A stretch of 63,230 nucleotides of DNA, the filler included, from a bacterium (GTDB lineage Bacteria > UBP18 > UBA7526), in the NCBI GenBank assembly GCA_030615855.1. It is 6 parts of 6 records of this genome, joined end to end, with 100 filler letters (N's around TTAATTAATTAA, not from the genome) between each part and the next. Parts side by side here need not be neighbours in the genome. Positions count along the whole stretch, not along the records: positions 43,053 to 47,755 come from JAUWYL010000041.1; 5 more parts are not named here. One strand, written 5' to 3'. The notes below the pieces were generated by a model. It searched no databases, was not told the origin of the DNA, and saw only the letters and a program-made list of their open reading frames with translations. Positions 1 to 63,230 of the stretch are shown here, one piece after another (positions within the stretch are counted from its first letter, which is position 1; each line of letters begins with the position of its first letter). A program made the translations under genes and the position numbers.

Positions 1-1224
1 AGAGATCACTGGCTCGGGAAAGTGCATGGTCTCTAACAAAATGGGCGCATCTCTATCGCATAATGTATCCCCGGTCTTGGTCTCCTTCAATCCTACGCAG
101 GCAGCGATATCACCAGCATAGACCTCCTCCCTATCCCGACGTTTATTGGCGTGCATCTGCAGGATCCTTCCCATCCTTTCCCTCTTATCCCGGGAGGCAT
201 TATAGATATAGGAACCAGCCTTCACACTCCCGGAATATACCCGGAAAAAGGTGAGATTCCCCACATAGGGATCGCTGGCGATCTTGAAGGCCAGGGCGGC
301 GAAAGACTCGGAGTCAGAGGCTTTCCTCTTCTCCTTACTTCTACCTATGGGATTAATACCCTCCACTGCCCGGATATCGATGGGTGAAGGAAGGTAGTCC
401 ACTATGGCATCCAAGAGGGGCTGGATCCCCTTATTCTTGATGGCGGCACCACATAGCACGGGGATGAGAGTAGCAGATAGGGTCCCTTTTCTAATCCCTC
501 TCTTCAGCAGATCCTCCTCTATCTCTTCTCCTTTTAGGTATTTCTCCATCAACTCCTCATCTGCCTCGCTTACTCCCTCAATCAGTCTCTCCCTATATTC
601 TTTTGCTTCTTCCCTAAGTTCAAGTGGGATCTTTCCTATCCTGGGCTTTATCCCTAGGTCCTCTTTTTCCCAGATAATGGCCCTCATCCTGACCAGATCG
701 ATCACTCCCTTAAAGTTCTCCTCTTCTCCTATAGGGATCTGGATGGGAAAAGCATTAGCATTGAGTTTCTCTCTCATCTCCTCTACCGCTTTTAGGAAGC
801 GAGCGCCCGTGCGATCCATCTTATTTATGAATGCCAGGCAGGGAATGCCATATCTCCTCGCCTGATGCCAGACGGTCTCTGATTGGGGTTCCACTCCCCC
901 CACGGCACAGAAGATGGCCATGGCCCCATCCAGGACTCTTAGGGATCTCTCAACTTCAACCGTGAAGTCCACGTGGCCCGGGGTATCAATGATGTTAATC
1001 CTATGGTCTTGCCAGTAGCAGGTAGTAGCCGCAGAGGTAATGGTTATTCCCCTCTCCTTCTCCTGAGCCATCCAGTCCATGATGGCTGTCCCCTCATCCA
1101 CCTCACCCAATCTGTGGCTTATCCCGGTATAGTAAAGGATGTGTTCTGTGGTGGTCGTCTTTCCGGCATCGATATGGGCCATGATCCCGATATTTCTTAT
1201 TCTTTCTAAAGGTATCTCTCTCAT
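1..1224 (-). CDS. fusA: Elongation factor G (5' part, runs off window)
   Basis: Manual translation from ATG 1224: [30 protein letters not shown]...[19 protein letters not shown]...[15 protein letters not shown]; follows rpsG. Confidence 0.97.
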
Positions 1225-1381
1225 TCTTCTCACTTTGCTCGTCGAAGTGATCGGTGAGCGGTGATCGGTAGTAGTTGGTTTACGGTGTACGGTTTACGGT
1301 TTACGGTGAAAAACGGTAAACGGTCCCGAATGAAGTGAGGGACGGGTAGACCGTTAACCTTATGTAATACGGTTCACTATC

Positions 1382-1852
1382 TTACCAGCGATAGTGGGCG
1401 AAGGCCTTATTGGCCTCTGCCATCCTGTGGGTATCCTCTTTTTTCTTTACTGCTGACCCAGTCTTCTTTGAGGCATCGAAAAGCTCCCCGGCCAATCTCT
1501 CAGCCATGGTATGCTCTCTTCTCTTCCTGGCAAAGTTTATTATCCAGCGCCGGGCCAAGGTCTCTCCCCTATCTGGTCTGACATCTACTGGGACCTGGTA
1601 GGTGGCTCCTCCCACCCTACGAGGCTTTACCTCCAAAAGGGGTCTTACATTCTCAATGGCCCTTTTAAAGAGGCTCAAGGGGTCTTGACCGCTCTTCTTT
1701 CCCACAATCTCCAAAGCCTCATAGAGTATGGATCTGGCCAGGGATTTCTTCCCCTTCAGCATGAGGCAGTTAACAAACTTCGCCACTAAGAGGTTATTAT
1801 ACTTGGGATCGGGCAGTATCTCCCTCTTAAAGACTCTCTTTCTTCTGGGCAT
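1382..1852 (-). CDS. rpsG: 30S ribosomal protein S7
   Basis: [15 protein letters not shown]...[11 protein letters not shown]...[15 protein letters not shown]; start moved to ATG 1852. Confidence 0.98.
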
Positions 1853-1948
1853 CTCACTCACTCCGTTCGTACGCAGATTACCGCAGATTATCAGCGGTAA
1901 TCAGCGTCCAATACGCCCACGCAGTAGGTAATACAAAGAAATCTGCGT

Positions 1949-2320
1949 TTATTTGGGTCTTTTCGCTCCATATTTGGAGCGACTCTTTCTCCTGTCCTCC
2001 ACTCCCATAGTATCCAGGGTTCCCCTTATGATGTGATACCTCACCCCAGGTAAATCCTTCACCCTTCCTCCCCTGATGAGGACGATGGAGTGTTCCTGTA
2101 AGTTATGGCCTATTCCGGGGATGTAGGCGGTGACCTCCATACCATTGGAGAGGCGAACCCTGGCCACTTTCCTTAGGGCACTGTTGGGTTTCTTAGGAGT
2201 AGAGGTATAGACCTTGGTACATACCCCTCTACGCTGAGGAGAGCCACCCAGGGCAGGAGTGGTGACCTTCCTCACCTGCCTCTTCCTTCCCATCCTTAAT
2301 AGTTGACCTATGGTAGGCAT
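1949..2320 (-). CDS. rpsL: 30S ribosomal protein S12
   Basis: MPTIGQL...[17 protein letters not shown]...[10 protein letters not shown]; start moved to ATG 2320. Confidence 0.98.
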
Positions 2321-2341
2321 TTCATACCTCGCTACGCTCGG

Positions 2342-2602
2342 AGTAACCAGTAACCAGTTTACAGTTTTGAAAACTACAAATTCCAATACACAAATTACAA
2401 ATCACAAACAATAACCAATGACCGAAATTACAATGACCAAAGCAACACGCTTTTGTTTGGAATTTGGGAAATTGGGATTTGGGATTTGTTTGTATTGATT
2501 CGCCTTTGGCGAAGAAATCTTCGGCGTAGCCGAATATTTGGGTGCTTGTAATTTGGAATTTATTTATTCTGGTTACTGTTCGCTGGTTACTGTAAACCTC
2601 TA
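2342..2602. repeat. Periodic inverted-repeat element with a second element nested in its loop
   Basis: Arms 2342-2367 and 2569-2602 are identical to 44853-44878 and 44889-44922; loop is 201 nt here and 10 nt there. Confidence 0.9.
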
Positions 2603-2604
2603 TT

Positions 2605-5600
2605 CTACTGTTCACTTTTTACCAGTTCTAACTCTTGGTAAACAGAGAGACCGGTTCCGGCTGGTATGAGGTGGCCCATAATCACGTTCTCCTTCAGGCC
2701 CCTTAGCTCATCCCGCTTCCCACTTGCTCCGGCCTCAGTCAAGACCCTGGTCGTCTCCTGGAAACTGGCCGCGGAGACGAAGGACTCTGTTGTCAGAGAG
2801 GCCTTGGTTATTCCCAAGAGTATGGGTTGGGCAGTGGCTGGTTTCTTCTTCTTCTTTTTTAATACCTTCTCGTTCTCCTCCCGGAATGCGGTCCGATCTA
2901 CCGCCTCACCTGCCAAGAAGCGGGTATCACCAGGATCTACGATCCTCACTTTTTTGAGCATCTGGCGGACGATGATCTCCACGTGCTTATCATTTATCTC
3001 CACACCCTGAAGTCGATAGACCTCCTGAATCTCGTTCACCAGGTAGTTCTGGAGCTCCTTATCTCCTTTGACTCTCAATATATCATGGGGGATGACGGGA
3101 CCGGACATCAGTCTATCTCCAGCTGTCACTCGATCCCCTTCATAGATCCTGAGATGCTTCCCCTGGGGAATGAAGTACTCCCGACTCTCTGTCTCTCCCT
3201 CAACGATGATCCTTCTCATCCCCCTAATTGACCCTCCGAATTTGACTACCCCATCGATCTCTGTGATGATTGCCGGCTCCTTCGGCTTCCGAGCCTCGAA
3301 GAGCTCGGCCACCCGAGGAAGCCCACCAGTGATATCCTTGGTCTTCATTATCTCTCTGGGGAACTTAGCCAAAACCTCTCCGGGAGCGACCCAATCGCCA
3401 GGGCTCACCGCAATGTGGGCCCCGGTCAGTACAGTATATCTATCAACGACCTTGCCCATCCTATCCTTAATGATGATCTCTGGATGGAGCTGGGTATGGC
3501 GATGATCGATGATCACCCTTCCTATATGTCCCGTAGACCTATCGCGCTCCTGCCTCATGGTCACTCCCTTGATGACGTCTGAGAAGCTCACCTCGCCCTC
3601 CACCTCTGCTAATAGGGGGCGGGTATAGGGATCCCACTCCACCAGGAGTTGACCTTTCTTCACCCTCTTCCCCTCTTTCTCTTTCAATAGGGCACCATAA
3701 AAGACCCTCTGGGTCTGAATCTCTTCCCCCTCCTCATCCAAAAGGCTTATTCTTCCATTGCGGTTTAAGACCACAGTCTCTTTATTCTTATTCACTACGT
3801 TCCTCAGGTTGTAGTACTTTACTCTTCCCTCTTCCTTGGCCAGGATCTTCGATTGGGCGATTACTCTGGATGCCGTTCCTCCGATGTGGAAGGTCCTCAT
3901 GGTAAGCTGGGTTCCTGGTTCACCAATGGATTGGGCAGCGATGACCCCCACCGCCTCTCCCAAGTCAACCAACCTTCCCGTGGATAGGTTCCTTCCATAG
4001 CACTTCTGGCAGACCCCATACCTCGCCTCACAGGTTAGGACACTTCTCACCTTGACCTCATCTATGCCTGCCTCCTCAATGATTTTTGCCTTCTCCTCCG
4101 TGATCTCCTCACTCCTTCTGCAGATAGAATCGCCCAGTCTGGGGATGGTGATATCCTCCTGGGCTACCCTCCCAATGATCCTATCCGATAGCGTGACTAT
4201 GATCTCCTCTCCCTCCAGTATGGGACCTAAGGTAATCCCGTTGAGCGTTCCACAATCCTCTTCGTTGACAATCACCTCCTGGGCAACATCCACCAATCTC
4301 CTGGTGAGATACCCAGAGTCCGCGGTCTTCAGGGCGGTATCGGCCAATCCCTTCCGCGCTCCATGGGCGGATATGAAGTACTCTAAGACGGTCAGTCCCT
4401 CCCGGAAGTTGGCCGTGATGGGGGATTCTATGATTTCACCACTTGGTTTGGCCATCAGTCCCCTCATGCCCGCCAGCTGCCTCACCTGCTCCTTGGATCC
4501 CCGGGCTCCAGAGTCAGCCATCATCAGGATGGGGTTGAACTTCGTCCTTCCCTTGGGTGGAACCCTCAATCCCTCAATCATCCAGTCCGCCACCTTGTCT
4601 GTGGTATGGGTCCAGATGTCGATGGCCTTGTTATATCTCTCACCATCGGTGATGATCCCATCCTTATACTCTCCCTCCACCTTCCATACCGCCCTCTTGG
4701 CCCTTTCCAAAAGCTCTTTCTTTTCCTTGGGCACCTTCATATCATCCAGACCAATAGAGATCCCGGCCTGGGTGGTAAATTGGAAGCCCAATTCCTTTAG
4801 GTTATCCAAGAGGAGGATAGTTCTATAGCGTCCTAATCTTTGGAAGCAGGAAAGGATGAGGTTGACGAGGTCCTTCTTTACTATTTCCTTATTTATAAAT
4901 CGGAGCTCCTCTGGTAGAATCTGGTTGAAAATTACCCTTCCGCAGGTGGTAGCTACAATCTCCTCACCGATCTTTACCTTTATTTTGGCATGAAGGAAGA
5001 GTGCTCCATGTTCATGGGCGATGAGGACTTCCTCGCAACTTGAAAATCTCTTACCCTCTCCCTTCTCTCCAGAAAGCTCCTTTGTAAGATAGCATAGGCC
5101 CAGAACCATATCCTGAGTGGGGGTAACTAAAGGCTTTCCATGGGCCGTGGACAGAATATTATTTGGAGCGAGCATCAAGAGCCGGGCCTCGAGCTGGGCC
5201 TCACTAGATAATGGGACATGGACCGCCATCTGGTCCCCATCGAAGTCAGCATTAAAGGCTACACAGACCAGGGGATGAATTCTGATGGCGTCTCCTTCCA
5301 CAAGCAGCGGTTCGAAGGCCTGAATCCCTTGGCGGTGCAGAGTGGGGGCACGATTGAGGAGTATGGGATGCTCTGAGATTATCTCCTCCAATATGTCCCA
5401 GACCTCACTGGTCTCCTGGGCCAGGAGCTTCTTGGCTCCCTTAATGGAGGTGACATAACTCTTCTCCTTTAATCTTTTGATGATGAAGGGCTCGAAGAGC
5501 TCCAGAGCCATCTTCTTGGGCAATCCGCACTGGTGGAGCTTGAGCTCTGGTCCGATGACGATGACCGAGCGCCCCGAATAGTCGACCCTCTTACCCAATA

Positions 5601-8600
5601 GGTTCTGCCTGAACCTCCCCTGCTTCCCCCTAAGCATATCGGATAGAGACTTTAAGGGTCTTCCCCCAGCACCCTTAACCACCCTTCCCCTCCTTCCATT
5701 ATCAAATAAAGCATCCATTGCTTCCTGGAGCATCCTCTTCTCATTCCTCACGATGACCTCTGGGGCGCGAAGCTCCATGAGCTTCTTTAACCTATTATTC
5801 CTATTAATTACCCGGCGATAGAGGTCGTTCAGGTCGCTTGTGGCGAACCTTCCCCCGTCCAAAGGAACTAAGGGTCTTAGGTCAGGCGGGATGACGGGAA
5901 GGACTTCTAGGATCATCCACTCCGGCCTATTCCCAGAGGCCAGGAAGGACTCCACGATCTTCAATCTCTTACTTAGCTTCATCCTCTTCTGGGCAGAGGT
6001 AGTCCTTCTCATGTTATTCTTGATCTCCTTGGCAAGAGCAGCCAAATCCACCTCCTCCAATAGTTTCCTGATGGCCTCTCCCCCTATCCCGGCCTTAAAG
6101 GAGGTACCATACCTCTCTCTATAATCCTGGTACTCTTCCTCAGTCAAGAGCCTCTTCTTGGCCAGCTTGGTCATGCCGGGATCGGTGATGATGTACTCCT
6201 CAAAGTAGAGGACTTTCTCTAACTGTCTCTGGGATAACCCGAGAAGAGCTCCCATTCTACTGGGTATCCCCTTGAAGTACCAGATGTGGGAAAGAGGAGT
6301 AGCCAACTCGATGTGGCCCATCCTAACCCGGCGCACAGAAGACTTGGTAACCTCTACCCCGCAGCGATCACATACTATCCCCTCATGCTTCATCCTTTTA
6401 TACTTTCCACAGTAGCACTCATAGTCCTTGGTGGGACCGAAAATCCTTTCGCAGAATAGACCATCCCTCTCCGATCTGAAGGTACGATAATTTATGGTCT
6501 CTGGCTTCTTGACCTCTCCCTGGCTCCAGAATTGGATGACCTCTGGCGAGGCGATCTTTACTCTTATGGCTTCATACCCACCTGCCCGTCCCTGTCCGTC
6601 CGACAGGCGGGCGGCAGACGGAGGCGAGGTAGGGGTTGCTGGCGTCCTCTTCTTCCTCTCAAGTTCGACATTCAAGGTCAGTCCCATCAACTCCTTGACC
6701 AGGACATTGAAGGACTCGGGAAGGGTAGGGGGAAGGGTGTCTTCTCCCTTGACAATGGCCTCGTATATCTTCGTTCTCCCAACGATGTCATCGCTCTTTA
6801 CGGTGAGCATCTCCTGCAGGGTATAAGCGGCCCCATAGGCCTCCAGGGCCCAGACCTCCATCTCCCCAAACCTCTGTCCTCCAAACTGGGCCTTCCCTCC
6901 CAGGGGTTGCTGGGTAACCAGGGAGTAAGGACCTATTGCCCGGGCATGGATCTTATCCGCCACTAGGTGGGCGAGCTTCATCATATAGATATAGCCCACC
7001 GTGACCTCTTGATCGAAGGGCTCACCCGTCCTCCCATCATATAATATGGTCTTCCCGTTCTCTGGAAGGCCGGCCTTCTTCAAGAGCTTTTTGATCTCCC
7101 CCTCTCTTGCTCCATCGAAGACTGGAGAGATGAACTTCAGCCCCAAGGCTTGAGCAGCCCAGCCCAGGTGGGTCTCCAGTATCTGGCCCACATTCATCCT
7201 TGAGGGAACCCCAAGGGGGTTTAAGAGTATCTCCACTGGGGTGCCATCTGCCAGATAGGGCATATCCTCCTCAGGCAGGATCTTGGCGATCACTCCTTTA
7301 TTCCCATGCCTTCCTGCGATCTTATCTCCCACAGAGAGTTTCCTCTTCTTGGCTACGAAGACCTTGACCATCTTCAAGATCCCTGAGGGGAGTTCATCTC
7401 CCTTCTTGGCCCTCTCCAGGTCCCGGTCTCTTCTTCTCTTGATGGCCTCTATCTTCTCCTTCAGGATCTCTTCTATCCTCTCAATCTCCTCTTTTCTCTT
7501 CAGTCTCTTAGTCTCTCTCTTGACCCTCTCAGAGAGTCTTTTTATCTCTCTCTCCGCCTCTCTCTTTATCCCCTCTAACTCCACAGATTGGGCCTCTCTC
7601 TCCTTCTTAGTCTTGGGCCTCTTCTTCTTAGAGAAGATCTTGACATCGACCACTATCCCCTCATCCCCAGGGGGGAAGCGAAGGGAGGCATCCCTTACTT
7701 CTGCTGCCTTCTCTCCAAATATGGCGCGCAGTAGCTTCTCCTCTGCAGAGAGCTCGGTCTCTCCTTTAGGGGTGACCTTACCGATCAAGATATCCCCTGG
7801 TTTGACAGCGGCCCCGATACGCACGATCCCCTCCTCATCCAGATTGACCAGGGCCTCCTCTGCTACGTTGGGGATGTCTTTAGTAATCTCCTCCTTCCCC
7901 AATTTAGTATCCCGGGCTAAGAGCTCATACTCCTCTATATGGATAGAGGTGAACTTATCATCCTTCACCACCCTTTCACTTATTAGGATAGCATCTTCAA
8001 AGTTATATCCCTCCCAGGGCATGAAGGCCACTAAGACATTTCTTCCCAAAGCGAGTTCCCCCTTGTCTACTGCCGGACCATCAGCAATGATCTCTCCCCT
8101 CTTCACTCTCTGGCCTCTCTTCACGATCGGCCTCTGATGGATGCAGGTATCCTGATTGGACCTGATGAACTTATCCAGGAGATAGGTATCATGGGTCTCG
8201 AGGCTGAAGGAAGGCTCCTCTATTCGGATGATGATCTTATCTGCGTCTACCTCTTCTACTACTCCCTCCCTTTTAGCCAAAACGACCGCCCCGGAGTCCT
8301 GGGCTACCTTCTCCTCTATCCCGGTTCTCACCAAAGGGGGCTCAGGAACCAGGAGGGGAACTGCCTGGCGCTGCATATTGGAACCCATAAGAGCCCGATT
8401 GGCATCATCGTGTTCCAGAAAAGGAACCAAGGCAGCCGAGACAGAGACCAACTGTTTAGGCGAGATGTCCATGTAATCGATCTCGCTTGGGGTAACCTTA
8501 GGGAAGTCACCCCTCCTCCTTGCCGAGACTCTTTCCTCCAAGAAACATCTCTTACTGTCGAGTCGGGCATTGGCCTGAGCGATAGTGTACTCGTCCTCCT

Positions 8601-10440
8601 TATCTGCAGAGAGGTACTCGATCCTCTCAGTCACCCTTCCCTTCTCTACCTTGCGATAGGGAGATTCAATGAGGCCGAACTCATTCACCTTGGCATAGGT
8701 GGAGAGGGAGTTGATGAGGCCGATGTTCGGGCCTTCTGGAGTCTCTACAGGACACATCCTGCCATAGTGAGTATGGTGGACATCCCGCACCTCAAAGCCT
8801 GCTCTCTCCCGAGATAATCCTCCCGGGCCTAAGGCAGAGAGTCTTCTCTTATGGGTGAGCTCTGCTAAGGGATTCGTCTGGTCCATGAACTGGGAAAGCT
8901 GACTCCTGCCAAAGAAATCCCTTATTAAAGCTACCAGGGGATTGGCGTTTATCAGGTTGTGGGGCATGGCGCTCTTTAGATCCATAAAGGACATCCTTTC
9001 CCTTATCCCCCGCTCTACCCGGAGGAGCCCAATCCTCACCTGGTTGCTCAAGAGCTCTCCCACGCTCCTGGCCCTCCTATTCCCCAGGTGATCGATATCA
9101 TCGATGGTTCCCTTTCCATACCTTAAATCAACCAGATATCTGACAGCCCCGATAATATCCTCTCTGGTCAGGGCTCTCTCGCTCATGGGAACATTCAGGC
9201 CCAGCTTCTTATTGAGTTTATACCTTCCCACCTTGGCTAGGTCATATCTTCTCTTATCGAAGAAGAGCCTCTCCAAAAGCCTCTTAGCCCCTTCTGCTGA
9301 GGGTGGTTCACCAGGACGAAGCCTTCTATAGACCTCTATCAAGGCCTCCCTCTGGGTAGTGGTGGAATCCTTCTCCAGGGTATTCCTGATGGCCAGGTTG
9401 GCCCTTACCTCATCAATGACCACGGTCCGCACCTTCTTTATCCCTGCTTTTGCCATTTTACTCAGGGAAGTAGGGGTGACCTCCTGGTTAGCTTCTAAGA
9501 TGACCTCTTTCGTCTTTTCATCTATCGCTTCTCTTGCCAAAATCTGGCCCAGGGCCTTGGGCAACTTGGCTAGGGGGGAAATGACCTCTATCTCCTTTAT
9601 CCCGGCCCCCTGGATCTTCTCCAAGAGAGGTGGGGTAACTTTCTCTCCAGCCGAGAGGATCTTCTCACCCGTCTGCCTATCCCTAACGGTTCTTATGGCC
9701 ACCTTTCCTAAGGCTCGAGAGAACCTGGGCCCTTTGACCTTCAGGATCTTGGGGGGTTCTTCTACCTTGATCTCTCTCGTGGGATAGAAGAAGGATAGTA
9801 TTTCTTCATTCCTCTGGTAGCCCAGGGCGCGCAAGAAGGCAGTGACTAAGAGCTTTCTCTTGCGATCTATCCGGGCATAGACCAGGTCATTGACATCGAG
9901 TTCAAACTCCAGCCAACCTCCTCTGTAGGGAATGATGCGGCAGGAATAGAGGTGTTTGCCATTGGGATGAACAGAAAAAGTATAGGCCACCCCTGGGGAA
10001 CGATGGAGTTGGCTCACTACCGCCCGCTGGGCGCCATTGATGATGAACGTCCCCTGAGGGGTCATGCGGGGTATCTCCCCAAGATAGACCTCCTCCTCCT
10101 TGATCTCCTTTATCTGCTTCTTCCCCGCCTTATCTTCTTCTCTTATCACTAGCCTCAGGATTACCTTAAGGGGCAGGGTATAGGTCAGGCCTCTATCTCG
10201 ACATTCCCTTATATTATACTTCAGCTCCCCCAACCTATAGCCTACAAATTCTAAAAAGCTAAGGCCCTGGGTATCATAAATGGGAAAGATTTCTCTAAAG
10301 ACGGCCTCCAGACCCTGAGGCTTGCGAGAAAGAGGACCCTTGCCTGGCTGCAAGAAATCCTCATAGGATTTCTTCTGGATCTCGATGAGGTTCGGTATTT
10401 CCAAGACCTCTGGGATCTTGGCAAAGCTTACCTTCTTCAT
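2605..10440 (-). CDS. rpoBC: Fused RNA polymerase beta-beta' subunit
   Basis: One 2611-aa ORF with RpoB motifs ([31 protein letters not shown]) then RpoC motifs ([28 protein letters not shown]); no stop or Met at the junction. Confidence 0.95.
6581..6622. repeat. In-frame 42-nt nested palindromic insert at the rpoB/rpoC junction
   Basis: cctgcccgtc[cctgtccgtccgacaggcggg]cggcagacgga, i.e. one 21-mer inside another. Confidence 0.75.
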
Positions 10441-10599
10441 TATAGAATAACCCCCTACCCCGATTTTATCGGGGAAAACTCTGAAATTTTAAACAAGTGA
10501 TCAAATTTCTAATTACTAATCTCCAACAAAATGTCCAATTCTTAAATGTCAAATGTCCAATCCAGATCATTGGAAATTGGAAATTCTCTTTTACAGAAA

Positions 10600-11130
10600 T
10601 TATTTAAGTTCTACCTTGGCTCCCACCTCTTCCAGTTTCTTCTTTACTTCTTCTGCTTCCTCCTTTGGGATCCCGGTCTTCACCGGCTTGGGAGCTCCGT
10701 CTACCAGGGCCTTAGCCTCCTTCAGGCCGAGGTCGGTCAGACTCCTCACCACCTTAATGACCTGTATCTTCTGAGGGCCTATCTCCTTCAAGATGACATC
10801 GAAGGTGGTCTTCTCCTCTGCCGGAGGTGCCCCGGGGGCTGCTCCGGGAACCGCCATGGCCACCGGCACTACAGCACTAACTCCAAACTTCTCCTCCAAT
10901 ACCTTGACAAGATCGGCAAGTTCTAAAACACTCAAGGATTCGATGCCTTTTATAATCTCTTCTGCTTTTTTGGAAAGCTCCACCGCGACCTCAGGTTTAG
11001 GCTCTTTCTCTGCCTTCGGAGCTTCTGGCTTTGTCTCTTTCTCTACTATCTCTTTTGCTTCCTCCTTCTTCTCTTCTTTGGGAGCTTCTTTAATTTCTGG
11101 TTCCTTCTTCCCCTCTTTCTTTTCTACCAT
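10600..11130 (-). CDS. rplL: 50S ribosomal protein L7/L12 with long charged N-terminal extension
   Basis: [19 protein letters not shown]...[10 protein letters not shown]...[22 protein letters not shown] before ATG 11130. Confidence 0.95.
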
Positions 11131-11149
11131 AATCAACTACCTCCTTCTT

Positions 11150-11677
11150 TTATCGCTCAATCCCCTTAAGAATGAGAATTAAATTTCTTATATTTCCTTT
11201 GAGAACATTTATCAGGCCCGGTATGGGTGATTTTATTATAGAAGCGACCTGGGAGAGAAGTCCCTCATAGGAAGGGAGAAGAGCGAGCTCTCTAATCCTT
11301 TCCCTATCGATAAGCCTCCCCTCAACTATCCCCACCTTAATCTTCAGATTCTCATGTTCCTTGCTAAAATCGGTCAATATTCTCACTCCCGCCAGAGGGT
11401 CTTCATAACCAAAGGCAATAGCAGTGGGCCCCCTCAGATAAGGAAGGAGCCCTTCTTCATATCTTTCCCCTTTGACTGCCAGGCGGGCCAAGGTATTCTT
11501 AATCACCTCATACTCAATCCCTTCACTCCTTAACTTCTTTCGCAGATCGCTCATCTCTTCCACATCCAGACCACAATAATCAGAGAGAACGATGCTTGAA
11601 GCAGAATGCATCCTCTCCTTTATCTTCTCGACCTTCTTCTCCTTGGCTATTCTCTGTGGTTTCTTCTCTTCTGCCAT
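11150..11677 (-). CDS. rplJ: 50S ribosomal protein L10
   Basis: DYCGLDV..LRKKLR..VIKNTLA..GPTAIAF; lies between rplA and rplL. Confidence 0.95.
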   Translation of the reverse strand: MAEEKKPQRIAKEKKVEKIKERMHSASSIVLSDYCGLDVEEMSDLRKKLRSEGIEYEVIKNTLARLAVKGERYEEGLLPYLRGPTAIAFGYEDPLAGVRILTDFSKEHENLKIKVGIVEGRLIDRERIRELALLPSYEGLLSQVASIIKSPIPGLINVLKGNIRNLILILKGIER

Positions 11678-12390
11678 TAGAGGCCTTCCTTGGTTAGTCT
11701 TTTGATTAGATCCTGGGTATCTATTCTGATGCTCGGCCCCATGGTGGAAGATAAAGTGGCCTTCTTCAGGTACTGACCTTTGGCGGTGGCCGGTCGGGAC
11801 TTAACCACCGCCCTGAGAAGGGTGAGGAGATTCTCCGAAAGGTCTTCTTCCTTGAAAGACTTCTTACCGATGGAGAGATGCAAAATACTCTGGCTATCCA
11901 TCCTATACTCTATCCTGCCCGCCTTGGCCTCTTTCACCGCCTGAGCTATCTTTAGAGTGACGGTGCCCAATTTGGGATTGGGCATAAGACCTTTGGGTCC
12001 CAGAATCCTTCCCAGCCGAGCAATCTCCTTCATCATATCTGGAGTAGCGATGGCCACATCGAAATCAAGCCAGCCCTTATTGATTTTCTCTATCAATTCT
12101 GTGGTTCCCACGAAGTCCGCCCCTTCCCCCTTTGCTTCCTTCTCCTTCTCTCCCTTAGCAAAGACCAGGACCTTTATCTTCTTTCCTCGACCATAAGGAA
12201 GGACTACCGTCCCCCGAACCATCTGAGAGGAATCCTTGGGGTCCACCCCTAATCTGATATCAATATCGATCGATTCATCGAACTTAGCGGGGGCAACTTT
12301 CTTGATTAGGGTGAACGCTTCCTCTAGAGGATAAGTCTTCCCCTTCTCTATTTTTCCTAAGGTTTCTTTATATTTCTTCCCCCTCTTCAC
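11677..12390 (-). CDS. rplA: 50S ribosomal protein L1 (GTG start)
   Basis: KFDESIDIDIRLGVDP...VRGTVVLP...LGPKGLMPNPK...SSTMGP. Confidence 0.97.
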   Translation of the reverse strand: MKRGKKYKETLGKIEKGKTYPLEEAFTLIKKVAPAKFDESIDIDIRLGVDPKDSSQMVRGTVVLPYGRGKKIKVLVFAKGEKEKEAKGEGADFVGTTELIEKINKGWLDFDVAIATPDMMKEIARLGRILGPKGLMPNPKLGTVTLKIAQAVKEAKAGRIEYRMDSQSILHLSIGKKSFKEEDLSENLLTLLRAVVKSRPATAKGQYLKKATLSSTMGPSIRIDTQDLIKRLTKEGL

Positions 12391-12506
12391 CCCGCCCCTC
12401 CCTCTATAACTATAACTTCACAAAATTGACTTATAAAAAACATAAAAATTACCTCCTTATAAATTCTGTCTAGCAATGTTTTAATAAAAGGAGGGGCGGG
12501 GTTCAT
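12387..12506 (-). mobile_element. ATGA-targeted inverted-repeat element in the rplA start region, carrying a 39-codon upstream ORF
   Basis: Sense strand ATGA-accccgcccctcc...ggaggggcgggg-TGA; removing the element restores ATGAAGAGG. Confidence 0.75.
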
Positions 12507-12530
12507 CCTACCTCGCTCCGCCCTTCTTTT

Positions 12531-12989
12531 CTATTCTTCTTCTTTCCTACTTTCCTGAATGATTTCGGTTACTACCTCAATGCCCATGGACCTGGCTGTT
12601 CCCTCCACAATCCTTACTGCCCGCTCCAAGTCTGGAGCATTCAGGTCGGGCATCTTTATTTTAGCGATCTCTCTTACCTGGGCCTTGGTTACCTTAGCGA
12701 TCTTCTCCTTGCCTGGGGTACCACTTGCCTTGGCCAATCCCGCGGCCTTCTTTAGTAAGATGCTCGCGGGTGGGGTCTTGGTGATGAAGGTGAAGGAGCG
12801 GTCCTTGTAGACCGTGATCACTACTGGGATGATCATCCCCTCCTCCTTCTTGGTTCGCTCATTGAAGGCCTTACAGAACTCCATGATATTCACCCCATGC
12901 TGGCCAAGAGCCGGGCCCACGGGAGGGGCAGGATTAGCTGCCCCGGCCGGGATCTGGAGTTTTATCTTGGCAGCTATCTCTTTGGCCAT
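12531..12989 (-). CDS. rplK: 50S ribosomal protein L11
   Basis: [34 protein letters not shown]...GTARSMG. Confidence 0.98.
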
Positions 12990-13522
12990 CAGATCCTCTC
13001 CACCTGCAAGAAATTCAATTCCACAGGTGTAGTACGTCCGAAGATGGTTACCTCCAGCTTAAGCGTTCCTCTTTCAGGATAGATCTCCTCAATAATGCCG
13101 ATGAAATTGGTGAAGGGGCCATCAACGATTCTGACGCTTTCCCCTTTCTCAAAGATGACCTTGAGCTTGGGCTTCTTGGCCACCCGCTTCATTTCAGATA
13201 GAATGTAATCTACCTCTCCCTGGGCTAAGGGGATGGGCTTTGTCCCGGCGCCCACAAACCCCATCACCCCGGGAGTATTCTTCACCGCATACCAGGTATC
13301 ATCCGTTAACTCCATCTCGATCAGGGTATAACCAGGAAAGAACTTCTTGGTTGAGATCTTCTTCTTGCCCTCCTTAATCTCGGATATCTGTTGGGTAGGA
13401 ACGAGGACCTGGGAGATCTTATTCTCTAGACCCATGCTCTGGAAACGATGCCTTATATTTTCACCCACCTTATTCTCATCGTAGCCACTATAGATGTGAA
13501 TGGCATACCATGCTTTAGCCAT
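12989..13522 (-). CDS. nusG: Transcription termination/antitermination factor NusG
   Basis: [10 protein letters not shown]...FFPGY...[12 protein letters not shown]...DGPFTNF...[10 protein letters not shown]. Confidence 0.97.
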
Positions 13523-13525
13523 ATT

Positions 13526-13714
13526 CTACCTCACTAAAATCAACCTTAGAAGTCTTACTAACATCAGATCTACAACTCCAATAAAGAGGGCAATAACGAC
13601 TACAGTGACGACGACCACCCAGGTAGCACCGGAGACCTCCCTCCTGTTCGGCCAGGTCACCCTCTTCATTTCTAATCTCACTTCCTTTAAGAATCTCCCG
13701 ATCCTTCTGGGCAT
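13526..13714 (-). CDS. secE: Preprotein translocase subunit SecE
   Basis: FLKEVRLEMKRVTWP plus one TM helix; upstream of nusG. Confidence 0.95.
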   Translation of the reverse strand: MPRRIGRFLKEVRLEMKRVTWPNRREVSGATWVVVVTVVVIALFIGVVDLMLVRLLRLILVR

Positions 13715-13737
13715 TTTTTACCTCGCTACGCTCGGTT

Positions 13738-13823
13738 AGTTCGGAGTACGCTCGGCTTTGCCTCGCTTGAGTTCGGTGTTTAGTATATTTTCTCTCCGAA
13801 CTCCGAACTGTTAACTCCGAACT
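13738..13823. repeat. GTTCGGA/CTCCGAA periodic inverted element
   Basis: Near reverse-complement copy at 21961-22043. Confidence 0.8.
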
Positions 13824-13838
13824 GAATTATCCGCATCT

Positions 13839-13916
13839 TGGCAGGCCAGGAGGGATTCGAACCCCCAACATCCGGTTTTGGAGACCGGCGCTCTAACCAA
13901 TTGGAGCTACTGGCCT
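13839..13916 (-). tRNA. tRNA-Trp (CCA)
   Basis: Cloverleaf AGGCCAG...CCGGT CT CCA AA ACCGG...GTTCGAATC...CTGGCCT G CCA; usual position before secE. Confidence 0.97.
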
Positions 13917-13977
13917 ATACGCTGATTGCCGCTGATTTACTTCGCAGATTGCCGCTGATATCTGCGGTCATCTGCGT

Positions 13978-14127
13978 TTACTTAATTTCCTTGTGGAGGG
14001 TGTGCTTTCTGCAGAACTTACAGAACTTCTTCAACTCCAATCTATCTGGATTCTTTTTCTTATTCTTAGTAAGGGTATAGTTTCGCCTCTTACAGACAGT
14101 ACAGGCTAAAGTGATGGTCTCCTGCAT
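13978..14127 (-). CDS. rpmG: 50S ribosomal protein L33 (Zn-ribbon type)
   Basis: [17 protein letters not shown]...[18 protein letters not shown]; start moved to ATG 14127. Confidence 0.95.
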
Positions 14128-14256
14128 ACCTCGCTCCGCTCGGAGTATGAAAGTAATAGCGACAAAGTCGCTTAAGTAGGATAGTAAGAAAGTATCATTG
14201 GTCGTGTAGCTTATCACCCGTAACTTTTTACTCTCCTACTCTTTTTCTTTCCTACT

Positions 14257-14399
14257 TTACTGTATAATCTCTGTCACCACCCCAGCACCCACCGTCTTTC
14301 CTCCCTCTCTGATGGCAAAGTTCTGCTCGGGTTCTAAGGCGATGGGGATGATGAGCTCTATCTCCAGATCCACATTGTCTCCAGGCATGACCATCTCCA
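14257..14399 (-). CDS. tuf: Elongation factor Tu (3' end, cut by contig edge)
   Basis: Manual translation [46 protein letters not shown]. Confidence 0.95.
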
Positions 14400-14524
14400 N
14401 NNNNNNNNNNNNNNNNNNNNNNNNNNNNNNNNNNNNNNNNNNNTTAATTAATTAANNNNNNNNNNNNNNNNNNNNNNNNNNNNNNNNNNNNNNNNNNNNT
14501 ACCTACCTAAAAGGAGGGAGAGCG

Positions 14525-14863
14525 ATGATTGAATCCTATTCCTTCGGCTCTATGGTCATTGATGGCAAGGAGTATACCTCTGATCTCATTATCTATCCAG
14601 ATAGAATTCAGAGCTCTTGGTGGAGGATAGAGGGTCATAAATTAGACATTGAGGATATAAAAGAAATCTTAGAGGCCAAGCCAGAGGTCCTTGTAGTAGG
14701 AACTGGCGCTTCTGGTTTAGTAGAGATTCCAGAGGAGACAGGGAAGCATATCAGGTCCAAAGGAATAAGGCTCATCGCCCAGAGGACAGAAGAGGCCTAC
14801 AAGACTTTTAATGCGCTCTCCAAATCCAAAAAGATCATCGGTGCCTTCCACTTAACCTGTTAG
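14525..14863 (+). CDS. Mth938-like domain protein
   Basis: IESYSFGSMVIDGKEYTSDLII...PEVLVVGTG...AFHLTC. Confidence 0.85.
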   Translation: MIESYSFGSMVIDGKEYTSDLIIYPDRIQSSWWRIEGHKLDIEDIKEILEAKPEVLVVGTGASGLVEIPEETGKHIRSKGIRLIAQRTEEAYKTFNALSKSKKIIGAFHLTC

Positions 14864-14879
14864 AAAGGGGGTAATAGAA

Positions 14880-15491
14880 ATGAAGAAAGGATTGGTTGTT
14901 CTGGGGGTTTTGACAATTATGGGGTTCTTTCTCTCGGGTTTGCTTTTTGCTCAACAGGCTTCTAGTATCTCTTACGACCAGATAGTAACCTCTCCAACCC
15001 AGGGAACTATAACTTCTAAGGTCTGGGTAAAGGGAGAGAAGATGAGGATCGAGCAGATGGCACAAGGTCAGAAGATGGTCACCCTAATGAAGGAAGGAAC
15101 CATGTACCTCTACTATCCTGCTCAGAAGATGGCCATGAAGATGGATGTCAGTGCTGGGGCTGGTCAGGGAAGTGAGAATCCCAAGGATACGATGGAATAC
15201 CTCAAGAGTATAGAAGCTAGGCCACTAGGTCAGGAGAGGATCGAAGGAAAACTATGCGATGTCTACCAGATTACCTATCCCCAGACGGGAGCAAGAGGTA
15301 AGATATGGGTCTGGAGGGAGAAGAACTTCCCCTTGAAATCTGTGATGACCGTTGGCGGTGAAACGATAACTACAAGATACAGAAATATCCAGATGGGTAT
15401 TAATATCCCAGACAGCTACTTTGAACTTCCTCCAGGAACTCAGATAACGGATATGTCCCAGATGATGCCTGGTCTCATTCTCCAAGAGTGA
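14880..15491 (+). CDS. Exported LolA-like/DUF4412-type protein
   Basis: Signal peptide; KVWVKGEKMRIE, GKLCDVY, IPDSYFELP. Confidence 0.65.
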   Translation: MKKGLVVLGVLTIMGFFLSGLLFAQQASSISYDQIVTSPTQGTITSKVWVKGEKMRIEQMAQGQKMVTLMKEGTMYLYYPAQKMAMKMDVSAGAGQGSENPKDTMEYLKSIEARPLGQERIEGKLCDVYQITYPQTGARGKIWVWREKNFPLKSVMTVGGETITTRYRNIQMGINIPDSYFELPPGTQITDMSQMMPGLILQE

Positions 15492-16348
15492 AGAAATTCT
15501 TAATCGCTATTATCTCCTTATTCATCCTCTCTTTCTCTGTCCAAGCTCAGGAACTCAATATAAGGATAGAGCCCAAAAGCGTGGGACAGGGAGAGACGCT
15601 GGTAATTTACCTTGAATCTCCGGGGACCTTGAAGGATTTAGGGGTAGAGTTTTTGGGAAAAGAGATAAGGTTCTATGAAATAGGCAAAGATAGATATCGG
15701 GCCATCCTTGGAATACCTCTCACTACTGAACCTGAAAGATATAACATTCTCTTCAGAATCAAGACTAAAAGGGGCTTGGGGATTGAGTGGAAGGAAACGG
15801 TTCAAGTAAAGAAGATAGTTTTTAAGAAAGAGGTCCTCTCTATCCCTCCGGAAAAGAGTAAGCATCTCACTTCTAAGTATTTGAGAAGGGAGGGGAAGAG
15901 GATAGGAAAAACATGTAAGAAGGAGGAGGGGAATCAGCTCTGGGAAGGAAGATTTATCCTTCCGGCAGAGGGGAGGATCTCTTCTCCCTTTGGAGCCTAT
16001 CGGGTTTACAATCGAGGAAAAGCATCCTGGAGGCATAAAGGAATAGATATAGCAAACAAGGAAGGAACGGAGGTTGTTGCTCCTAACTCTGGAATAGTCG
16101 TCATATCAGAGGATATGAAGGTTCATGGAGGAACGATAATCATATCCCATGGCCAGGGGGTCTTTTCCATTTTCTCCCATTTCAGAGAACGGCTTGTCAA
16201 AAAGGGAGAGGGAGTGGAGAGAGGCCAGTTAATCGGGACCATGGGCCAGACGGGTTTGACTACTGGTTCTCACCTGCACTGGGGACTATGCGCCTCTGGG
16301 GTAGTGGTTAATCCTCTGGAGTGGACGAAGAGAAAAATCGGAGATTAG
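15488..16348 (+). CDS. M23 family metallopeptidase
   Basis: Signal peptide; HKGIDIA and TGSHLHWG motifs. Confidence 0.9.
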   Translation: MKKFLIAIISLFILSFSVQAQELNIRIEPKSVGQGETLVIYLESPGTLKDLGVEFLGKEIRFYEIGKDRYRAILGIPLTTEPERYNILFRIKTKRGLGIEWKETVQVKKIVFKKEVLSIPPEKSKHLTSKYLRREGKRIGKTCKKEEGNQLWEGRFILPAEGRISSPFGAYRVYNRGKASWRHKGIDIANKEGTEVVAPNSGIVVISEDMKVHGGTIIISHGQGVFSIFSHFRERLVKKGEGVERGQLIGTMGQTGLTTGSHLHWGLCASGVVVNPLEWTKRKIGD

Positions 16349-16350
16349 AG

Positions 16351-16818
16351 ATGGCAAAAGTTCTGGTTGTCTATTATTCTAAGACCGGAAATACAGGGAG
16401 ATTGGCTGACCAGATTGAACAAGAATTAGTAGCAGCAGGAAAAGAGATAGAGAAAATCCGCTTGGCTGAGGAAAAAGATCATTCTTTCTTAAGAGACGCC
16501 CTACGGGCCCTTTTCAGAGTTAAGGGAAAGATAAAGGAAGCAAACTTTAACTTGGAAGGTTATGACGCTATCTTCTTTGGTACCCCGGTCTGGGCTGGTA
16601 GTCCGGCACCAGCCCTGAACGAATATCTGGAAGAGTGTCAGGGTTTAGAGGGAAAAGAGGTTTCTATCTTCGTTACTTATGGTAGTGGCCTAGGCAAGGG
16701 AAGGGCGATGAGAATGCTAAAAGAGATGGTCGAGAGGAAGGGAGGAAGGGTTATCCAGAAATTGGCAGTTCAGGAGAAGGAAGTATTTAAAAAAGTAGAA
16801 TTGAAGATAGTGAGGTAA
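16351..16818 (+). CDS. Flavodoxin family protein
   Basis: VYYSKTGNT, FGTPVWAG; ATG 16351. Confidence 0.85.
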   Translation: MAKVLVVYYSKTGNTGRLADQIEQELVAAGKEIEKIRLAEEKDHSFLRDALRALFRVKGKIKEANFNLEGYDAIFFGTPVWAGSPAPALNEYLEECQGLEGKEVSIFVTYGSGLGKGRAMRMLKEMVERKGGRVIQKLAVQEKEVFKKVELKIVR

Positions 16819-16821
16819 AAG

Positions 16822-16926
16822 ATGAACCCTGCACTTTCTGGTTTGTCTTTACAAGGAATAATTTTCAGAGAATGCAAAATTAGCAAATCAGAAAGGTGCG
16901 GGGGTGGGAAGGAAGGTGCGGGGTGA
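16822..16926 (+). mobile_element. ATGA-targeted inverted-repeat element carrying a 34-codon upstream ORF
   Basis: ATGA-accctgcactttctg...cagaaaggtgcgggg...aaggtgcgggg-TGA; removing the element restores ATGAAGAAAATC. Confidence 0.75.
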
Positions 16927-17396
16927 AGAAAATCTTGATCATTTATTATTCAAAGACAAGAAATACGGAAGAGATGGCAAAGTTTGTGGGAGAGGGAGTG
17001 AAAGAGGAAAAAGTTGAGGTAGAAGTGAAGAAGGCGGAGGATACCAAAGCAGAGGAACTCCTGAAGGCGGATGGAATAATCATCGGTTCCCCCACCTACT
17101 ATGGGGGCATGGCTGCCCCCATTAAGGAACTTCTCGATGAGAGCGTAAAATTCCATGGGCAACTAAAAGGGAAGATAGGAGGGGCTTTTTCCTCTTCTGC
17201 CAATATCGGAGGAGGAAATGAAACGACCATTATGGATATTCTGAAGGCCTTTCTCATCCACGGCATGATTATTCAGGGAACCCCGGAAGGAGACCATTAT
17301 GGCCCGGTAGCTATCGGTGCTCCAGATGAAAGGAGCAAGAGCCAGTGTAAAGGTTTAGGCCGTAGGATAGCCAGACTGGTAAAGAGATTAGGATGA
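16923..17396 (+). CDS. Flavodoxin/WrbA-like NAD(P)H oxidoreductase (GTG start)
   Basis: IYYSKTRNT, IIGSPTYYG, GKIGGAFSS...GGNETT. Confidence 0.85.
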   Translation: MKKILIIYYSKTRNTEEMAKFVGEGVKEEKVEVEVKKAEDTKAEELLKADGIIIGSPTYYGGMAAPIKELLDESVKFHGQLKGKIGGAFSSSANIGGGNETTIMDILKAFLIHGMIIQGTPEGDHYGPVAIGAPDERSKSQCKGLGRRIARLVKRLG

Positions 17397-17424
17397 GCCC
17401 TGCACTTTTAAGCAAGGGTAAGAA

Positions 17425-17688
17425 ATGAATATTAAAAGGTGGGCGATAAAAATTTTCTATAAAGAGAGTGAGAGGGTTATCCATGTTGTGAAAGAGAATT
17501 ATGGGATGACCTATCTCGTTATTAAAGGGGAGATTGATATCAATAAATCCTTTCCCTTTGAGGCCAATGAGGAAGGGAAATGCATCGGATTCGATGTTCC
17601 AGAAGACCTAGACCTAAAGGAGTTCGATGAAGAATTGAAGAGATTTGCTAAGGAGCAAGGGCTCTTGGTCATTGGAGAGAGAAAGTGA
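17425..17688 (+). CDS. Hypothetical protein
   Basis: 87-aa ORF overlapping the next start (GTGA). Confidence 0.6.
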   Translation: MNIKRWAIKIFYKESERVIHVVKENYGMTYLVIKGEIDINKSFPFEANEEGKCIGFDVPEDLDLKEFDEELKRFAKEQGLLVIGERK

Positions 17689-18905
17689 TTATCGCTGATC
17701 TCCACATTCATTCCAAGTATTCTCGAGCCACTTCTAAGAATATGAATATTGATGGAATAACTAAGTGGGCTAAGATAAAGGGGATTGATCTATTGGGAAC
17801 TGGAGACTTTACCCATTACCAGTGGCTAAGCGAACTAAAGGCCCATCTGAAAGAGGTCTCCTACGGTCTCTATGAATGTAATGGGACCCACTTCTTCCTG
17901 ACTGGGGAAGTATCGAGCATCTACTCTCTGGGAGGAAGAGTACGTAAAATTCATACTATAATCTTTGCCCCCACTTTTCATGTTGTAGAGAAGATAAATA
18001 AGGAGCTTTCCAAGATTGGAAATCTGGATGCTGATGGAAGGCCCATCTTGGGGCTTCCCGCAAAGGACTTGGTGGAGATCGTTCTGGGAATATCAAAGGA
18101 TTGTTTCATCATTCCGGCCCATATCTGGACTCCCTGGTTTTCCCTATTCGGGGCCAATTCGGGATTCGACGATATAGAAGAATGCTTTGGAGAATATACC
18201 AAGAATATCCATGCCTTGGAGACCGGTCTATCGAGTGATCCCCTGATGAACTGGACGTTATCAAAACTGGATAGGTTTGCCCTCATCTCTAATTCTGATG
18301 CTCACTCCCCAGAGAATCTGGGAAGGGAGGCAAACATCTTTAACTGTAAATTAGATTATAAAGAGATAATTGAGGCTATCAAGAAGAAGGATAAGGATAA
18401 GTTCAAGGGAACGATAGAGTTCTTCCCTGAGGAAGGGAAGTACCACTTCGATGGGCACCGAAATTGTGGAATAACCTTTTCTCCCAAGGAAACCAAGGCA
18501 CATAATAATATCTGCCCCAAATGCAAAAGGCCTCTTACCATTGGAGTATTGCATCGGGTGGATGAACTGTCAGATAGAGAATTAGGGTTTAAACCAAAAG
18601 CCGCCATTCCCTTCCGGCACTTAGTTCCTTTGAGGGAGATCATTGCTGTTTCTATAGATAAGACCCGCACTTCAACAGCGGTCAAAAAGTTATACGATTA
18701 CCTGGTTAATCACTTTGGAAGCGAATTTCGGGTGCTTTTAGATATCCCCATTGAAGATTTAGACAAGGTTCATTCTAAAGTGGCAGAAGGGATTTCCCGG
18801 ACAAGGGAGGGAAAGATAAAGGTTGAGCCAGGATATGATGGGGTTTATGGGAAGGTAGAGATATTTGAAAAAGAGGAAGGGGCCAAGCAGATAAGCCTCT
18901 TTTAA
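17685..18905 (+). CDS. PHP-domain endonuclease Q family protein
   Basis: ADLHIHSKYSRATS, GTGDFTH, PAHIWTPWFS, ETGLSSD, SNSDAHS, GKYHFDGHR, CPKC, PGYDGVYG. Confidence 0.88.
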   Translation: MIIADLHIHSKYSRATSKNMNIDGITKWAKIKGIDLLGTGDFTHYQWLSELKAHLKEVSYGLYECNGTHFFLTGEVSSIYSLGGRVRKIHTIIFAPTFHVVEKINKELSKIGNLDADGRPILGLPAKDLVEIVLGISKDCFIIPAHIWTPWFSLFGANSGFDDIEECFGEYTKNIHALETGLSSDPLMNWTLSKLDRFALISNSDAHSPENLGREANIFNCKLDYKEIIEAIKKKDKDKFKGTIEFFPEEGKYHFDGHRNCGITFSPKETKAHNNICPKCKRPLTIGVLHRVDELSDRELGFKPKAAIPFRHLVPLREIIAVSIDKTRTSTAVKKLYDYLVNHFGSEFRVLLDIPIEDLDKVHSKVAEGISRTREGKIKVEPGYDGVYGKVEIFEKEEGAKQISLF

Positions 18906-18906
18906 A

Positions 18907-19006
18907 ACACGGATAGACACAGATAACAACACGGATAGACACAGATTTATCCGTGATTATCCGTGTATTTAACCCCAAACAGTAAGCAAAACAAAAAAAT
19001 CCGTGT
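18907..19006 (+). repeat. ACACGGAT/ACACAGAT...ATCCGTG element (short allele)
   Basis: First ~59 nt recur at 19389-19447; relatives near 20220, 20874, 23480, 27510 and 40605. Confidence 0.9.
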
Positions 19007-19022
19007 ATAAGGAAGGATGGAG

Positions 19023-19214
19023 ATGGAGTGTAAGCAAGAGGAGAACAGAGCGAAATGTAACTGTACCTATGAGCCCTGTGATAAGAAGGGGATCTGTTGT
19101 GAGTGCATCGCCTATCACTGGAGGAATAAAGAACTTCCTGCTTGTTTCTTCCCAAATGATGTGGAAAAGACCTACGATCGTTCCATAGCACGCTTCATCA
19201 CCTGCTACAAATAG
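19023..19214 (+). CDS. Small Cys-rich protein (DUF6485-like)
   Basis: [21 protein letters not shown]...LPACFF...TYDRS. Confidence 0.75.
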
Positions 19215-19311
19215 AAAGTCAGGTGATCAGGTTATCGGGAATTCCCTGATACTCTGCATTCTGAGCATCGCGAAGAATCTAGCCAGCTTGTCTGGCGTCT
19301 ATCCTAAATCT

Positions 19312-19386
19312 GGGGGCGTAGTTCAGAGGGAGAACGCTGCGTTCGCAACGCAGAGGTCGCGGGTTCAAATCCCGCCGCCTCCACCA
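19312..19386 (+). tRNA. tRNA-Ala (CGC)
   Basis: GGGGGCG/CGCCTCC acceptor with G3:U70; CTGCG TT CGC AA CGCAG anticodon arm; encoded CCA. Confidence 0.97.
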
Positions 19387-19388
19387 CA

Positions 19389-19606
19389 ACACGGATAGAC
19401 ACAGATAACAACACGGATAGACACAGATTTATCCGTGATTATCCGTGGTATTTTATGAGCAAAGTGAATAAAACAAGGTTCTGCGAAGCAGGTTCTTATT
19501 TAACCCCAAACAGTAAGCAAAATAAAAAAATCCGTGTCCAAAGTTTATCCGTGCTAATCCGCGTCAAATAAGCATTCGCAGTAAGCAAAATAAAAAAATC
19601 CGTGTC
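19389..19606 (+). repeat. ACACGGAT element (expanded allele) directly after tRNA-Ala
   Basis: Copy of the 18907 element plus an internal insert (~19448-19496) and a duplicated right end. Confidence 0.85.
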
Positions 19607-19620
19607 TAAGGAGGAGAGAG

Positions 19621-20118
19621 ATGGATGCCTTAAAAGCCATTAAGGAGAGAAGAAGCATCAGGGATTTTAATGAGCAGGGGATTCCTAAAGGAGTGATTGA
19701 AGATATCATCGATTGTGCCCGACTTGCACCCTCAGCCAATAATATCCAGCCCTGGGAGTTTGTAGTAATTACCGACCGGGATTTGAGAAAAAGAATCGCT
19801 GATATTACAGACTATGGGAAGTTCATCGCTACCTCACCGGTCTGCATCATAATCTTCTGCAAAGAGACAAAGTACTATCTTGAGGATGGCTCTGCCGCCA
19901 CAGAGAATATCTTGATCGCCGCCAAGGCCTATGGTCTGGGGACCTGTTGGGTAGCGGGGGATAAGAAGCCCTATGCTTCCCAGATAAATGAGTTAGTCAA
20001 CATTCCCCTAAAGTTCAAATTAGTCAGCCTCATCGCCTTAGGCTATCCCAAAGAAGAAGCGAAACCTCATGGTAAGAAAGCCCTAAAGGAAGTCATCCAC
20101 TGGGAAAAATACCAATAA
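19621..20118 (+). CDS. Nitroreductase family protein
   Basis: RRSIRDF, APSANNIQPWEF, ENILIAAKAYGLGTCW. Confidence 0.92.
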   Translation: MDALKAIKERRSIRDFNEQGIPKGVIEDIIDCARLAPSANNIQPWEFVVITDRDLRKRIADITDYGKFIATSPVCIIIFCKETKYYLEDGSAATENILIAAKAYGLGTCWVAGDKKPYASQINELVNIPLKFKLVSLIALGYPKEEAKPHGKKALKEVIHWEKYQ

Positions 20119-20283
20119 TAATAGGGGAAGTAAAGTTAGAAACTTAAGCTTGAAAGAAAAGCAAGAAGAAGTTTAGTTAGGTAAGTTTTTTAACTTTCCC
20201 ATTTTAGCCGTAAGTTCTATCTGTTATCTGTGCTAATCCGTAAATAATATGTGTGAATCTGTGTTGAAAGGAGGTGATGAGAG

Positions 20284-20487
20284 ATGAAGGGATTGGCCAT
20301 TTTGTTAGGGGGAGTAGCAGGTATAAGCCTCATCCTGGGTCTGATCTACAAGGCTGCTGCCTTAGCGGGCAACATTCTTCCCCCAGTCGGCCTCGGACCA
20401 CTCAGCTTTCAGAGGCTCGCTAACACCTGTCTGCTATTTGCCATCGGCTTAGGAGTGCTCCAACTGCTTAAAATAAAGGAGAAGTGA
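20284..20487 (+). CDS. Small two-TM membrane protein
   Basis: AGGAGGT RBS; two hydrophobic segments. Confidence 0.7.
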   Translation: MKGLAILLGGVAGISLILGLIYKAAALAGNILPPVGLGPLSFQRLANTCLLFAIGLGVLQLLKIKEK

Positions 20488-20523
20488 AACAACATGAGAT
20501 GCAATAATGCAGAAGAGGTGTCA

Positions 20524-20883
20524 ATGAAGGATATTTCTAACCTCTTCAGTCAGACCCATTCCAATCTTATCCGCGATATCATGGACAAAGGGGGAGTGGT
20601 CTTGGGAATGAAAGCGAAGAACTTCGCTGGAGTCCTATTAGAGAATGAGGCGCTTGCTTTAGAGATAGAGAAGAGATTAGAAGAGACAACTGGGATTAAG
20701 GGCTACATCTCCACAGACGAACTCCCCAGGTATGGGATCTCGGCTGAAGAGAGGGAAGAGATTGAAAAGGCCTTCGGAGTACAGAAGGGGGATATTGTCA
20801 TCCTCATCGCCGAAGAGAAGAAGAAGGCCCAGAAGGCCCTGAAGATCGTCGACGAAGAAATCGCCAAACATAGACACGGATAA
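20524..20883 (+). CDS. Stand-alone GatE-type GAD/insertion domain protein
   Basis: GGVVLG..NFAGVL..GIKGYISTDELPRYGIS.EE..I...D.VILIA resembles the archaeal GatE insert domain. Confidence 0.6.
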   Translation: MKDISNLFSQTHSNLIRDIMDKGGVVLGMKAKNFAGVLLENEALALEIEKRLEETTGIKGYISTDELPRYGISAEEREEIEKAFGVQKGDIVILIAEEKKKAQKALKIVDEEIAKHRHG

Positions 20884-20976
20884 ACACGGATAACGACACG
20901 GATAAACACGGATTAAATCAGTGCTAATCCGTTTTAGTTAATCAGTGATAATCCGTGTAACAAGGAGGTGATAAGT

Positions 20977-21243
20977 ATGCCCAAGGAACCAGAAGAGAAA
21001 CTTCCGGTAAGTGAGACCCTAAAAGTACTGGGTTATCACACCTTAGAAAAGAACCCCAAGTGGTGGAGTGCCGTGGCCTTAATTGATTCTTGGGGGAGGA
21101 AGCAAATCTGTTTCTACCTCTGGCAGAAGAAGGGAGAGAAGTGGGCCAGGCAGCAGAAGTTTACCATCCAGGATGCCCAGACCTGGGAGAATGTCTCTTC
21201 TTATGTTGAGGAATTTCTACCGCAATTAGAAGCGGAGAAGTGA
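20977..21243 (+). CDS. Hypothetical Trp-rich small protein
   Basis: AGGAGGT RBS; stop overlaps the next GTG. Confidence 0.7.
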   Translation: MPKEPEEKLPVSETLKVLGYHTLEKNPKWWSAVALIDSWGRKQICFYLWQKKGEKWARQQKFTIQDAQTWENVSSYVEEFLPQLEAEK

Positions 21244-21950
21244 AGTCAGAAATCTGGAAGGTTGCCCATCGGGGAGCAAGCGGAGAAGCGCCAGAGAATA
21301 CCATAGCCTCTTTTAAAAGAGGCATTGCCCAGGGGGCAGAGATCATTGAAACCGATGCCCAGCTCTCCAAAGATAAGGAGATAGTCCTGCTCCACGACGA
21401 AACAGTAGAGCGCACCACGGATGGCAGAGGTAAGGTCTGTGAATTAACCTTGAAAGAACTTAAGAGTCTGGACGCTGGATCGTGGTTTGGAAAAGAATTC
21501 TCTGGCGAAAGGATTCCCACCCTCTCGGAGGTAATTGCAATTGTTCGGAGAAAGGCAAAATTAGACATCGAATTAAAGGGGAAAAACCCTCTTCTGCCCA
21601 AGGAAGTAGTAAACCTTTTAAAGAAAGAGGCTTTTATTAAAAAGGCGATTGTCTCCTCTTTCAACCACTTCTTCCTGAAAGAGGTTAAAAGGCTTAAACC
21701 CCCAATTATTACTGGGCTTTTATTCGCTACTCCTCTTCAGGAAAGGAAATGGAAGTGGGCAGATCTCATCCTGCCTAGGTATAACCTGATTACTGAAGAT
21801 TTGGTTGAGAAAGCCCATAGTAAGGGCCTGAAGATTATTGCCTGGACGGTAGATAACCCAGAAGAGATAAGAAGACTCATTGATCTGGAAGTGGATGGGA
21901 TAGCCTCCAACTACCCAGCGTTACTCACTCAGATCCTAAGGCAGGAATAA
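21240..21950 (+). CDS. Glycerophosphodiester phosphodiesterase
   Basis: AHRGASGEAPENT, ETDAQLSKD..LLHD, IPTL.E, WTVD. Confidence 0.93.
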   Translation: MKSEIWKVAHRGASGEAPENTIASFKRGIAQGAEIIETDAQLSKDKEIVLLHDETVERTTDGRGKVCELTLKELKSLDAGSWFGKEFSGERIPTLSEVIAIVRRKAKLDIELKGKNPLLPKEVVNLLKKEAFIKKAIVSSFNHFFLKEVKRLKPPIITGLLFATPLQERKWKWADLILPRYNLITEDLVEKAHSKGLKIIAWTVDNPEEIRRLIDLEVDGIASNYPALLTQILRQE

Positions 21951-21960
21951 ATAGCTTATA

Positions 21961-22043
21961 GTTCGGAGTTAGGAGTTCGGAGTTGGGAGACAAAAGAATA
22001 CACCGAACACCGAACTCAAGCCCGCAGGGCGTACTCCGAACTA
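21961..22043. repeat. GTTCGGA periodic inverted element
   Basis: Reverse-complement relative of 13738-13823. Confidence 0.8.
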
Positions 22044-22058
22044 TTAAGGGGAGGCAAA

Positions 22059-22190
22059 ATGGGAAGAGAAAAGATAAGAAGAGAAGGAGATGAGCTGGAA
22101 GAGGATCTGTTACTGCTGGAAAAGGAATTAAAAAGGGGCTATAAAAAAAGCAGAAAGAAGAGAAAGAAAAAGTGGCCTAAGGGGTGGTAG
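22059..22190 (+). CDS. Small basic protein, 43 aa (not in ORF track)
   Basis: GGAGG RBS; MGREKIRREGDELEEDLLLLEKELKRGYKKSRKKRKKKWPKGW*; stop is 1 nt before the next ATG. Confidence 0.6.
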   Translation: MGREKIRREGDELEEDLLLLEKELKRGYKKSRKKRKKKWPKGW

Positions 22191-22191
22191 C

Positions 22192-22425
22192 ATGTTTTAC
22201 TTCATTACCAATCATCTAAACTCCATCTACATTGTAATTACAGTGCTCGTCTTCCTTCAGGGTCTGAGCGCCCTCATCTTTCCTGGCAGGGTTAAGAAAG
22301 CATTCGAAAGACGGCTCACCTTGGTTAACCTTCGCATCTATGGGGGATTAATCATTCTCTTAGGAATATTACTTCTCTGGTTCTATCTCTCCACTCTGAG
22401 ACCGCTTTTCATTGCGGTAAGATAA
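22192..22425 (+). CDS. Small membrane protein (DUF2065-like)
   Basis: Two TM helices; GL..LIFP..VKK...LRIYG pattern. Confidence 0.6.
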   Translation: MFYFITNHLNSIYIVITVLVFLQGLSALIFPGRVKKAFERRLTLVNLRIYGGLIILLGILLLWFYLSTLRPLFIAVR

Positions 22426-22562
22426 CGCAGAGACGCAGAAGAGGACAGTTAGACTGGTAAATTGGTTGGATTAATTGGAATAGTTGAATAAAAATCCACC
22501 TAATCCACCTAATATACTAATCCAACTCGTTTTGCGTTGCGGCGGTTACAAAGGAGAGTGAA

Positions 22563-23099
22563 GTGGAATACAAAGTAGGCAAAACCGTTATTAGGCTTTA
22601 TCAAGGCGATATTACGGAACTGGATACCGAGGCCATCGTCAATGCGGCAAATGCCTCTCTCATTCTTGGAGGAGGGGTAGCGGGAGCCATTAGAAGAAAA
22701 GGAGGACCCAGCATCCAGGAAGAATGTAATAAGATTGGCGGGACGATGGTTGGGGAAGCAGTGGTCACCAGTGCTGGAAATTTGAAGGCAAAGTATGTCA
22801 TCCATGCTGTAGGACCGAGGTATGGGGAAGGGAATGAGGATGAGAAATTAGAGAATGCTACCTTAAACGCCCTGAAGAGAGCTCAGGAGAAGAGAGTGCG
22901 CTCCATTGCCCTTCCCGCAATATCAACTGGAATCTTTGGCTTTCCTCTGGAACGAGCAGCGAAGATTATGGTCGAAACGGTAAAGGATTTTCTGGTAATC
23001 CCATCCCCTGTAAGACTAATTGTTTTCGCCTTGTTTGATAAGGAAGCCTACGATATCTTTGCCCAAGAATTAAAGAAGCAATTTGGAAAGGAGGTATAG
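22563..23099 (+). CDS. Macro domain protein (ADP-ribose binding/hydrolase)
   Basis: GDIT, AIVNAAN..L..GGGVAGAI, VIHAVGP, PAISTGIFGFP. Confidence 0.95.
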   Translation: MEYKVGKTVIRLYQGDITELDTEAIVNAANASLILGGGVAGAIRRKGGPSIQEECNKIGGTMVGEAVVTSAGNLKAKYVIHAVGPRYGEGNEDEKLENATLNALKRAQEKRVRSIALPAISTGIFGFPLERAAKIMVETVKDFLVIPSPVRLIVFALFDKEAYDIFAQELKKQFGKEV

Positions 23100-23100
23100 T

Positions 23101-23454
23101 ATGGCAAAGGGAGTGAAGATTTTCAAGATCGGCAGCGATGTTCCAGCACCGAGAAAGAATCCTCAAACAGGGGAGTGGAAGAATATTGAGATGGAGTACA
23201 TCCAAGTAATCAATTATGGCCCCTTGGCCAAGGGTCTAACTGGGTGGACGATAAGGGACGATTCTGGAGTAAAGTTCACCTTTCCCCAGCATCAGATTAG
23301 GGTAGGCTACATTGTCAAGATAAGAACAGGAAAGAGAGCCGTTACCCAGGATAACTTCTATATGGACTATGACTATCCTTTTTGGCAGCATCCAGGGAAT
23401 ATGGCCTATCTCTATGATGCTGAAGGGAATAAGGTTGACGAGAAGATGGTATGA
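23101..23454 (+). CDS. Lamin-tail-domain protein
   Basis: EYIQVIN...LTGWTIRD...FTFP...AYLYDAEG..VD. Confidence 0.75.
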   Translation: MAKGVKIFKIGSDVPAPRKNPQTGEWKNIEMEYIQVINYGPLAKGLTGWTIRDDSGVKFTFPQHQIRVGYIVKIRTGKRAVTQDNFYMDYDYPFWQHPGNMAYLYDAEGNKVDEKMV

Positions 23455-23623
23455 TGAGGTCTCTGAAAATATAATCTTACGCGGATGGGCACAGATTAAA
23501 AGATACGGATTACACGATGCACTTCGTTGGAATCGTAGGGTGCTTGAATAAATCAGGCAATGCCACTGATTATCTGTGCCTATCCGTAAGAAATCTGTGA
23601 TGATCCGTGTTCAAGGAGGAGAA

Positions 23624-24946
23624 ATGGCGAAGGAATTAACGAGATGGAGTGTTGCCCCGAGAGAATTGATTAAAAAGGACTTTAAAAGATTAAGTAAGTT
23701 TGAACACCTGGCGACGACTGAAGAGATAGAGAACCTATTATTCGTTCAGTCTTTGGAGGGAAGGGCACATAATGGAGTAGGGGCCTTTAGGAAACGCCAC
23801 TGGATGAATACCACCATAGACGATGTGGTCAAGGCCTTAGGGCTCGATCCGGGACTGATAAAGAAGAAGCGTCAAGCATTAATCGATGATATTGTTCAGT
23901 TTGCCCAGGATGCGATAAGAGGAGAGAAGCGCGATAGATTAATTAATAAAAAAGGAGAGCCTTTTTTAGGCATCCCCTTCCTGGGAACATTTACCGTCGA
24001 TCCCTATGAAGTCCTAAGAGGACTATATATCGGGGGCCTGAGGGATAATAGCGATATTAGAAAAGAGGTTGAGGAGAAGTATAAGATCACTATTGGTGGA
24101 GGGACGTGCTATCTTGTCGATACTCGAATAATGCAGAAGATGGGATTGGATGGTGAGATATTGGCCCATATGGGCAATGAGGATAAGATAGAAGAGTATA
24201 AGAGAAAAGGCCTGATTGTTACTCCGAAAGAAGGGGAAAGAATAGATGAGGAAGTGGTAAAGTACATGTATATCCGGGATCGCATAGGACCGGGACATAG
24301 CGATGATTCAGCAATCATCAGCGCTGGTCTACTCTTTAACCTCGATTTAGCCCTGGGGGTTTTCCTATCAGACGCCATAGATACTTTAGAGAAGTATACC
24401 CCTTCCTATAAAGATCAGGATGATGAGCTCGCTTTCTATATCAGGGACAACTACCCCCAGTTAGGGGTGAGTATGGAGGATGTCTATGACATTACTTATT
24501 TAGCAACCATTATTGAAGAGAAAGAAGAGATCATTCCCGATTCTTCCTTGAGGTACCTCCTAAGTCTAAATCACAGAAGCAAGATGCCTGCCCTAGAAAA
24601 CCATCTGAACTTTATCCAGGGAACGGCAGTAGTTCCTATGGAGCTGGGCCATGCTCGGGTAGACTCTCGAAAGTTCTATGGCTACATCAAACAGCGGGTC
24701 TTTGAATTCAAGGCCAAGGCTGTTCCCTTGGTTGTTGCTGGACTGGAGAAGCCCATCGAGGAAATTATGGATAGGAGACTCACCTTTGTTGAACCCGGGA
24801 CGCCATTGAAGAAGGCCATCGAGATCATGCTTCTCGCCAAGGCAGAGCTCTTAGTAGTGGCCGATAAGAATAAGAGGATCCTGGGAATTGTTGATGCCAA
24901 GGATCTCCTCCCCCAGATAGTAACCACAAAGCCAGAAGAAAAATGA
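23624..24946 (+). CDS. Unknown protein with C-terminal CBS domain
   Basis: C-terminal IEEIMDR..TFVEPGTPLKKAIEIM...LGIVDAKDL; N-terminal ~380 aa not recognised. Confidence 0.7.
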   Translation: MAKELTRWSVAPRELIKKDFKRLSKFEHLATTEEIENLLFVQSLEGRAHNGVGAFRKRHWMNTTIDDVVKALGLDPGLIKKKRQALIDDIVQFAQDAIRGEKRDRLINKKGEPFLGIPFLGTFTVDPYEVLRGLYIGGLRDNSDIRKEVEEKYKITIGGGTCYLVDTRIMQKMGLDGEILAHMGNEDKIEEYKRKGLIVTPKEGERIDEEVVKYMYIRDRIGPGHSDDSAIISAGLLFNLDLALGVFLSDAIDTLEKYTPSYKDQDDELAFYIRDNYPQLGVSMEDVYDITYLATIIEEKEEIIPDSSLRYLLSLNHRSKMPALENHLNFIQGTAVVPMELGHARVDSRKFYGYIKQRVFEFKAKAVPLVVAGLEKPIEEIMDRRLTFVEPGTPLKKAIEIMLLAKAELLVVADKNKRILGIVDAKDLLPQIVTTKPEEK

Positions 24947-25605
24947 TTAAAGCCCGGGCCTTTATCTTTGATCTGGGCGGTACGCTCATCGATACCAAGA
25001 TGCGTTTCTATTCCATCTTCAATAGAAACTTGGAGAAATTTGGTATTAAGCCCCTTCCCTGGAAAGAGTTTCGAGAGAAATATTCTCAGGGAAAGATAAA
25101 CGATTGCATTCTTCCTAAAGGAAGCAAGAATAGAGAAGAGAGGTTGAATCAATTCTGGAAGAATCTCTCCCACGATTATAAGGGGGGGAATGACCCTCTC
25201 ATGCCAGGAGCAAAGGAAGTCCTGAGGAAGATCTATCAGGCAAAGATACCCATTGCTGCCGCTACCTATGTCATGCTTCCAAAAGAAGAGACTAAGAAGG
25301 AGCTAATAAGATACGGGATTGCGAAATTTATCCCACACATTGTTACTGCTTTCCAGGGTGAAGAAAAACGTTACCTCCCTAAGAAGGAGATCATTCCTAG
25401 GGCAATAGCCAAACTCGGGATTCCTACGAAAGACTGTGTCGTAGTAGGGGATACGGTGGAGGATGTAGAGGGAGGCAGAGAAGCAGGTGCCAAGACAGTT
25501 GCTGTTTTGAGCGGACTGGTGACCGAAAAGTATCTCAAGAAAGCAAGGCCAGACGCCATCATCGATTCTATCGCCCATCTTTTTGAGGTAGTCAAGATAA
25601 GATGA
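24943..25605 (+). CDS. HAD family hydrolase (paralog 1)
   Basis: FIFDLGGTLID, VVVGDTVEDV, KTVAVLSG. Confidence 0.88.
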   Translation: MIKARAFIFDLGGTLIDTKMRFYSIFNRNLEKFGIKPLPWKEFREKYSQGKINDCILPKGSKNREERLNQFWKNLSHDYKGGNDPLMPGAKEVLRKIYQAKIPIAAATYVMLPKEETKKELIRYGIAKFIPHIVTAFQGEEKRYLPKKEIIPRAIAKLGIPTKDCVVVGDTVEDVEGGREAGAKTVAVLSGLVTEKYLKKARPDAIIDSIAHLFEVVKIR

Positions 25606-26291
25606 GACTTAAAGTAAAGGCTTTCATCTTTGATGTCGATCAAACGCTTTTAAACACCCTGAAGCGTTTCTATATTGTCTTCAACAGGAACCTGGAGAAG
25701 CTCGGGCTAAAACCTCTGGAATACCGGGATTTCGTCAAAAAATACTCTCAGGACATCCTGGATGAGGTAGTGGCATCGCTGAGGAGTAAAGAAAGAGAGG
25801 CGAAGCTCCATCGCTTCTGGCTCTCCTTTCTGAAAGAGTTCCGCTCCTTCCGTACAGGAGAAGACCATCTCATTCCTGGGGTGAAGAAGGCCTTAGAGAG
25901 AATCTACCAGGCAAAGATACCCATCGCTGCCAATACCAACTGCATCGCCCCCGTCTCTCAAGTAAAAGAGGAACTAATTGAATTTGGAATTGGGGAATAT
26001 ATTTCTGTAATTGCTACAGGATATGAGGCAAAGGATGAATTGGCAGATGGCCATCATTTTTCCAAAAAGATGATTATCAAGAAAGCAATTACTAAACTCA
26101 AGGTTCCCGCAAAGGATTGTGTGGTTGTCGGTGATTACTATAACGATATAAAGGCAGGCAAGGCCCTGGGGACAAAGACCATCGCTGTTCTCACTGGCCT
26201 AACGGGAAGGGATTATGCAAAGAAGTTAAGACCAGATGCCATTATCGATTCCCTGGCCCACCTCTTCGATGTAGTAAAATTAGGTGATTAA
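25602..26291 (+). CDS. HAD family hydrolase (paralog 2)
   Basis: FIFDVDQTLLN, VVVGDYYNDI; clearly similar to the upstream gene. Confidence 0.9.
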   Translation: MRLKVKAFIFDVDQTLLNTLKRFYIVFNRNLEKLGLKPLEYRDFVKKYSQDILDEVVASLRSKEREAKLHRFWLSFLKEFRSFRTGEDHLIPGVKKALERIYQAKIPIAANTNCIAPVSQVKEELIEFGIGEYISVIATGYEAKDELADGHHFSKKMIIKKAITKLKVPAKDCVVVGDYYNDIKAGKALGTKTIAVLTGLTGRDYAKKLRPDAIIDSLAHLFDVVKLGD

Positions 26292-26313
26292 AGAGTTAGA
26301 AGATGGAACAAGC

Positions 26314-26343
26314 AAAAGCGAGGTTCGATACCTCGCTTTTTTA
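26314..26343 (+). terminator. Rho-independent terminator
   Basis: aaaagcgagg-ttcgata-cctcgctttttt. Confidence 0.8.
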
Positions 26344-26344
26344 T

Positions 26345-26373
26345 TAAACCTTTTTGGGTATTTATCTGTCTAA
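26345..26373 (+). promoter_or_regulatory. Putative ECF sigma promoter 1
   Basis: TAAACC-17nt-GTCTAA upstream of the sigma gene; repeated at 26947. Confidence 0.7.
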
Positions 26374-26394
26374 TTTGAAAGAAGGATAGAAGTA

Positions 26395-26949
26395 ATGAAG
26401 GATGAGGATAGCCTTTTAGTAGGCAGGTTCAAGAAGGGCGAGGAGAAAGCCTTCGATGAACTGATGAATAAGTACAAAAAGAGAATCTATTATCTTGCCT
26501 ATTCATTGACCAGTAACCATGCCGATGCTTTAGATCTATCCCAGGAGGCGTTTATCAAAGCCTACCGGTCAATTCACAGGTTTAGAGGAAGATCAAGTTT
26601 CTATACCTGGCTCTATCGAATAACAGTCAATCTTTGCTTGAATCACCTTAAAAAAGAGGCAAAGAAGAAAGAGGTATCCTTTGACGAAAGGATAGAGGTG
26701 GCCCAGGTAGATTGGTGGAGCAATCCCAAGAAGGCCCTGAAGAATAAGGAATTGCAGGAAGACCTGACAAGGGCCATCGATTCTCTACCTCCTCAGCAGA
26801 AGGCGGTCTTTACCCTGCGCCATCTGGAGGGACTATCCCATAAGGAGATTGCTTCTATATTGGGATGCTCTATTGGAAATATAAAGGCCAACCTCTTTCA
26901 GGCCCTGCAGAAATTAAGGGAGAGATTAAAAGGCTATGTCGAAGGTTAA
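26395..26949 (+). CDS. ECF sigma-70 factor
   Basis: DLSQEAFIKAY, SFYTWLYRITVN, LRHLEGLSHKEIA. Confidence 0.95.
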   Translation: MKDEDSLLVGRFKKGEEKAFDELMNKYKKRIYYLAYSLTSNHADALDLSQEAFIKAYRSIHRFRGRSSFYTWLYRITVNLCLNHLKKEAKKKEVSFDERIEVAQVDWWSNPKKALKNKELQEDLTRAIDSLPPQQKAVFTLRHLEGLSHKEIASILGCSIGNIKANLFQALQKLRERLKGYVEG

Positions 26950-26975
26950 ACCTTTTAGGGGTGTTTATTGTCTAA
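26947..26975 (+). promoter_or_regulatory. Putative ECF sigma promoter 2
   Basis: TAAACC-17nt-GTCTAA upstream of the anti-sigma gene. Confidence 0.7.
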
Positions 26976-26991
26976 TTTAGTGGAGGGGAAG

Positions 26992-27507
26992 ATGATTAGC
27001 TGTCGCAAAGTTAAAAAGTGGATGGTTGACTACCTGGAAGGAACCCTTTCCGAGAAGGAAAAGGCTCTCTTTGAAGAGCATTTGTCAAAATGCTCCCAGT
27101 GTGCCCAGGAGGTAAAGGCCTTGGTGAAGACTCAAAGGTTAGTAAGGCTGAAGGTAAGGGAAGAGATGCCCGAAGGCTTCTGGACCCATTATCTGCCTAG
27201 ACTGAGAAGAAGGTTGGAAGAAAAACCACTCCCCAGGCTGGCGTGGCGACCGGTTCCTGCCTTAGCCCTTGCCACGGCAACTGCCCTAGTTTTACTCGTA
27301 GTAGTAGCCATTAGTCTATTGAGAACTCCCAGCCTTAATCTGGAGAATCTTCCCAGAGAGGTTCTGGTAGAAGAAGTGATGGCCTCTAATTCTGAACTCG
27401 ATTATTTCATTGCCGAATCCTTTGAACCAGAAGAGATTGCTCAGGCTCTGATTCCTCAAGAGATGCTCAATTCTTTGATAGACAGTAACCAGGAATTATC
27501 ATTATGA
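26992..27507 (+). CDS. Zinc-finger (ZAS/zf-HC2) membrane anti-sigma factor
   Basis: HLSKCSQC motif plus a TM helix; follows the ECF sigma. Confidence 0.88.
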   Translation: MISCRKVKKWMVDYLEGTLSEKEKALFEEHLSKCSQCAQEVKALVKTQRLVRLKVREEMPEGFWTHYLPRLRRRLEEKPLPRLAWRPVPALALATATALVLLVVVAISLLRTPSLNLENLPREVLVEEVMASNSELDYFIAESFEPEEIAQALIPQEMLNSLIDSNQELSL

Positions 27508-27590
27508 ACTTTATCCGTGCTAATCCGTGTTTTTGAGCTAACACAATAAGCAGTAAAAAAGAATCCGTGTCTAAAAGGGAGGTGAGAAGT

Positions 27591-28178
27591 ATGAAACTCT
27601 CTAAGAAGTATCTGGCCGTTATTGGCGGAGTAGCCCTGATTGTCCTGCTGACCGGTGTTACAGCTGGGGCCTCGGAGGAGGCTGCTGAAAAGAGAAGGCC
27701 TGCTCAGTCCCGTATCCCCGGGAGGGAAAGATCAAAGGAGATGCTTGAGACCATTAGGACAGTGCGTACTATAGAGACTCTGAAACTGACTGAACAGCAG
27801 ATTGCCCAGTTCCTTCCAAAGCAGCGGCAGATGAAAGAGATGAGGGAAAACTATTTTAAGGTACGTAAGGTAAAGATGGAGAAATTGGCGAAACTCCTGG
27901 AAAGTAAAGCCTCTCCTCGGGTTTTAGAAAAAGCTTTGGCTGAGATAAAAGCCGATAAGGAAAAATTTCAAGCAGAGAATAAAGCCTTACGGGCTGAGAT
28001 CGATAGCATCCTAACTCCAGAACAACGGGCAAGACTCATTATTTTTGAAAGGGACTTCCGCAAGGAGATGCGGAAGATGCTAAAGGGGCCTTCCAAAAGA
28101 GAAAAGTCATCAGAGAAAAGAAAGGGAACAAAAAGTCAGAGAGAAGGTTCCCCGAGGGGTAGCGAGCGCGGAAAGTAA
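27591..28178 (+). CDS. Periplasmic Spy/CpxP-like helical protein
   Basis: Signal peptide; LKLTEQQ and ILTPEQR (LTxxQ) motifs. Confidence 0.7.
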   Translation: MKLSKKYLAVIGGVALIVLLTGVTAGASEEAAEKRRPAQSRIPGRERSKEMLETIRTVRTIETLKLTEQQIAQFLPKQRQMKEMRENYFKVRKVKMEKLAKLLESKASPRVLEKALAEIKADKEKFQAENKALRAEIDSILTPEQRARLIIFERDFRKEMRKMLKGPSKREKSSEKRKGTKSQREGSPRGSERGK

Positions 28179-28259
28179 GGTAAGGAAAGGCAGGGCAGAG
28201 TTTATCCGCGGTACCTGACCTGCCTCTTACCTCCTTTAATTTTAATAAGAAGAAAAAAG

Positions 28260-29543
28260 ATGGGTAATAGTTTAATGAAATATTCCAAATGGTTCAAGAT
28301 TCCATTGCTTTTGCATTTATCTCTCATCTTCTCTATTAGCCTCCATGCTGAAGAGATATTTACCTGGGAAGAGTGCGTTAAGATAGCGAAAAAGAATCAT
28401 CCGGATTTAGTTTCCGCCGAAGAGAAGTTAAATCAGGCCAAAGCGAATAAAGCGATTACTACCAGTAACCTCCTTCCTCAAATAGATAGCAGTTTGAGCG
28501 AGAAGACTTCAAAATCAGCTACTACTAAAGATAAGACCGATACCTATTCTTACGAGGTTACTGGAAAACAGTTATTATTTGACGGTTTAAAGACTCCCTA
28601 TGATATAGCCCAGGCTAAGGAGGAGATCAAGTCTTCACAGTTTAATTACGAAGTCACCTCATCCAATGTGAGGTTAAGATTAAGAAAGGCCTTTGTTAAA
28701 CTCTTAAGGGCCCAGGAACTTTTAAGTATTACAGAAGAGATTGCCCAGCGCCGGAAACAAAACGCAGAGTTAGTAAAATTGCGTTACAAGGCAGGAAGAG
28801 AACATAAAGGTTCACTCTTAACCGCAGAGGCAAATTTAGCCCAGGCAGAATTTGAAGTATCTCAGGCAAGGCGTAATATTAGATTAGCCCAGAGGCGGTT
28901 GAATAAAGAATTAGGTCGCACAAAGTTCGTACCACTTAGAGTGAAAGGAGTTTTTGGGATTATTTATTCCGATAGAGAAAGGCTTAACTTTGAAGATTTG
29001 GCCGAGCATACTCCTTTTCTGCAGGATCTCATTGCCCAGAAAGAAGCAGCAAGGTTTGGTTTAAAGTCAGCCAAAGCAGATTTCTTTCCCCAAATCTACG
29101 CCAGCACCAGCTATGGGAAAACCGCCTCCGACTGGCCGCCTGACCGGGAAGCATGGTCGGTGGGGGCAACTATTTCCCTTCCTATCTTTGAAGGCGCGAA
29201 GCGCTGGGCCACAGTTTCTAAGTCCCGGGCAAAATTGGACCAGACACAGGCTGATGAACGAAGCGGTCGGGACAGTGTTATTTTTACTTTAGAGGAGACC
29301 TGGACAGAATTTCAGGATGCCATAGACAAAGCCCAGGTGCAGAAGAAGTTTTTAAACGCAGCCGAAGAACGAGCAAAGATTGCTCAAACCCAGTATTCCA
29401 GCGGCCTGATCACATTCAATGACTGGATTATCATTGAGGATAACTTAGTTAGCACCAAGAAATCTTTTTTGGATGCTCAAGCAGATGCTCTTATAACTGA
29501 GGCTAATTGGATTCAAGCCAAAGGAGGAACCCTGGATGATTAA
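28260..29543 (+). CDS. TolC family outer membrane efflux protein
   Basis: Signal peptide; OEP-like repeats (NHPDL, LLPQI, FFPQI, LPIFEG). Confidence 0.88.
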   Translation: MGNSLMKYSKWFKIPLLLHLSLIFSISLHAEEIFTWEECVKIAKKNHPDLVSAEEKLNQAKANKAITTSNLLPQIDSSLSEKTSKSATTKDKTDTYSYEVTGKQLLFDGLKTPYDIAQAKEEIKSSQFNYEVTSSNVRLRLRKAFVKLLRAQELLSITEEIAQRRKQNAELVKLRYKAGREHKGSLLTAEANLAQAEFEVSQARRNIRLAQRRLNKELGRTKFVPLRVKGVFGIIYSDRERLNFEDLAEHTPFLQDLIAQKEAARFGLKSAKADFFPQIYASTSYGKTASDWPPDREAWSVGATISLPIFEGAKRWATVSKSRAKLDQTQADERSGRDSVIFTLEETWTEFQDAIDKAQVQKKFLNAAEERAKIAQTQYSSGLITFNDWIIIEDNLVSTKKSFLDAQADALITEANWIQAKGGTLDD

Positions 29544-30498
29544 AAGATGGAAAATTTATCTAAGTTTACTGATTGCCCTGACTATAGTTATCGTTTTAAT
29601 AGTGAAGATAAGACAAGGTAAAACCACCAAGGAGATTATTAAAGAAATAAATCCTACCTATGGAAAGATTGAGGTCTTTATTTCTACTACCGGCACTGTT
29701 CAACCCCAAAACAGATTAGAAATAAAGCCGTCTATTGATGGACGCATCGAGAGTATTTTGGTAAACGAAGGCGATAAAATTAGGAAGGGCCAGATTTTAG
29801 CCTGGATGAGTTCCACAGAAAGGGCCGCCCTCTTAGACGCCGCCCGGCCCCAGGGCGAAGAGGTTTTAAAATATTGGCGGGAGGCTTATAAGCCTACCCC
29901 TTTAATAGCCCCTATAAATGGTGAGGTAATTGTGCGGGCGGTTGAGCCGGGACAGACGGTGACCTCCACCACCCCGGTATTAGTATTATCAGACCGCCTC
30001 ATAGTAAAAGCTCAGGTCGATGAGACCGACATCGGCAAGATAAAACTCGGACAGAAAGCAATGGTTAGCTTAAATGCTTATCCAGAACATAAAGTAAAAT
30101 CAAAAGTTGATCACATAGCCTATGAGTCAAAGGTGGTAAATAATGTTACCATTTATGAAGTCGATGTACTTCCCCAAAAAATACCCGGGGTTTTCCGTTC
30201 AGGCATGAGTGCCAATGTAAAGATAACAGAGTTAAGCAAAGAGGATATTTTACTTATACCTGTGGAAGCTGTTAAAAGAGACCAAAAAGGCAGTTTTGTT
30301 CTCTTCAGTCCGGGGCCGGGTGAAGAACTTGTTAAACGTAGGGTCAAACCCGGTATTTCTGATGATGATAATATAGAAATTATTTCCGGGCTGAAGACAA
30401 CAGACACCATAATAATAAAGACCCAAAAGTATGCTCTCCCCAAAAGTAAAAGTCAAAGCAGTCCTTTCATGCCTTCCAGGAAAAAGAAATCGAGATGA
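29536..30498 (+). CDS. Efflux periplasmic adaptor (MacA-like)
   Basis: TGTVQP, GRIESILVNEGD, APINGEV, VDETDIGKIKLGQ. Confidence 0.9.
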   Translation: MIKRWKIYLSLLIALTIVIVLIVKIRQGKTTKEIIKEINPTYGKIEVFISTTGTVQPQNRLEIKPSIDGRIESILVNEGDKIRKGQILAWMSSTERAALLDAARPQGEEVLKYWREAYKPTPLIAPINGEVIVRAVEPGQTVTSTTPVLVLSDRLIVKAQVDETDIGKIKLGQKAMVSLNAYPEHKVKSKVDHIAYESKVVNNVTIYEVDVLPQKIPGVFRSGMSANVKITELSKEDILLIPVEAVKRDQKGSFVLFSPGPGEELVKRRVKPGISDDDNIEIISGLKTTDTIIIKTQKYALPKSKSQSSPFMPSRKKKSR

Positions 30499-32459
30499 TA
30501 GAATTAAAAAACGTAACCAAGACCTATCAGATGGGCAAGGTAGAAGTACATGCCTTACGTGGCCTGTCCCTGAAGATTGCCCCCGGAGAGTTCATTGCCA
30601 TTATTGGACCTTCTGGCTCAGGAAAGTCAACCCTTCTTCATATATTAGGTTTTTTAGACCGACCGGATTCCGGCACCTATCAATTAGGCAAAAGTGAAAT
30701 AACTAAACTGGGAGACGAAGAATTAGCCATTTTAAGGAACCGCTTGGTCGGCTTTGTCTTTCAACAGTTTTACCTTCTTCCTCGAATAAATGCTTTGGAG
30801 AACGCAGAGCTTCCCCTAATCTATGCTGGCAAGCACCGCTTAAAGGAGAAAGCTCAAGATGCCATTGAAGAGGTTGGTCTTACGCCGCGGGCAACTCATC
30901 GGCCGAATGAACTATCCGGAGGCGAACAACAGCGAGTAACCATCGCCCGGGCTTTAGTGAATGAACCGTTGATTATCTTGGCCGATGAGCCAACCGGGAA
31001 TCTGGATACCAGGAGTGAAGAGGAGATTATTTCAATTTTAAAAAGTTTGAATGAGAAGGGTAAAACCATTGTTATGGTAACTCACGAAAAAGAAATTGCC
31101 GCCCATGCTAAAAGGATCATCCAGATGCGCGATGGTCAAATTGTCTCTGACGAAAGAGTTGAAGGCGAAACCGAAAAACACCCCTTAACTGCCATGAGTA
31201 TCTCCATAGATGACGTTTTATCTGAAACGCGCCTCTCTGTAGGGAGGGCCGAATTTGTAGATCATCTCCGTCAAGCGGTGCATGCTATTGTTTCACACAA
31301 GATGCGTTCTATTCTTTCTATTCTGGGCATCCTTATCGGTGTTGGGGCAGTAATTACTATGCTTGCCTTAGGGGAGGGAGCAAAGGAATCCATATCACAA
31401 AGATTAGCTTCCTTAGGGTCAAACCTCTTAATAGTAAGGCCTGGTTCACGGCGGGTGCATGGCGTGGCATTAGAAGCAGGCACTATTACTCGTTTTACCC
31501 TGCAGGATGCAGAGGCACTAGCCCGGCTTCCCCAGGTGAGGAGAGTTTCACCCTCGGTTAGGGGCAGAGGCCAGATCGTCTATGCTAATAAGAACTGGAA
31601 TACCCGGGTTTATGGCACGGGAGTGGATTATGCTCCCATGCGCGCTGCTATTCCCATTGTGGGGAGGTTCTTTACAGAGAATGAATTAAGAATGCGGAAA
31701 AAGATAGTTCTGCTTGGCACCACCATAGTCAGAGAGCTCTTTGGAGATGAAAATCCAATTGGCGCCACCATTAAAATAAACCGCATAAATTTCCGGGTAT
31801 TAGGAATTTTACCGGAAAAAGGCGCTTCTCACTGGCGTGATTCTGATGATATAGTCATTATCCCGGTTACTACTGCCATGTATAGACTTTTAGGAAAAGA
31901 CTATGTAGATTCTATCGATGTAGAGGTAAGAGACCCGGCACTAATGGAAGAAGCGCAAGTATCAATACGTGAACTTATTGTTAAGCGTCATCATATTGCC
32001 AATCAAGAACAAGAGACCTTCCAGATACGCAATATGTCCGAGATCCAGGAGATGGTAGAAAGTACCACCAGGACTATGACCTGGCTCCTGGGCTCCATTG
32101 CCGCAGTCTCCCTCTTGGTGGGAGGAATTGGCATTATGAATATTATGCTGGTCTCGGTTACGGAACGTACCAGAGAGATTGGCCTGCGCAAGGCAGTCGG
32201 TGCCCGTCGCCAGGATATTATGACCCAGTTCCTTATCGAGTCTGTGGTCATGACCTTTATCGGCGGATTAGCGGGTATCATCTTTGGCACAGGTATTGCC
32301 GCGCTCTTGACCACCTTCGCTGATTGGACCACTAAAGTCTCTCCCTTCTCTATAGTTCTGGCTACCGGCTTTTCTGTTGCGGCGGGGATAGGTTTTGGAC
32401 TCTGGCCTGCTCGTCAGGCAGCCCGTCTGGACCCCATAGAGGCTTTGAGATATGAGTAA
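30495..32459 (+). CDS. macB: MacB-type ABC transporter (ATPase plus permease)
   Basis: [46 protein letters not shown]. Confidence 0.9.
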
Positions 32460-32500
32460 TAGAGAAGTAAATATAATTGATAAAGAAAGGAGTGATGGAA

Positions 32501-33346
32501 ATGAATAATCTATGGAGAGCATTGGTATGTAGTATTGCAGGGACGATGCTTCTATCTTCAGTAGCCGTTGCCCAGCCTTTGGAGAGGAAGAGTGAGGTGC
32601 GGGAGGATATCCGTATCCTTAACCTCATCAATAACATCTACCTCACCAGGAACCAGATGCTGGCTCTGTTGACCAAGGCCCGGGAGGCCGAGATAAAGAA
32701 AAAAACCTTTACCACTCAGCTGGGAGAAATTACTGGTCATAGTGAACCCTCTCTTAAAGAGATGCGTGGAAAGTTAATGAGGACTGAGGAACTTCCCAAG
32801 TATCTCACCAGAGAGATAGGTTCCTCGCAGAAGAGACTTCACGATCTTAGAGATAAGTATGAAGAGGAAATGTTAAAGTTGGGCAAGGATGTTACTAAGA
32901 TACTGAATGAGAATCAGCTGGTAATGGTCGATGCCTATAAGCCCTGCATCATTCCCTATCGCGACCTTACTCATCCGGAAAGAGTGGGCCAGGCAGGAGC
33001 CGCGGTGGGAATGGAACGACTTCTGGAGAGAATACACGATATGCCTCAGACCATTTACCAGCAGAGGAAAGAGGGAATTCTGATGGGTGCGGCTGCCCGC
33101 CTGGAGAAGCATACTCATAAGGAAGTAGACGTTGGAAAAGAAAAGAAGCGCTTAGCTAAGATATTCGATGAGGCCAGGGCCCTCTCCGATCTGGAGTTTG
33201 ATTTGAAGAAAGCCGAATTGGCCCAGAAGATTCTGCCAGAGGAGAATAAAGTAAAGACGGAGAAACAGAGACTGAGGAAGGTCGCTCGCTTCTTCCTCTC
33301 TCCCAGAATCATTCCCGTTTTGGAAGAGAAGCTATCCCGAGAATAA
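32501..33346 (+). CDS. Exported hypothetical helical protein
   Basis: Signal peptide (AVA-Q); charged helical body. Confidence 0.7.
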   Translation: MNNLWRALVCSIAGTMLLSSVAVAQPLERKSEVREDIRILNLINNIYLTRNQMLALLTKAREAEIKKKTFTTQLGEITGHSEPSLKEMRGKLMRTEELPKYLTREIGSSQKRLHDLRDKYEEEMLKLGKDVTKILNENQLVMVDAYKPCIIPYRDLTHPERVGQAGAAVGMERLLERIHDMPQTIYQQRKEGILMGAAARLEKHTHKEVDVGKEKKRLAKIFDEARALSDLEFDLKKAELAQKILPEENKVKTEKQRLRKVARFFLSPRIIPVLEEKLSRE

Positions 33347-33428
33347 CTAGAAATATTAACATCAAATTTTTTAACTTTTCCTAAGTTAAAACAAGTTTTA
33401 CAAGGACAGATTTAAAGGATTGTAATCT

Positions 33429-34706
33429 ATGAAAGAGACTACGATGAAAAATAAGAGAAATTTAATTGGGTTATTAATAATAGCTGTGCTGATTATCAGT
33501 ATAGTCTTTATTAGTGGATGCAGGAAACAAGAACCACTAAACCCTACTGAAACCGGTTTTCTCCATGTGGAAGGTAAAAAAGTTGTTGACCAGGAGGGAA
33601 ATGAAGTTTTTCTCAGGGGATTTAATGTTCATGCAGGACCTCTTATTTTTGCAAGCTATAAGGATCTTTCTGAACGCCACGATATAGAGACAATAGACGC
33701 ATTCAATGACCAGAATTACAAGTACTATATGATCGAAGATGATATCAAGGACATGAAAGCTATGGGTGCCAATGTAATAAGGGCTCATAGTTATTTCAGC
33801 TTCTGGACATTAGAAACCGAGCCTTATGAATACGATGATGGATTTATTAAAACTATGGATGACTTTATAGATATGGCGTATCGAAATGGTATTTATGTGA
33901 TTATTGTTCTTACAGATGCGGGCGAAAGTGCCACAGGGATGAAACGAAACATAAAACACTATGGTGGTGATATATTGTGGTCTGATGAAGATTTTCGGCA
34001 AAGGGTTATTTCCGTATGGGGCTATCTTGCAAAGCATTATGCTGACAACCCTGGTGTTGCAGGCTATGACATCATCAACGAGCCCGGTCCGCCAACCAAA
34101 GAAGATTTTCATTCCTTTTACTCTGAGGTTATCAGTGAGATCAGAAAGGTAGATAAGAACCACACAATCATCTTGGATCATGGTTATTATAACCCAGATG
34201 TTGAGGTACGTTGGGGCGGAGAATACCAAGACAGCAATATAATGTTACAAGTTCATAAGTATGCTGATGCAAGTAGGAGAGGATACTATGATCCATCACA
34301 ATACGAGAGCAGGGAAAAGTTGGAAGAAGAACTTAAGTTATTACTTTCTTATGACGAGGTAAACAAGCGCCCAATATTTGTAGGTGAATTTTCTGCCTTG
34401 TGGAACTCTGGCGATAAAGGTCTTCAATGGACAAGAGATGTGATTAACCTTATGAACCAACATGGCATTCATTGGACATACTTCCCATACAAGAATGTTG
34501 GTGGTCGTAACAAACGTGGACTATATGTAGCAAAGGATTGGTGGCTGCGTGGTACCACAAAGCAGCAGAGAGAAAACCTCGAAATCACCAAACAACTGAG
34601 AGAAAGGCTTTTAACATCTAATTATAATACCTATCCTAAATTGAGACAGCTTTTAGAAGACGGATTTAGAAATAAAGGACATTCGGAAATCCGACAAACC
34701 CAATAA
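33429..34706 (+). CDS. Glycoside hydrolase family 5 lipoprotein
   Basis: Lipobox ISGC; FLRGFN, GANVIR, YDIINEP (acid/base), FVGEFS (nucleophile). Confidence 0.88.
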   Translation: MKETTMKNKRNLIGLLIIAVLIISIVFISGCRKQEPLNPTETGFLHVEGKKVVDQEGNEVFLRGFNVHAGPLIFASYKDLSERHDIETIDAFNDQNYKYYMIEDDIKDMKAMGANVIRAHSYFSFWTLETEPYEYDDGFIKTMDDFIDMAYRNGIYVIIVLTDAGESATGMKRNIKHYGGDILWSDEDFRQRVISVWGYLAKHYADNPGVAGYDIINEPGPPTKEDFHSFYSEVISEIRKVDKNHTIILDHGYYNPDVEVRWGGEYQDSNIMLQVHKYADASRRGYYDPSQYESREKLEEELKLLLSYDEVNKRPIFVGEFSALWNSGDKGLQWTRDVINLMNQHGIHWTYFPYKNVGGRNKRGLYVAKDWWLRGTTKQQRENLEITKQLRERLLTSNYNTYPKLRQLLEDGFRNKGHSEIRQTQ

Positions 34707-34928
34707 CCGGATACCTTAATTTGCAAAACTTGAGCACAAACTTATGTTAAACCCTCGTAAAATCTTACGGGGGTCTTTTTATTTGTATTTTTTCCCTGAA
34801 TATGATAAACTTAGTTTAGAAATTTGAATAAAGAAAGGAAAAGTTTTGAGGGAATTCAAAAAGGTCCTGAAGATTGAGCCTAGGATGCAAGAGGCGATGT
34901 TCGAACTTTTCAAAGAAGGAGTTGGGAA

Positions 34929-35639
34929 ATGAGAAAGAAAATATTCTTTGGTCTGCTTCTAATGGTGGTGACAGTCGGCTGCCAAGCTCAAGAGGAAGAA
35001 TTTACAAAAGCCAGAGAAGCGATGGTCAGGACTCAGATTGAAGCTCGGGGAATAAAAGACAAGAGGGTCTTAAAAGTAATGAGAAGGGTTCCCAGGCATA
35101 AGTTCGTTCTTCCTCTCTATCGAAGAGCAGCCTATAGTGATAGACCTCTTCCTATCGGTTATGGTCAGACCATCTCTCAGCCTTACATCGTTGCCTTGAT
35201 GACCGAATCTTTGAAACTAAAGGGGAACGAGAAAGTCCTTGAGATTGGAACTGGCTCTGGTTATCAGGCAGCCATTTTGGCAGAACTTGCCAAAGAGGTC
35301 TATACCATCGAGATTATTCCTGGATTGACAAAGAGAGCAGAGAAGACCTTAAAGAAATTAGGCTATGAGAATATCAAGGTAAAGTGCGGTGACGGTTACT
35401 TGGGCTGGCCAAAATATGCTTCCTTTGACGCTATAATTGTTACCTGTGCCCCAGACCATATTCCTCAGCCCTTGATAGACCAATTGGCAGAAGAGGGAAG
35501 GATGGTCATTCCTATTGCTGATACCTATCCCCAAAGACTGACCCTTATTCAGAAAAAGAAGGGCAAAATCGTCCAAGAAATTATTACCGGCTGCATGTTC
35601 GTTCCCATGACCGGCAAAGAAATAAACACACACAAATAG
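34929..35639 (+). CDS. pcm: Protein-L-isoaspartate O-methyltransferase
   Basis: VPRHKF, GQTISQPY, VLEIGTGSGYQAA, FVPMTG; N-terminal lipoprotein-like signal. Confidence 0.93.
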   Translation: MRKKIFFGLLLMVVTVGCQAQEEEFTKAREAMVRTQIEARGIKDKRVLKVMRRVPRHKFVLPLYRRAAYSDRPLPIGYGQTISQPYIVALMTESLKLKGNEKVLEIGTGSGYQAAILAELAKEVYTIEIIPGLTKRAEKTLKKLGYENIKVKCGDGYLGWPKYASFDAIIVTCAPDHIPQPLIDQLAEEGRMVIPIADTYPQRLTLIQKKKGKIVQEIITGCMFVPMTGKEINTHK

Positions 35640-35894
35640 TCAATAAAAATTGTTTGGNNNNNNNNNNNNNNNNNNNNNNNNNNNNNNNNNNNNNNNNNNN
35701 NTTAATTAATTAANNNNNNNNNNNNNNNNNNNNNNNNNNNNNNNNNNNNNNNNNNNNTATCAGAATGAGAATTCAGAATATCAGATTTCAGATTCAATCT
35801 GGCCCTCTGATAACTGACCCTCTCCATCTGGTGCTCTGGTAATCTGGTATTCTAATTACACTAGTCGCGCAACCCTTCAACGTATGCCGTAAGA

Positions 35895-36110
35895 CGGGGT
35901 GGATAAAGCTGTAAGTATCCTGGGGATAAACTGGGGATAGATAAGTGGTTGGGGAGAGGTTGTGGATAGTGGGGATAAGTAGACCGCACTTATTCCCAGA
36001 TTATCAAGAGGAGAATCTGAGACTTCTCCCTTAAAAGAAAAAAGTATCCCCATAATTAACAGACCATTATTATTCTTATTCTTTAATTAAGATAGAAAGA
36101 TAAGAAGAAA
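35895..36110. other. Putative oriC (DnaA-box cluster plus AT-rich tract) upstream of dnaN
   Basis: Box-like 9-mers at 35898, 35921, 35932, 35961, 35970, 35990 and 36044; tattattattcttattcttt tract near 36067-36090. Confidence 0.75.
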
Positions 36111-36123
36111 GGAAATAGGATTT

Positions 36124-37272
36124 ATGAAGATTAGTTGTTTTCAGGGAGATTTGATAAGGGGAATTCAGACCGTAGGAAGTGCTGTGGCGGCAAGAGCCAC
36201 TCTTCCCATCCTAACCAATATTCTATTGGAGGCAAAAAAGGAGAAGATAGAATTATCGGCCACTGACTTAGAGATTGGGATCAAGTGTAGCGTCCCGGCC
36301 CAGGTCAAGAAGGAGGGTGCCATTACCATCTCGGCCAAGAGGTTCTCTGATATCGTAAGGGAGTTGCCTGAAGGGCCAGTAGAGATGGAGACAGAGGATA
36401 GCCAGATGAAGATATCCTCTTCTGGAATATTCTTCAAAGTCCTGGGTCTTCCCGCAGAGGAGTTTCCCACCTTACCAAAGGTGGAGAGCGAAAATCGGTT
36501 CTCTTTGGACTCTCAGCTTTTAAGAGGGATGGTCCAGAAGACTATCTTCGCCAATTCCCGGGATGAAACAAGGTATATCCTGAACGGTAGTTACTTAGAG
36601 ATGGAGAAGGATAGGATAATCATGACCGCCACTGATGGTCACCGGTTGGCAACCATAAGCCACAGAATAGAGAAGGGGCCAAAGAAGAAGATAGGAGCCA
36701 TCATTCCCACAAAGGCATTGAATGAATTGAATAGACTATTGGAGGAGCCAAAGAAGGTTGAGGCCACAATTGGTGAGAATCAGATCTCCTTCTCTTTAGA
36801 CCTGCCCGCCGAAGCCCCTGCCTCGTCGGCAGACAGGTCGGCGCAGGCAGGTGGAATTATACTGAGTTCCAAACTCATCGAGGGTCAATTCCCGGACTAT
36901 AAGCAACTCATTCCAAAGAAGAGCGCCAAGAGACTTTCCATAAATAGGGAGAAGTTATTGAAAGGGGTGAGGAGGGCAGCCTTACTTGCCGATGCCCGAA
37001 CCGGAGCCGTGGAATTACTAGCCTATTCCAATAAACTCATCATAAGGTCCCAGACCCCCCAGGTGGGTGAGGCCCGGGAGGAGATGGACATCGATTATTC
37101 TGGAGAGGAGATCAGGACGGCATATAATGCCCGATATATTCTGGATATTTTACGAAATATATCCTCAGAAGAGGTCACCTTAGAATTGAATGAACCTTTG
37201 AGTCCAGGAGTAATCAGACCAGTAAGTGAAGAGGATTATCTCTGCGTCATCATGCCCATGAGAATCACTTAA
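36124..37272 (+). CDS. dnaN: DNA polymerase III beta clamp
   Basis: LSATDLE, DETRYILNG, ATDGHRL, LIEGQFPDY, IMPMR. Confidence 0.97.
   Translation: MKISCFQGDLIRGIQTVGSAVAARATLPILTNILLEAKKEKIELSATDLEIGIKCSVPAQVKKEGAITISAKRFSDIVRELPEGPVEMETEDSQMKISSSGIFFKVLGLPAEEFPTLPKVESENRFSLDSQLLRGMVQKTIFANSRDETRYILNGSYLEMEKDRIIMTATDGHRLATISHRIEKGPKKKIGAIIPTKALNELNRLLEEPKKVEATIGENQISFSLDLPAEAPASSADRSAQAGGIILSSKLIEGQFPDYKQLIPKKSAKRLSINREKLLKGVRRAALLADARTGAVELLAYSNKLIIRSQTPQVGEAREEMDIDYSGEEIRTAYNARYILDILRNISSEEVTLELNEPLSPGVIRPVSEEDYLCVIMPMRIT
36801..36851. repeat. In-frame 51-nt nested palindrome in dnaN
   Basis: cctgcccgccgaagcc[cctgcctcgtcggcagacagg]tcggcgcaggcagg; outer 30-mer resembles 46169-46198. Confidence 0.9.
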
Positions 37273-37386
37273 CAGTGAACAAGTAACAATGAACAATGAA
37301 CAAGTAACAGTGAACAATGAACAATTTAATTGCTACTTACTACTTATTCCTTACTACTTATTACTTCCGAGTGAAGCGAGGACTGG

Positions 37387-37869
37387 ATGAGGCCCCGGAG
37401 AATTAAGAGAATCCTGAATGCTATTCTGCGTAAGTTAGGGCTGGAGAAGAGAATCAAGGAGTATGCCATTCTATCCTTCTGGAATGATGCAGTAGGGGAG
37501 AGTATCGCTCTCCATACTAAGCCCATTAAGGTCTATGATGGTAGGATGACTGTCCTTGTGGAGAGCTCCTCCTGGACTCAGGAGCTTACCTTTTTGAAGA
37601 GTGGAATAATGGAAAGACTGAATAGCACCATTGGGAAAGAGGTCATTAAGGATATCTACTTTAAAATAGGAGAGATAAAAAAGTCTTTTCCAGAAGAGAA
37701 GAAAGAAAAGGCAATAGATTTAGAAAGCGTAAAGTTAGATAAGGGAAAGAGAAGAAAGATAGAAGAGAGTTTAAAGAAGATAGAGGACCCTGAGATAAAG
37801 AAAATACTAAAGAATTTTCTCACTAAAGAAGCAAAGTATGAGACTATTAGGGACGAGAAGAGAGAATAA
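37387..37869 (+). CDS. DUF721/DciA family protein
   Basis: WNDAVGESIA.HT.P...SSSWTQEL...LN; between dnaN and gyrB. Confidence 0.8.
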   Translation: MRPRRIKRILNAILRKLGLEKRIKEYAILSFWNDAVGESIALHTKPIKVYDGRMTVLVESSSWTQELTFLKSGIMERLNSTIGKEVIKDIYFKIGEIKKSFPEEKKEKAIDLESVKLDKGKRRKIEESLKKIEDPEIKKILKNFLTKEAKYETIRDEKRE

Positions 37870-38073
37870 CGGTTACTACGTCCCGATATATCGGGACTGT
37901 TACTATTGGTTACTACGCTTCGCTGTTACTAACGGTTGCTTTTATCCCGACCCCTTAAAAAGGGGCGGGGCAAGGTTCTTCGCCGAAGGCGGAGGCACCC
38001 TTATACTAATCACCGGTAACCATTCGTAACTGTTAGTAACCTTTACTAAAGAGTGGCCCAGGAAGAAAGGTAG

Positions 38074-40563
<2,490 letters not shown>

Positions 40564-40699
40564 GCGCAGATTAACGCAGATCAAAACGCAGATGATCGCA
40601 GATAACAACACGGATAGACACGGATATCAGACATCAGAAGTTAGATAGTTCTATTGTCTTATGGTCGTATGGTCTAAATAAAGAAAAGGAGGATAGAAA

Positions 40700-41275
40700 A
40701 TGAAGCGATGTCTCATTAGTTTACTAGCGGTTAGTATTGCAGTAGTTTTTCTTACGGGCGAAACAGTGAGGAGCAAGACTAAAGATGAATTAGGTATAGT
40801 CATTGATAGAATAGTGAAAGTACTAAAGTATGGTAGCATGAGTGAAAAACCAGATGCTGCTATAGCATTAGGAATGATTGGTGATCCGAGGGCCATAGAG
40901 CCTTTATTCGAATATTTGAAATATAGTAAGAACGATCACCTACGAACTGAGATAGTGAAGGCGTTGGGAAGGATTGGCGATAAAAAAGCGACTCCAGCAT
41001 TAATTGAGGCCCTTTTAAATGATAGTTATCGCCATACGCGTTGTGAGGCAGCAAGAGCTTTAGGAGAGATAGGCGATAAAAGAGCTATCCCTGCCTTAGA
41101 AAAGGCTTTAAAAGACGAGTATTATCATACTCGTTGGCGAGCTGCAAAAGCTTTGAAGAAACTTACGGGTAAGGATTATACCTATGAAGGATCCAAAGAA
41201 ACTCCTTTAAAAGAAGTTGAAGAGATGATGAAAGAGATCAAAGAAATGGAGAAAGCACTTCCAAAACAGAAGTAG
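40700..41275 (+). CDS. Exported HEAT/PBS-lyase repeat protein
   Basis: Repeats ALG.IGD.RA.P.L..AL; N-terminal signal; AT-rich. Confidence 0.88.
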   Translation: MKRCLISLLAVSIAVVFLTGETVRSKTKDELGIVIDRIVKVLKYGSMSEKPDAAIALGMIGDPRAIEPLFEYLKYSKNDHLRTEIVKALGRIGDKKATPALIEALLNDSYRHTRCEAARALGEIGDKRAIPALEKALKDEYYHTRWRAAKALKKLTGKDYTYEGSKETPLKEVEEMMKEIKEMEKALPKQK

Positions 41276-41314
41276 TAAAGATATTGTTTTTGCCCAGGAG
41301 GAAAGGATTAGGAG

Positions 41315-42952
41315 ATGGTAGAGATTAAAGAGAAGATTATTCCCATCTATATTGAAGATGAGATGAAGGATGCCTATATCGATTACGCCATGAGCGTCAT
41401 CATCGGGAGGGCATTACCGGATGTAAGAGATGGATTAAAACCCGTGCATAGAAGGATTCTCTATGCCATGCATCAGATGGGATCAACCCATAATAAGCCC
41501 TATCGAAAATCGGCCCGCATCGTGGGTGAAACATTGGGGAAGTTCCATCCTCACGGGGATGCTGCGATCTACGATACCCTGACCAGGATGGTCCAGGACT
41601 TCTCCCTGAGACACCCCTTAATCGATGGTCAGGGTAACTTCGGTTCTCTGGATGGTGATGAGCCAGCGGCCATGAGATATACTGAGGTTAGATTAGGACC
41701 CTTAGCTGAGGAGTTGTTGAGGGATATTGAGAAGGAGACGGTGAACTTCGGTCCCAACTTCGATGGCTCTCTCCAAGAGCCCTATATTCTGCCTTCTGCC
41801 ATACCAAACCTCTTAGTCAACGGCTCTTCGGGAATTGCGGTAGGCATGGCCACCAATATCCCTCCCCATAATTTAGAAGAGGTGGTGGATGGCACAATCG
41901 CGGTCATAGATGATCCAGAGATTGAGGTGGAGAAGTTAATCCCCGTTATTAAGGGACCAGACTTCCCTACCGGGGCCCTAATCTGTGGAAGGAGTGGAAT
42001 AAATGAAGCATATACCACAGGAAGAGGACATATTACCCTAAGGGCCAGGGTGGATATTGAGAAGCATAAGGGAGGAAGGGAGTATCTCATAGTAAAAGAG
42101 ATACCCTTCCAGGTGAATAAGGCAAGGTTAGTGGAGTCCATCGCTAATTTAGTTAGGGCCAAGAAGATTGAGGGGATAGCGGACTTAAGGGATGAGTCGG
42201 ATAGGAAAGGAATGAGGGTTGTCATTGAATTGAAGAGGGGCGAAATCGCTCAGGTTATCCTGAATCAATTATTCAAGCATACTCAATTGCAGACTACCTT
42301 CGGGGTGATCATGCTCGCTCTGGTTAATAACCGCCCTCGGGTCTTAAACCTTAAGCAAGTAATCGTCCACTACGTTGAACATAGAAGAAGAGTGACGGTA
42401 AAGAGGATAGAGTATGAGTTAAGAAAGGCCTCTTTGCGGGCCCATATCTTAGAGGGCCTGCGTATTGCCATCGCTAACTTGGATAAGACGATAAAGATCA
42501 TCAGGACCTCCAAGTCTGTGGAAGAGGCAAGAGAGAAGTTAATCAAGGCCTTTGAGTTAAGTGAGGAACAGGCCCAGGCCATCCTAGATATGAAGTTGCA
42601 GCGCCTGACTGGACTGGAGAGAGAGAAGTTAGACCTGGAGTATAAGGAATTAGAGAAGAGGATAAAGGAGTATAAAACAATCTTAAAAGATCCCCAGAAA
42701 GTCCTGGATATTATTAGTGAAGATTTATTGGCTATTAAGAAGAAGTACGGGGATAAAAGAAGGACTCAGATTACCAAGGCCGCGGTGGAGGAGTTCCGGG
42801 TAGAGGACTTAATCGCTGAGGAGGATGTGGCCATTACCGTTTCCCATACTGGTTACATAAAGAGAATCCCGGTCTCCATCTATCGCGTGCAAAGGAGAGG
42901 TGGAAGAGGGGTCACGGGAATGGGGACCAAGGAGGAGGATTTCATAGAGCAT
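41315..42952 (+). CDS. gyrA: DNA gyrase subunit A (cut by contig end)
   Basis: RALPDVRDGLKPVHRR, HPHGD, AAMRYTE, GyrA box QRRGGRG. Confidence 0.98.
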
Positions 42953-43052
42953 NNNNNNNNNNNNNNNNNNNNNNNNNNNNNNNNNNNNNNNNNNNNTTAA
43001 TTAATTAANNNNNNNNNNNNNNNNNNNNNNNNNNNNNNNNNNNNNNNNNNNN

Positions 43053-43978
43053 GCCTGAACGATCTTTTCTTTGGGGAATGGCCGGAAGAACCTTGGTTTC
43101 AATAGACCAACTTTCTTACCTTGTGCCCGCAACTCATCCACCACCGCTTTAGTTGTTCCCGCGGTAGAGCTTAAGGCCACGATAGCCACTTCAGCATCAT
43201 CCAGCTTATAGGTTTCAATAAAGTCGTATTCAATGCCAAAATGCCTTTTAAATTCGGCGAAGACTTCCGGGATGGCTTTCAAAGAATTCTTGATGGCCTC
43301 TGACTGCTGGCGCTTATGCTCAAAATAATAATCCTGCAAATCCAGTGGCCCATAGGTAACCGGGTTGTCCACATCCAAAAGTGAATGGCGGATCTTGTAC
43401 TCACCGATAAAATCCTTCACCTGTTTATCGTCGTAAACCTTTACCCCTTCCACAGCGTGAGAAGTAATGAAGCCGTCCTGACAGACCATTACCGGAAGCA
43501 AAATATCTTTATGCTCGGCAATCCTTACCGCCATAATGATATTTTCGTAAACCTCTTGGTTATTCTCGCAGTAAATCTGAAGCCACCCGGAATCTCTTGC
43601 CCCCATTGAGTCTGAATGGTCGCAGTGGATATTTATTGGCGCAGAAAGCGCCCGATTGACCACGGGCATCACAATGGGAAGCCTGGTGGAGGCAGCAATA
43701 TAGACTATCTCCCACATAAGAGCTAAACCATTCGCTGAGGTAGCGGTCATGGTGCGCGCGCCAGATGCGGCAGCACCCACACAGGCGCTCATAGCACTGT
43801 GTTCCGACTCCACGGGAATCATCTCGGTCTGCACGCGGCCATCAGCCACAAACTGGGCAAAGGTCATTACAATCTCTGTCTGGGGGGTAATGGGATAGGC
43901 GGCCAGTACATCCGGTTCAATCTGGCGCATGGCCTCCGCTGCTGCCTGGTCCCCCATTAACGCTATTACTTTACTCAT
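43053..43978 (-). CDS. porA: Pyruvate/2-oxoacid:ferredoxin oxidoreductase alpha (cut by contig end)
   Basis: AYPITPQT, ESEHSAMS, TATSANGL, DGFITSH. Confidence 0.9.
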
Positions 43979-43999
43979 CTCACTCTCCTAATTCGGGTC

Positions 44000-44275
44000 T
44001 TATTCTTTCTCCATCTTGATACATTTCACCGGACAGACTGCTGCACAAATTCCATCACCCTTACAATGATCATAATCAAAACCCACCATTTTTTTATCTT
44101 TTACCAGAATAGAAGAATCCGGGCAATATATCCAGCATAATAAGCAATGGGTGCATTTCTTCTCATCGCGTACCGGCTTAAAAGTGCGCCAATCGCCGGT
44201 CTTATATTCTGCGGCACTGCCCGCCTTATCAATCACTCCGCCAATAGGAATCTCTTTCCAGCCTTTTTCTCTCAT
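44000..44275 (-). CDS. porD: Oxidoreductase delta subunit (ferredoxin-like)
   Basis: KTGDWRTFKP, CTHCLLCWIYCP, CKGDGICAAVCP. Confidence 0.9.
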   Translation of the reverse strand: MREKGWKEIPIGGVIDKAGSAAEYKTGDWRTFKPVRDEKKCTHCLLCWIYCPDSSILVKDKKMVGFDYDHCKGDGICAAVCPVKCIKMEKE

Positions 44276-44832
44276 TCTATTTTGACCTCCTCATAAGCGC
44301 GCTTGATGCCGGCAATATTTGCCTTAGTCTTCTCTTCACCAATCTTCTTTAAGAATTTTGCTTTGATTTTTTCATATAAGGCGTCCAATTCTACTAAAGG
44401 AGCAATTTTTAAAAGCGCTCCTAACATGGGCATATTGGGCATGGGCCGGCCCAGCGTATCCAACGAAATTTTCGTAGCGTCCACTGTGGCCACTTTGCCC
44501 TCTTTGAAACCGGTCTTCTGGCGCACCGAATCTACCGACTCACTAGTATTTACCAGAAGCATTCCTTTATCGCTTAATCCCTCCACCACTGCAGGGCTTA
44601 AAAGTGTGGGATCAATTACTACAACATATCCCGGGTTGGTTACGCCACAATGTAGGTCAATGGGCTGTGTACTAATTCTGTTATAAGTCCTAATGGGCGC
44701 GCCGGCGCGCTCCGGGCCATATTCCGGGAAGGCCTGAATATATTTTCCAGTATCGAGAGTTGCTTCCGCTAAAAATTGGGCAGCGGTCTTCGCCCCCTGC
44801 CCCCCTCTTCCATGCCACCTTATCTCAATCAT
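44272..44832 (-). CDS. porC: Oxidoreductase gamma subunit
   Basis: EIRWHGRGGQG, FPEYGPERAGAP, NMPMLGA. Confidence 0.9.
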   Translation of the reverse strand: MIEIRWHGRGGQGAKTAAQFLAEATLDTGKYIQAFPEYGPERAGAPIRTYNRISTQPIDLHCGVTNPGYVVVIDPTLLSPAVVEGLSDKGMLLVNTSESVDSVRQKTGFKEGKVATVDATKISLDTLGRPMPNMPMLGALLKIAPLVELDALYEKIKAKFLKKIGEEKTKANIAGIKRAYEEVKIE

Positions 44833-44852
44833 CTTTCGCTCCTTTCAGTCGC

Positions 44853-44922
44853 AGTAACCAGTAACCAGTTTACAGTTTCTCTCTTCTGCTGGTTACTGTT
44901 CGCTGGTTACTGTAAACCTCTA
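44853..44922. repeat. Empty allele of the AGTAACC periodic inverted element
   Basis: Arms identical to 2342-2367 and 2569-2602 with a 10-nt loop. Confidence 0.9.
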
Positions 44923-44938
44923 ATCTTGGATCACTGTT

Positions 44939-45601
44939 TTAGAACTCTTTTCTTCCCTCTAAGGACTTGGCCAGGGTTTCTTCATCCACATACTCTATAC
45001 TCCCACCTACGGGAATCCCATGGGCAATTCTGGTTACTTTAATCCCTGAGGGCTTAATCATTTTTGCTAAGTACATGGCGGTCATCTCCCCATTGGTATT
45101 GGGATTTGTGGCCAGAATGACCTCAGATACCTTCCGGGCCAGAGGCCCTTCCCGCCGGGGCAGAGCCCCTCTTGGGGCGGAGCCCAGGCCGGAGGCCTTC
45201 TCCTTCTTCAGTCTTTCCACTAATTCCTTTATCTTCAGTTCATCCGGACCTATTCCCTCCAAAGGAGAGAGAGCACCCAAGAGTACATGATAAATCCCAT
45301 TAAAGCCTCTTGACTTCTCAAAGGCTAAGACATCCTTCGGCTCCTCAACGACACAGATTATAGAGTGGTCCCTCTGATTATTGCTACAGATCTCACAGGG
45401 ATCCTCTTCTGTGATGTTGTTACATATTGAGCAGTAGGTGATCCTCTCCTTCAGATCTAAGATAGCCTGGGATAAGGCCTTGGCCTCCTCCTTTGAGGAC
45501 CTCAGGATATAGAAGGCGATCCTCTGGGCTGTCTTCGGCCCTATAGAAGGCATCTTGCTAAGTTCCTCAATTAATCTATTCAATGTCTTTGTATGGTACA
45601 T
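44939..45601 (-). CDS. recR: Recombination mediator RecR
   Basis: PSIGPKTAQR, CSICNN..EDPCEIC, YHVLLG, EVILATNP..NGE, TRIAHGIPVG. Confidence 0.97.
   Translation of the reverse strand: MYHTKTLNRLIEELSKMPSIGPKTAQRIAFYILRSSKEEAKALSQAILDLKERITYCSICNNITEEDPCEICSNNQRDHSIICVVEEPKDVLAFEKSRGFNGIYHVLLGALSPLEGIGPDELKIKELVERLKKEKASGLGSAPRGALPRREGPLARKVSEVILATNPNTNGEMTAMYLAKMIKPSGIKVTRIAHGIPVGGSIEYVDEETLAKSLEGRKEF
45130..45195. repeat. In-frame 66-nt nested insert in recR
   Basis: ccttccgggccagaggccctt[33 nt]ccaggccggagg; outer 33-mer identical to 46112-46144. Confidence 0.92.
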
Positions 45602-45662
45602 TATAGCACCTTCGGTGCAGTTATGCGTTATGAGTTATGCGTTATGAGTTTAAAATTCACAA

Positions 45663-47378
45663 TTACTTCTTATTTTCCCCTGGAGGGATTACTTTTCCGG
45701 TTGGTGGTTTGATCTCTAAGATCTCTCCGCCGAAGATATCTAAGGCCTCTTTTACTACTGGCTCCTCCTCTATGAACTCCTCCTTGCTCATCACCATTCC
45801 CTTCTGGGCCACTGCTTCTGGTCTTTCTCTTGGAGTATTTGTCAGGCGACATTCAATGGTAAAGTCCTTACCAAAGATTCTATTCAGTGCCTTCTGGATG
45901 AGTTCCCTATTCTCCTTCTCCTCAATCTGCTCCTTGTGGAACTTAAAGTCTTCATTAAAGCCGATGGTCAGAAGGTTATCCTTCAAGGCGATGGGCTCTC
46001 CTTCCATTAAAAAGGCGCCAGTTACGGCGCTATCCTTCTTTATCTCTCTTATCACCTCACCCCAGGCATCCTTTATCCCCCCCAACTCAAGATAGGAGGC
46101 CTCATCCTTCACCTTCCGGGCCAGAGGCCCTTCCAGGCCGGAGGCCTTTTCAGCCGGAGCCCCTTCTTCCTGCCCACCGAAGCCTCGGCGTAGGTGGGTG
46201 GGTGCCTCCTCTATGGGGAACTCCTCCTGAGCAGGCATTATCCCTAACCTCTCTTCTATTGACTCTATCTTCCTTAATATCTCCTCCACTGAAATAGTGG
46301 GTTCTAATCTGGTTAGTTTTACGACCGCCATCTCTAAGATTAATCTCACCTTTTCGCTCCTCTTCATCTCCTCCCGCGCCTGAGATACAATCTCAATCAT
46401 TCGCAGGAGTCTATCCTGGTCAAACCTCTCTCTGAATTCTTTCAACCTCTCCCTCAAATCCTTGGGAAGGTCGACCACCTCCTCATTGATCTTAAGCATC
46501 AATAGATTTCTGAAATGCTCTAATAAATCAGTGGCAAAGTGGCGTAGATCATACCCTTGATCTATGATCTGATTTATGATATTTAGTATTCCCTTGGTAT
46601 TGTTTTCACCAATTGCTTTTGTTAACTCAAAGAAGGTTCCCTGGGGGACTATGCCCAAAATGGCCTGAAGGTCGCCCTGGGTAACCTTCTTTCCTCCTAA
46701 AGAGATGAGCTGATCCAGGACGCTTATCCCATCCCTCATGCTTCCTTCACTCGCCCGGGCGATCTGGAAGGTGATATCCTCGCTTATCTCCAACTTTTCA
46801 TCCTTGGCAATCTCAGCCAATTTCTTAGCGATATCCTTACTCTTTATCCTTCTGAAATCGAATCGTTGACAGCGGGATAGGATGGTCAAGGGAAGTTTAA
46901 AAGGTGCGGTGGTAGCCAAGATGAATATCACATGGGGAGGGGGCTCCTCCAAGGTTTTTAATAGGGCATTGAAGGCCTCGGTGGTGAGCATATGGACCTC
47001 ATCGATGATGTAGACCTTATACTTCGAACTCGCGGGAGCGAACTTCACCTTCTCCCTCAAATCCCTCACCTCATCTATTCCTCTATTAGAGGCCCCGTCG
47101 ATCTCTAAGACGTCGAGGCTACTCCCAATGGCGATCTCCTTGCAGTTGGTGCACTTGTTGCAGGGGACGGGAGTGGGTCCCTTCTCACAGTTCAAGGCTT
47201 TAGCCAATAACCTTGCGGTAGTCGTCTTTCCTATTCCCCTTGGCCCGGTGAAGAGATAGGCATGGGAGACCCGATTCTGCTTTATGGCTCCTGCTAAGGT
47301 CTTAGTGATATGCTCCTGACCCACTACCTCCTCAAAGGTCTTGGGCCTCCACTTCCTGGCTAAGACGATATAGACCAT
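45663..47378 (-). CDS. dnaX: DNA polymerase III gamma/tau
   Basis: LARKWRP, GPRGIGKTT, IDEVHML, TILSRCQRF, GSMRD. Confidence 0.97.
   Translation of the reverse strand: MVYIVLARKWRPKTFEEVVGQEHITKTLAGAIKQNRVSHAYLFTGPRGIGKTTTARLLAKALNCEKGPTPVPCNKCTNCKEIAIGSSLDVLEIDGASNRGIDEVRDLREKVKFAPASSKYKVYIIDEVHMLTTEAFNALLKTLEEPPPHVIFILATTAPFKLPLTILSRCQRFDFRRIKSKDIAKKLAEIAKDEKLEISEDITFQIARASEGSMRDGISVLDQLISLGGKKVTQGDLQAILGIVPQGTFFELTKAIGENNTKGILNIINQIIDQGYDLRHFATDLLEHFRNLLMLKINEEVVDLPKDLRERLKEFRERFDQDRLLRMIEIVSQAREEMKRSEKVRLILEMAVVKLTRLEPTISVEEILRKIESIEERLGIMPAQEEFPIEEAPTHLRRGFGGQEEGAPAEKASGLEGPLARKVKDEASYLELGGIKDAWGEVIREIKKDSAVTGAFLMEGEPIALKDNLLTIGFNEDFKFHKEQIEEKENRELIQKALNRIFGKDFTIECRLTNTPRERPEAVAQKGMVMSKEEFIEEEPVVKEALDIFGGEILEIKPPTGKVIPPGENKK
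46112..46198. repeat. Two in-frame palindromic inserts in dnaX (33 nt at 46112-46144, 30 nt at 46169-46198)
   Basis: Encode ASGLEGPLARK and THLRRGFGGQ; they are the empty forms of the recR and dnaN inserts. Confidence 0.9.
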
Positions 47379-47495
47379 CTGCTCACTCCGTTCGCAATGA
47401 TATCAGTGATAAATTATAGATTACAGTGATTGGTGATTTATTCGCGCGTATTCGCGTTTTTTATTTTTGCTCCGTGCCATTCGCGATAATTCGCG

Positions 47496-47755
47496 TCACT
47501 GTCCCTTGAGTTCCTCTAATCGTTGGAAAACCCGGGGCAGCAACTCCATCGCTACTCGAGATTCATCCATCTTATTCTCATAATCAACGTACTCATCTTG
47601 GGTTATCCCATACTTCTTAAGAACTTTCTCAAATTCCCTAGCTGATGCTGCACCGGCCTCAATACCCATTTCGCCTGCTTCCACCTTGGCCGCATACTTT
47701 TCCATTATAAGACTCTCTTGTGCTTTCAACTCTACCCAGAGGTCATCATTCATCC
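47496..47755 (-). CDS. Hypothetical protein (3' part)
   Basis: Open to the contig edge; acidic helical sequence. Confidence 0.55.
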
Positions 47756-47855
47756 NNNNNNNNNNNNNNNNNNNNNNNNNNNNNNNNNNNNNNNNNNNNT
47801 TAATTAATTAANNNNNNNNNNNNNNNNNNNNNNNNNNNNNNNNNNNNNNNNNNNN

Positions 47856-48552
47856 TCATTTTGGTCGGACCATTCAGGTCAGGAGCAAAGGGGAGAGGAG
47901 CTTGGTTACTGATATCGATCTAAAGGCAGAAGAGAAGATTGTAGACCTGATTAAGAAGAACTATCCGGAAGATAATATCCTGTCCGAAGAGACCGGGTAT
48001 CAAACCTTTGATTCCGATTTTAAATGGATTATTGACCCCCTGGATGGAACCCATAACTATATCAGGGGTATGGAAAACTTTGGAACCTCCATTGCTTTGG
48101 CATATAAGAATCAGGTCATTTTAGGGGTCATCTATCTACCCATGAGTGATGAGTTATATTTTGCTGAAAAAGGCAAAGGAGCCTTTCTTAATCAGAGAAA
48201 GATCAATGTTTCCCGAAGAGTTTTAGACCAGACCACCATGATCTATGATAGCACCATCAGGCTCAATAAAGGGCCGATGTTAAAGTATCTTGATAAACTG
48301 GTGGATGAGGTCTTCAATATCAGGATGTTTGGTTCTACAGTGCGCGGCCTTACCTATGTAGCGGAAGCCAAAGCAGACTTAGAGGTAGAATATAACGATA
48401 AACCGTGGGATTTTGCCGCTGGCCTCCTTTTGGTAGAAGAGGCGGGAGGTAAGGCAACTGATTTAAAGGGCAAGAAATGGACATTGCATAGCAAAGGATA
48501 TATCGCCTCCAACGGAAGAATCCATTCTCAGGTTTTGAGAATAATAAAGTAA
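47856..48552 (+). CDS. Inositol monophosphatase family protein (5' truncated)
   Basis: LVTDID..AE, ILSEE, WIIDPLDGT.N, PWDFAAG. Confidence 0.92.
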
Positions 48553-48567
48553 TATTTATGATTATTG

Positions 48568-48597
48568 CAGGAGCCTTGAAAGGCTCCTGCTTTTTTG
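48568..48597 (+). terminator. Rho-independent terminator
   Basis: gcaggagcctt-ga-aaggctcctgc followed by a T run. Confidence 0.85.
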
Positions 48598-49044
48598 TTT
48601 TAGAGCAGAGTAGAGGAAAAAATAATTGTCATTCTATCCCAAGTATGCTAAAATTTTAAGTGGAAACTAAGGTAAACAGAAGTTTAAAATAACGGCGCGC
48701 TTTGCTCTCCGCCGTCTTTTACTTATTGAAGTTCTGATACTTTAAAATACCCAGAGACCTATAACTAATCTTACTTCAAGGATAACTATCTGCCCATTCG
48801 CGCGAATGGGCGAATGACAAAAGATGCTTCAGAGGACTAAGTAATAGGAAGGGAGTATATAAAAAAGATCACATTCCGTTAGATAGACTTCGCCATCTAA
48901 CGGAACAGAAAATCCCTTATAGTTTGTGAGAAAATTCACAAACTTGCCCCAAAATTATTTGCTTAAATTGCCGAAAGTAAAGATAGGCTAATTCGCACGA
49001 ATTAGCACATGATAAGTTGGGAGATAAATGGGAATTAGCAGAAG

Positions 49045-49908
49045 ATGAATCACTTTGTTTGCTCAAAGTATAATAGAATTCTTAGTGGGGTCTATATACT
49101 TTTTATTCGAGTTTCCCAGAAAAAGAGAATTGTGGTAGGAAGCTTGGGTAAAATTGCCTTTAGAAAAGGAACTTATCTCTATATTGGAAGATCGAAGACT
49201 AATCTTGCGGCAAGAATAGCAAGGCATTATAGAAAGAAGAAGAGATTATTCTGGCATATAGACTATCTTCTCTCCCAGAAAGAAGCAGAGATAAAGGAAG
49301 TATGGATTGGTAGTGGCCTGACAGAGTGCAAATTGGCTCAGAAAATCTCTTTACTTCCTTCATCCTATTTGGTCAAAAAAGGTTTTGGCTCCTCCGATTG
49401 TAAATGCCCAGGACATCTCTTCTGTACCAATAGGAAAAGTGAAGTCAGAACCTTATTGAAAGAAATGAACTTTGAGAAGTATGTTATGGGTGAAGTAATT
49501 GGGGTATGTTTGAGCAAAGAGAAGGAGAAACCCAAGAATAATGTGGAAAGGGGTTATTTGAAAAAGGGCTTTGGCCTGGTGGGCGATGCTCATTTTGGAA
49601 CAGAGAGGGAGGTAAGCCTCTTAGCCATAGAAGATGTAAAAAGGAAGGAACTTCCTTTTCTTTTCCGACCGGGGAACTTTGCCGAAAACATTACTACCCA
49701 GGGAATAGATATATTATCTCTACCCTTGAGGACAAGATTGAAAGTAGGAAAAACAATATTAGAAGTGAGTCAGATTGGCAAGGGAAAAGGGCCCCATGCC
49801 TATTCCTATCGAGGCTATTCTCTTCTTCCTAAGTATGGGGTTTTCTGCAAAGTAGTAAAGAGCGACTGGATAAAGATCGGAGATAGGATAGAGGTGATTA
49901 GAAAGTGA
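49045..49908 (+). CDS. GIY-YIG (DUF123-like) nuclease domain fused to a MOSC domain
   Basis: GVYIL..YLYIG..RH..WHIDYLL..GFGSSDCKC.GHL, then FGLVGDAH..REVSLL..GNFAENITT.G..LEVSQIGK. Confidence 0.8.
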   Translation: MNHFVCSKYNRILSGVYILFIRVSQKKRIVVGSLGKIAFRKGTYLYIGRSKTNLAARIARHYRKKKRLFWHIDYLLSQKEAEIKEVWIGSGLTECKLAQKISLLPSSYLVKKGFGSSDCKCPGHLFCTNRKSEVRTLLKEMNFEKYVMGEVIGVCLSKEKEKPKNNVERGYLKKGFGLVGDAHFGTEREVSLLAIEDVKRKELPFLFRPGNFAENITTQGIDILSLPLRTRLKVGKTILEVSQIGKGKGPHAYSYRGYSLLPKYGVFCKVVKSDWIKIGDRIEVIRK

Positions 49909-50786
49909 TTGGAAGAAGGCATCCCGACTGGCTCAAAGTAAAGATCCCCTCTGGAAAAGAATATCACAGAATAAAATCTCTCTTGGCATCTTCCCGACTC
50001 TATACTATCTGTGAGGAAGCAAGTTGCCCCAATATCGCAGAGTGTTTTAGTAAAGGAATGGCTACCTTTCTAATTTTAGGAGATGTCTGCACCAGGAACT
50101 GCACCTACTGCAATGTCAAGACCTGTCTGCGTGCGGGCACGCACAGACAGGAGGGAACTCCTTTAGAAATAGATCTAAGTGAGCCAGAACGGGTAGCCAG
50201 AATAGTTAAGAAATTAAACCTCAATTATGTGGTCATTACCTCTGTTACCAGAGACGATTTAATTGATGGTGGGGCGGATATCTTTGCCCAGACAATTCAG
50301 GCGGTAAAAAATCTATCTCCAAGAACAAGAATAGAAGTTCTTATCTCTGACTTCCAAGGAAATCGAGATTCACTTAAACGGGTGATTGATGCCAAGCCCT
50401 ATGTCTTGGCCCATAATTTGGAGACAGTGGAAAGACTGTTTCTTACTATAAGACCCCAAGGGAATTATAGAAGGTCACTAAATCTCTTAAAAAAGGTTAG
50501 AGAAATAAGCCCAGATATTTTTACAAAATCGGGAATTATGGTCGGAATGGGGGAGATAAAGGAAGAGATTGCAGAAGCTATGAAGGATTTGAGAAAAGTA
50601 GGCTGCGATATCTTCACCATTGGCCAATATCTCCAACCTTCTCTAAACCATCTTCCTATCAGTAAATACTACACCCCAGAGGAATTTAGAAAATTTAAAG
50701 AGATAGGGAAAGAGTTAGGCTTCTTACATGTTGAGTCTGGCCCCTTGGTCCGCAGTTCCTATCACGCAGCGGAGGCTATTCTTTAA
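49905..50786 (+). CDS. lipA: Lipoyl synthase
   Basis: CEEASCPNIAEC, CTRNCTYC, TSVTRDDL, GQYLQP, PLVRSSYHA. Confidence 0.97.
   Translation: MIGRRHPDWLKVKIPSGKEYHRIKSLLASSRLYTICEEASCPNIAECFSKGMATFLILGDVCTRNCTYCNVKTCLRAGTHRQEGTPLEIDLSEPERVARIVKKLNLNYVVITSVTRDDLIDGGADIFAQTIQAVKNLSPRTRIEVLISDFQGNRDSLKRVIDAKPYVLAHNLETVERLFLTIRPQGNYRRSLNLLKKVREISPDIFTKSGIMVGMGEIKEEIAEAMKDLRKVGCDIFTIGQYLQPSLNHLPISKYYTPEEFRKFKEIGKELGFLHVESGPLVRSSYHAAEAIL
50122..50151. repeat. In-frame 30-nt palindrome in lipA
   Basis: cctgtctgcgtgcgggcacgcacagacagg; removal restores CNVKKGTP. Confidence 0.85.
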
Positions 50787-51604
50787 TGGATTGGCGTTTT
50801 ATTCAAGATAGTTATTACGGTGCCTATACCAATATGGCTATAGACGAGGCTCTACTTCAAAGTGAAGTACCAGTAGTGAGATTTTATAGATGGAGACCAC
50901 CTGCCATCTCCGTTGGTTACTTCCAGAAATTAGAAGAAGAGATAGATTTAGCAGAATGTAAGAGACGGGGAATAGACTATGTGAGACGCATTACTGGCGG
51001 GAAGGCGGTCTTGCATGATAGGGAATTGACCTATTCTTTTGTCATCTCTCAAGAATTGATGCCCAAGAGCATCACAGAATCCTATAAAGCCATTAGTCAA
51101 GCAATCTTAACTGCCTTAAGAAACTTGGGTCTCAAGGTCGAAATGAACCCCGCACCTTTAAGCAAGGGCAGAGTAAACATCAAAAGGTGCGGGGTGAAAG
51201 AGAAGATCTCTCAGGCCCAAAAATCCTCCCTCTGTTTTGATACCCCTTCTTATTATGAAATTATAGTCAACGGTAAAAAGATTGTTGGCTCTGCCCAGGT
51301 GAGGAAGAATGGTAAAATCTTGCAACACGGAAGCATTCTCATTGATATAGATATAGAGAAGATGTGTTCTCTCTTTAAGGGAGGCGGCAAAATCTCTCAA
51401 GTGCAGGAAAAAGTTACCTCATTGAATAATGAGTTGGAAAAGGAAATAGAGTTTAAAGACCTCGCCCCCGCACTTAAAAAAGGCTTTGAAGAAAACTTCA
51501 ATATCAAGTTAATCCCTGATGAATTGACAAGAAAAGAAAGTGTCCTTGCTCAAGAGATAGCGGCCACAAAGTTCAGCACAAGAAAATGGAACTATCTTCG
51601 ATAA
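50786..51604 (+). CDS. Lipoate-protein ligase / octanoyltransferase (LplA/LipM family)
   Basis: NMAIDEALL, RRITGGKAVLH, KKIVGSAQ, LQHGSI. Confidence 0.92.
   Translation: MDWRFIQDSYYGAYTNMAIDEALLQSEVPVVRFYRWRPPAISVGYFQKLEEEIDLAECKRRGIDYVRRITGGKAVLHDRELTYSFVISQELMPKSITESYKAISQAILTALRNLGLKVEMNPAPLSKGRVNIKRCGVKEKISQAQKSSLCFDTPSYYEIIVNGKKIVGSAQVRKNGKILQHGSILIDIDIEKMCSLFKGGGKISQVQEKVTSLNNELEKEIEFKDLAPALKKGFEENFNIKLIPDELTRKESVLAQEIAATKFSTRKWNYLR
51147..51197 (+). mobile_element. ATGA-targeted inverted-repeat element, in frame (51 nt)
   Basis: ATGA-accccgcaccttt...aaaggtgcgggg-TGA; 13-bp perfect inverted ends; removal gives VEMKEK. Confidence 0.85.
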
Positions 51605-51614
51605 TGGTTTTTAC

Positions 51615-52235
51615 ATGGGAAGAATTCTGAACAAGCCCCATTATTATGATGGAAGAATCTATGAGCGGATCATCGATCCCTACTTTGCTAAAGTCAGGGA
51701 TAGGATAAGTGAAATTATTCCCTCGAGAAGTAAGGTTTTGGATGTTGCCTGTGGAACGGGAGCCCTGTGTTTCAGATTGGCTGCCAAGGGATGTGAGGTG
51801 ATTGGGGTAGAGTTATCTCTGAAAATGGTTGAACAGGCAAGGTTAAGACAGGAACAAGGAAAAATAGAGAATTTACAATTCATCCATGGAGATGCCACAA
51901 GATTAGAAGAGTTTTCTGATAAAGCGTTCGATATCGCCATTATCTCTTTTGGATTGCATGAGATGGCCCAGGATGAGGGGCGGAAGGTTTTGCTTGAGAT
52001 GAAGAGGGTAGCAAAGAGGCTAATTATTGTTGATTATGCCGTTCCTCAACCTCGCAGACTGGCAGGCATTACTTGTAGGTTTAAGGAAATAGTAGCCGGT
52101 TGGGACCATTTCTCTCGTTTTAAGGAATTCTACCGTCTGGGGGGCCTAAATTTTCTCTTGAAAGAAGCGGAGATTAAGATACTGGATAGAGAACGAATTA
52201 AGAAGAAAACCATTGAAATAATTCAAGCGAGATAA
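51615..52235 (+). CDS. Class I SAM-dependent methyltransferase
   Basis: VLDVACGTG, GDAT, ISFGLHEM. Confidence 0.9.
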   Translation: MGRILNKPHYYDGRIYERIIDPYFAKVRDRISEIIPSRSKVLDVACGTGALCFRLAAKGCEVIGVELSLKMVEQARLRQEQGKIENLQFIHGDATRLEEFSDKAFDIAIISFGLHEMAQDEGRKVLLEMKRVAKRLIIVDYAVPQPRRLAGITCRFKEIVAGWDHFSRFKEFYRLGGLNFLLKEAEIKILDRERIKKKTIEIIQAR

Positions 52236-52413
52236 TGCTTAATTAAGCCGACTTCTCCAATTTTTCCTCTGTTTTTCCAAATTCTTAAGAATTTGGAAAT
52301 GACAGGTAGAGAGATAATGAACGAGAAGTAAGCAGAAGGAAGATTTGATTTTTATCTGGGGTTGTGCTATATTTAGAAAAAAAGATATCAAGAAATAGAA
52401 TAGGAGAATAGGG

Positions 52414-52899
52414 GTGAAGATAGGAGTGATGGCTGATAGTCATGAGAATATGCCCATGATTGCCAGGGCGGTGGAATTATTCAATCGGGAGAAGGTGGAG
52501 TTAGTCTTGCATGCTGGAGATTTTATCTCACCCATTACTGCTAAAGAGTTTAAGAAATTAAAGGCCAAACTCATTGGGGTATTTGGTAATAACGACGGGG
52601 ATAGACTCTATCTAAGCCATAAGTTTCAGGAGATAGGAGAAATTCATCCAGATACCTGGGAGATGGAGATAAAGGGGAAGAGAATTGCTCTCATGCACCA
52701 GCCTCGTTTCCTGGAGGCTCTCATTGCCAGTGGGAGATATGATATTATTATCTACGGTCATACTCACAGCGTAGATATTCGTTCCGGTCATCCATTAGTT
52801 TTTAATCCTGGGGAATGCGGGGGCTGGCTTACTGGGAAGTGCACGGTGGGCATTGTGGACTTAGCGACCATGAAAGCAGAGATTTTTCCTTTAAAATAG
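52414..52899 (+). CDS. YfcE-type metallophosphoesterase
   Basis: DSH, HAGD, GNND, YGHTH, NPGE. Confidence 0.92.
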   Translation: MKIGVMADSHENMPMIARAVELFNREKVELVLHAGDFISPITAKEFKKLKAKLIGVFGNNDGDRLYLSHKFQEIGEIHPDTWEMEIKGKRIALMHQPRFLEALIASGRYDIIIYGHTHSVDIRSGHPLVFNPGECGGWLTGKCTVGIVDLATMKAEIFPLK

Positions 52900-52959
52900 T
52901 TTTTGCTTTTTTAAAGAAGATATGGTAAAGTATTTAAAAAATAAGATGGAGTAGGAAAG

Positions 52960-54333
52960 ATGGTAAAGCAGGAGAAACTTTTTCAGCCACCGGAACATTA
53001 TAAAATTAATAAGGTGATCAAGCGCAATGGCCGAATAGTGGCCTTTAATAGAGAGAAGATTGCCAACTCCATCTACCGGGCAGCAGTGGAAGTAGGGGGA
53101 AAGGATCGGGCTCTGGCAGAGAGGCTTGCTGATCAGGCGGTAAGGCTCATCAACCAGACCTACCCTGCAGGGGCCATTCCTTCAGTGGAAGAGATTCAGG
53201 ACTTGATCGAGAAGGTCTTAGTAGAAAAAGGCTGTTACCAGACAGCCAAGCATTATATCCTTTACCGGGCAGAACATGCCCGGCTTAGGGAAGGTAAAAT
53301 AGAAAGAGTTATTATGGAAGATAATGTTCCCTATAAAGTCCTGTGGCATATCTTCACCTGGAATGTGGATCATAAGTGCGATACCATAGAGAACCTCAAT
53401 AAGCATATTAGAAAAGGAACCTTTCCCGATCTGGTGAAGGAGGCAGAGGAGGCCTATCATTTGGCATTAAGGAAAGCGGTAGAGAGAATCATTACCAGAA
53501 TCAGTCGAGGAGTAAAGTTGGTTATTGTCGCCGGTCCCTCTTCATCCGGGAAGACTACCACCACTCTGAAGATAGGCGAGATATTGAATGAGAAGGAAAT
53601 AAACTTTTATTCCCTGAGCCTGGATAACTATTTCAAAGACCTGGAAGAGCATCCTAAGGATGAATATGGAGACTACGACTTTGAAAGCCCCCAGGCTTTA
53701 GATCTTACCCTGATAAACGAGCACCTCTCCCAGTTATTGGAAGGGAAGACGATAGAGATGCCCAGATATAACTTCAAGACTGGAAAGCGAATGCGAGAGA
53801 GAAAGAAATTGAAACTTGAGAAGGATCAGATTCTGTTGATCGACTCCCTTCACGGCCTCTATCCTGAGATGACCTCTAAAATTCCGCCCAAGGGGAAGTT
53901 CAAGTTCTATATTGAAGCCCTGTGTCAACTGAGAGACAAGAAGGGGGAGTTCGTACGCTGGGCGGACTTGAGAATGCTACGAAGAATGGTGAGGGACTCC
54001 TGGCATCGTTCCTACGATCCAGAGAGGACGGTGGGCCACTGGCATTATGTGAGGAGGAGCGAGAAGAGACATATCGTTCCCTTCACCCACAAGGTGGATT
54101 ACGTCTTCAACGGCTCCCTTCCCTATGAGCTTCCTATTTACAAGAGATACCTTTCTAGGCATTTTCCTCCCATGGTGAAGAAGTACGAGAAGGATCCCAA
54201 GAAGATAGATGCCTACATCCGGGCCAAGAGAGTCTATAACCTTTTGAATCAATTAGATGGGGCGGATGATAGGTGCGTTCCTTCCAACTCCCTTTTGAGG
54301 GAATTCATCGGAGGAAGCAGTTACAGATATTAA
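52960..54333 (+). CDS. ATP-cone plus uridine-kinase-like P-loop protein
   Basis: VIKRNG..FNREKI..VEEIQD.IE..L..YILYR, then AGPSSSGKTTT, LDNYF, LRRMVRD. Confidence 0.85.
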   Translation: MVKQEKLFQPPEHYKINKVIKRNGRIVAFNREKIANSIYRAAVEVGGKDRALAERLADQAVRLINQTYPAGAIPSVEEIQDLIEKVLVEKGCYQTAKHYILYRAEHARLREGKIERVIMEDNVPYKVLWHIFTWNVDHKCDTIENLNKHIRKGTFPDLVKEAEEAYHLALRKAVERIITRISRGVKLVIVAGPSSSGKTTTTLKIGEILNEKEINFYSLSLDNYFKDLEEHPKDEYGDYDFESPQALDLTLINEHLSQLLEGKTIEMPRYNFKTGKRMRERKKLKLEKDQILLIDSLHGLYPEMTSKIPPKGKFKFYIEALCQLRDKKGEFVRWADLRMLRRMVRDSWHRSYDPERTVGHWHYVRRSEKRHIVPFTHKVDYVFNGSLPYELPIYKRYLSRHFPPMVKKYEKDPKKIDAYIRAKRVYNLLNQLDGADDRCVPSNSLLREFIGGSSYRY

Positions 54334-54516
54334 ATTTGAAGAGGCGAATCCTCTTTTTATTTATTCCTACTTCCAAATTCTCAATAATTTAAAAATAATA
54401 AGGAAGCCTTTCGCTTCGCTCAAGAACCTTGTTTCTTTACTATTGCTCAGAAATATAGAGTTGTTTTTAAATGGAAAATATGCTAAAATTAAACGGTAGA
54501 AAAGAATGGGTATAAA

Positions 54517-55374
54517 ATGATCCTCGGCTTTAAAAATGTGGTAATTATCTTAACCTTTCTTATAATCCTGGTAATTGCTGTATCATTTTATGCCTTCTAT
54601 ATCTCGGTTCGCCCCAGAAGGTTCATAAGTGGCGTCAATCCTTCGCATTTCGGCTTAAAATACGAAAAGGTGAGTTTTAAGACTGAAGACGGGCTTACTC
54701 TTCAGGGCTGGTTTATTCCTTGTGAGGGAAAGGGGTCTACCATCATTGTCTGCCACGGCTATCCCTTTGACAAGGGAAATATTCTTCCCTCCAGCCTCTT
54801 CTTACGTAAGGAGTATAGTCTCTTTCTCTTCGATTTCCGGGCAATGGGGGAGAGCGAAGGAAAGTATACTACGGTCGGCTACCACGAGAAGAAAGACTTG
54901 CTCGCTGCCGTAGATTATCTGAAGTCAAGGGGAATAGAAGAAATAGGAGCCTTGGGCTTCTCCTTAGGAGGAGCGGTCATTATTATGGCCCATAGTCCAG
55001 ATATTAAGGCCATTGTCTCCGATTCTTCCTATGCTACTCTAAATCTCATGATTCATTCTTTATTCAGGCACTATTACTTCCTAAAACATCCCTTTGTCTT
55101 TACCGTTAAATTATTGTCCAGAATGGTCTTAAAGTTCGACACCTCTTCTGTGTCTCCGGTAGCCATCATAAAAGAGGTCGAGGCGCCTATCCTTCTTATT
55201 CATGGGGAGAAAGATAGCCAGATCCCGGTGAAGAATGCTTATCTATTGCATGAGGCCGCTCCCAAAAGCGAGCTCTGGATAGTTCCTGGTGCAGACCACG
55301 GTGAAGCCCAGGCTCTGGTAACTATAGAATATGAGAGGAGAATCTTAGAATTTTTTGAGAAGAATCTGGGTTAA
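54517..55374 (+). CDS. Membrane-anchored alpha/beta hydrolase
   Basis: CHG, FDFRAMGESEG, GFSLGG, LIHGEKD, GADH. Confidence 0.92.
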   Translation: MILGFKNVVIILTFLIILVIAVSFYAFYISVRPRRFISGVNPSHFGLKYEKVSFKTEDGLTLQGWFIPCEGKGSTIIVCHGYPFDKGNILPSSLFLRKEYSLFLFDFRAMGESEGKYTTVGYHEKKDLLAAVDYLKSRGIEEIGALGFSLGGAVIIMAHSPDIKAIVSDSSYATLNLMIHSLFRHYYFLKHPFVFTVKLLSRMVLKFDTSSVSPVAIIKEVEAPILLIHGEKDSQIPVKNAYLLHEAAPKSELWIVPGADHGEAQALVTIEYERRILEFFEKNLG

Positions 55375-55386
55375 TAAAATTTTTAT

Positions 55387-55415
55387 TTGACATTAGTCAG
55401 AAAGTATTATAAAAT
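55387..55415 (+). promoter_or_regulatory. Sigma-70-type promoter
   Basis: TTGACA-17nt-TAAAAT. Confidence 0.6.
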
Positions 55416-55434
55416 TAGTCTGGAGGTGAAAGAT

Positions 55435-55797
55435 ATGAGATGGTTTCTCTTTCTTGTGGCTGGTCTCTGGACCATAGCGGGTATCCTCTTACTTGTAGTA
55501 GCAGGAAAGGCAAAGGAAATATCCCGTAAACTAGTGAAGAACCTGAAGGCCATAAGTTTTATTCCTTTGATTACAGGGATACTGCTTACCTTTTCTGCTC
55601 GTTCAAGCAGGCTTTACTGGTTTGTAATTGTTATCGGCCTTCTTGCTTTGGCAAAAGGGTTTTTCTTCATCTTTGCTCCAAAAAAGAAAGCCAAGCCTTT
55701 TATAGATTGGTGGCTCAAGGCTTCTTTGGGTATCTATCGGCTCTGGGGACTAGTGGCCCTTGCCCTGGGAATCTTTTTCTTCTGTCGCGTGGCATAA
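55435..55797 (+). CDS. Four-TM membrane protein
   Basis: GGAGGT RBS; hydrophobic helices. Confidence 0.75.
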   Translation: MRWFLFLVAGLWTIAGILLLVVAGKAKEISRKLVKNLKAISFIPLITGILLTFSARSSRLYWFVIVIGLLALAKGFFFIFAPKKKAKPFIDWWLKASLGIYRLWGLVALALGIFFFCRVA

Positions 55798-55823
55798 GAA
55801 AGTAACAAACGGAGGTGAGAAGA

Positions 55824-55904
55824 ATGCCCATTTGGTTAGGAGCGGTATTAATTATTATTTTGGTTTCTTTTTTTGTGCTCCAACGCAAGAAGGGAAAGAA
55901 GTAA
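55824..55904 (+). CDS. 26-aa single-TM peptide (not in ORF track)
   Basis: GGAGGT RBS; MPIWLGAVLIIILVSFFVLQRKKGKK*. Confidence 0.65.
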   Translation: MPIWLGAVLIIILVSFFVLQRKKGKK

Positions 55905-56007
55905 TAATCCAAAATTAGAAGTCAGCCTCTCACCTCTACGGTGAGTCACCGATGAGGTGACTTCGGCAACCTGTCGTTGAGGTAGGAGGCGGAAAAGGAG
56001 GTATAGC

Positions 56008-56319
56008 ATGGTTTTCTGGAGGAAAGAAGAGAAGAAGCCAGAAGAACCGAAACCTGAGTTCCCAAGACCAGAAGTTCCTAAGCCAGAGGTGCCTAAGCCA
56101 GAGGCTCCAAAACCTGAAGTTCCGAAGCCAGAAGTACCAAGGCCAGAGGCACCGAAGCCTGAGGTGCCAATGCCGGAAGCTCCGAAGCCTGAAGTGCCAA
56201 AACCCGAGGCACCCAAACCTGAGTTTCCAAAACCTGAGGTTCCCAAGCCCGAAGCACCCAAACCAGAGATTCCTAAACCAGAGGAGCCAAAACCAGGAGA
56301 ACCGGGCAAACCTTTTTAA
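56008..56319 (+). CDS. Pro/Glu/Lys pentapeptide-repeat protein
   Basis: AGGAGGT RBS; ~18 KPExP units; followed by a terminator. Confidence 0.85.
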   Translation: MVFWRKEEKKPEEPKPEFPRPEVPKPEVPKPEAPKPEVPKPEVPRPEAPKPEVPMPEAPKPEVPKPEAPKPEFPKPEVPKPEAPKPEIPKPEEPKPGEPGKPF

Positions 56320-56342
56320 ATTCTGGTAGGAAAAAAGGATTG

Positions 56343-56371
56343 AAGCAGGGGCCTTGAGGCCCCTGCTTTTT
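56343..56371 (+). terminator. Rho-independent terminator
   Basis: aagcaggggcc-ttga-ggcccctgcttttt. Confidence 0.85.
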
Positions 56372-56597
56372 CTCTTTACACTGTTTCTATATTATTAAGA
56401 ATTTGAAAATAAGAAAGCCTTTCGCTAATGCTCAAGAACCTTGTTTTCTCACTTTGTTCGAAAATGAGTCAAGCCCCGAAGGGGCAGGCAAGTTGCCTCT
56501 TTCCGCACTTTGTTTGGAAATAACAAAAGTAATCTTTAATAGAATTTTCATTTGTCCTTGAGTAAAAGATATGGTAAGATTAAAAGGGGAGGAAAAG

Positions 56598-57500
56598 ATG
56601 ATTGGACTATCCACTGCTTGGTGTTCAGGCCAGATCAAAGAGGGAAAGAAACTCCTCCCCCGGTTTAAAGAAATAGGGATAAAAGAATTAGAACTCGATT
56701 ATCGGATAAGTAAGAAAACCTTTAAAGAGATACTTCCACTTTTAAAGAAATCCTTCGCCATACTAAGCATCCACAACTTTTTTCCCATCCCTGATATTTT
56801 GGAAGAAGGGAGCGGGGATGCCTTTTTACTCTCAAGCCCGGATGAGGAGGAGAGGAAAAGAGCCGTAAAATATACCAGAAAAACCATTGAGATCGCGCAT
56901 GAATTAGGAGCAAAGGCGATTGTCTTGCATCTGGGTAAGGTGGAGATGAACCCTGAAACAGAGAAGTTCCTTCTTCTCTATGGTCGGGGAAAGATCTCCT
57001 CTTCCCACGGGAAGAGGATCATTCATAAGATTAAAGAGGAAAGGAAGAATAAGAAATCGAGATATCTGGATGCTGTTCTTAGAAGTCTTTCAGAGCTCAA
57101 CAAATTTGCTCAAGAGAGAGGCGTTCTTTTAGGAATAGAAAACAGGTTTTATTCCCATGAGATTCCAGACTTTGAAGAGATTGGACTAATCTTAAGAAAA
57201 TTTAAGGGGGGCGCCATAAGATACTGGCATGATGTGGGTCATGCTGTAGTCCAGGAGAACTTAGGGCTATTAAGCCATAAGGAACTACTTGAAAGTTACT
57301 CTTCCCATTTAATTGGTATCCATCTCCACGGGGTGAGGGGATGTGAAGACCATCTTGCCCCAGGACAAGAAGAGGATTATGGGCTCATAAAAAGATATAT
57401 TAAACCAGAAACCATTAAAGTAGTAGAACCTCATCCCAAAGTTAGCAAAGAGGAATTAAAAGAAGGCCTGATCTTTCTACAGCGTATAGGAATAGAATAA
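56598..57500 (+). CDS. Xylose isomerase-like/AP endonuclease 2 TIM-barrel protein
   Basis: SIHN, AIVLH.G, GIEN, WHDVGH, IHLH...DHLAPG. Confidence 0.85.
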   Translation: MIGLSTAWCSGQIKEGKKLLPRFKEIGIKELELDYRISKKTFKEILPLLKKSFAILSIHNFFPIPDILEEGSGDAFLLSSPDEEERKRAVKYTRKTIEIAHELGAKAIVLHLGKVEMNPETEKFLLLYGRGKISSSHGKRIIHKIKEERKNKKSRYLDAVLRSLSELNKFAQERGVLLGIENRFYSHEIPDFEEIGLILRKFKGGAIRYWHDVGHAVVQENLGLLSHKELLESYSSHLIGIHLHGVRGCEDHLAPGQEEDYGLIKRYIKPETIKVVEPHPKVSKEELKEGLIFLQRIGIE

Positions 57501-57602
57501 TAGACGCGAATAACCGCAAATCTTGCAATGGCAAAGTAGAATCCTTGTCCACCTACGAGGTGGGAAAGGGTTAATGATTCCAAAAGTTCCGTAAGATTTA
57601 TT

Positions 57603-57631
57603 TTGACAGTTGAAGGAAATTTTGATATAAT
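57603..57631 (+). promoter_or_regulatory. Consensus sigma-70 promoter
   Basis: TTGACA-17nt-TATAAT. Confidence 0.8.
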
Positions 57632-57658
57632 GAATATGTTGCAAGAAGGAGGTAAAGG

Positions 57659-58648
57659 GTGGAGAATTTGGCGATAATCATTGCTGTCTTAGCGGTAGTT
57701 TTAGTAGTTATCATCAGTTTTGTTGCTCTAAAATTGGCATCCGGCAAACAGGTACCAACTAGACTAAGTGAAGATCTGGGAGCTATCAAGAGTGTTATGG
57801 AAAACCTGCAGAGGATAGTTCCAGAGATTAAAAGTGGGGTAGATTTGGGAGCCGAGGCCCAGATAGCCCTTCGGCAGAATCTGGCCCAAACCGCCCAGGC
57901 AGTGGAGAGGATAAGGAGTGCCTACGAGGAGAGGAAGGTCTTGGAAGATGCTACAAGATCCTCTATTAAGAGATTAGAGAGTATCATTGCCGGTACCACA
58001 GCCAAGGGAATAGCAGGGGAGAACATTTTAAGGGAGGCCTTGAAGGAATTTCCTCCAGAGATGGTTACCACTGGTTTCCGGGTAAAAGGGCAGATAGTGG
58101 AATTTGGATTAGTTCTGCCCAATAAGAAAACCCTGCCCATTGATTCCAAATGGCCAGCAGCCGATCTTCTAAATCAGTTAGAAGGGGAGGAAAGTGAAGA
58201 GATACGGGCTGAGATTATAGAAAAGATTGAAAAGGAGGTAGAGAAACGCACCAAGGAGATCACTCAATATATCGATCCCGCGGTAACCACCCCTCAGGCC
58301 ATTGCGGCTATTCCCGATGCTGCCTTCAGCGTCTGTAGGAAAGCCCATGTTGAGGCCTATAAAAGGAATGTCATCCTCATCTCCTATTCTATGGCTATTC
58401 CCTATCTTTTAACCTTTTTAAATTTGAATCTTCAGTATTCTCGAACTATGGATATAGAAAATCTCTCTCATTATCTAATGAACATCAAGCGCAACTTGGA
58501 TGAGATGGATAGCGTTTTAGAGAATTATATTGAGGGAGCAAGCTCACGCATCACCAATGCAACCATTAAGTATCGGGAACTAATCGGTTCCATTCGTGGT
58601 TCTCTAATTGCCCTAGAGACCAGCAAGCCAAGTGAAACGAAAAAATAA
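57659..58648 (+). CDS. rmuC: RmuC family DNA recombination protein
   Basis: N-terminal TM, coiled coil, G.AGE..L, LPIDSKWP, YIDP..T. Confidence 0.8.
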   Translation: MENLAIIIAVLAVVLVVIISFVALKLASGKQVPTRLSEDLGAIKSVMENLQRIVPEIKSGVDLGAEAQIALRQNLAQTAQAVERIRSAYEERKVLEDATRSSIKRLESIIAGTTAKGIAGENILREALKEFPPEMVTTGFRVKGQIVEFGLVLPNKKTLPIDSKWPAADLLNQLEGEESEEIRAEIIEKIEKEVEKRTKEITQYIDPAVTTPQAIAAIPDAAFSVCRKAHVEAYKRNVILISYSMAIPYLLTFLNLNLQYSRTMDIENLSHYLMNIKRNLDEMDSVLENYIEGASSRITNATIKYRELIGSIRGSLIALETSKPSETKK

Positions 58649-58749
58649 ANNNNNNNNNNNNNNNNNNNNNNNNNNNNNNNNNNNNNNNNNNNNTTAATTA
58701 ATTAANNNNNNNNNNNNNNNNNNNNNNNNNNNNNNNNNNNNNNNNNNNN

Positions 58750-58890
58750 AAAGAGACGAACTCAACTCCGTATTCTTCAGCCCTCTCCCTGGAAGGGTGA
58801 AAAGTCCAGGCAATTACCTTCATGCCAATCCCCTTTGCCAGTCTCGCCAGATGACCCCCGATCGCTCCCAAACCCACTATCCCTAAAGTT
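58750..58890. repeat. 141-nt contig-terminal direct repeat
   Basis: Identical to 63090-63230. Confidence 0.97.
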
Positions 58891-59330
58891 TTACCAAAGA
58901 GCTGCTGCACCAAACCTCTGGGCCACCCTCCATTCTTCACCTGTTTATCTAGCTGAGTAATTTGCCGGGATGCAGCCAGCATTAAGGCAAGAGCATGCTC
59001 CGCCACTGCTGGAGCAGCAAAGCCAGGGGTATTGGTTACCAGAATGCCATGTTCTCTGGCAGCTGAGAGATCAATATTGTCCACTCCCGTGCCTAAAACG
59101 GAAAGGAGCTTAAGAGAGGGAGAACATTGACCCAGCACCTCACGGGTAAACTTGGAGTAAGCTCTAATATTGACTACTACCTCCCTTCCCTTCAGACGCC
59201 CGATAAACTCCTCCTGAGAGCTAGCCCGCTCATTGTAAAGCTCAACCTCCCCCCACTTTTCTAACTTCTCCAGGGCCTTGGTGCCTTTTATCTGAGGCGG
59301 AGAATCATCGGGAATTACTATACGGGCCAT
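58750..59330 (-). CDS. D-2-hydroxyacid dehydrogenase (SerA-like), 5' part
   Basis: GTGVDNID, VTNTPG, VAEHA, LGIVGLGAIG; continues in frame into 63089-62714 through the terminal repeat. Confidence 0.9.
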
Positions 59331-59357
59331 GGTGTTCCTCCTATTCTTCGGAAGGGT

Positions 59358-59502
59358 TCAATTTTGACTTTCGCTGCTATTCTCTTTCTCAATTCGCTTT
59401 ATCCGCATGGTTAGAACTTTCTGGGCGTACTTGATGTGCCCCGTTATGCAGGATTCGACCCTATCAGGAAATCTACCGACACCGTAGAGTTTCTCTGGTC
59501 AT
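59358..59502 (-). pseudogene. Possible GntR/FCD regulator remnant
   Basis: MTRETLR start joined out of frame to PDRVESCITGHIKYAQKVL; weak similarity. Confidence 0.3.
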
Positions 59503-59521
59503 CTTACGAGCCAGCCCTAGC

Positions 59522-59930
<409 letters not shown>

Positions 59931-59938
<8 letters not shown>

Positions 59939-60917
59939 CCCAATGACCTACCTGGGGAACTCCTTCCTTGACCAGGACGAAACTCTCATCCAGAACTATG
60001 GTAGGTTTCCGGATAATCATATCCATATGCAGGGGAGCCTCATTGACTCCCCCCAGTCCGATATTGCTTCCTACCCCGATGTGCCCCGTCCTCCAGGCAC
60101 TCTCATCCTCAGTGAGGATTCCGATAACTTCACTTTTGGGATTTAAACCCACCGCTATTTCCGCTATTTGATAGGCATTGGGATGTTCAGCCTCCTCCAG
60201 GAGACACCGGAGTTCATCAGCCTGTTTTCCCCCGGTAATTTCAACAATCTTCCCCTTTTTCACGCTGAGTCTTATAGGTTCCTCTATTAGCCCCATAAGA
60301 GAGGCACTTGCATCAACTACTACCAGCCCCTCGACAGTATCTTCCAGAGGGGGAACATTTGCCTCAATCAGGGGCATTCCCATGCACTGGCCTGGTCTAT
60401 GACAGAGGCCGGTATCGGCGTTGGCCCCTCTTCCCTCAATACCAGCTTTAAGATCCGTTCCTGAGGGAGCGGTGAATCGTACTGACCTCGCTCTGGCAAA
60501 CTCCTCTGCTACCTTTTCCACTCCTGGGGCCAGTTTCCTAAAATCCACTCTCATAGCTTCCCTCATAAGGGTCTCTTCATTGGCGCCACTGAGAGTCAGA
60601 ACCCGTGCCCCGCTCTGGCATGCCTCTACCCTGGCCTTGGTATGATACATGGTCACCTGGGTAGGAGTAAATATGACATCAGCGCTTTTCATAGCTTCGA
60701 CCACCGGCCTGGGAGGCTCCTGGCCAAGCTCTCGTACCCCCATGACGCTAATGGCTACCTCTGCCCCTCTTTCCTGGCAAGCTATGGCCAGAACTTCGGC
60801 CAGGGATGTTTTGAGATTATCGGTAACAATTAGAACATTTTCTCCCAGCTGAATATTAGCGGCGATGCTGGCAATATTTCTAGCCCCTTTTAGCATCTCC
60901 AGATACTTCATATCCAC
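59931..60917 (-). CDS. M29/aminopeptidase T-like metallohydrolase
   Basis: [13 protein letters not shown]...[22 protein letters not shown]. Confidence 0.75.
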
Positions 60918-61146
60918 TATCTTAGCTCCTAGGGGTCCAAATTATGAATCTATCGAACTCTTAAGAGCTATGTTAGAACGAATTTGCTTTTTGTCAAGAA
61001 TTTAATCTCCATTTCCCGAAAACTTATGGAATAGTTCATGGACGACCTTTTTTTGCTGGAGATTTGAAGAACAAGACCAGAAAGGTGACAGAGACTGGAA
61101 AAATGCTAGAATAGGGTCACGAAAACTTCTCTCGATGGAGGTCCTT

Positions 61147-61550
61147 ATGAAAAGTTCCGTGACCCTAAAAGAAAGAGAACTTATTAGAGACATCCTAGCA
61201 AGTTTCCTTCTTCATGTCAAACAGCGAATTGATCTTCTAAAGCCTTTCAAAACATTAAAGAATTTACTTTAGGATTATCAATAAAAGGAATTCTGCGTCC
61301 TAAAGATATCCCTTAAAGTCTCGTGTTCAGGCCAAAGGGGCTTTATCAAAAGCTGTCTTAATCGGTTCAGATACCTTTTAAATGAGGCTCGCTTGACGTC
61401 CACAGGCTCTTCTCGAACAGTGTAAGAAAAGCTTTGAGCGATCTTCTTAAGCAAAAGAAAATTAAGCTCTTATCTGGAAAGGCAGTCTTGGTAGTTGATC
61501 CTACTCACTATTACAAGAGAAGTCGAGGTAGAAAAAAGGGAGAGTATGGT
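61147..61550 (+). pseudogene. Degraded DDE (IS4/IS701-like) transposase fragment
   Basis: GGAGG-ATG inside a hairpin; interrupted frames; later KAVLVVDPTHYYKRSRG resembles the first-Asp motif. Confidence 0.5.
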
Positions 61551-61751
61551 TTTAGGACTGGTTATACACCTGACGAGATTCCCTAATGTGTAATCGTCTC
61601 CGCCACAAAACCAGTCTTAAGAGGTCGGTACCGATCCTGTGGATTACTGAATGCGGATTCTCAGAACTTATTGGCCGCACTCTTTCAGGCGGATAATCCT
61701 TGACAAGGAGGCTGAATATGTTTCCCTTCAGCCTGAGAATATCCAATATCT

Positions 61752-62069
61752 CTGGGTGTTCCCACTAGGGTAGCCATCGGGAGCAGTCTTTTGCAGATCT
61801 TGTTTACTGCGGGCTACGAAGGACTAACTTATTTTATAATGGGAAACGTGCATCTTGTTCTGGTGGGGGGAATACTGGTTGACTCAATTGCAGGATCGCG
61901 AGTAGGTGTTTGGATCAACCTGTACATAGGAGTTTCTTCTATGTACATAGGAGTTTCTTCTATTAGATATTACCTTTCATGGGCCATGTTCAGCGCTGTA
62001 GCCATAATACTTCTGAAGTTCTTGAGACAAATAGTACTTGACGTAAATAGTGCAAGAGGGAAGGGATAA
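61752..62069 (+). pseudogene. TauE/SafE (TSUP) transporter C-terminal fragment
   Basis: LGVPTRVAIGSSLLQILF...GNV...GSRVG; 21-nt tandem duplication at 61921-61962. Confidence 0.7.
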
Positions 62070-62113
62070 TTCACCGGGCAACTTGCCCTTCCCCCCCAAG
62101 GATTACATAGTCT

Positions 62114-62240
62114 TCACGAGGAAGCAGACTTGGTCATAGAAATGGCTTTGCTGGGACAGACTTGCCAGCACATGCCGCAACCATCGCATTTTTCAAGATC
62201 GATACTGGCTATTCCATCTTTATCCTGAGTGATGGCATCA
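62114..62240 (-). pseudogene. 4Fe-4S domain C-terminal fragment
   Basis: DAITQDKDGIASIDLEKCDGCGMCWQVCPSKAI; in-frame stop just upstream, no start. Confidence 0.7.
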
Positions 62241-62266
62241 TAAAGAATTTTCTGTAAAAGTTATCC

Positions 62267-62707
62267 TCAGCCAATACTGAGCTTATCTCCCAGCTCAATT
62301 CCCAGTTCTTCCCCGCTCTTCCTCTTTGAAGATTTAATAACAATATTGAGATGGTTTGGCGCATGGGTCTCGTCAAAACCGACTATCTCACCTATGGTCT
62401 TTCTCTTTAAAGTAACCTTATCGCCTTTAGCCACTACCCCTCCCTTCTCCAATTCAAAAAAGCCTATATAGGCAATTCTATTCACTGCTTTTCCCGGCCC
62501 GGCATCTTCCTCATCGGTAACTATTAACTCATGAATCTCGCCTGAGAGGAGGACTCGGGTAGGGGATATTATCAATTGGAGACCTCGGTGGGAAAGTTTT
62601 GCATCCATTACTGCCATCACCCTCCCCCGAACTAAAGCTTTCTTGCTACAAAGGGAGCCAGTTATGAGCTTCTCTTTATAGGGGCCCATATTGTTCCTCA
62701 TTTTCAT
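62267..62707 (-). CDS. Conserved beta-barrel protein (DUF6917-like)
   Basis: RGLQLI..TRVL..GEIHELI.TDE..AGPG..VNRIAYIGFFE...GFDETH.PNHLNI. Confidence 0.7.
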   Translation of the reverse strand: MKMRNNMGPYKEKLITGSLCSKKALVRGRVMAVMDAKLSHRGLQLIISPTRVLLSGEIHELIVTDEEDAGPGKAVNRIAYIGFFELEKGGVVAKGDKVTLKRKTIGEIVGFDETHAPNHLNIVIKSSKRKSGEELGIELGDKLSIG

Positions 62708-62713
62708 CTTCCT

Positions 62714-63230
62714 CTATTTAACCATATTAATGGGGCTTCCTTTTAGGAAATTGATAACATTGTCTACTGCCATCTGGGCTCCTCTCTCGATAGTTTCCGG
62801 GGTCATTCCTGCTGAGTGCGGAGTCAGGACCACATTTTTCAGCTTAAGAAGAGGATCATCGGGTGGGATGGGCTCTTCATGAAAAGTATCCAGGCCAGCC
62901 CCGGCGATCTTGCCATAAGTTAAGGCATCTATTAGAGCTTGTTTGTTAACTATAGCTCCTCTGGCCGTATTCACCAGGATAGCGGTAGATTTCATCAGCT
63001 CGAACTGTCTCTTCCCCACAAGATCAGTGGTCTTATCAGAGAGTCTTAAGTTCACTGAAATGACATCGGCCTGCTTGAATAGATCATGGAAAGAGACGAA
63101 CTCAACTCCGTATTCTTCAGCCCTCTCCCTGGAAGGGTGAAAAGTCCAGGCAATTACCTTCATGCCAATCCCCTTTGCCAGTCTCGCCAGATGACCCCCG
63201 ATCGCTCCCAAACCCACTATCCCTAAAGTT
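62714..63230 (-). CDS. D-2-hydroxyacid dehydrogenase, 3' part
   Basis: LVNTARG, GAGLDTF..EP, LTPHSAG; joined gene is 957 nt (318 aa). Confidence 0.9.
   Translation of the reverse strand, partial: TLGIVGLGAIGGHLARLAKGIGMKVIAWTFHPSRERAEEYGVEFVSFHDLFKQADVISVNLRLSDKTTDLVGKRQFELMKSTAILVNTARGAIVNKQALIDALTYGKIAGAGLDTFHEEPIPPDDPLLKLKNVVLTPHSAGMTPETIERGAQMAVDNVINFLKGSPINMVK

Follow-up and report, generated by a model that had tools for sequence, protein, structure and literature searches.

Very small GC-rich hairpin units inserted in frame into core genes of an uncultured sediment bacterium, with a GIY-YIG nuclease as candidate mobiliser

The core genes of an uncultured sediment bacterium, whose small (about 1 Mb) genome is gene-dense, are interrupted by short GC-rich palindromic blocks that are very probably inserted copies of mobile elements. 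The window, that is, the whole stretch of 63,230 nucleotides analysed here, is made up of six contigs joined by N/TTAATTAATTAA linkers. All nine blocks listed in a preliminary description of this DNA, located in rpoBC, dnaN, gyrB (two), recR, dnaX (two), lipA and the lipoate ligase gene, are present in it, and they stand out at every one of these sites from a background GC content of 40-52%. The proposal made there, of mobile units of 21-33 nt belonging to more than one family, is supported by copies found at loci unrelated to one another, in the sister genomes and beyond the phylum. The complete explanation that we favour, and to which we give moderate credence, is that the blocks represent copies of non-autonomous mobile elements of very small size, which would be moved in trans by GIY-YIG nucleases and whose peptides would be translated.

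The comparison set comprised about 584 kb of one sister genome (G001) together with syntenic contigs, and 0.8 Mb were examined for copies of the units. Sister alleles were taken from four sister species (G001-G004), from loci L001-L004 and from metagenome contigs of the runs X1, X2, X3 and X5; all the genomes compared are incomplete MAGs. The pairwise census returned 50 indels, 28 of which are intergenic and 12 of which are GC-rich (threshold, at least 0.63). None of the 28 intergenic indels is GC-rich, and all 12 GC-rich indels lie inside genes. With the addition of four dnaX events the coding events total 16, all of them with a length divisible by three and free of stop codons. Each GC-rich coding indel shows its own pattern of presence and absence across the window and G001-G004, and empty alleles with identical junctions were found in metagenome contigs of X2, X3 and X5; contigs of X1 end at hairpins. 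This polymorphism, among four sister species as well as metagenome contigs, shows that the inserts are recent and independent at many sites. In addition, no target-site duplication was found at the three exact junctions (dnaN, the 36-nt gyrB insert and the G001 dnaX unit), and inversion of the flanks does not yield the inserted sequence. The filled replication genes include dnaN, dnaX, gyrA/B, recR and DciA.

The dnaN insert (51 nt, positions 36801-36851, plus strand) is an exact indel, in which a 30-nt unit of the family here termed A carries in its loop a nested hairpin of 21 nt (CCTGCC..CAGG; 36817-36837, plus strand). The insert without the 21-nt hairpin is a 30-nt string of the family-A form, and CM R1 aligns across the nested hairpin with a score of 33.6 bits. 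The insert is found in the window and in L001 and is absent from L002-L004; as to its polarity, it is a 17-aa insertion carried only by the window and its closest relative, 49 of 54 orthologs having no residue at this site and three distant orthologs having 1-6. An AlphaFold (AF2) model of the filled DnaN protein has a mean pLDDT of 91.1, and its sole segment below 50 (residues 230-241) falls inside the insert, at a beta-hairpin turn, so that the model puts the insert in a predicted disordered loop.

Two inserts were observed in gyrB. A 33-nt hairpin of the CCTGCC type (38091-38123, plus strand, with a boundary ambiguous by 2 nt, 38089-38121) follows codon 3-4; it is present in the window only, absent from L001, L002 and L004, and a net 33 nt is skipped at this site in contigs of X2, X3 and X5. 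The 36-nt twin hairpin (CCGCC-AAAA-GGCGG / CCCGCC-AGA-GGCGGG; 40080-40115, plus strand) is shared by the window, L001 and L002, absent from L004 and skipped in X5, and the L002 copy has decayed, its pairing being lost. When copies are clustered across G001 and the window, the twin-hairpin family counts seven, six of which are coding.

The recR insert (66 nt, 45130-45195, minus strand, outer boundary ambiguous by 5 nt) consists of a family-B unit of 33 nt within which a family-C unit, also of 33 nt and with the core GGGGCAGAGCCCCTCTTGGGGC (45153-45185, minus strand), is nested, the latter being defined by comparison of the recR and dnaX copies, which have 38 nt in common. This insert is absent from G001 and G004, and the PDB alignment is split at the same place; a relative of family C lies in rpoBC of G001. 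In the dnaX linker, a 33-nt family-B unit (46112-46144, minus strand, boundary ambiguous by 5 nt, 46117-46149) occurs in the window only and is missing from G001, G003 and G004. All seven copies of family B, clustered across G001 and the window, are coding. The same linker contains a 30-nt family-A unit (46169-46198, plus strand, the gene being on the minus strand), which scores 48.8 bits with CM R1 and is present in the window and G003, and absent from G001 and G004.

The rpoBC block (6581-6622, plus strand, in a gene on the minus strand) consists of nested CCTG...CAGG hairpins, with CCTGTCCGTCCGACAGG as inner unit, in the beta-beta' linker of a fused rpoB-rpoC gene. The linker of G001 is different and 11 aa shorter, and in G003 the same block is accompanied by 18 further nt, so the 42-nt boundary is not fixed. 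The lipA hairpin (CCTGTC...GACAGG, 30 nt, 50122-50151, plus strand) lies four codons past the CX3CX2C motif and corresponds to exactly 10 aa, which are absent from G004, from M. tuberculosis LipA and from PDB homologs. The lipoate-protein ligase gene carries a family-D element of 51 nt (51146-51196, plus strand) with 13-bp arms, ACCCCGCACCTTT and AAAGGTGCGGGGT, and a 23-nt loop; in G004 the left half of the palindrome is retained and 12 other residues are missing. Family D is also represented by a degenerate intergenic copy (17396-17448, plus strand), absent in G004, and by two tandem copies of its arm (16892-16925, plus strand) upstream of the ORF at 16896. A further intergenic hairpin element (48693-48714, no strand assigned) is of the GACGGCG-GAGAGCGAAGC-GCGCCGTC type, a family of 11 copies, 9 of which are intergenic, with inserted copies in G002 and G003.

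These comparisons bear directly on what had been read from the palindromes themselves. The coincidence of palindrome and indel is exact and in frame for dnaN (51 nt), gyrB (33 and 36 nt), recR (66 nt), dnaX (33 and 30 nt) and lipA (30 nt), and partial for rpoBC and the lipoate ligase. Excision had been said to restore normal-looking proteins, and the peptide FSLDGII is indeed that of the empty dnaN allele, as CNIK|KGTP in G004 is for lipA, whereas VEMKEK in the lipoate ligase was not reproduced. Ends of the type CCTG[C/T]C...GG are common to the units of rpoBC, dnaN (outer and inner), the gyrB N-terminus, dnaX and lipA. All the listed lengths are divisible by three, but this follows from the frames being open and adds no independent evidence. 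The further idea that selection retains only frame-preserving copies agrees with the 16 coding events; however, family A measures 30 nt at intergenic sites too, so a frame-neutral length is a property of the unit and not only the outcome of a filter on insertions. As for peptides being added to essential proteins, the open frames and the loop modelled in DnaN agree with it, and we infer that the inserts are translated, which we consider probable.

Family A is defined as a 30-nt unit of the form CCTGCC-stem-GAAGC..GCG.A-stem. Its strict pattern has seven matches in two of the five lineage genomes (four in G001 and three in G003; none in G002, G004 and G005) and is found in 40 of 401 sampled Patescibacteria genomes, the reversed pattern giving no match; five arbitrarily chosen Patescibacteria genomes contained no copies. 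Among 57 distinct copies, CCTGCC, GAAGC and GCG.AG are invariant, the stem covaries strongly, and the base immediately 5' of the unit is G in 46. Stem positions are paired in 94.5% of cells compared to 79.2% in shuffles, a value reached by none of 500 shuffles. Changes on both sides of the stem affect 63 cells against 20 in shuffles, with slid controls at 25-48%, and G-T pairs (24) are only in modest excess over A-C (11). The combination of a conserved loop, a 5' CCTGCC and a covarying stem points to selection on the folded single strand, as judged from the alignment of copies. Copy numbers are low in each family. The fold energy of some units is unremarkable against mononucleotide shuffles (z from -0.5 to -5.8). 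Scans of the window for perfect and one-mismatch palindromes recovered only one of the nine sites, the other eight escaping because of imperfections in the units or their nesting. GC islands with MFE <= -8 numbered 395, which is too unspecific to be used for the counts; a generic stem-loop scan was likewise unspecific, and an Rfam search of the window gave two tRNAs and nothing else.

No mobiliser had been seen in the window, and a search with a positive control confirmed that it has no GIY-YIG ORF at E<=10. Of the enzymes suggested as candidates elsewhere in the genome, HUH/RAYT found no backing, Y1_Tnp (PF01797) being detected in none of the five lineage genomes, all incomplete MAGs; GIY-YIG genes are instead present in sister genomes and linked to hairpins. 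Specifically, small GIY-YIG ORFs (~85 aa) adjoin tRNA genes in G001, G002 and G003. Their assignment comes from Pfam PF01541 only; the nearest PDB entries are UPF0213 proteins, and NCBIfam gave no family above its cut-offs. CM R1 matches of at least 25 bits number six in 49.9 kb around the small GIY-YIG genes of five CPR genomes, with one more near the G002 gene, against two in 330 kb elsewhere in the same five genomes. Family-A-like hairpins are thus about 20-fold denser beside small GIY-YIG genes, with Infernal filters being laxer in smaller searches. The strict family-A pattern has no match in 18 CPR GIY-YIG loci and the loop-only pattern has two, so this enrichment rests on the looser CM matches; in the flanks of the single G001 gene CM R1 found none. 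In a small, hand-picked sample, 25 small GIY-YIG genes were counted in five family-A-rich genomes and 7 in five genomes without family A.

A structural link is given by the ends CCCCGTTAGAAAT/ATTTCTAACGGGG, which bracket a GIY-YIG gene in the mini-element L186 and recur around an in-frame insert of 75 nt in G003 and around gene-less units of 65-130 nt in G001 and G003. A short BLAST search with the region upstream of the G001 GIY-YIG gene returned no significant copy elsewhere, only a 15-nt word beside the tRNA-Ala of the window, and the gyrB N-terminal unit, the lipA unit and families B and C have no link to any nuclease gene. We know of no strand-transfer chemistry for GIY-YIG nucleases. On balance, these genomic associations make the GIY-YIG nuclease a tentative mobiliser of the units, a proposal to which we give slightly less than an even chance.

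The mechanism that we envisage would start from GC-rich units of several families, each a hairpin or a pair of hairpins with a length of 21, 30, 33 or 36 nt and able to nest in other units. Tiny cassettes of the lineage, either TIR-bounded or tRNA-linked, encode single-domain GIY-YIG nucleases of ~85 aa; these would move the units in trans, working on the hairpin while the DNA is single-stranded, in the way that Ssn acts on SRM hairpins. Insertions into loops, linkers and N-termini would survive, presumably since the units have lengths divisible by three and are stop-free in most frames, and their translation would yield short, flexible stretches rich in Pro, Ala, Gly and Arg; once inserted, the hairpin would decay neutrally. 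A stronger version, which we regard as doubtful, would hold that these 21-36-nt hairpins are the smallest bacterial mobile units known, that an ~85-aa GIY-YIG protein moves them in trans (transposition being new for this fold), that their lengths are tuned to multiples of three in each family, and that they thereby colonise the coding DNA of gene-dense, reduced genomes, cross between the UBP18 lineage and Patescibacteria and constantly reshape the loops of essential proteins. In this version, one possible route would be excision of the hairpin as single-stranded DNA followed by ligation into a nicked or gapped replication fork, and the absence of a target duplication would then be accounted for.

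Mobility would not be needed at all if the hairpins arose locally and de novo, through template switching or quasi-palindrome correction, with GC-rich ones favoured by a mutation or repair bias. That many units are unique in 0.8 Mb, that diversity is high at low copy number and that no target-site duplication is seen would suit such an origin, but near-identical units sit in unrelated genes (the 38 nt of recR and dnaX), the outer dnaN unit has matching copies elsewhere, also outside the phylum, the flanks are not the source of the inserts by inversion, and loop and 5' motif are conserved across all 57 family-A copies. Local origin is contradicted for families A, B, C and D and for the twin hairpin, lipA and the gyrB N-terminal unit being singletons, and we consider it improbable. 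The units could also be mobile and yet be moved otherwise, by an unseen HUH/RAYT or other transposase, by a phage or plasmid enzyme or by recombination after DNA uptake, the GIY-YIG genes merely sharing hairpin-rich neighbourhoods. Most copies have no nuclease gene nearby, the incompleteness of the MAGs makes the absence of a transposase weak evidence, and identity across phyla argues for horizontal transfer; against this stand the missing Y1_Tnp, the local density of A-like hairpins beside small GIY-YIG genes and the inverted ends common to a GIY-YIG gene and to gene-less inserts, and we regard another mobiliser as rather unlikely.

A use for the host, in translation pacing, transcript stability, nuclease or methylase sites or surface loops, is very improbable in our opinion. 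The covariation of the stem does show selection on the fold, and many of the filled genes are replication genes, but no site is uniformly filled or empty across the sister species, the hairpin of the L002 gyrB copy has been lost, one and the same unit occurs in more than one reading frame and orientation, and the insertions fall in loops, linkers and N-termini, as mere tolerance predicts. Known bypass and hop systems make use of strong mRNA hairpins, which would favour removal of the inserts before or during translation, as an RNA intervening sequence or by ribosomal bypass, with unchanged proteins. All 16 coding events preserve the frame and lack stops, something that removal would not demand, and the junctions show no conserved take-off or landing codons, which renders this reading hardly credible. 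Insertion of mobile hairpins, with GIY-YIG nucleases as candidate movers, remains the reading that we prefer.

Several known systems resemble the one described here. According to the sections of Chenal et al. (2025, PMC11893778) on which we draw, Ssn GIY-YIG nucleases cut single-stranded DNA beside ~30-nt hairpin repeats flanking their genes. In the same sections, the SRM repeats are like our units in being ~30-nt GC-rich hairpins whose non-palindromic flanks are oriented, whose copies are numerous and dispersed, and which are concentrated near a single-domain GIY-YIG gene of ~90 aa, in a repeat-gene-repeat layout resembling an insertion sequence. Families A-D have no block in common with the NTS motif as printed in those sections (PMC11893778), which describe SRM repeats around genes and no in-frame cases, whereas the units described here interrupt essential genes in frame, nest, differ in presence from one sister species to the next and number in the tens, not hundreds. 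Rickettsia palindromic elements (RPE; Ogata et al. 2000, via the portions of PMC10969869 and PMC3184786 used here) are likewise palindromic, in frame in unrelated housekeeping genes of a small genome, of several families and with added peptides compatible with the fold. They are set apart by their length (~105-150 nt against 21-36 nt here) and, in the same portions of PMC10969869 and PMC3184786, by their confinement to Rickettsia, family A crossing phyla, and by the lack of a described nuclease partner such as the candidate proposed here.

As far as the available parts of PMC3116915 and PMC3184786 go, REP/REPIN sequences are similarly GC-rich non-autonomous hairpins of 21-65 nt, without target-site duplication, whose movement is believed to depend, in trans, on a single-copy enzyme (RAYT) that recognises single-stranded hairpins; unlike the GC-rich census indels, all of which are in genes, they are extragenic. 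The GC clusters of yeast mitochondria (GC42; Wu and Hao 2015, PMC4478555, as covered in part) are also mobile GC-rich hairpin units of ~40 nt in an AT-richer genome, with substitutions concentrated in the loop and units that merge and shuffle, and intron-encoded endonucleases have been proposed as their helpers; in contrast to the mostly coding bacterial units, they are mitochondrial, lie for the most part between genes and show a putative target duplication (AG), whereas no duplication is seen at our exact junctions. Among the partially accessible literature searched, no report was found of hairpin elements below 40 nt lying in frame in bacterial core genes. Compared to REP/RAYT, no Y1 transposase was found in the five incomplete lineage genomes and the candidate enzyme has a different fold. 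Compared to a classical MITE, the CCCCGTTAGAAAT-ended units have inverted ends and the gene-bearing relative L186, and the 30-36-nt hairpins lack a duplication at three junctions. The SDR repeats of Nostocaceae, attributed to Elhai and colleagues in 2008, are reportedly hairpin-forming mobile repeats of 21-27 nt that nest mutually and lie inside conserved sequences; they are thus said to be like our units in being very small, hairpin-forming and nesting, and to differ from them in sequence and host phylum, a dense in-frame occupation of core replication genes reportedly not being their main feature. To our knowledge, no mobiliser has been proposed for them.

In conclusion, if this explanation is true, selfish DNA as short as one 30-nt hairpin can spread across phyla, and it would be a steady source of peptide insertions in the most highly conserved proteins of bacteria with small genomes, such as the sliding clamp, gyrase, the clamp loader, the RNA polymerase linker and lipoyl synthase. 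Nucleases of the Ssn type would gain a possible role as mobilisers. In practical terms, hairpin inserts break assemblies and inflate the apparent divergence of proteins, and they could serve as very fine strain markers in metagenomes.

The window (63,230 bases) comprises six draft-genome contigs whose linkers are runs of N around TTAATTAATTAA, and its coding share is 84% according to hand-picked gene intervals, only part of which have Pfam confirmation. A scan with the window dnaN protein identified four close relatives, with dnaN identities of 95% (locus L001, genome G001), 92% (L002, G002), 91% (L003, G003) and 85% (L004, G004); with a fifth genome, G005, these form a lineage set of metagenome-assembled genomes (MAGs) of 0.8-1.3 Mb.

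The nine palindromic blocks listed in the preliminary description were all recovered by GC profile and translation. The GC-rich blocks stand out sharply in a 30-nt profile (0.73-0.83 against a background of 40-52% GC), and every one lies in frame within a long open reading frame. Specifically, the dnaN block (36801-36851, 51 nt) is an exact insertion, filled in the window and L001 and empty in L002-L004. Its junction is unambiguous, with TTTAGA abutting CCTGCC at one end and GGCAGG abutting TGG at the other, and shows no target duplication; FSLDGII, the sequence foreseen for the excised gene, is the actual reading of the empty allele in the sister loci, and 49 of the 54 aligned orthologs have no residue at this site. 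On gyrB, a 33-nt insert following codon 3 is filled in the window only, and a second one, of 36 nt, is filled in the window, L001 and L002 and lacking in L004, the L002 copy having decayed pairing. The 66-nt recR insert is missing from G001 and G004, and the best PDB match of recR is broken exactly at this block. Sister comparison resolved four independent events inside 140 nt of the dnaX linker: 33 nt in the window only, 30 nt in the window and G003 (27-32 nt by gap placement, the family model setting the unit at 30 nt), another 30-nt unit in G001 and G003, and 33 nt in G004 only. The lipA insert, 10 residues located four codons past the radical-SAM cysteine motif, is absent from G004 and from M. 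tuberculosis LipA.

For two genes the proposed interruption held in part. The rpoBC block is present, in the linker of the beta-beta' fusion, but the G001 linker is different and 11 residues shorter; G003 carries the same block as the window plus an extra 18-nt hairpin. Likewise, the palindrome of the lipoate ligase is present, but G004 keeps its left arm and loop and lacks 12 other residues. The rpoB and rpoC genes form a single fused frame of 2611 codons (2605-10440, minus strand), as they do in G001 and G003, and the variable linker of this fusion is the seat of the hairpins.

All obtainable syntenic contigs of G001-G004 were aligned to the window, and indels of 15-150 nt with a flank identity of at least 0.65 were collected, yielding 50 distinct events. 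Of these, 22 fall inside the hand-picked gene intervals; 12 of the 22 have a GC content of at least 0.63, each with a length divisible by three. The 28 intergenic events include no GC-rich one: they are AT-richer arrays of 7-11-mers, a phenomenon separate from the GC-rich inserts. Addition of the four dnaX events, the dnaX ones having been removed by the flank filter, brings the GC-rich in-frame events to 16, distributed over rpoBC (two sites), rplL, a CBS-domain gene, an anti-sigma gene, dnaN, dciA, gyrB (two sites), gyrA, recR, dnaX (four sites) and lipA. All the GC-rich coding events keep the frame and are free of stops. Because presence across the five genomes is peculiar to each event, the repeat-family hairpins have been inserted recently and repeatedly, and with precision; target duplication is absent at three exact junctions. 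These patterns could have reflected an assembly artefact of a single MAG; this is ruled out, since empty alleles with identical junctions turn up in contigs from public metagenome runs, which skip the 51 nt of dnaN (two contigs each in X3 and X5), a net 33 nt at the gyrB N-terminus (X2, X3 and X5) and the 36 nt of gyrB (X5).

At the protein level, the inserts are located at N-termini (gyrB, gyrA, the CBS gene and the anti-sigma gene), in linkers (rpoB-rpoC, dnaX and, by position, rplL) or in turns. An AlphaFold2 model of the window clamp, built on a 54-sequence alignment, has a mean pLDDT of 91.1, and its sole segment below 50 (residues 230-241) falls inside the insert (residues 227-243), between the strands 220-226 and 244-250. 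The model thus supports the placement of the dnaN insert in a disordered surface loop of the predicted protein. GC-rich blocks of about 64 nt also occur within rplL and the adjoining ribosomal-protein gene (10807-10870 and 12891-12954); G001 carries a copy of the rplL block too, which may be an older, fixed insert.

Several families emerged when GC islands from about 584 kb of G001 were clustered together with those of the window. Units nest in one another: the recR insert, which has a 38-nt string in common with dnaX, is a 33-nt family-B unit (as in dnaX) split by another 33-nt unit, of family C, a relative of which lies in rpoBC of G001. Copies of families B/C are all coding (7/7), as are six of the seven copies of the twin-hairpin family to which the gyrB 36-mer belongs; a further family is mostly intergenic (9 of 11 copies), with a window copy at 48693. 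Family D is represented in the lipoate ligase by a 51-nt element. A degenerate copy of this family lies between genes at 17396, and the arm of the element was counted 12 times over 438 kb. Units of family A measure 30 nt and are composed of CCTGCC, four variable bases, GAAGC, four bases, GCG.A, the complement of the variable bases, and GG. In the window the family includes a dnaX unit and the dnaN insert, in which a 21-nt CCTGCC..CAGG hairpin is nested in the loop; a covariance model built from other family-A copies aligns through this nested hairpin and gives the dnaN insert 33.6 bits. The gyrB N-terminal and lipA inserts have CCTG..CAGG ends in common, and neither is matched by the family-A model.

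The family-A pattern has seven matches in two of the five lineage genomes (G001 and G003), all on the reverse strand, though contig orientation should be arbitrary. It recurs in 40 of 401 sampled Patescibacteria genomes, with up to 18 copies per genome, while a reversed control pattern has no match across the 401. Among 57 distinct copies, CCTGCC, GAAGC, GCG, the A and the next G are invariant, and the stem is variable and covarying: 94.5% of stem cells are paired versus 79.2% after shuffling (0/500 shuffles reach the observed value), 63 cells are changed on both sides versus 20 in shuffles, and pairing falls to 25-48% when the partner is slid by 1-3 columns. G-T pairs exceed A-C (24 versus 11), which hints weakly at folding of the CCTGCC strand. 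The base 5' of the unit is G in 46 of the 57 copies; at the three sites with a known empty allele this base (A, A, T) is host sequence, and therefore the 5' G appears to reflect a target preference. An open frame of at least 100 codons, taken as a crude criterion, spans the unit at 12 of 18 distinct places among the first loci examined (21 rows, three being one place shown twice), in both orientations and several frames, and the unit is likewise 30 nt where no frame spans the site.

As for a candidate mobiliser, a profile search of the window (E <= 10, positive control included) detected no GIY-YIG frame, and Y1/RAYT transposases were found in none of the five lineage genomes. Repeat-family hairpins are associated with small GIY-YIG genes located elsewhere. 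Their open frames (96-121 aa, likely proteins about 85-96 aa) adjoin tRNA genes in G001 (1), G002 (1) and G003 (3), each preceded by hairpins; PF01541 is their sole Pfam assignment, and UPF0213 proteins are the nearest solved structures. A hairpin directly upstream of the G001 gene is organised in the same way as a cluster of CCTGCC-starting coding inserts, namely stem, GG, inner GCGA-type hairpin, CTTT, stem. In five Patescibacteria genomes, the family-A model has six matches of at least 25 bits in 49.9 kb around such genes and two in 330 kb of arbitrarily chosen regions elsewhere, an enrichment of about 20-fold, with the caveats that Infernal filters are laxer in small searches and that the strict pattern has no match in the Patescibacteria loci. 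One further match of at least 25 bits precedes the G002 gene by about 375 nt. In a small, hand-picked sample, small GIY-YIG frames number 25 in five family-A-rich genomes and seven in five genomes without family A. At locus L186, CCCCGTTAGAAATC and GATTTCTAACGGGG stand at either end of a GIY-YIG gene; these ends recur around the 75-nt in-frame insert of the G003 anti-sigma gene and around units of 65-130 nt, devoid of a gene, in G001 and G003.

At two loci, L119 (G003:C31) and L185 (G233:C59), a small GIY-YIG gene lies between a hairpin-disrupted 5' tRNA copy and the intact tRNA, the L185 pseudo-tRNA containing CCTGCC-GGCAGG-type hairpin DNA. Downstream of the window tRNA-Ala (19387-19520), we observed GAGCAAAGTGAAT...AACAAGGTTCTGCGAAGCAGG, which has a 15-nt word in common with the upstream region of the G001 GIY-YIG gene and resembles the intergenic CCTG-hairpin/AACCTTGTTTCTCGC units of L001 and G001:C34; this stretch may be what is left of a tRNA-linked cassette.

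Most intergenic gaps are packed with AT-richer tandem or mirrored arrays of 7-11-base words (CAGTAAC, GCAGAT.., CACGGATAGACACAGAT..; 1871-1918, 18908-19008, 19387-19620, 37269-37386, 40565-40640 and 44843-44937), which differ entirely from one sister genome to another, with numerous short exact copies across the genome. Perfect 11-12-bp GC-rich hairpins right behind ORF ends (48567-48590 and 56343-56368) look like ordinary intrinsic terminators, outside the insert families. Between gyrB and the next ORF, L001 and L002 have an additional small gene of about 480 nt, lacking in the window (40566-40700) and L004. On the last contig, the minus-strand ORFs 58698-59330 and 62714-63229 have identical 11-mer runs in the same orientation (58760-58840 and 63080-63160), and are probably paralogous.

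Cyanobacterial SDRs are an established case of very small, nested repeats. Rickettsia RPEs are in-frame palindromic repeats of about 105-150 nt (PMC10969869, PMC3184786), REP/RAYT combines small hairpin repeats with a trans-acting enzyme (PMC3116915), and yeast mitochondria harbour GC-rich mobile hairpins (PMC4478555). Ssn proteins, single-domain GIY-YIG enzymes of 94 aa, cleave ssDNA next to the approximately 30-nt hairpin repeats (SRM/NTS) flanking their genes, a repeat-gene-repeat arrangement that the authors likened to an insertion sequence and whose published layout is matched by the small GIY-YIG genes and hairpins reported here (PMC11893778). In the literature searched, we found no description of such in-frame small hairpin elements. 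What appears new is the intrinsically 3n length of the 21-36-nt units, their nesting, the dense and polymorphic way in which they occupy core genes of replication and transcription, a covarying family common to two phyla, and ends in common with a GIY-YIG mini-element.

GIY-YIG enzymes are not known to have DNA-joining activity. We propose that the substrate of the nuclease would be a folded single strand, and that units would be released or copied as ssDNA and then sealed into the genome at single-stranded stages. Units of 3n length, mostly stop-free, would survive in coding DNA, where they would be translated as loops and, after insertion, would decay, as in the L002 gyrB copy.

Follow-up and report, generated by a model that had tools for sequence, protein, structure and literature searches.

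The gene for ribosomal protein L1 (rplA) in the bacterial assembly GCA_030615855.1 carries a short, hairpin-forming element within its start codon. This element is one copy of a MITE-like family present in a five-species candidate phylum. The preferred reading, which is given a probability of about 0.7, is that the element inserted at the start codon and that a rebuilt Shine-Dalgarno (SD) sequence and GTG, together with a coupled uORF, preserve rplA. The window, defined here as the whole 63,230-nucleotide stretch of the assembly that was analysed, is composed of binned contigs joined with N/TTAATTAATTAA spacers. A sequence-only reading of the window had proposed that the element rescues translation of rplA through a stop/start overlap, and this interpretation is supported by comparison with relatives and with sister copies of the element; each of the comparative checks that it proposed gave the predicted outcome.

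The rplA site is read on the minus strand, and its features are listed in Table 1 with the second copy in the window. The TAG of rplK is followed by 24 nucleotides and then by the old rplA ATG, the sequence before which is ..GGAGCGAGGTAGG. The order on this strand is the old SD, the ATG, a TGAA, the 112-nucleotide element, and the TGAA again. The terminal inverted repeats are 13 nucleotides in length and perfect. A single 13-nucleotide arm has two mismatch-free matches in the whole window, which are the two arms themselves. The rebuilt GTG is composed of the last G of the element and the TG of the second TGAA, so that the element end and the TGA do restore a start codon as had been suggested. 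The new SD (GGAGG) lies six nucleotides from this GTG, a normal spacing for a Shine-Dalgarno sequence. The old ATG opens a stop-free frame of 39 codons, and the peptide given by the ORF list is identical to the one first reported. This uORF is the whole gene content of the element at this site, and its TGA overlaps the rebuilt GTG to form GTGA at 12387–12390. The inverted repeat, the uORF, and the rebuilt GTG are thus confirmed as first described. The target repeat was only partly described correctly. The duplication is real, but its unit is not TGA or ATGA; it is the 4-nucleotide TGAA, because copies elsewhere that are flanked by TGAG or TCAA have an identical fourth base on both flanks. The L1 protein sequence is unchanged by the insertion because bases 1 and 2 of codon 2 are kept in the duplicated TGAA and the final base of the element restores the start.

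Table 1. Features of the rplA site and of the second element copy, in window coordinates.
Feature	Position	Strand	Details and basis
rplK (ribosomal protein L11), upstream gene	12531..12989	-	TAG stop 12531-12533; ORF list and sequence
Original rplA Shine-Dalgarno-like GGAGCGAGG, now serving the uORF	12511..12519	-	sequence
Original rplA start ATG, now uORF start	12504..12506	-	sequence, ORF list; G002 empty site ATGAAAAGAGGG
TGAA, left target duplication copy	12502..12505	-	sequence, flank census
112-nt MITE-like element, terminal inverted repeats CCCCGCCCCTCC / GGAGGGGCGGGG, interior 69% A+T	12390..12501	-	arm search, fold, paralogue
GGAGG in right arm, new SD	12397..12401	-	sequence; paired in predicted hairpin
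GTG, rebuilt rplA start	12388..12390	-	sequence, ORF list, Pfam
TGAA, right copy	12386..12389	-	TGA 12387-12389 is the uORF stop; sequence, ORF list
39-codon uORF, old ATG through whole element to overlapping TGA	12387..12506	-	ORF list
rplA (ribosomal protein L1, 237 aa)	11677..12390	-	ORF list; PF00687, E 1e-66
Second window copy, 47-nt hairpin	51148..51194	+	TGAA 51144-51147 and 51195-51198; internal ATGAA of LplA-type lipoate ligase gene

A single long hairpin is predicted for the RNA of the site, with a folding energy of −49.6 kcal/mol and a z of −5.05; of 200 shuffled sequences, 0 are as stable. The helix in this predicted fold reaches beyond the 13-nucleotide arms. No Rfam family reaches its threshold at the rplA site. 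The nearest paralogue of the rplA element is found in the genome of a sister species (G001) at C41:465-600, with 84% identity over 90 nucleotides. An inverted repeat arisen by chance, or an artefact of assembly, is an extremely improbable source of the structure. The window does consist of binned contigs that were joined, but a contig from a public run (X1, possibly the source sample) spans 12000–12845, element included, with one difference. Dozens of copies with the same ends and flanks are present in four other genomes, and the z value of the fold likewise argues against chance.

Relatives with a plain start had been predicted, and they are found. The closest complete relative of the L1 gene, in the related genome G002 (85% protein identity), reads ..gatagtATGAAAAGAGGGAAGAAG at the rplA junction, with the element absent. 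Contigs of four public runs were aligned to the rplA region. Those from X2 and X3 join 12399 to 12535, skipping 135 nucleotides, with 12 other letters between. They differ from the window in rplA at 25 of 400 and 20 of 124 letters, respectively; this divergence marks related strains with an empty site, and a filled/empty polymorphism within one strain was rejected on that basis. Of the public runs listed as containing this DNA, none is recorded as RNA. The rplK-rplA junction of G001 is unassembled, as contig C35 stops approximately 105 nucleotides short of it, and rplK was not found in that genome. In G003, the contig of locus L003 begins inside rplA with an inverted chimeric stretch and contains no junction.

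Three further filled and empty pairs exist between G001 and the window. The first is filled in G001 (C6:8204) and empty at window position 15488, where a GTGA stop/start overlap occurs naturally. The second is filled in G001 (C6:22192) and empty in the window near 32,560, at ATGAATAA. The third is the reverse case, filled in the window at 51148 and empty in G001 (C44).

The family census was made in G001, which has 81–96% DNA identity to the window, and covers all 91 contigs (1.25 Mb). Genomes G002, G003, and G004 are represented by individual loci only (33 loci). The ends of the rplA element have dozens of matches in three related genomes, and a relaxed inverted-repeat pattern finds 62 pairs in G001, whereas the reversed control gives 0. 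Only five species genomes make up the GTDB phylum to which G001 belongs, a candidate phylum. A strict TGAA-flanked pattern occurs 21, 11, 4, 7, and 0 times in these five genomes and 0 times in the controls. Identical 4-nucleotide flanks are present in 50 of the 87 candidate pairs in G001 and can be sorted into TGAA (36), TCAA (8), TGAG (3), and TTTA/TAAA (3). The TTTA/TAAA-flanked trio resembles ordinary 26-nucleotide terminator hairpins.

Elements of the family range from 25 to 181 nucleotides in length and can be sorted into approximately nine subfamilies or singletons, whose interiors are A+T-rich and mutually unrelated. Tiny copies of 26 or 53 nucleotides are nested in larger ones, each with its own TGAA duplication. 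The interior of a subfamily has a single orientation relative to the TGAA strand. This fixed orientation would fit a strand-specific, hairpin-recognising mechanism and would equally fit selection. The second copy in the window lies in the part of its gene that encodes the catalytic domain of the LplA-type ligase (PF21948, E 7e-45). A 75-nucleotide copy with identical flanks at four places was considered as an IS and rejected; it belongs instead to a repeat of approximately 125 nucleotides. The anatomical features of a MITE are present in the family: short length without a transposase gene, terminal inverted repeats, a target duplication of fixed length, dispersed copies, and empty sites.

The family resides mainly at start codons. 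Copies were oriented with TGAA or TGAG on the top strand and were scored as start-like when the base before the left TGAA completes ATG, GTG, or TTG, the upstream frame is closed within 30 codons, and an ORF of at least 75 codons begins at the rebuilt codon. G001 has 36 TGAA-flanked copies, 24 of which are start-like by this definition, compared to 603 of 11,735 other TGAA sites (5.1%; binomial P 8e-23). With the TGAG copies, the two window copies, and cases where the ORF meets a contig end added, the count is 29 of 41. The old start of these 29 copies is ATG in 22, GTG in five, and TTG in two, and an SD-like motif is present upstream of it in 26. Of the rebuilt starts, 18 are GTG and 11 are ATG; the latter belong to a subfamily with T...A ends in place of C...G. 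The remaining 12 of the 41 are mostly nested minis, plus one in-frame internal copy.

This bias could reflect active targeting of SD-ATGAA sites by the mobilising enzyme in place of survivorship, a possibility held at clearly less than even odds and compatible with the preferred reading. The enrichment over random TGAA sites is about 13-fold, and the end of the element itself, GGAGG-N6-G-TGAA, resembles an SD followed by a start. Nested copies, internal copies, and the eight TCAA-flanked copies of G001, none of which is at a start, speak against targeting, and survivorship alone could yield the bias in a compact genome with few harmless TGAA sites.

The frame of the insertions was determined for the 24 start-codon copies of at least 75 nucleotides in G001 and the window. 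The sequence-only reading had predicted lengths of 3n+2 at start codons and 3n inside genes. Counting the element with its target duplication, 19 of the 24 are 3n+2, four are 3n+1, and one is 3n. The sole internal copy, that of the ligase gene, adds 51 nucleotides and is in frame. Two start-codon copies in G001 are 3n and merely lengthen the N-terminus of the protein. The uORF stops exactly on the TGA that overlaps the new start in 17 of the 24 long copies, although these 17 share ancestry within subfamilies and therefore represent fewer independent events (approximately nine subfamilies or singletons). Frame 0 is open across the element in 18 of 24 copies; for frame 1, as for frame 2, the count is 0 of 24. 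The reverse frames are open in 14 of 72.

In the largest subfamily, the coupled copies come in seven lengths (82, 100, 106, 112, 121, 136, and 139 nucleotides), all in one frame class, and retained nested insertions add 30 or 57 nucleotides. This variety of lengths in a single frame class, with the nested insertions, is beyond what shared ancestry accounts for. The loci of G002–G004 contain 11 long copies, of which seven are coupled, two orthologous pairs among them. One copy that G002 and G003 share at orthologous positions aligns without gaps, with 93 of 103 positions identical, and its 36-codon uORF is unbroken in both genomes. In the gene that follows it, identity at third codon positions is 76.5% over the first 600 nucleotides. 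This copy is better conserved than those positions, and it therefore evolves under constraint.

The exact stop/start overlap is absent from seven of the 24 long copies and from every one of the five short ones, yet they persist before long ORFs; their uORFs end earlier, later, or in another frame. Coupling is therefore not obligatory everywhere. These 12 copies lend some weight to another explanation, in which the rebuilt start is self-sufficient, the GGAGG of the element recruits ribosomes to the GTG, and the uORF, a leftover of the old ATG, goes unused. The right arm does hold a canonical SD at the ideal 6-nucleotide spacing. This explanation is nevertheless unlikely. Predicted folds of the 29 start-codon copies have a paired SD region in 27 cases, and in 28 the new start begins with a paired base. 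A uORF that is never read is also hard to reconcile with the frame counts because frame 0 alone is open and the length variants fall in a single frame class.

The mean predicted folding energy of the long start-codon copies is −47 kcal/mol, and only 11 of the 29 predicted folds leave the old start fully unpaired. The old AUG lies directly against the base of a predicted helix of high stability, and initiation of the uORF could be hindered.

The preferred reading, insertion followed by coupled translation, is as follows. A non-autonomous, hairpin-forming element of 112 nucleotides inserted at the TGAA spanning the rplA start (ATG|AA) and duplicated it. The GGAGG-N6-G of the right arm and the duplicated TGAA recreate an SD and a GTG-AAG start, and the old SD and ATG open the uORF, in frame through both hairpin arms to the TGA over the GTG. 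Ribosomes arriving from rplK or loaded at the old SD would translate the uORF and melt the hairpin of about −50 kcal/mol, which, unmelted, would bury the new SD and start. They would terminate on GUGA and reinitiate on rplA. Conservation of the frame would be expected if ribosomes reading the uORF open the hairpin and restart at GUGA. In short hairpins, a stop approximately 21 nucleotides upstream would still seat the ribosome on the stem. Reinitiation on rplA by way of the uORF is the step that we infer, indirectly, from the conserved frame and the buried SD.

Every uORF of the family opens with the codons AAC CCC GCN CCN, which are the left arm of the element. This shared opening could be taken as the mark of a domesticated regulatory leader, in which the hairpin and a proline-rich uORF start (M-N-P-A-P-P) tune L1 synthesis in response to ribosome or EF-P availability or to translation of L11. 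Orthologous copies, moreover, exceed the synonymous sites of the downstream gene in conservation. Such a leader is improbable, as copies precede unrelated genes and the rplA copy is missing from close relatives. The terminal repeat dictates the shared N-terminal codons, and no regulatory reason is needed for them.

The family is probably mobilised by a small GIY-YIG nuclease encoded in its full-length copies. At C46:32931-33202 of G001, a 272-nucleotide copy with TCAA flanks and CCCCGCCCCC-type ends contains an ORF of 77 aa, residues 1–61 of which match the GIY-YIG domain (PF01541, E 6.9e-11). A scan of metagenome contigs with this protein returned 12 loci. The four closest homologues (L253–L256; 66–77% identity) each lie between the ends CCCCGCCCCCATTTT...AAAATGGGGGCGGGG, and no two of them have the same surroundings. 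Their elements are 289–298 nucleotides long, each with its own TATAAT-like box and ATG. The 272-nucleotide copy and these four relatives match the family ends over the first 9–10 terminal bases. The flanks of the four metagenomic copies are TAAA/TAAA in one and mixed in three, and so are not all clean target duplications. A 130-nucleotide start-codon copy at C48 of G001 retains approximately 28 residues of the nuclease N-terminus. It was considered that the nuclease gene is read from the host ATG, and this was rejected. A TATAAT-like box followed by a separate ATG is present in each of the five full-length copies, in which the frame from the host ATG is closed or out of frame; only the C48 remnant is in frame.

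The link between the nuclease and the family is drawn from the shared ends, the one remnant, and co-occurrence in four of five incomplete genomes, which together point to the nuclease as the candidate driver. Genome G005 contains neither elements nor, with this query, a homologue of the 77-aa protein. Homologues with 38–49% identity in G001–G004 lie beside tRNA genes and are not bounded by element ends. Two transposase families, Y1_Tnp (PF01797) and DDE_Tnp_1, were sought and found in 0 of the five incomplete genomes; as a positive control, PF01797 was found in six of 14 known genomes. A search for elements of 320–6000 nucleotides bounded by the terminal repeats in G001 (661 kb, 51 of 91 contigs) returned only unrelated neighbouring copies. 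NCBIfam and PDB give generic GIY-YIG N-terminal matches only for the 77-aa protein. To our knowledge, GIY-YIG nucleases are not a known class of transposase.

The bacterial MITE families that we take to be nearest are Correia/NEMIS of Neisseria, ERIC, RUP, and Nezha. Bacterial MITEs are described, in the part of the review by Delihas (2011, PMC3184786) that was drawn on here, as short elements with terminal inverted repeats, many dispersed copies, and RNA hairpins. The present family is like them, as far as that part describes them, in being short and non-coding, with terminal inverted repeats, a fixed short target duplication, dispersed copies, an RNA hairpin, and empty sites. It differs from MITEs as portrayed there in residing mainly inside start codons and not in spacers, and in carrying at its end an SD as well as the opening base of a start codon, with an open uORF of the 3n+2 class. 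It also differs in its candidate driver, a GIY-YIG nuclease, with no DDE (DDE_Tnp_1) or Y1 transposase found.

Two other groups of repeats in the same part of that review contribute to host genes. Neisseria REP2 and the Borrelia IR repeats supply an RBS and an ATG; REP2 is without terminal inverted repeats and supplies a promoter and the whole ATG (PMC3184786). The rplA element, unlike REP2, splits a start codon that was already there, contributes no more than its first base, and turns the old start into that of a uORF. Rickettsia palindromic elements (RPE) and others are repeats fused in frame into genes (PMC3184786). The ligase-gene copy is like RPE, as outlined there, in being a palindromic repeat tolerated in frame within coding sequence, a likeness at the level of features and not a relation of sequence. 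The rplA copy, in contrast, is not translated into the host protein; it is 3n+2 and ends at the stop/start overlap. The part of Delihas (2011) drawn on contains no repeat that splits a start codon and hands ribosomes on through a uORF. In the wider full-text literature searched, which lies apart from supplements and most subscription journals, no inverted-repeat elements that split start codons are described.

The Ssn GIY-YIG nucleases offer the closest parallel to the candidate driver. In the part of Chenal et al. (2025, PMC11893778) used for comparison, NTS/SRM hairpin repeats bracket the nuclease gene and are also dispersed in the genome. The authors liken this Ssn/NTS layout to an insertion sequence, with mobility not demonstrated, and report a role in natural transformation. 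Start codons and target sites have 0 occurrences each in the text of that paper. The full-length copies (G001 C46 and L253–L256) are like the Ssn/NTS system, to the extent that it is set out there, in that a small, single-domain GIY-YIG gene lies between dispersed hairpin repeats. The likeness is one of layout, and membership in the clade of N. meningitidis SsnA (cd10448) is no part of it. The 77-aa query has no match in three Neisseriaceae genomes, a result that carries no weight either way on kinship with SsnA.

REPs are extragenic and have no target duplication. The family is like REP/RAYT (REPIN) and the palindromes derived from IS200/IS605 in its hairpin, its specific flanking tetranucleotide, and its fixed orientation, and like them it is probably handled as single strands. 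It is unlike REP/RAYT in having copies in start codons with a TGAA duplication, and in that a Y1 transposase was found in 0 of the five incomplete genomes. NTGA stop/start overlaps in operons are a form of translational coupling. The arrangement at rplA is like these in that the TGA ending the uORF shares bases with the G/ATG of the ORF after it, and unlike them in that a mobile element creates the upstream ORF, which has no product to deliver.

The anatomy of the family is that of a MITE, and its way of life is unusual and coherent; the translation mechanism and the driver we infer from sequence. A wider reading is put forward tentatively, at slightly less than even odds. The family may be the non-autonomous offspring of a self-contained transposon of 272–298 base pairs, its members now being entrenched, translationally transparent start-codon parasites under selection. 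If so, the progenitor, composed of two ends, a TATAAT-like box, and a GIY-YIG nuclease of 77–85 aa, would be among the smallest autonomous mobile elements known. The offspring would bring along an SD and the initial base of a start codon and would hand ribosomes on to the host gene, and purifying selection would keep the 3n+2 uORF open. They would also be entrenched, since imprecise loss would destroy the start of an essential gene.

The findings suggest how essential genes can harbour a genetic parasite while the host survives. For a mobile element, this would be a route into the essential genes of very small genomes, by which a lethal target becomes a safe and self-preserving one. Leaders composed of a uORF and a hairpin precede approximately 2% of genes. 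In annotation, these starts will be mis-called or such leaders mistaken for gene-specific regulators. The family would also provide a natural, repeated experiment on termination and reinitiation at NTGA overlaps. Small hairpin-flanked GIY-YIG nucleases, the mobility of which is only hypothesised in print, would be tied to a family with clear insertion footprints.

Two genes in the window share a natural GTGA stop/start overlap (positions 15485-15492). The corresponding position in the sister-species genome G001 (contig C6, positions 8204-8252) is filled with a 49-nucleotide element, whereas the window's GTGA is empty.

The copy at G001 locus L172 is unusual and is 102 nucleotides in length. 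Its right arm supplies the codons for G-G-A-G-F in the N-terminal part of a gene that is NAD-epimerase-like and lies on the opposite strand, and the copy is preceded by a second, diverged version of the first 12 codons of that gene. The element seems to have inserted beside, or captured, sequence resembling its own end.

Several window spacers are filled by other short repeat families, with words of the ACACGGATAGACACAGAT and TTTATCCGTG types. A 75-nucleotide hairpin copy recurs in G001 with the same flanks each time, and these flanks are not duplicated. This copy is a portion of a repeat of approximately 125 nucleotides and lies near contig ends in three cases. Coordinates are listed in the table.

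Coordinates of repeats, spacers, and other features in the window and in G001
Feature	Location	Strand	Remark
Short repeats (ACACGGATAGACACAGAT-type / TTTATCCGTG-type words)	window 18887-19605, 20854-20958, 27507-27570, 40566-40625		
Recurrent 75-nt hairpin copy	G001 C9:12691, C10:10884, C47:9110, C55:103		
102-nt copy (L172)	G001 C42:7802-7903		
N...TTAATTAATTAA...N spacers	window 14400-14499, 35658-35757, 42953-43052, 47756-47855, 58650-58749		
Fused rpoB-rpoC ORF	window 2605-10440	(-)	immediately downstream of rplL

The five N...TTAATTAATTAA...N spacers show that the window was assembled by joining six or more binned contigs. The last of these has identical ends of 141 nucleotides (58750-58890 and 63090-63230), as expected of either a circle of 4,340 bp or a tandem duplication. 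A 2-hydroxyacid-dehydrogenase-like ORF is divided between both ends, so an assembly artefact or duplication is just as likely as a plasmid. The first 68 positions of the G003 rplA contig (L003) are a copy of an internal stretch of rplA, inverted and joined to rplA, and this start is probably an assembly chimera. The ORF list of the window also contains rpoB and rpoC fused as a single ORF of 2611 amino acids.

GIY-YIG genes also occur outside the elements in G001-G004 (L248, L249, L250, and L251). They encode approximately 90 amino acids, with 38-49% identity to the element-borne GIY-YIG, and adjoin tRNA genes. Their surroundings contain other hairpin repeats of different sequence.

What the first reader, a model, noticed from the sequence alone, without database searches (positions are those of the whole stretch)
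45130..46144. recR insert equals an exact dnaX 33-mer with another 33-mer nested inside
Seen: ccttccgggccagaggcccttccaggccggagg in dnaX. The same sequence in recR is split by cccgccggggcagagcccctcttggggcggagc. Both sit in an a|cctt context (EK|V on the sense strand), so two unrelated proteins share KASGL..EGPLARKV. Identity suggests recent movement and the shared flank suggests a target preference.
Basis: seen in the sequence. Interest (0 to 1): 0.75.

Follow-up and report, generated by a model that had tools for sequence, protein, structure and literature searches.

The report
Tiny mobile hairpin inserts in genes
The matching 33-base stretches in dnaX and recR are copies of a tiny, GC-rich, hairpin-forming mobile DNA element that is read through as 11 extra amino acids, still comes and goes in the natural population, and belongs to a known kind of gene-invading palindromic repeat.

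Summary
dnaX holds the 33-mer at 46112-46144. recR holds the same 33-mer at 45130-45195, split by a second, related 33-mer; removing 33 nt restores the dnaX copy exactly.

Both are real insertions. Close relatives and most RecR orthologues lack them. Contigs from the source-type marine-sediment runs skip exactly 66 nt (recR) or 33 nt (dnaX) between near-identical flanks.

The element is one of a dispersed family:
- at least 12 loci in two of the four related genomes searched;
- 12 copies in a Levybacteria genome;
- near-identical copies in several other phyla and two viral contigs.

Most copies lie in long ORFs, in both orientations and at least three frames.

Six filled/empty comparisons place the insertion 3' of an AAGG-like tetramer. 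The element's own end is also ARGG. A fixed target-site duplication fails in two of the six.

Nesting in the second loop recurs elsewhere, and the 66-nt composite occurs at a second locus, so it may move as a unit.

No mobilising enzyme was found next to any copy.

This is a new variant of intragenic REP / Rickettsia-palindromic-element-type DNA. This scan has noted similar mini-elements before in other genomes.

The parts
46112..46144 (.). Single family-1 33-nt element in the dnaX linker (DnaX residues 412-422, ASGLEGPLARK), between Pfam domain III (232-370) and DnaX_C (430-513).
   Evidence: Absent from G006 and other relatives. Contigs in X2 and X4 skip exactly these 33 nt, with a 4-nt ambiguity CCTT.
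45130..45195 (.). 66-nt composite in recR (RecR residues 136-157): the same 33-mer as in dnaX, interrupted by a second family member.
   Evidence: Empty site GAGAAGG|TATCT in G001, G006 and G007. Contigs in X1, X2 and X4 skip exactly 66 nt, with a 5-nt ambiguity CCTTC. A strain about 4% divergent carries the full 66 nt (record 15).
45151..45183 (.). Inner family-1 copy (G-C variant of the covarying stem), sitting in the second loop of the outer copy. It is equally well placed at 45152-45184 or 45153-45185.
   Evidence: It aligns position for position with the outer copy, with compensatory changes in three segments.
44939..45601 (-). recR, intact, 220 aa. The insert lies between helix 120-133 and the Toprim strand 160-164.
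   Evidence: The alignment to 3VDP leaves query residues 133-156 against 2 residues of the solved chain. The AlphaFold2 model has pLDDT below 50 and no secondary structure at 135-155.
45663..47378 (-). dnaX (tau/gamma), intact, 571 aa.
46169..46201 (.). Copy of a second GC-rich hairpin insert family (family 2) in the same dnaX linker (about residues 393-403). It is present in the window, G006 and G008 and absent in G001. G001 and G008 carry another copy of it at a third linker site.
   Evidence: A near-identical hairpin lies between a tRNA gene and a small GIY-YIG ORF in a Woesebacteria genome (L190).

Best explanation
The two stretches are copies of a non-autonomous, REP-like miniature mobile element of about 33 nt. 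It is GC-rich and built of three short segments (GGGNC / GN'CCC / GGGNC) that can pair in alternative hairpins, framed by CCYTCC...GGAGN. The length is a multiple of three, and the window's two variants have no stop codon in any of the six frames. A copy that lands in a tolerant part of a gene is therefore translated as 11 extra residues (RecR: a disordered loop before a Toprim strand; DnaX: the interdomain linker). Shown: insertion relative to orthologues; presence/absence in one natural population; dispersed copies in several phyla; use of both orientations and several frames; recurrent nesting in the element's own second loop. Inferred: the element moves as single-stranded hairpin DNA, mobilised in trans by a structure-specific enzyme not yet identified (a Y1/RAYT-type transposase or an Ssn-type GIY-YIG nuclease). 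It inserts 3' of an AAGG-like tetramer that resembles its own ARGG 3' end, without a true target duplication, and it can be lost precisely. The 66-nt nested form arose by insertion of one copy into another and may now spread as a unit.
For: Insertion:
- RecR orthologues are 198-199 aa (empty, up to 96% identical), 209 aa (one 11-residue insert) or 220 aa (window).
- DNA empty sites are seen in G001, G006 and G007.

Polymorphism:
- Exact 66-nt and 33-nt skips occur in contigs of the same study's runs; in the two X2 contigs listed in the pieces table the flanks carry 0-1 differences.

Family:
- GGGNCAGAGNCCC gave 18 hits against 3 control hits in four related genomes. 13 of the hits, in 12 loci, carry the family ends.
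- 10 of those 12 loci lie in open frames of 212 aa or more.
- Three further filled/empty pairs each differ by exactly 33 nt.
- Levybacteria G045 has 12 copies against 0 control hits, 10 of them in open frames of 232 aa or more.
- A whole-collection scan found 17 stretches in 9 genomes labelled as Patescibacteria lineages, Deltaproteobacteria, Desulfobacteraceae, Syntrophaceae, Gammaproteobacteria and an unclassified bacterium.
- 2 viral contigs also hold it.

Structure:
- Stem pair 14-20 is CG in 17, GC in 6, UA in 4, GU in 2 and other in 4 of 33 copies. 0 of 500 shuffles reached the covariation score.
- The third segment matches the first in 31 of 33 copies (with 8 rows re-read by eye).

Target:
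- The left flanks on the sense strand are AAGG, AAGG, ARGG, AAGG, AAAG and CTGG.

Nesting:
- Nesting at the same loop is seen in L177, L173 and L170.
Against: - No gene for a mobilising enzyme was found beside any family-1 copy.
- Y1_Tnp (PF01797) was found in 0 of 4 related genomes, all of them incomplete.
- The Y1-like genes of four Patescibacteria hosts are flanked by other hairpins.
- None of the 20 small GIY-YIG cassettes viewed carries a family-1 copy.
- The window's dnaX copy folds no better than shuffled sequence as DNA (z = 0.07 and -0.23). The inner copy and the composite reach only z = -1.2 to -1.7.
- Covariation rests on one variable stem pair. The copies are related, so cell counts are not independent events.
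- The direction of change in the population (new insertion or precise loss) is not resolved. A strain about 4% divergent also carries the 66-mer. A single origin of insert-bearing RecR alleles is not rejected (3 changes on the tree, AU p = 0.058).
- The target rule rests on six events.
Confidence: 0.6

Rival explanations
1. An ordinary cut-and-paste MITE: a 29-nt element with short terminal inverted repeats (CCTCCGG / CCGGAGG), moved by a DDE transposase that makes a 4-nt AAGG target-site duplication.
For: recR and dnaX show perfect 5- and 4-nt direct repeats at the junctions (CCTTC, CCTT). 29 + 4 = 33. Four of the 12 canonical copies compared (10 from relatives plus the window's recR and dnaX copies) have identical tetramers on both sides (my reading).
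Against: The L147 event has only 1 nt of junction ambiguity and the nested event only 2. In L135 the two tetramers differ (AAGG / AGGG). The element's own end is ARGG in nearly all copies whatever the flank. No autonomous partner with these ends was seen.
Confidence: 0.12
2. No dedicated enzyme: the copies spread by replication template switching or microhomology-mediated copying between hairpin-prone GC-rich sequences, and are lost by slippage between the short direct repeats.
For: There are 1-5 nt of microhomology at every junction. Exact losses between direct repeats that flank a hairpin are what slippage produces. No enzyme was found.
Against: Near-identical 33-mers in distant phyla and in viral contigs, together with a patchy distribution (3 credible hosts among 401 Patescibacteria genomes sampled), fit a transferable element better than spontaneous copying. 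The three-segment covariation implies selection on structure.
Confidence: 0.15
3. A selected functional module: a peptide motif or an mRNA hairpin recruited by the host for regulation of replication and repair genes.
For: Both hosts here are DNA replication/repair genes. Intragenic REPs were reported to lie often in such genes (abstract and passages of PMC3733652). Eight of the 12 antisense-oriented copies in this lineage, the window's three included, share one frame (..EG.L.R[RK]).
Against: Copies occur in at least three frames and both orientations, in unrelated genes, at N- and C-termini and between genes. Close relatives do without them. The RecR insert is modelled as disordered.
Confidence: 0.05
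4. Local duplication or gene conversion between the neighbouring dnaX and recR genes, or an assembly artefact.
For: The two copies are 33 of 33 identical and 1 kb apart on a short MAG contig.
Against: There are many further copies elsewhere. Independent per-run assemblies show both filled and empty alleles. Other flanks join the same element (loose ends and record 15).
Confidence: 0.02

Closest known systems
Intragenic REPs (GTAG- and CGTC-tagged palindromic repeats; Di Nocera et al. 2013, PMC3733652; abstract and passages read)
   Same: Both are 20-40-bp GC-rich hairpin repeats. Some copies lie inside genes as singles or grouped units encoding some 10-30 residues. Many of those genes are replication and repair genes. 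Both are thought to be miniature mobile DNA.
   Different: There is no conserved GTAG or CGTC tag. Here most copies in this lineage are intragenic rather than extragenic. Grouping is by nesting in the same orientation, not by head-to-head dimers. No RAYT flanked by these repeats was found. That paper's Additional file 3, which lists intragenic REPs, could not be opened, so I cannot exclude that a related family is listed there.
Rickettsia palindromic elements (RPE; Ogata et al. 2000/2002, as summarised in PMC10969869, passages read)
   Same: Both are palindromic selfish DNA inserted in frame into unrelated, apparently functional genes and translated as surface additions.
   Different: RPEs are about 100-150 bp, encode a conserved peptide in one frame, and are described from Rickettsia. 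This element is 33 nt, is read in several frames and both orientations, and occurs in several phyla.
REPIN/RAYT and IS200/IS605 peel-and-paste transposition (as discussed in PMC11893778; the mechanism details are from my own knowledge)
   Same: Both involve hairpin-bearing single-strand substrates, insertion 3' of a short specific tetramer without target duplication, seamless loss, and an element end that resembles the target.
   Different: No Y1 transposase is tied to these repeats: 0 of 4 relatives have one, and the Y1-like genes viewed in four other hosts carry other hairpins. A strand bias could not be tested.
Ssn GIY-YIG single-strand nucleases with NTS/SRM hairpin repeats (Chenal et al. 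2025, PMC11893778; abstract, sections 6, 7 and 10 and passages read)
   Same: Both involve dispersed hairpin repeats in many copies across phyla. Small single-domain GIY-YIG genes, flanked by their own hairpins, are present in all four relatives. The family-2 hairpin of the dnaX linker lies next to such a gene in a Woesebacteria genome.
   Different: Family 1 was never seen beside a GIY-YIG gene (0 of 20 cassettes viewed). Its sequence is unlike the NTS motif quoted in that paper. Ssn is shown there to cut ssDNA and to modulate transformation, not to transpose repeats.
Palindromic repeats with coding potential in Methanocaldococcus jannaschii (Suyama et al. 2005; recalled, not read; only citing papers were listed)
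   Same: They are short palindromic repeats found inside coding regions.
   Different: They are archaeal, and no sequence relation was tested.

Membership tests
REP superfamilies (GTAG / CGTC tagged) | 20-40-bp GC-rich unit able to form a stem-loop | tested here: met
   The unit is 33-34 nt. The stem GGGNC/GN'CCC is paired in 97.6% of cells across 33 copies, with compensatory changes at one pair. Thermodynamic stability is above shuffles only for the canonical copy (z = -3.1), not for the window copies.
REP superfamilies (GTAG / CGTC tagged) | Conserved GTAG or CGTC tetranucleotide at one end | tested here: not met
   3 of 33 copies hold any such tetramer within the 42-nt stretch, and none at a conserved terminal position.
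REP superfamilies (GTAG / CGTC tagged) | A RAYT (Y1 transposase) gene flanked by the same repeats in the genome | tested here: not met
   PF01797 was found in 0 of 4 relatives, all incomplete MAGs. It was found in 5 of 5 other host genomes. The four Patescibacteria genes viewed are flanked by other hairpins, and no family-1 motif lies in those loci.
Rickettsia palindromic elements | In-frame insertion into unrelated, intact genes | tested here: met
   recR and dnaX. 10 of 12 loci in relatives and 10 of 12 in G045 lie in long open frames. Five filled/empty differences are multiples of 3: 33, 33, 33, 33 and 66 nt.
Rickettsia palindromic elements | About 100-150 bp encoding one conserved peptide | tested here: not met
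   The element is 33 nt. At least three reading frames and both orientations are used.
MITE (TIR plus target-site duplication) | Fixed-length target-site duplication | tested here: not met
   Junction ambiguity is 5, 4, 2, 1 and 2 nt in five events, and could not be scored in the sixth (L141) because of substitutions. A strict 4-nt duplication fails for L147 and for the nested event.
MITE (TIR plus target-site duplication) | Autonomous IS with the same termini | not tested
No such unit was seen in the loci read.
IS200/IS605-type single-strand elements | Insertion 3' of a specific tetramer, without duplication, with an element end resembling it | tested here: inconclusive
   6 of 6 events lie 3' of AAGG, AAGG, ARGG, AAGG, AAAG and CTGG, and the element ends in ARGG. 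There are too few events for a logo.
Ssn / SRM system | Repeats flank a single-domain GIY-YIG (ssnA-type) gene | tested here: not met
   0 of 20 small GIY-YIG loci viewed carry family 1. Family 2 is adjacent to one such gene (L190).
Ssn / SRM system | Site-specific cleavage of single-stranded DNA near the repeat | not testable with these tools
   This needs purified enzyme and oligonucleotides.

The most novel reading that the evidence does not exclude
A cross-phylum family of 33-nt elements may be the smallest translated mobile DNA known. It would be active today in marine-sediment populations and able to target the loop of its own copies, so building 66-nt composites that then spread as units. 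It would be driven by an enzyme class not yet linked to transposition (for example Ssn-type GIY-YIG single-strand nucleases), with phages as carriers between phyla.
Probability: 0.2. Interest if true: 0.75.

Novelty: new variant of a known kind. Interest (0 to 1): 0.5.

Why it matters
It shows essential replication and repair proteins being remodelled in present-day populations by an 11-codon selfish insert. The filled and empty alleles sit side by side, which is a rare direct view of how palindromic repeats enter proteins. Near-identical copies occur in Patescibacteria, in lineages labelled Deltaproteobacteria, Desulfobacteraceae and Syntrophaceae, in this unnamed lineage and in viral contigs. 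This makes the family a handle on two open questions: which enzyme moves REP-like repeats that lack a RAYT, and how such short DNA crosses phyla. In practice, such inserts inflate apparent protein divergence and break short-read assemblies at their edges.

Tried and rejected
- Whole genome of the window: none is held.
I used the genome search through locus L016 instead.
- Rfam: no family at the motif in 17 loci. In the window there is only a chance-level snoU82P match, 15 bits against a threshold of 42.
- Cultured phage and plasmid collections: no match to the canonical 42-nt stretch.
- Earlier scan notes by sequence or by place: nothing.
- Sampling 401 Patescibacteria genomes: 7 had hits against 6 with control hits. 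Only G045, G277 and G047 are credible hosts, so the family is patchy, not general, in that phylum.
- Stability as evidence of structure: rejected for the window copies.
- Monophyly test of insert-bearing RecR alleles: not decisive (AU p = 0.058). The group was defined by the insert but tested after I had seen the tree.
- A 4-nt target-site-duplication model: considered and set aside (see rivals).
- My regex mis-read the third segment in 8 rows with TCAA or TACG loops. I re-read those rows by eye.
Full report
**The observation**

The window is not one stretch of chromosome. It is six MAG contigs joined by N/TTAATTAATTAA spacers. recR and dnaX lie together on the 4.7-kb contig 43053-47755.

- The 33-mer quoted for dnaX occurs once, exactly, at 46112-46144.
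- The second 33-mer occurs once at 45151-45183.
- Neither appeared in 100 shuffles, even with 3 mismatches allowed.
- Deleting 33 nt after base 21, 22 or 23 of 45130-45195 restores the dnaX 33-mer 33 of 33.
- Both genes are intact on the minus strand. They read KASGLGSAPRGALPRREGPLARKV in RecR and KASGLEGPLARKV in DnaX.
- The inserts are 76-79% GC in a 48% GC contig.

**They are insertions**

Protein evidence:
- The best RecR matches fall into three length classes at this one site.
- The 198-199 aa class has no insert. The closest of these, P0005, is 96% identical in the alignment.
- The 209 aa class (P0002-P0004) has one 11-residue insert, KASGLERPLARKV.
- The window's protein has 220 aa.

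Structural position:
- Against the solved RecR 3VDP, query residues 133-156 face only two residues of the chain.
- An AlphaFold2 model puts residues 135-155 at pLDDT below 50, without secondary structure. They lie between helix 120-133 and Toprim strand 160-164.
- In DnaX the insert (residues 412-422) lies between domain III and the C-terminal domain.

DNA evidence:
- One hit of a motif scan, L016, led to a related genome, G001. From it I reached three more relatives, G006 to G008.
- G001, G006 and G007 have the empty recR site GAGAAGG|TATCT.
- G006 lacks exactly the 33 nt in dnaX.

**They are polymorphic now**

Contigs of four runs of one marine-sediment study were laid on the region.
- In X1, X2 and X4 a contig joins 45129 to 45196, skipping exactly 66 nt. 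Five letters (CCTTC) fit on either side of the joint.
- In X2 and X4 a contig joins 46111 to 46145, skipping exactly 33 nt. Four letters (CCTT) fit on either side.
- The two X2 contigs have 0-1 differences in 107-314 nt of flank.
- Another contig (X3, record 15), 26 differences from the window over 628 nt, runs through the full 66-mer without a gap.
- The filled allele therefore exists in two strains about 4% apart, and empty alleles exist in the near-identical background.
- This fits precise loss, repeated gain, or exchange between strains. I cannot tell which.
- On a RecR tree the insert-bearing alleles fall in three places, but a single origin is not rejected (AU p = 0.058).

**A dispersed family**

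In the four related genomes:
- The core GGGNCAGAGNCCC gave 18 hits against 3 for the reversed control.
- 13 hits in 12 loci carry the family's ends. All 12 loci are in G001 and G006.
- 10 of the 12 loci lie in open frames of 212-1003 aa. Nine are antisense to the gene, as in the window.
- At least three frames are read, for example ..PEGSLPRRE, GLRPRGVSDPEG and PLRGRGPSGVEP.
- Three of these copies could be compared with relatives, and each is an exact 33-nt insertion.

Across collections:
- A scan of one genome per species found 17 stretches in 9 genomes. They are labelled Levybacteria, Woesebacteria, another Patescibacteria member, two Deltaproteobacteria, a Desulfobacteraceae MAG, Syntrophaceae, Gammaproteobacteria and the unclassified relative.
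- Two viral contigs also carry it.
- The Levybacteria genome has 12 copies per 1.0 Mb against 0 control hits. Ten lie in open frames of 232-516 aa, mostly in the opposite orientation to that seen in the window's lineage.
- The family is patchy. Of 401 sampled genomes of that phylum, 7 had a hit and 6 had a control hit, and only three are credible hosts.
- The loose ends show the element joined to several other flanks in the same metagenomes.

**Anatomy**

- In the + strand orientation the unit reads CCYTCC-GGGxC-AGA-GyCCC-loop-GGGzC-GGAGN.
- Across 33 copies the x:y pair is C:G in 17, G:C in 6, U:A in 4, G:U in 2 and unpaired in 4. 0 of 500 shuffles reached the covariation score, and slid controls are lower on cells paired.
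- z equals x in 31 of 33 copies (with 8 rows re-read by eye). The middle segment can therefore pair with either neighbour.
- The other four stem pairs never vary, and the copies are related. The support for structure is real but narrow.
- As bare DNA the canonical copy is more stable than shuffles (z = -3.1). The window's copies are not (z = 0.07 to -1.7).
- The window's two variants have no stop codon in any of six frames. Intergenic copies with a TCAA loop, and some T:A variants, do have one.

**Target and ends**

- On the gene-sense strand the element reads N-CTCCG...CCCGG-ARGG.
- With that phase fixed, six events have these left flanks: AAGG (recR), AAGG (dnaX), ARGG (L135), AAGG (L141), AAAG (L147) and CTGG (the nested event).
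- The direct repeats at recR and dnaX are thus the target tetramer plus the element's own end.
- A strict 4-nt duplication fails for L147 (1-nt ambiguity) and for the nested event (2 nt).
- This layout parallels IS200/IS605-type single-strand transposition, where the target lies 5' of the element and resembles the element's 3' end. I state that rule from my own knowledge. With six events the parallel is a lead, not a demonstration.

**Nesting**

- The inner copy sits in the second loop of the outer one, immediately before that copy's internal AAGG.
- The same arrangement is seen in a Levybacteria ORF (L177). Other inserts occupy the same loop in L173 and L170.
- A 70-nt match to the window's whole composite, with 4 differences, lies at another locus in X2 and X3 (records 10 and 16).
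- Nesting is therefore recurrent, and the 66-mer may itself be a propagating form.

**What moves it**

This was not found.
- Y1 transposase (PF01797) was found in 0 of 4 relatives, all incomplete.
- It was found in 5 of 5 other host genomes. The four Patescibacteria genes I read are bracketed by different hairpins.
- Small GIY-YIG genes are present in all four relatives and in the four Patescibacteria hosts. Several sit beside tRNA genes, and several have hairpins of their own in their flanks.
- None of the 20 GIY-YIG cassettes I read has a family-1 copy.

**Companion families**

- A second insert family is present or absent at two further sites of the same dnaX linker. A near-identical hairpin lies between a tRNA gene and a GIY-YIG ORF in a Woesebacteria genome (L190). 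This echoes the published Ssn/SRM pairing (PMC11893778).
- A third, 36-nt family is inserted in frame at 40080-40115.
- This lineage thus carries several such families.

**Comparison with what is known**

- In-frame palindromic inserts are known from Rickettsia (summarised in PMC10969869).
- REPs inside genes, often replication and repair genes, as singles or grouped units, were described by Di Nocera et al. (PMC3733652).
- This family lacks their GTAG/CGTC tags. It has no RAYT partner in view, is mostly intragenic here, nests rather than dimerises, and is shared across phyla.
- My five literature searches listed no description of it. Supplementary tables were closed.
- Earlier notes of this scan describe similar mini-elements in Patescibacteria and Omnitrophota, and in-frame repeats in this same genome. 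Those notes gave me the GIY-YIG and Ssn leads. For family 1 my tests did not bear that link out.

**Verdict**

This is a real, currently polymorphic, translated mini-element of a known general kind, with unusual features and an unknown driver.

Noticed in passing
window 46169-46201; L100, L105, L124 (dnaX linker of G001, G006, G008); L190: A second 30-33-nt GC-rich hairpin insert family comes and goes at two other sites of the same dnaX linker. A near-identical copy lies between a tRNA gene and a small GIY-YIG ORF in a Woesebacteria genome.
   Followed up: partly
window 40080-40115: A third family: a 36-nt double hairpin inserted in frame in a lysine/glutamate-rich ORF. It is present in the window and G001 and absent in G007 and G008, with dispersed look-alikes at other loci of G001, G006 and G008.
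   Followed up: partly
window 6581-6640, 36801-36848, 38091-38125: Further GC-rich islands begin with the same CCTGCCCG seed as family 2. I did not check whether they are insertions.
   Followed up: no
window 14400-14499, 35658-35757, 42953-43052, 47756-47855, 58650-58749: N runs around TTAATTAATTAA show that the window is a concatenation of six MAG contigs. Neighbourhood across these joints means nothing.
   Followed up: yes
window 58750-58890 and 63090-63230: The last contig has identical 141-nt ends that lie inside one 2-hydroxyacid-dehydrogenase-like gene (its N-terminal half at one end, its C-terminal half at the other). As assembled it closes into a 4340-bp circle. It carries ordinary metabolic genes, so this is more likely an assembly effect than a plasmid.
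   Followed up: partly
L159, L162, L157 (G008:C31, G006:C77, G006:C23); L153, L154, L156: Small (about 70-126 aa open frame) GIY-YIG genes sit beside tRNA genes with flanking hairpins. In L159 and L162 a partial tRNA 5' piece lies upstream; in L159 and L157 a complete tRNA follows. One cassette lies about 0.9 kb upstream of dnaX in G006.
   Followed up: partly
L002, L006, L007, L011, L012, L017, L170 (Desulfobacteraceae MAG G005): Here the family-1 core is embedded in a longer conserved intergenic repeat (conserved flanks of at least 25-30 nt on each side). Five of its seven copies lie within about 110 nt of a contig end.
   Followed up: partly
window 44840-44935, 45610-45650, 47400-47480: The intergenic spacers around recR and dnaX are filled with short 7-11-nt word repeats (for example CAGTAACCAG, TTATGCGTTATGAG, ATTCGCG). 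Earlier notes on this genome describe the same thing.
   Followed up: no
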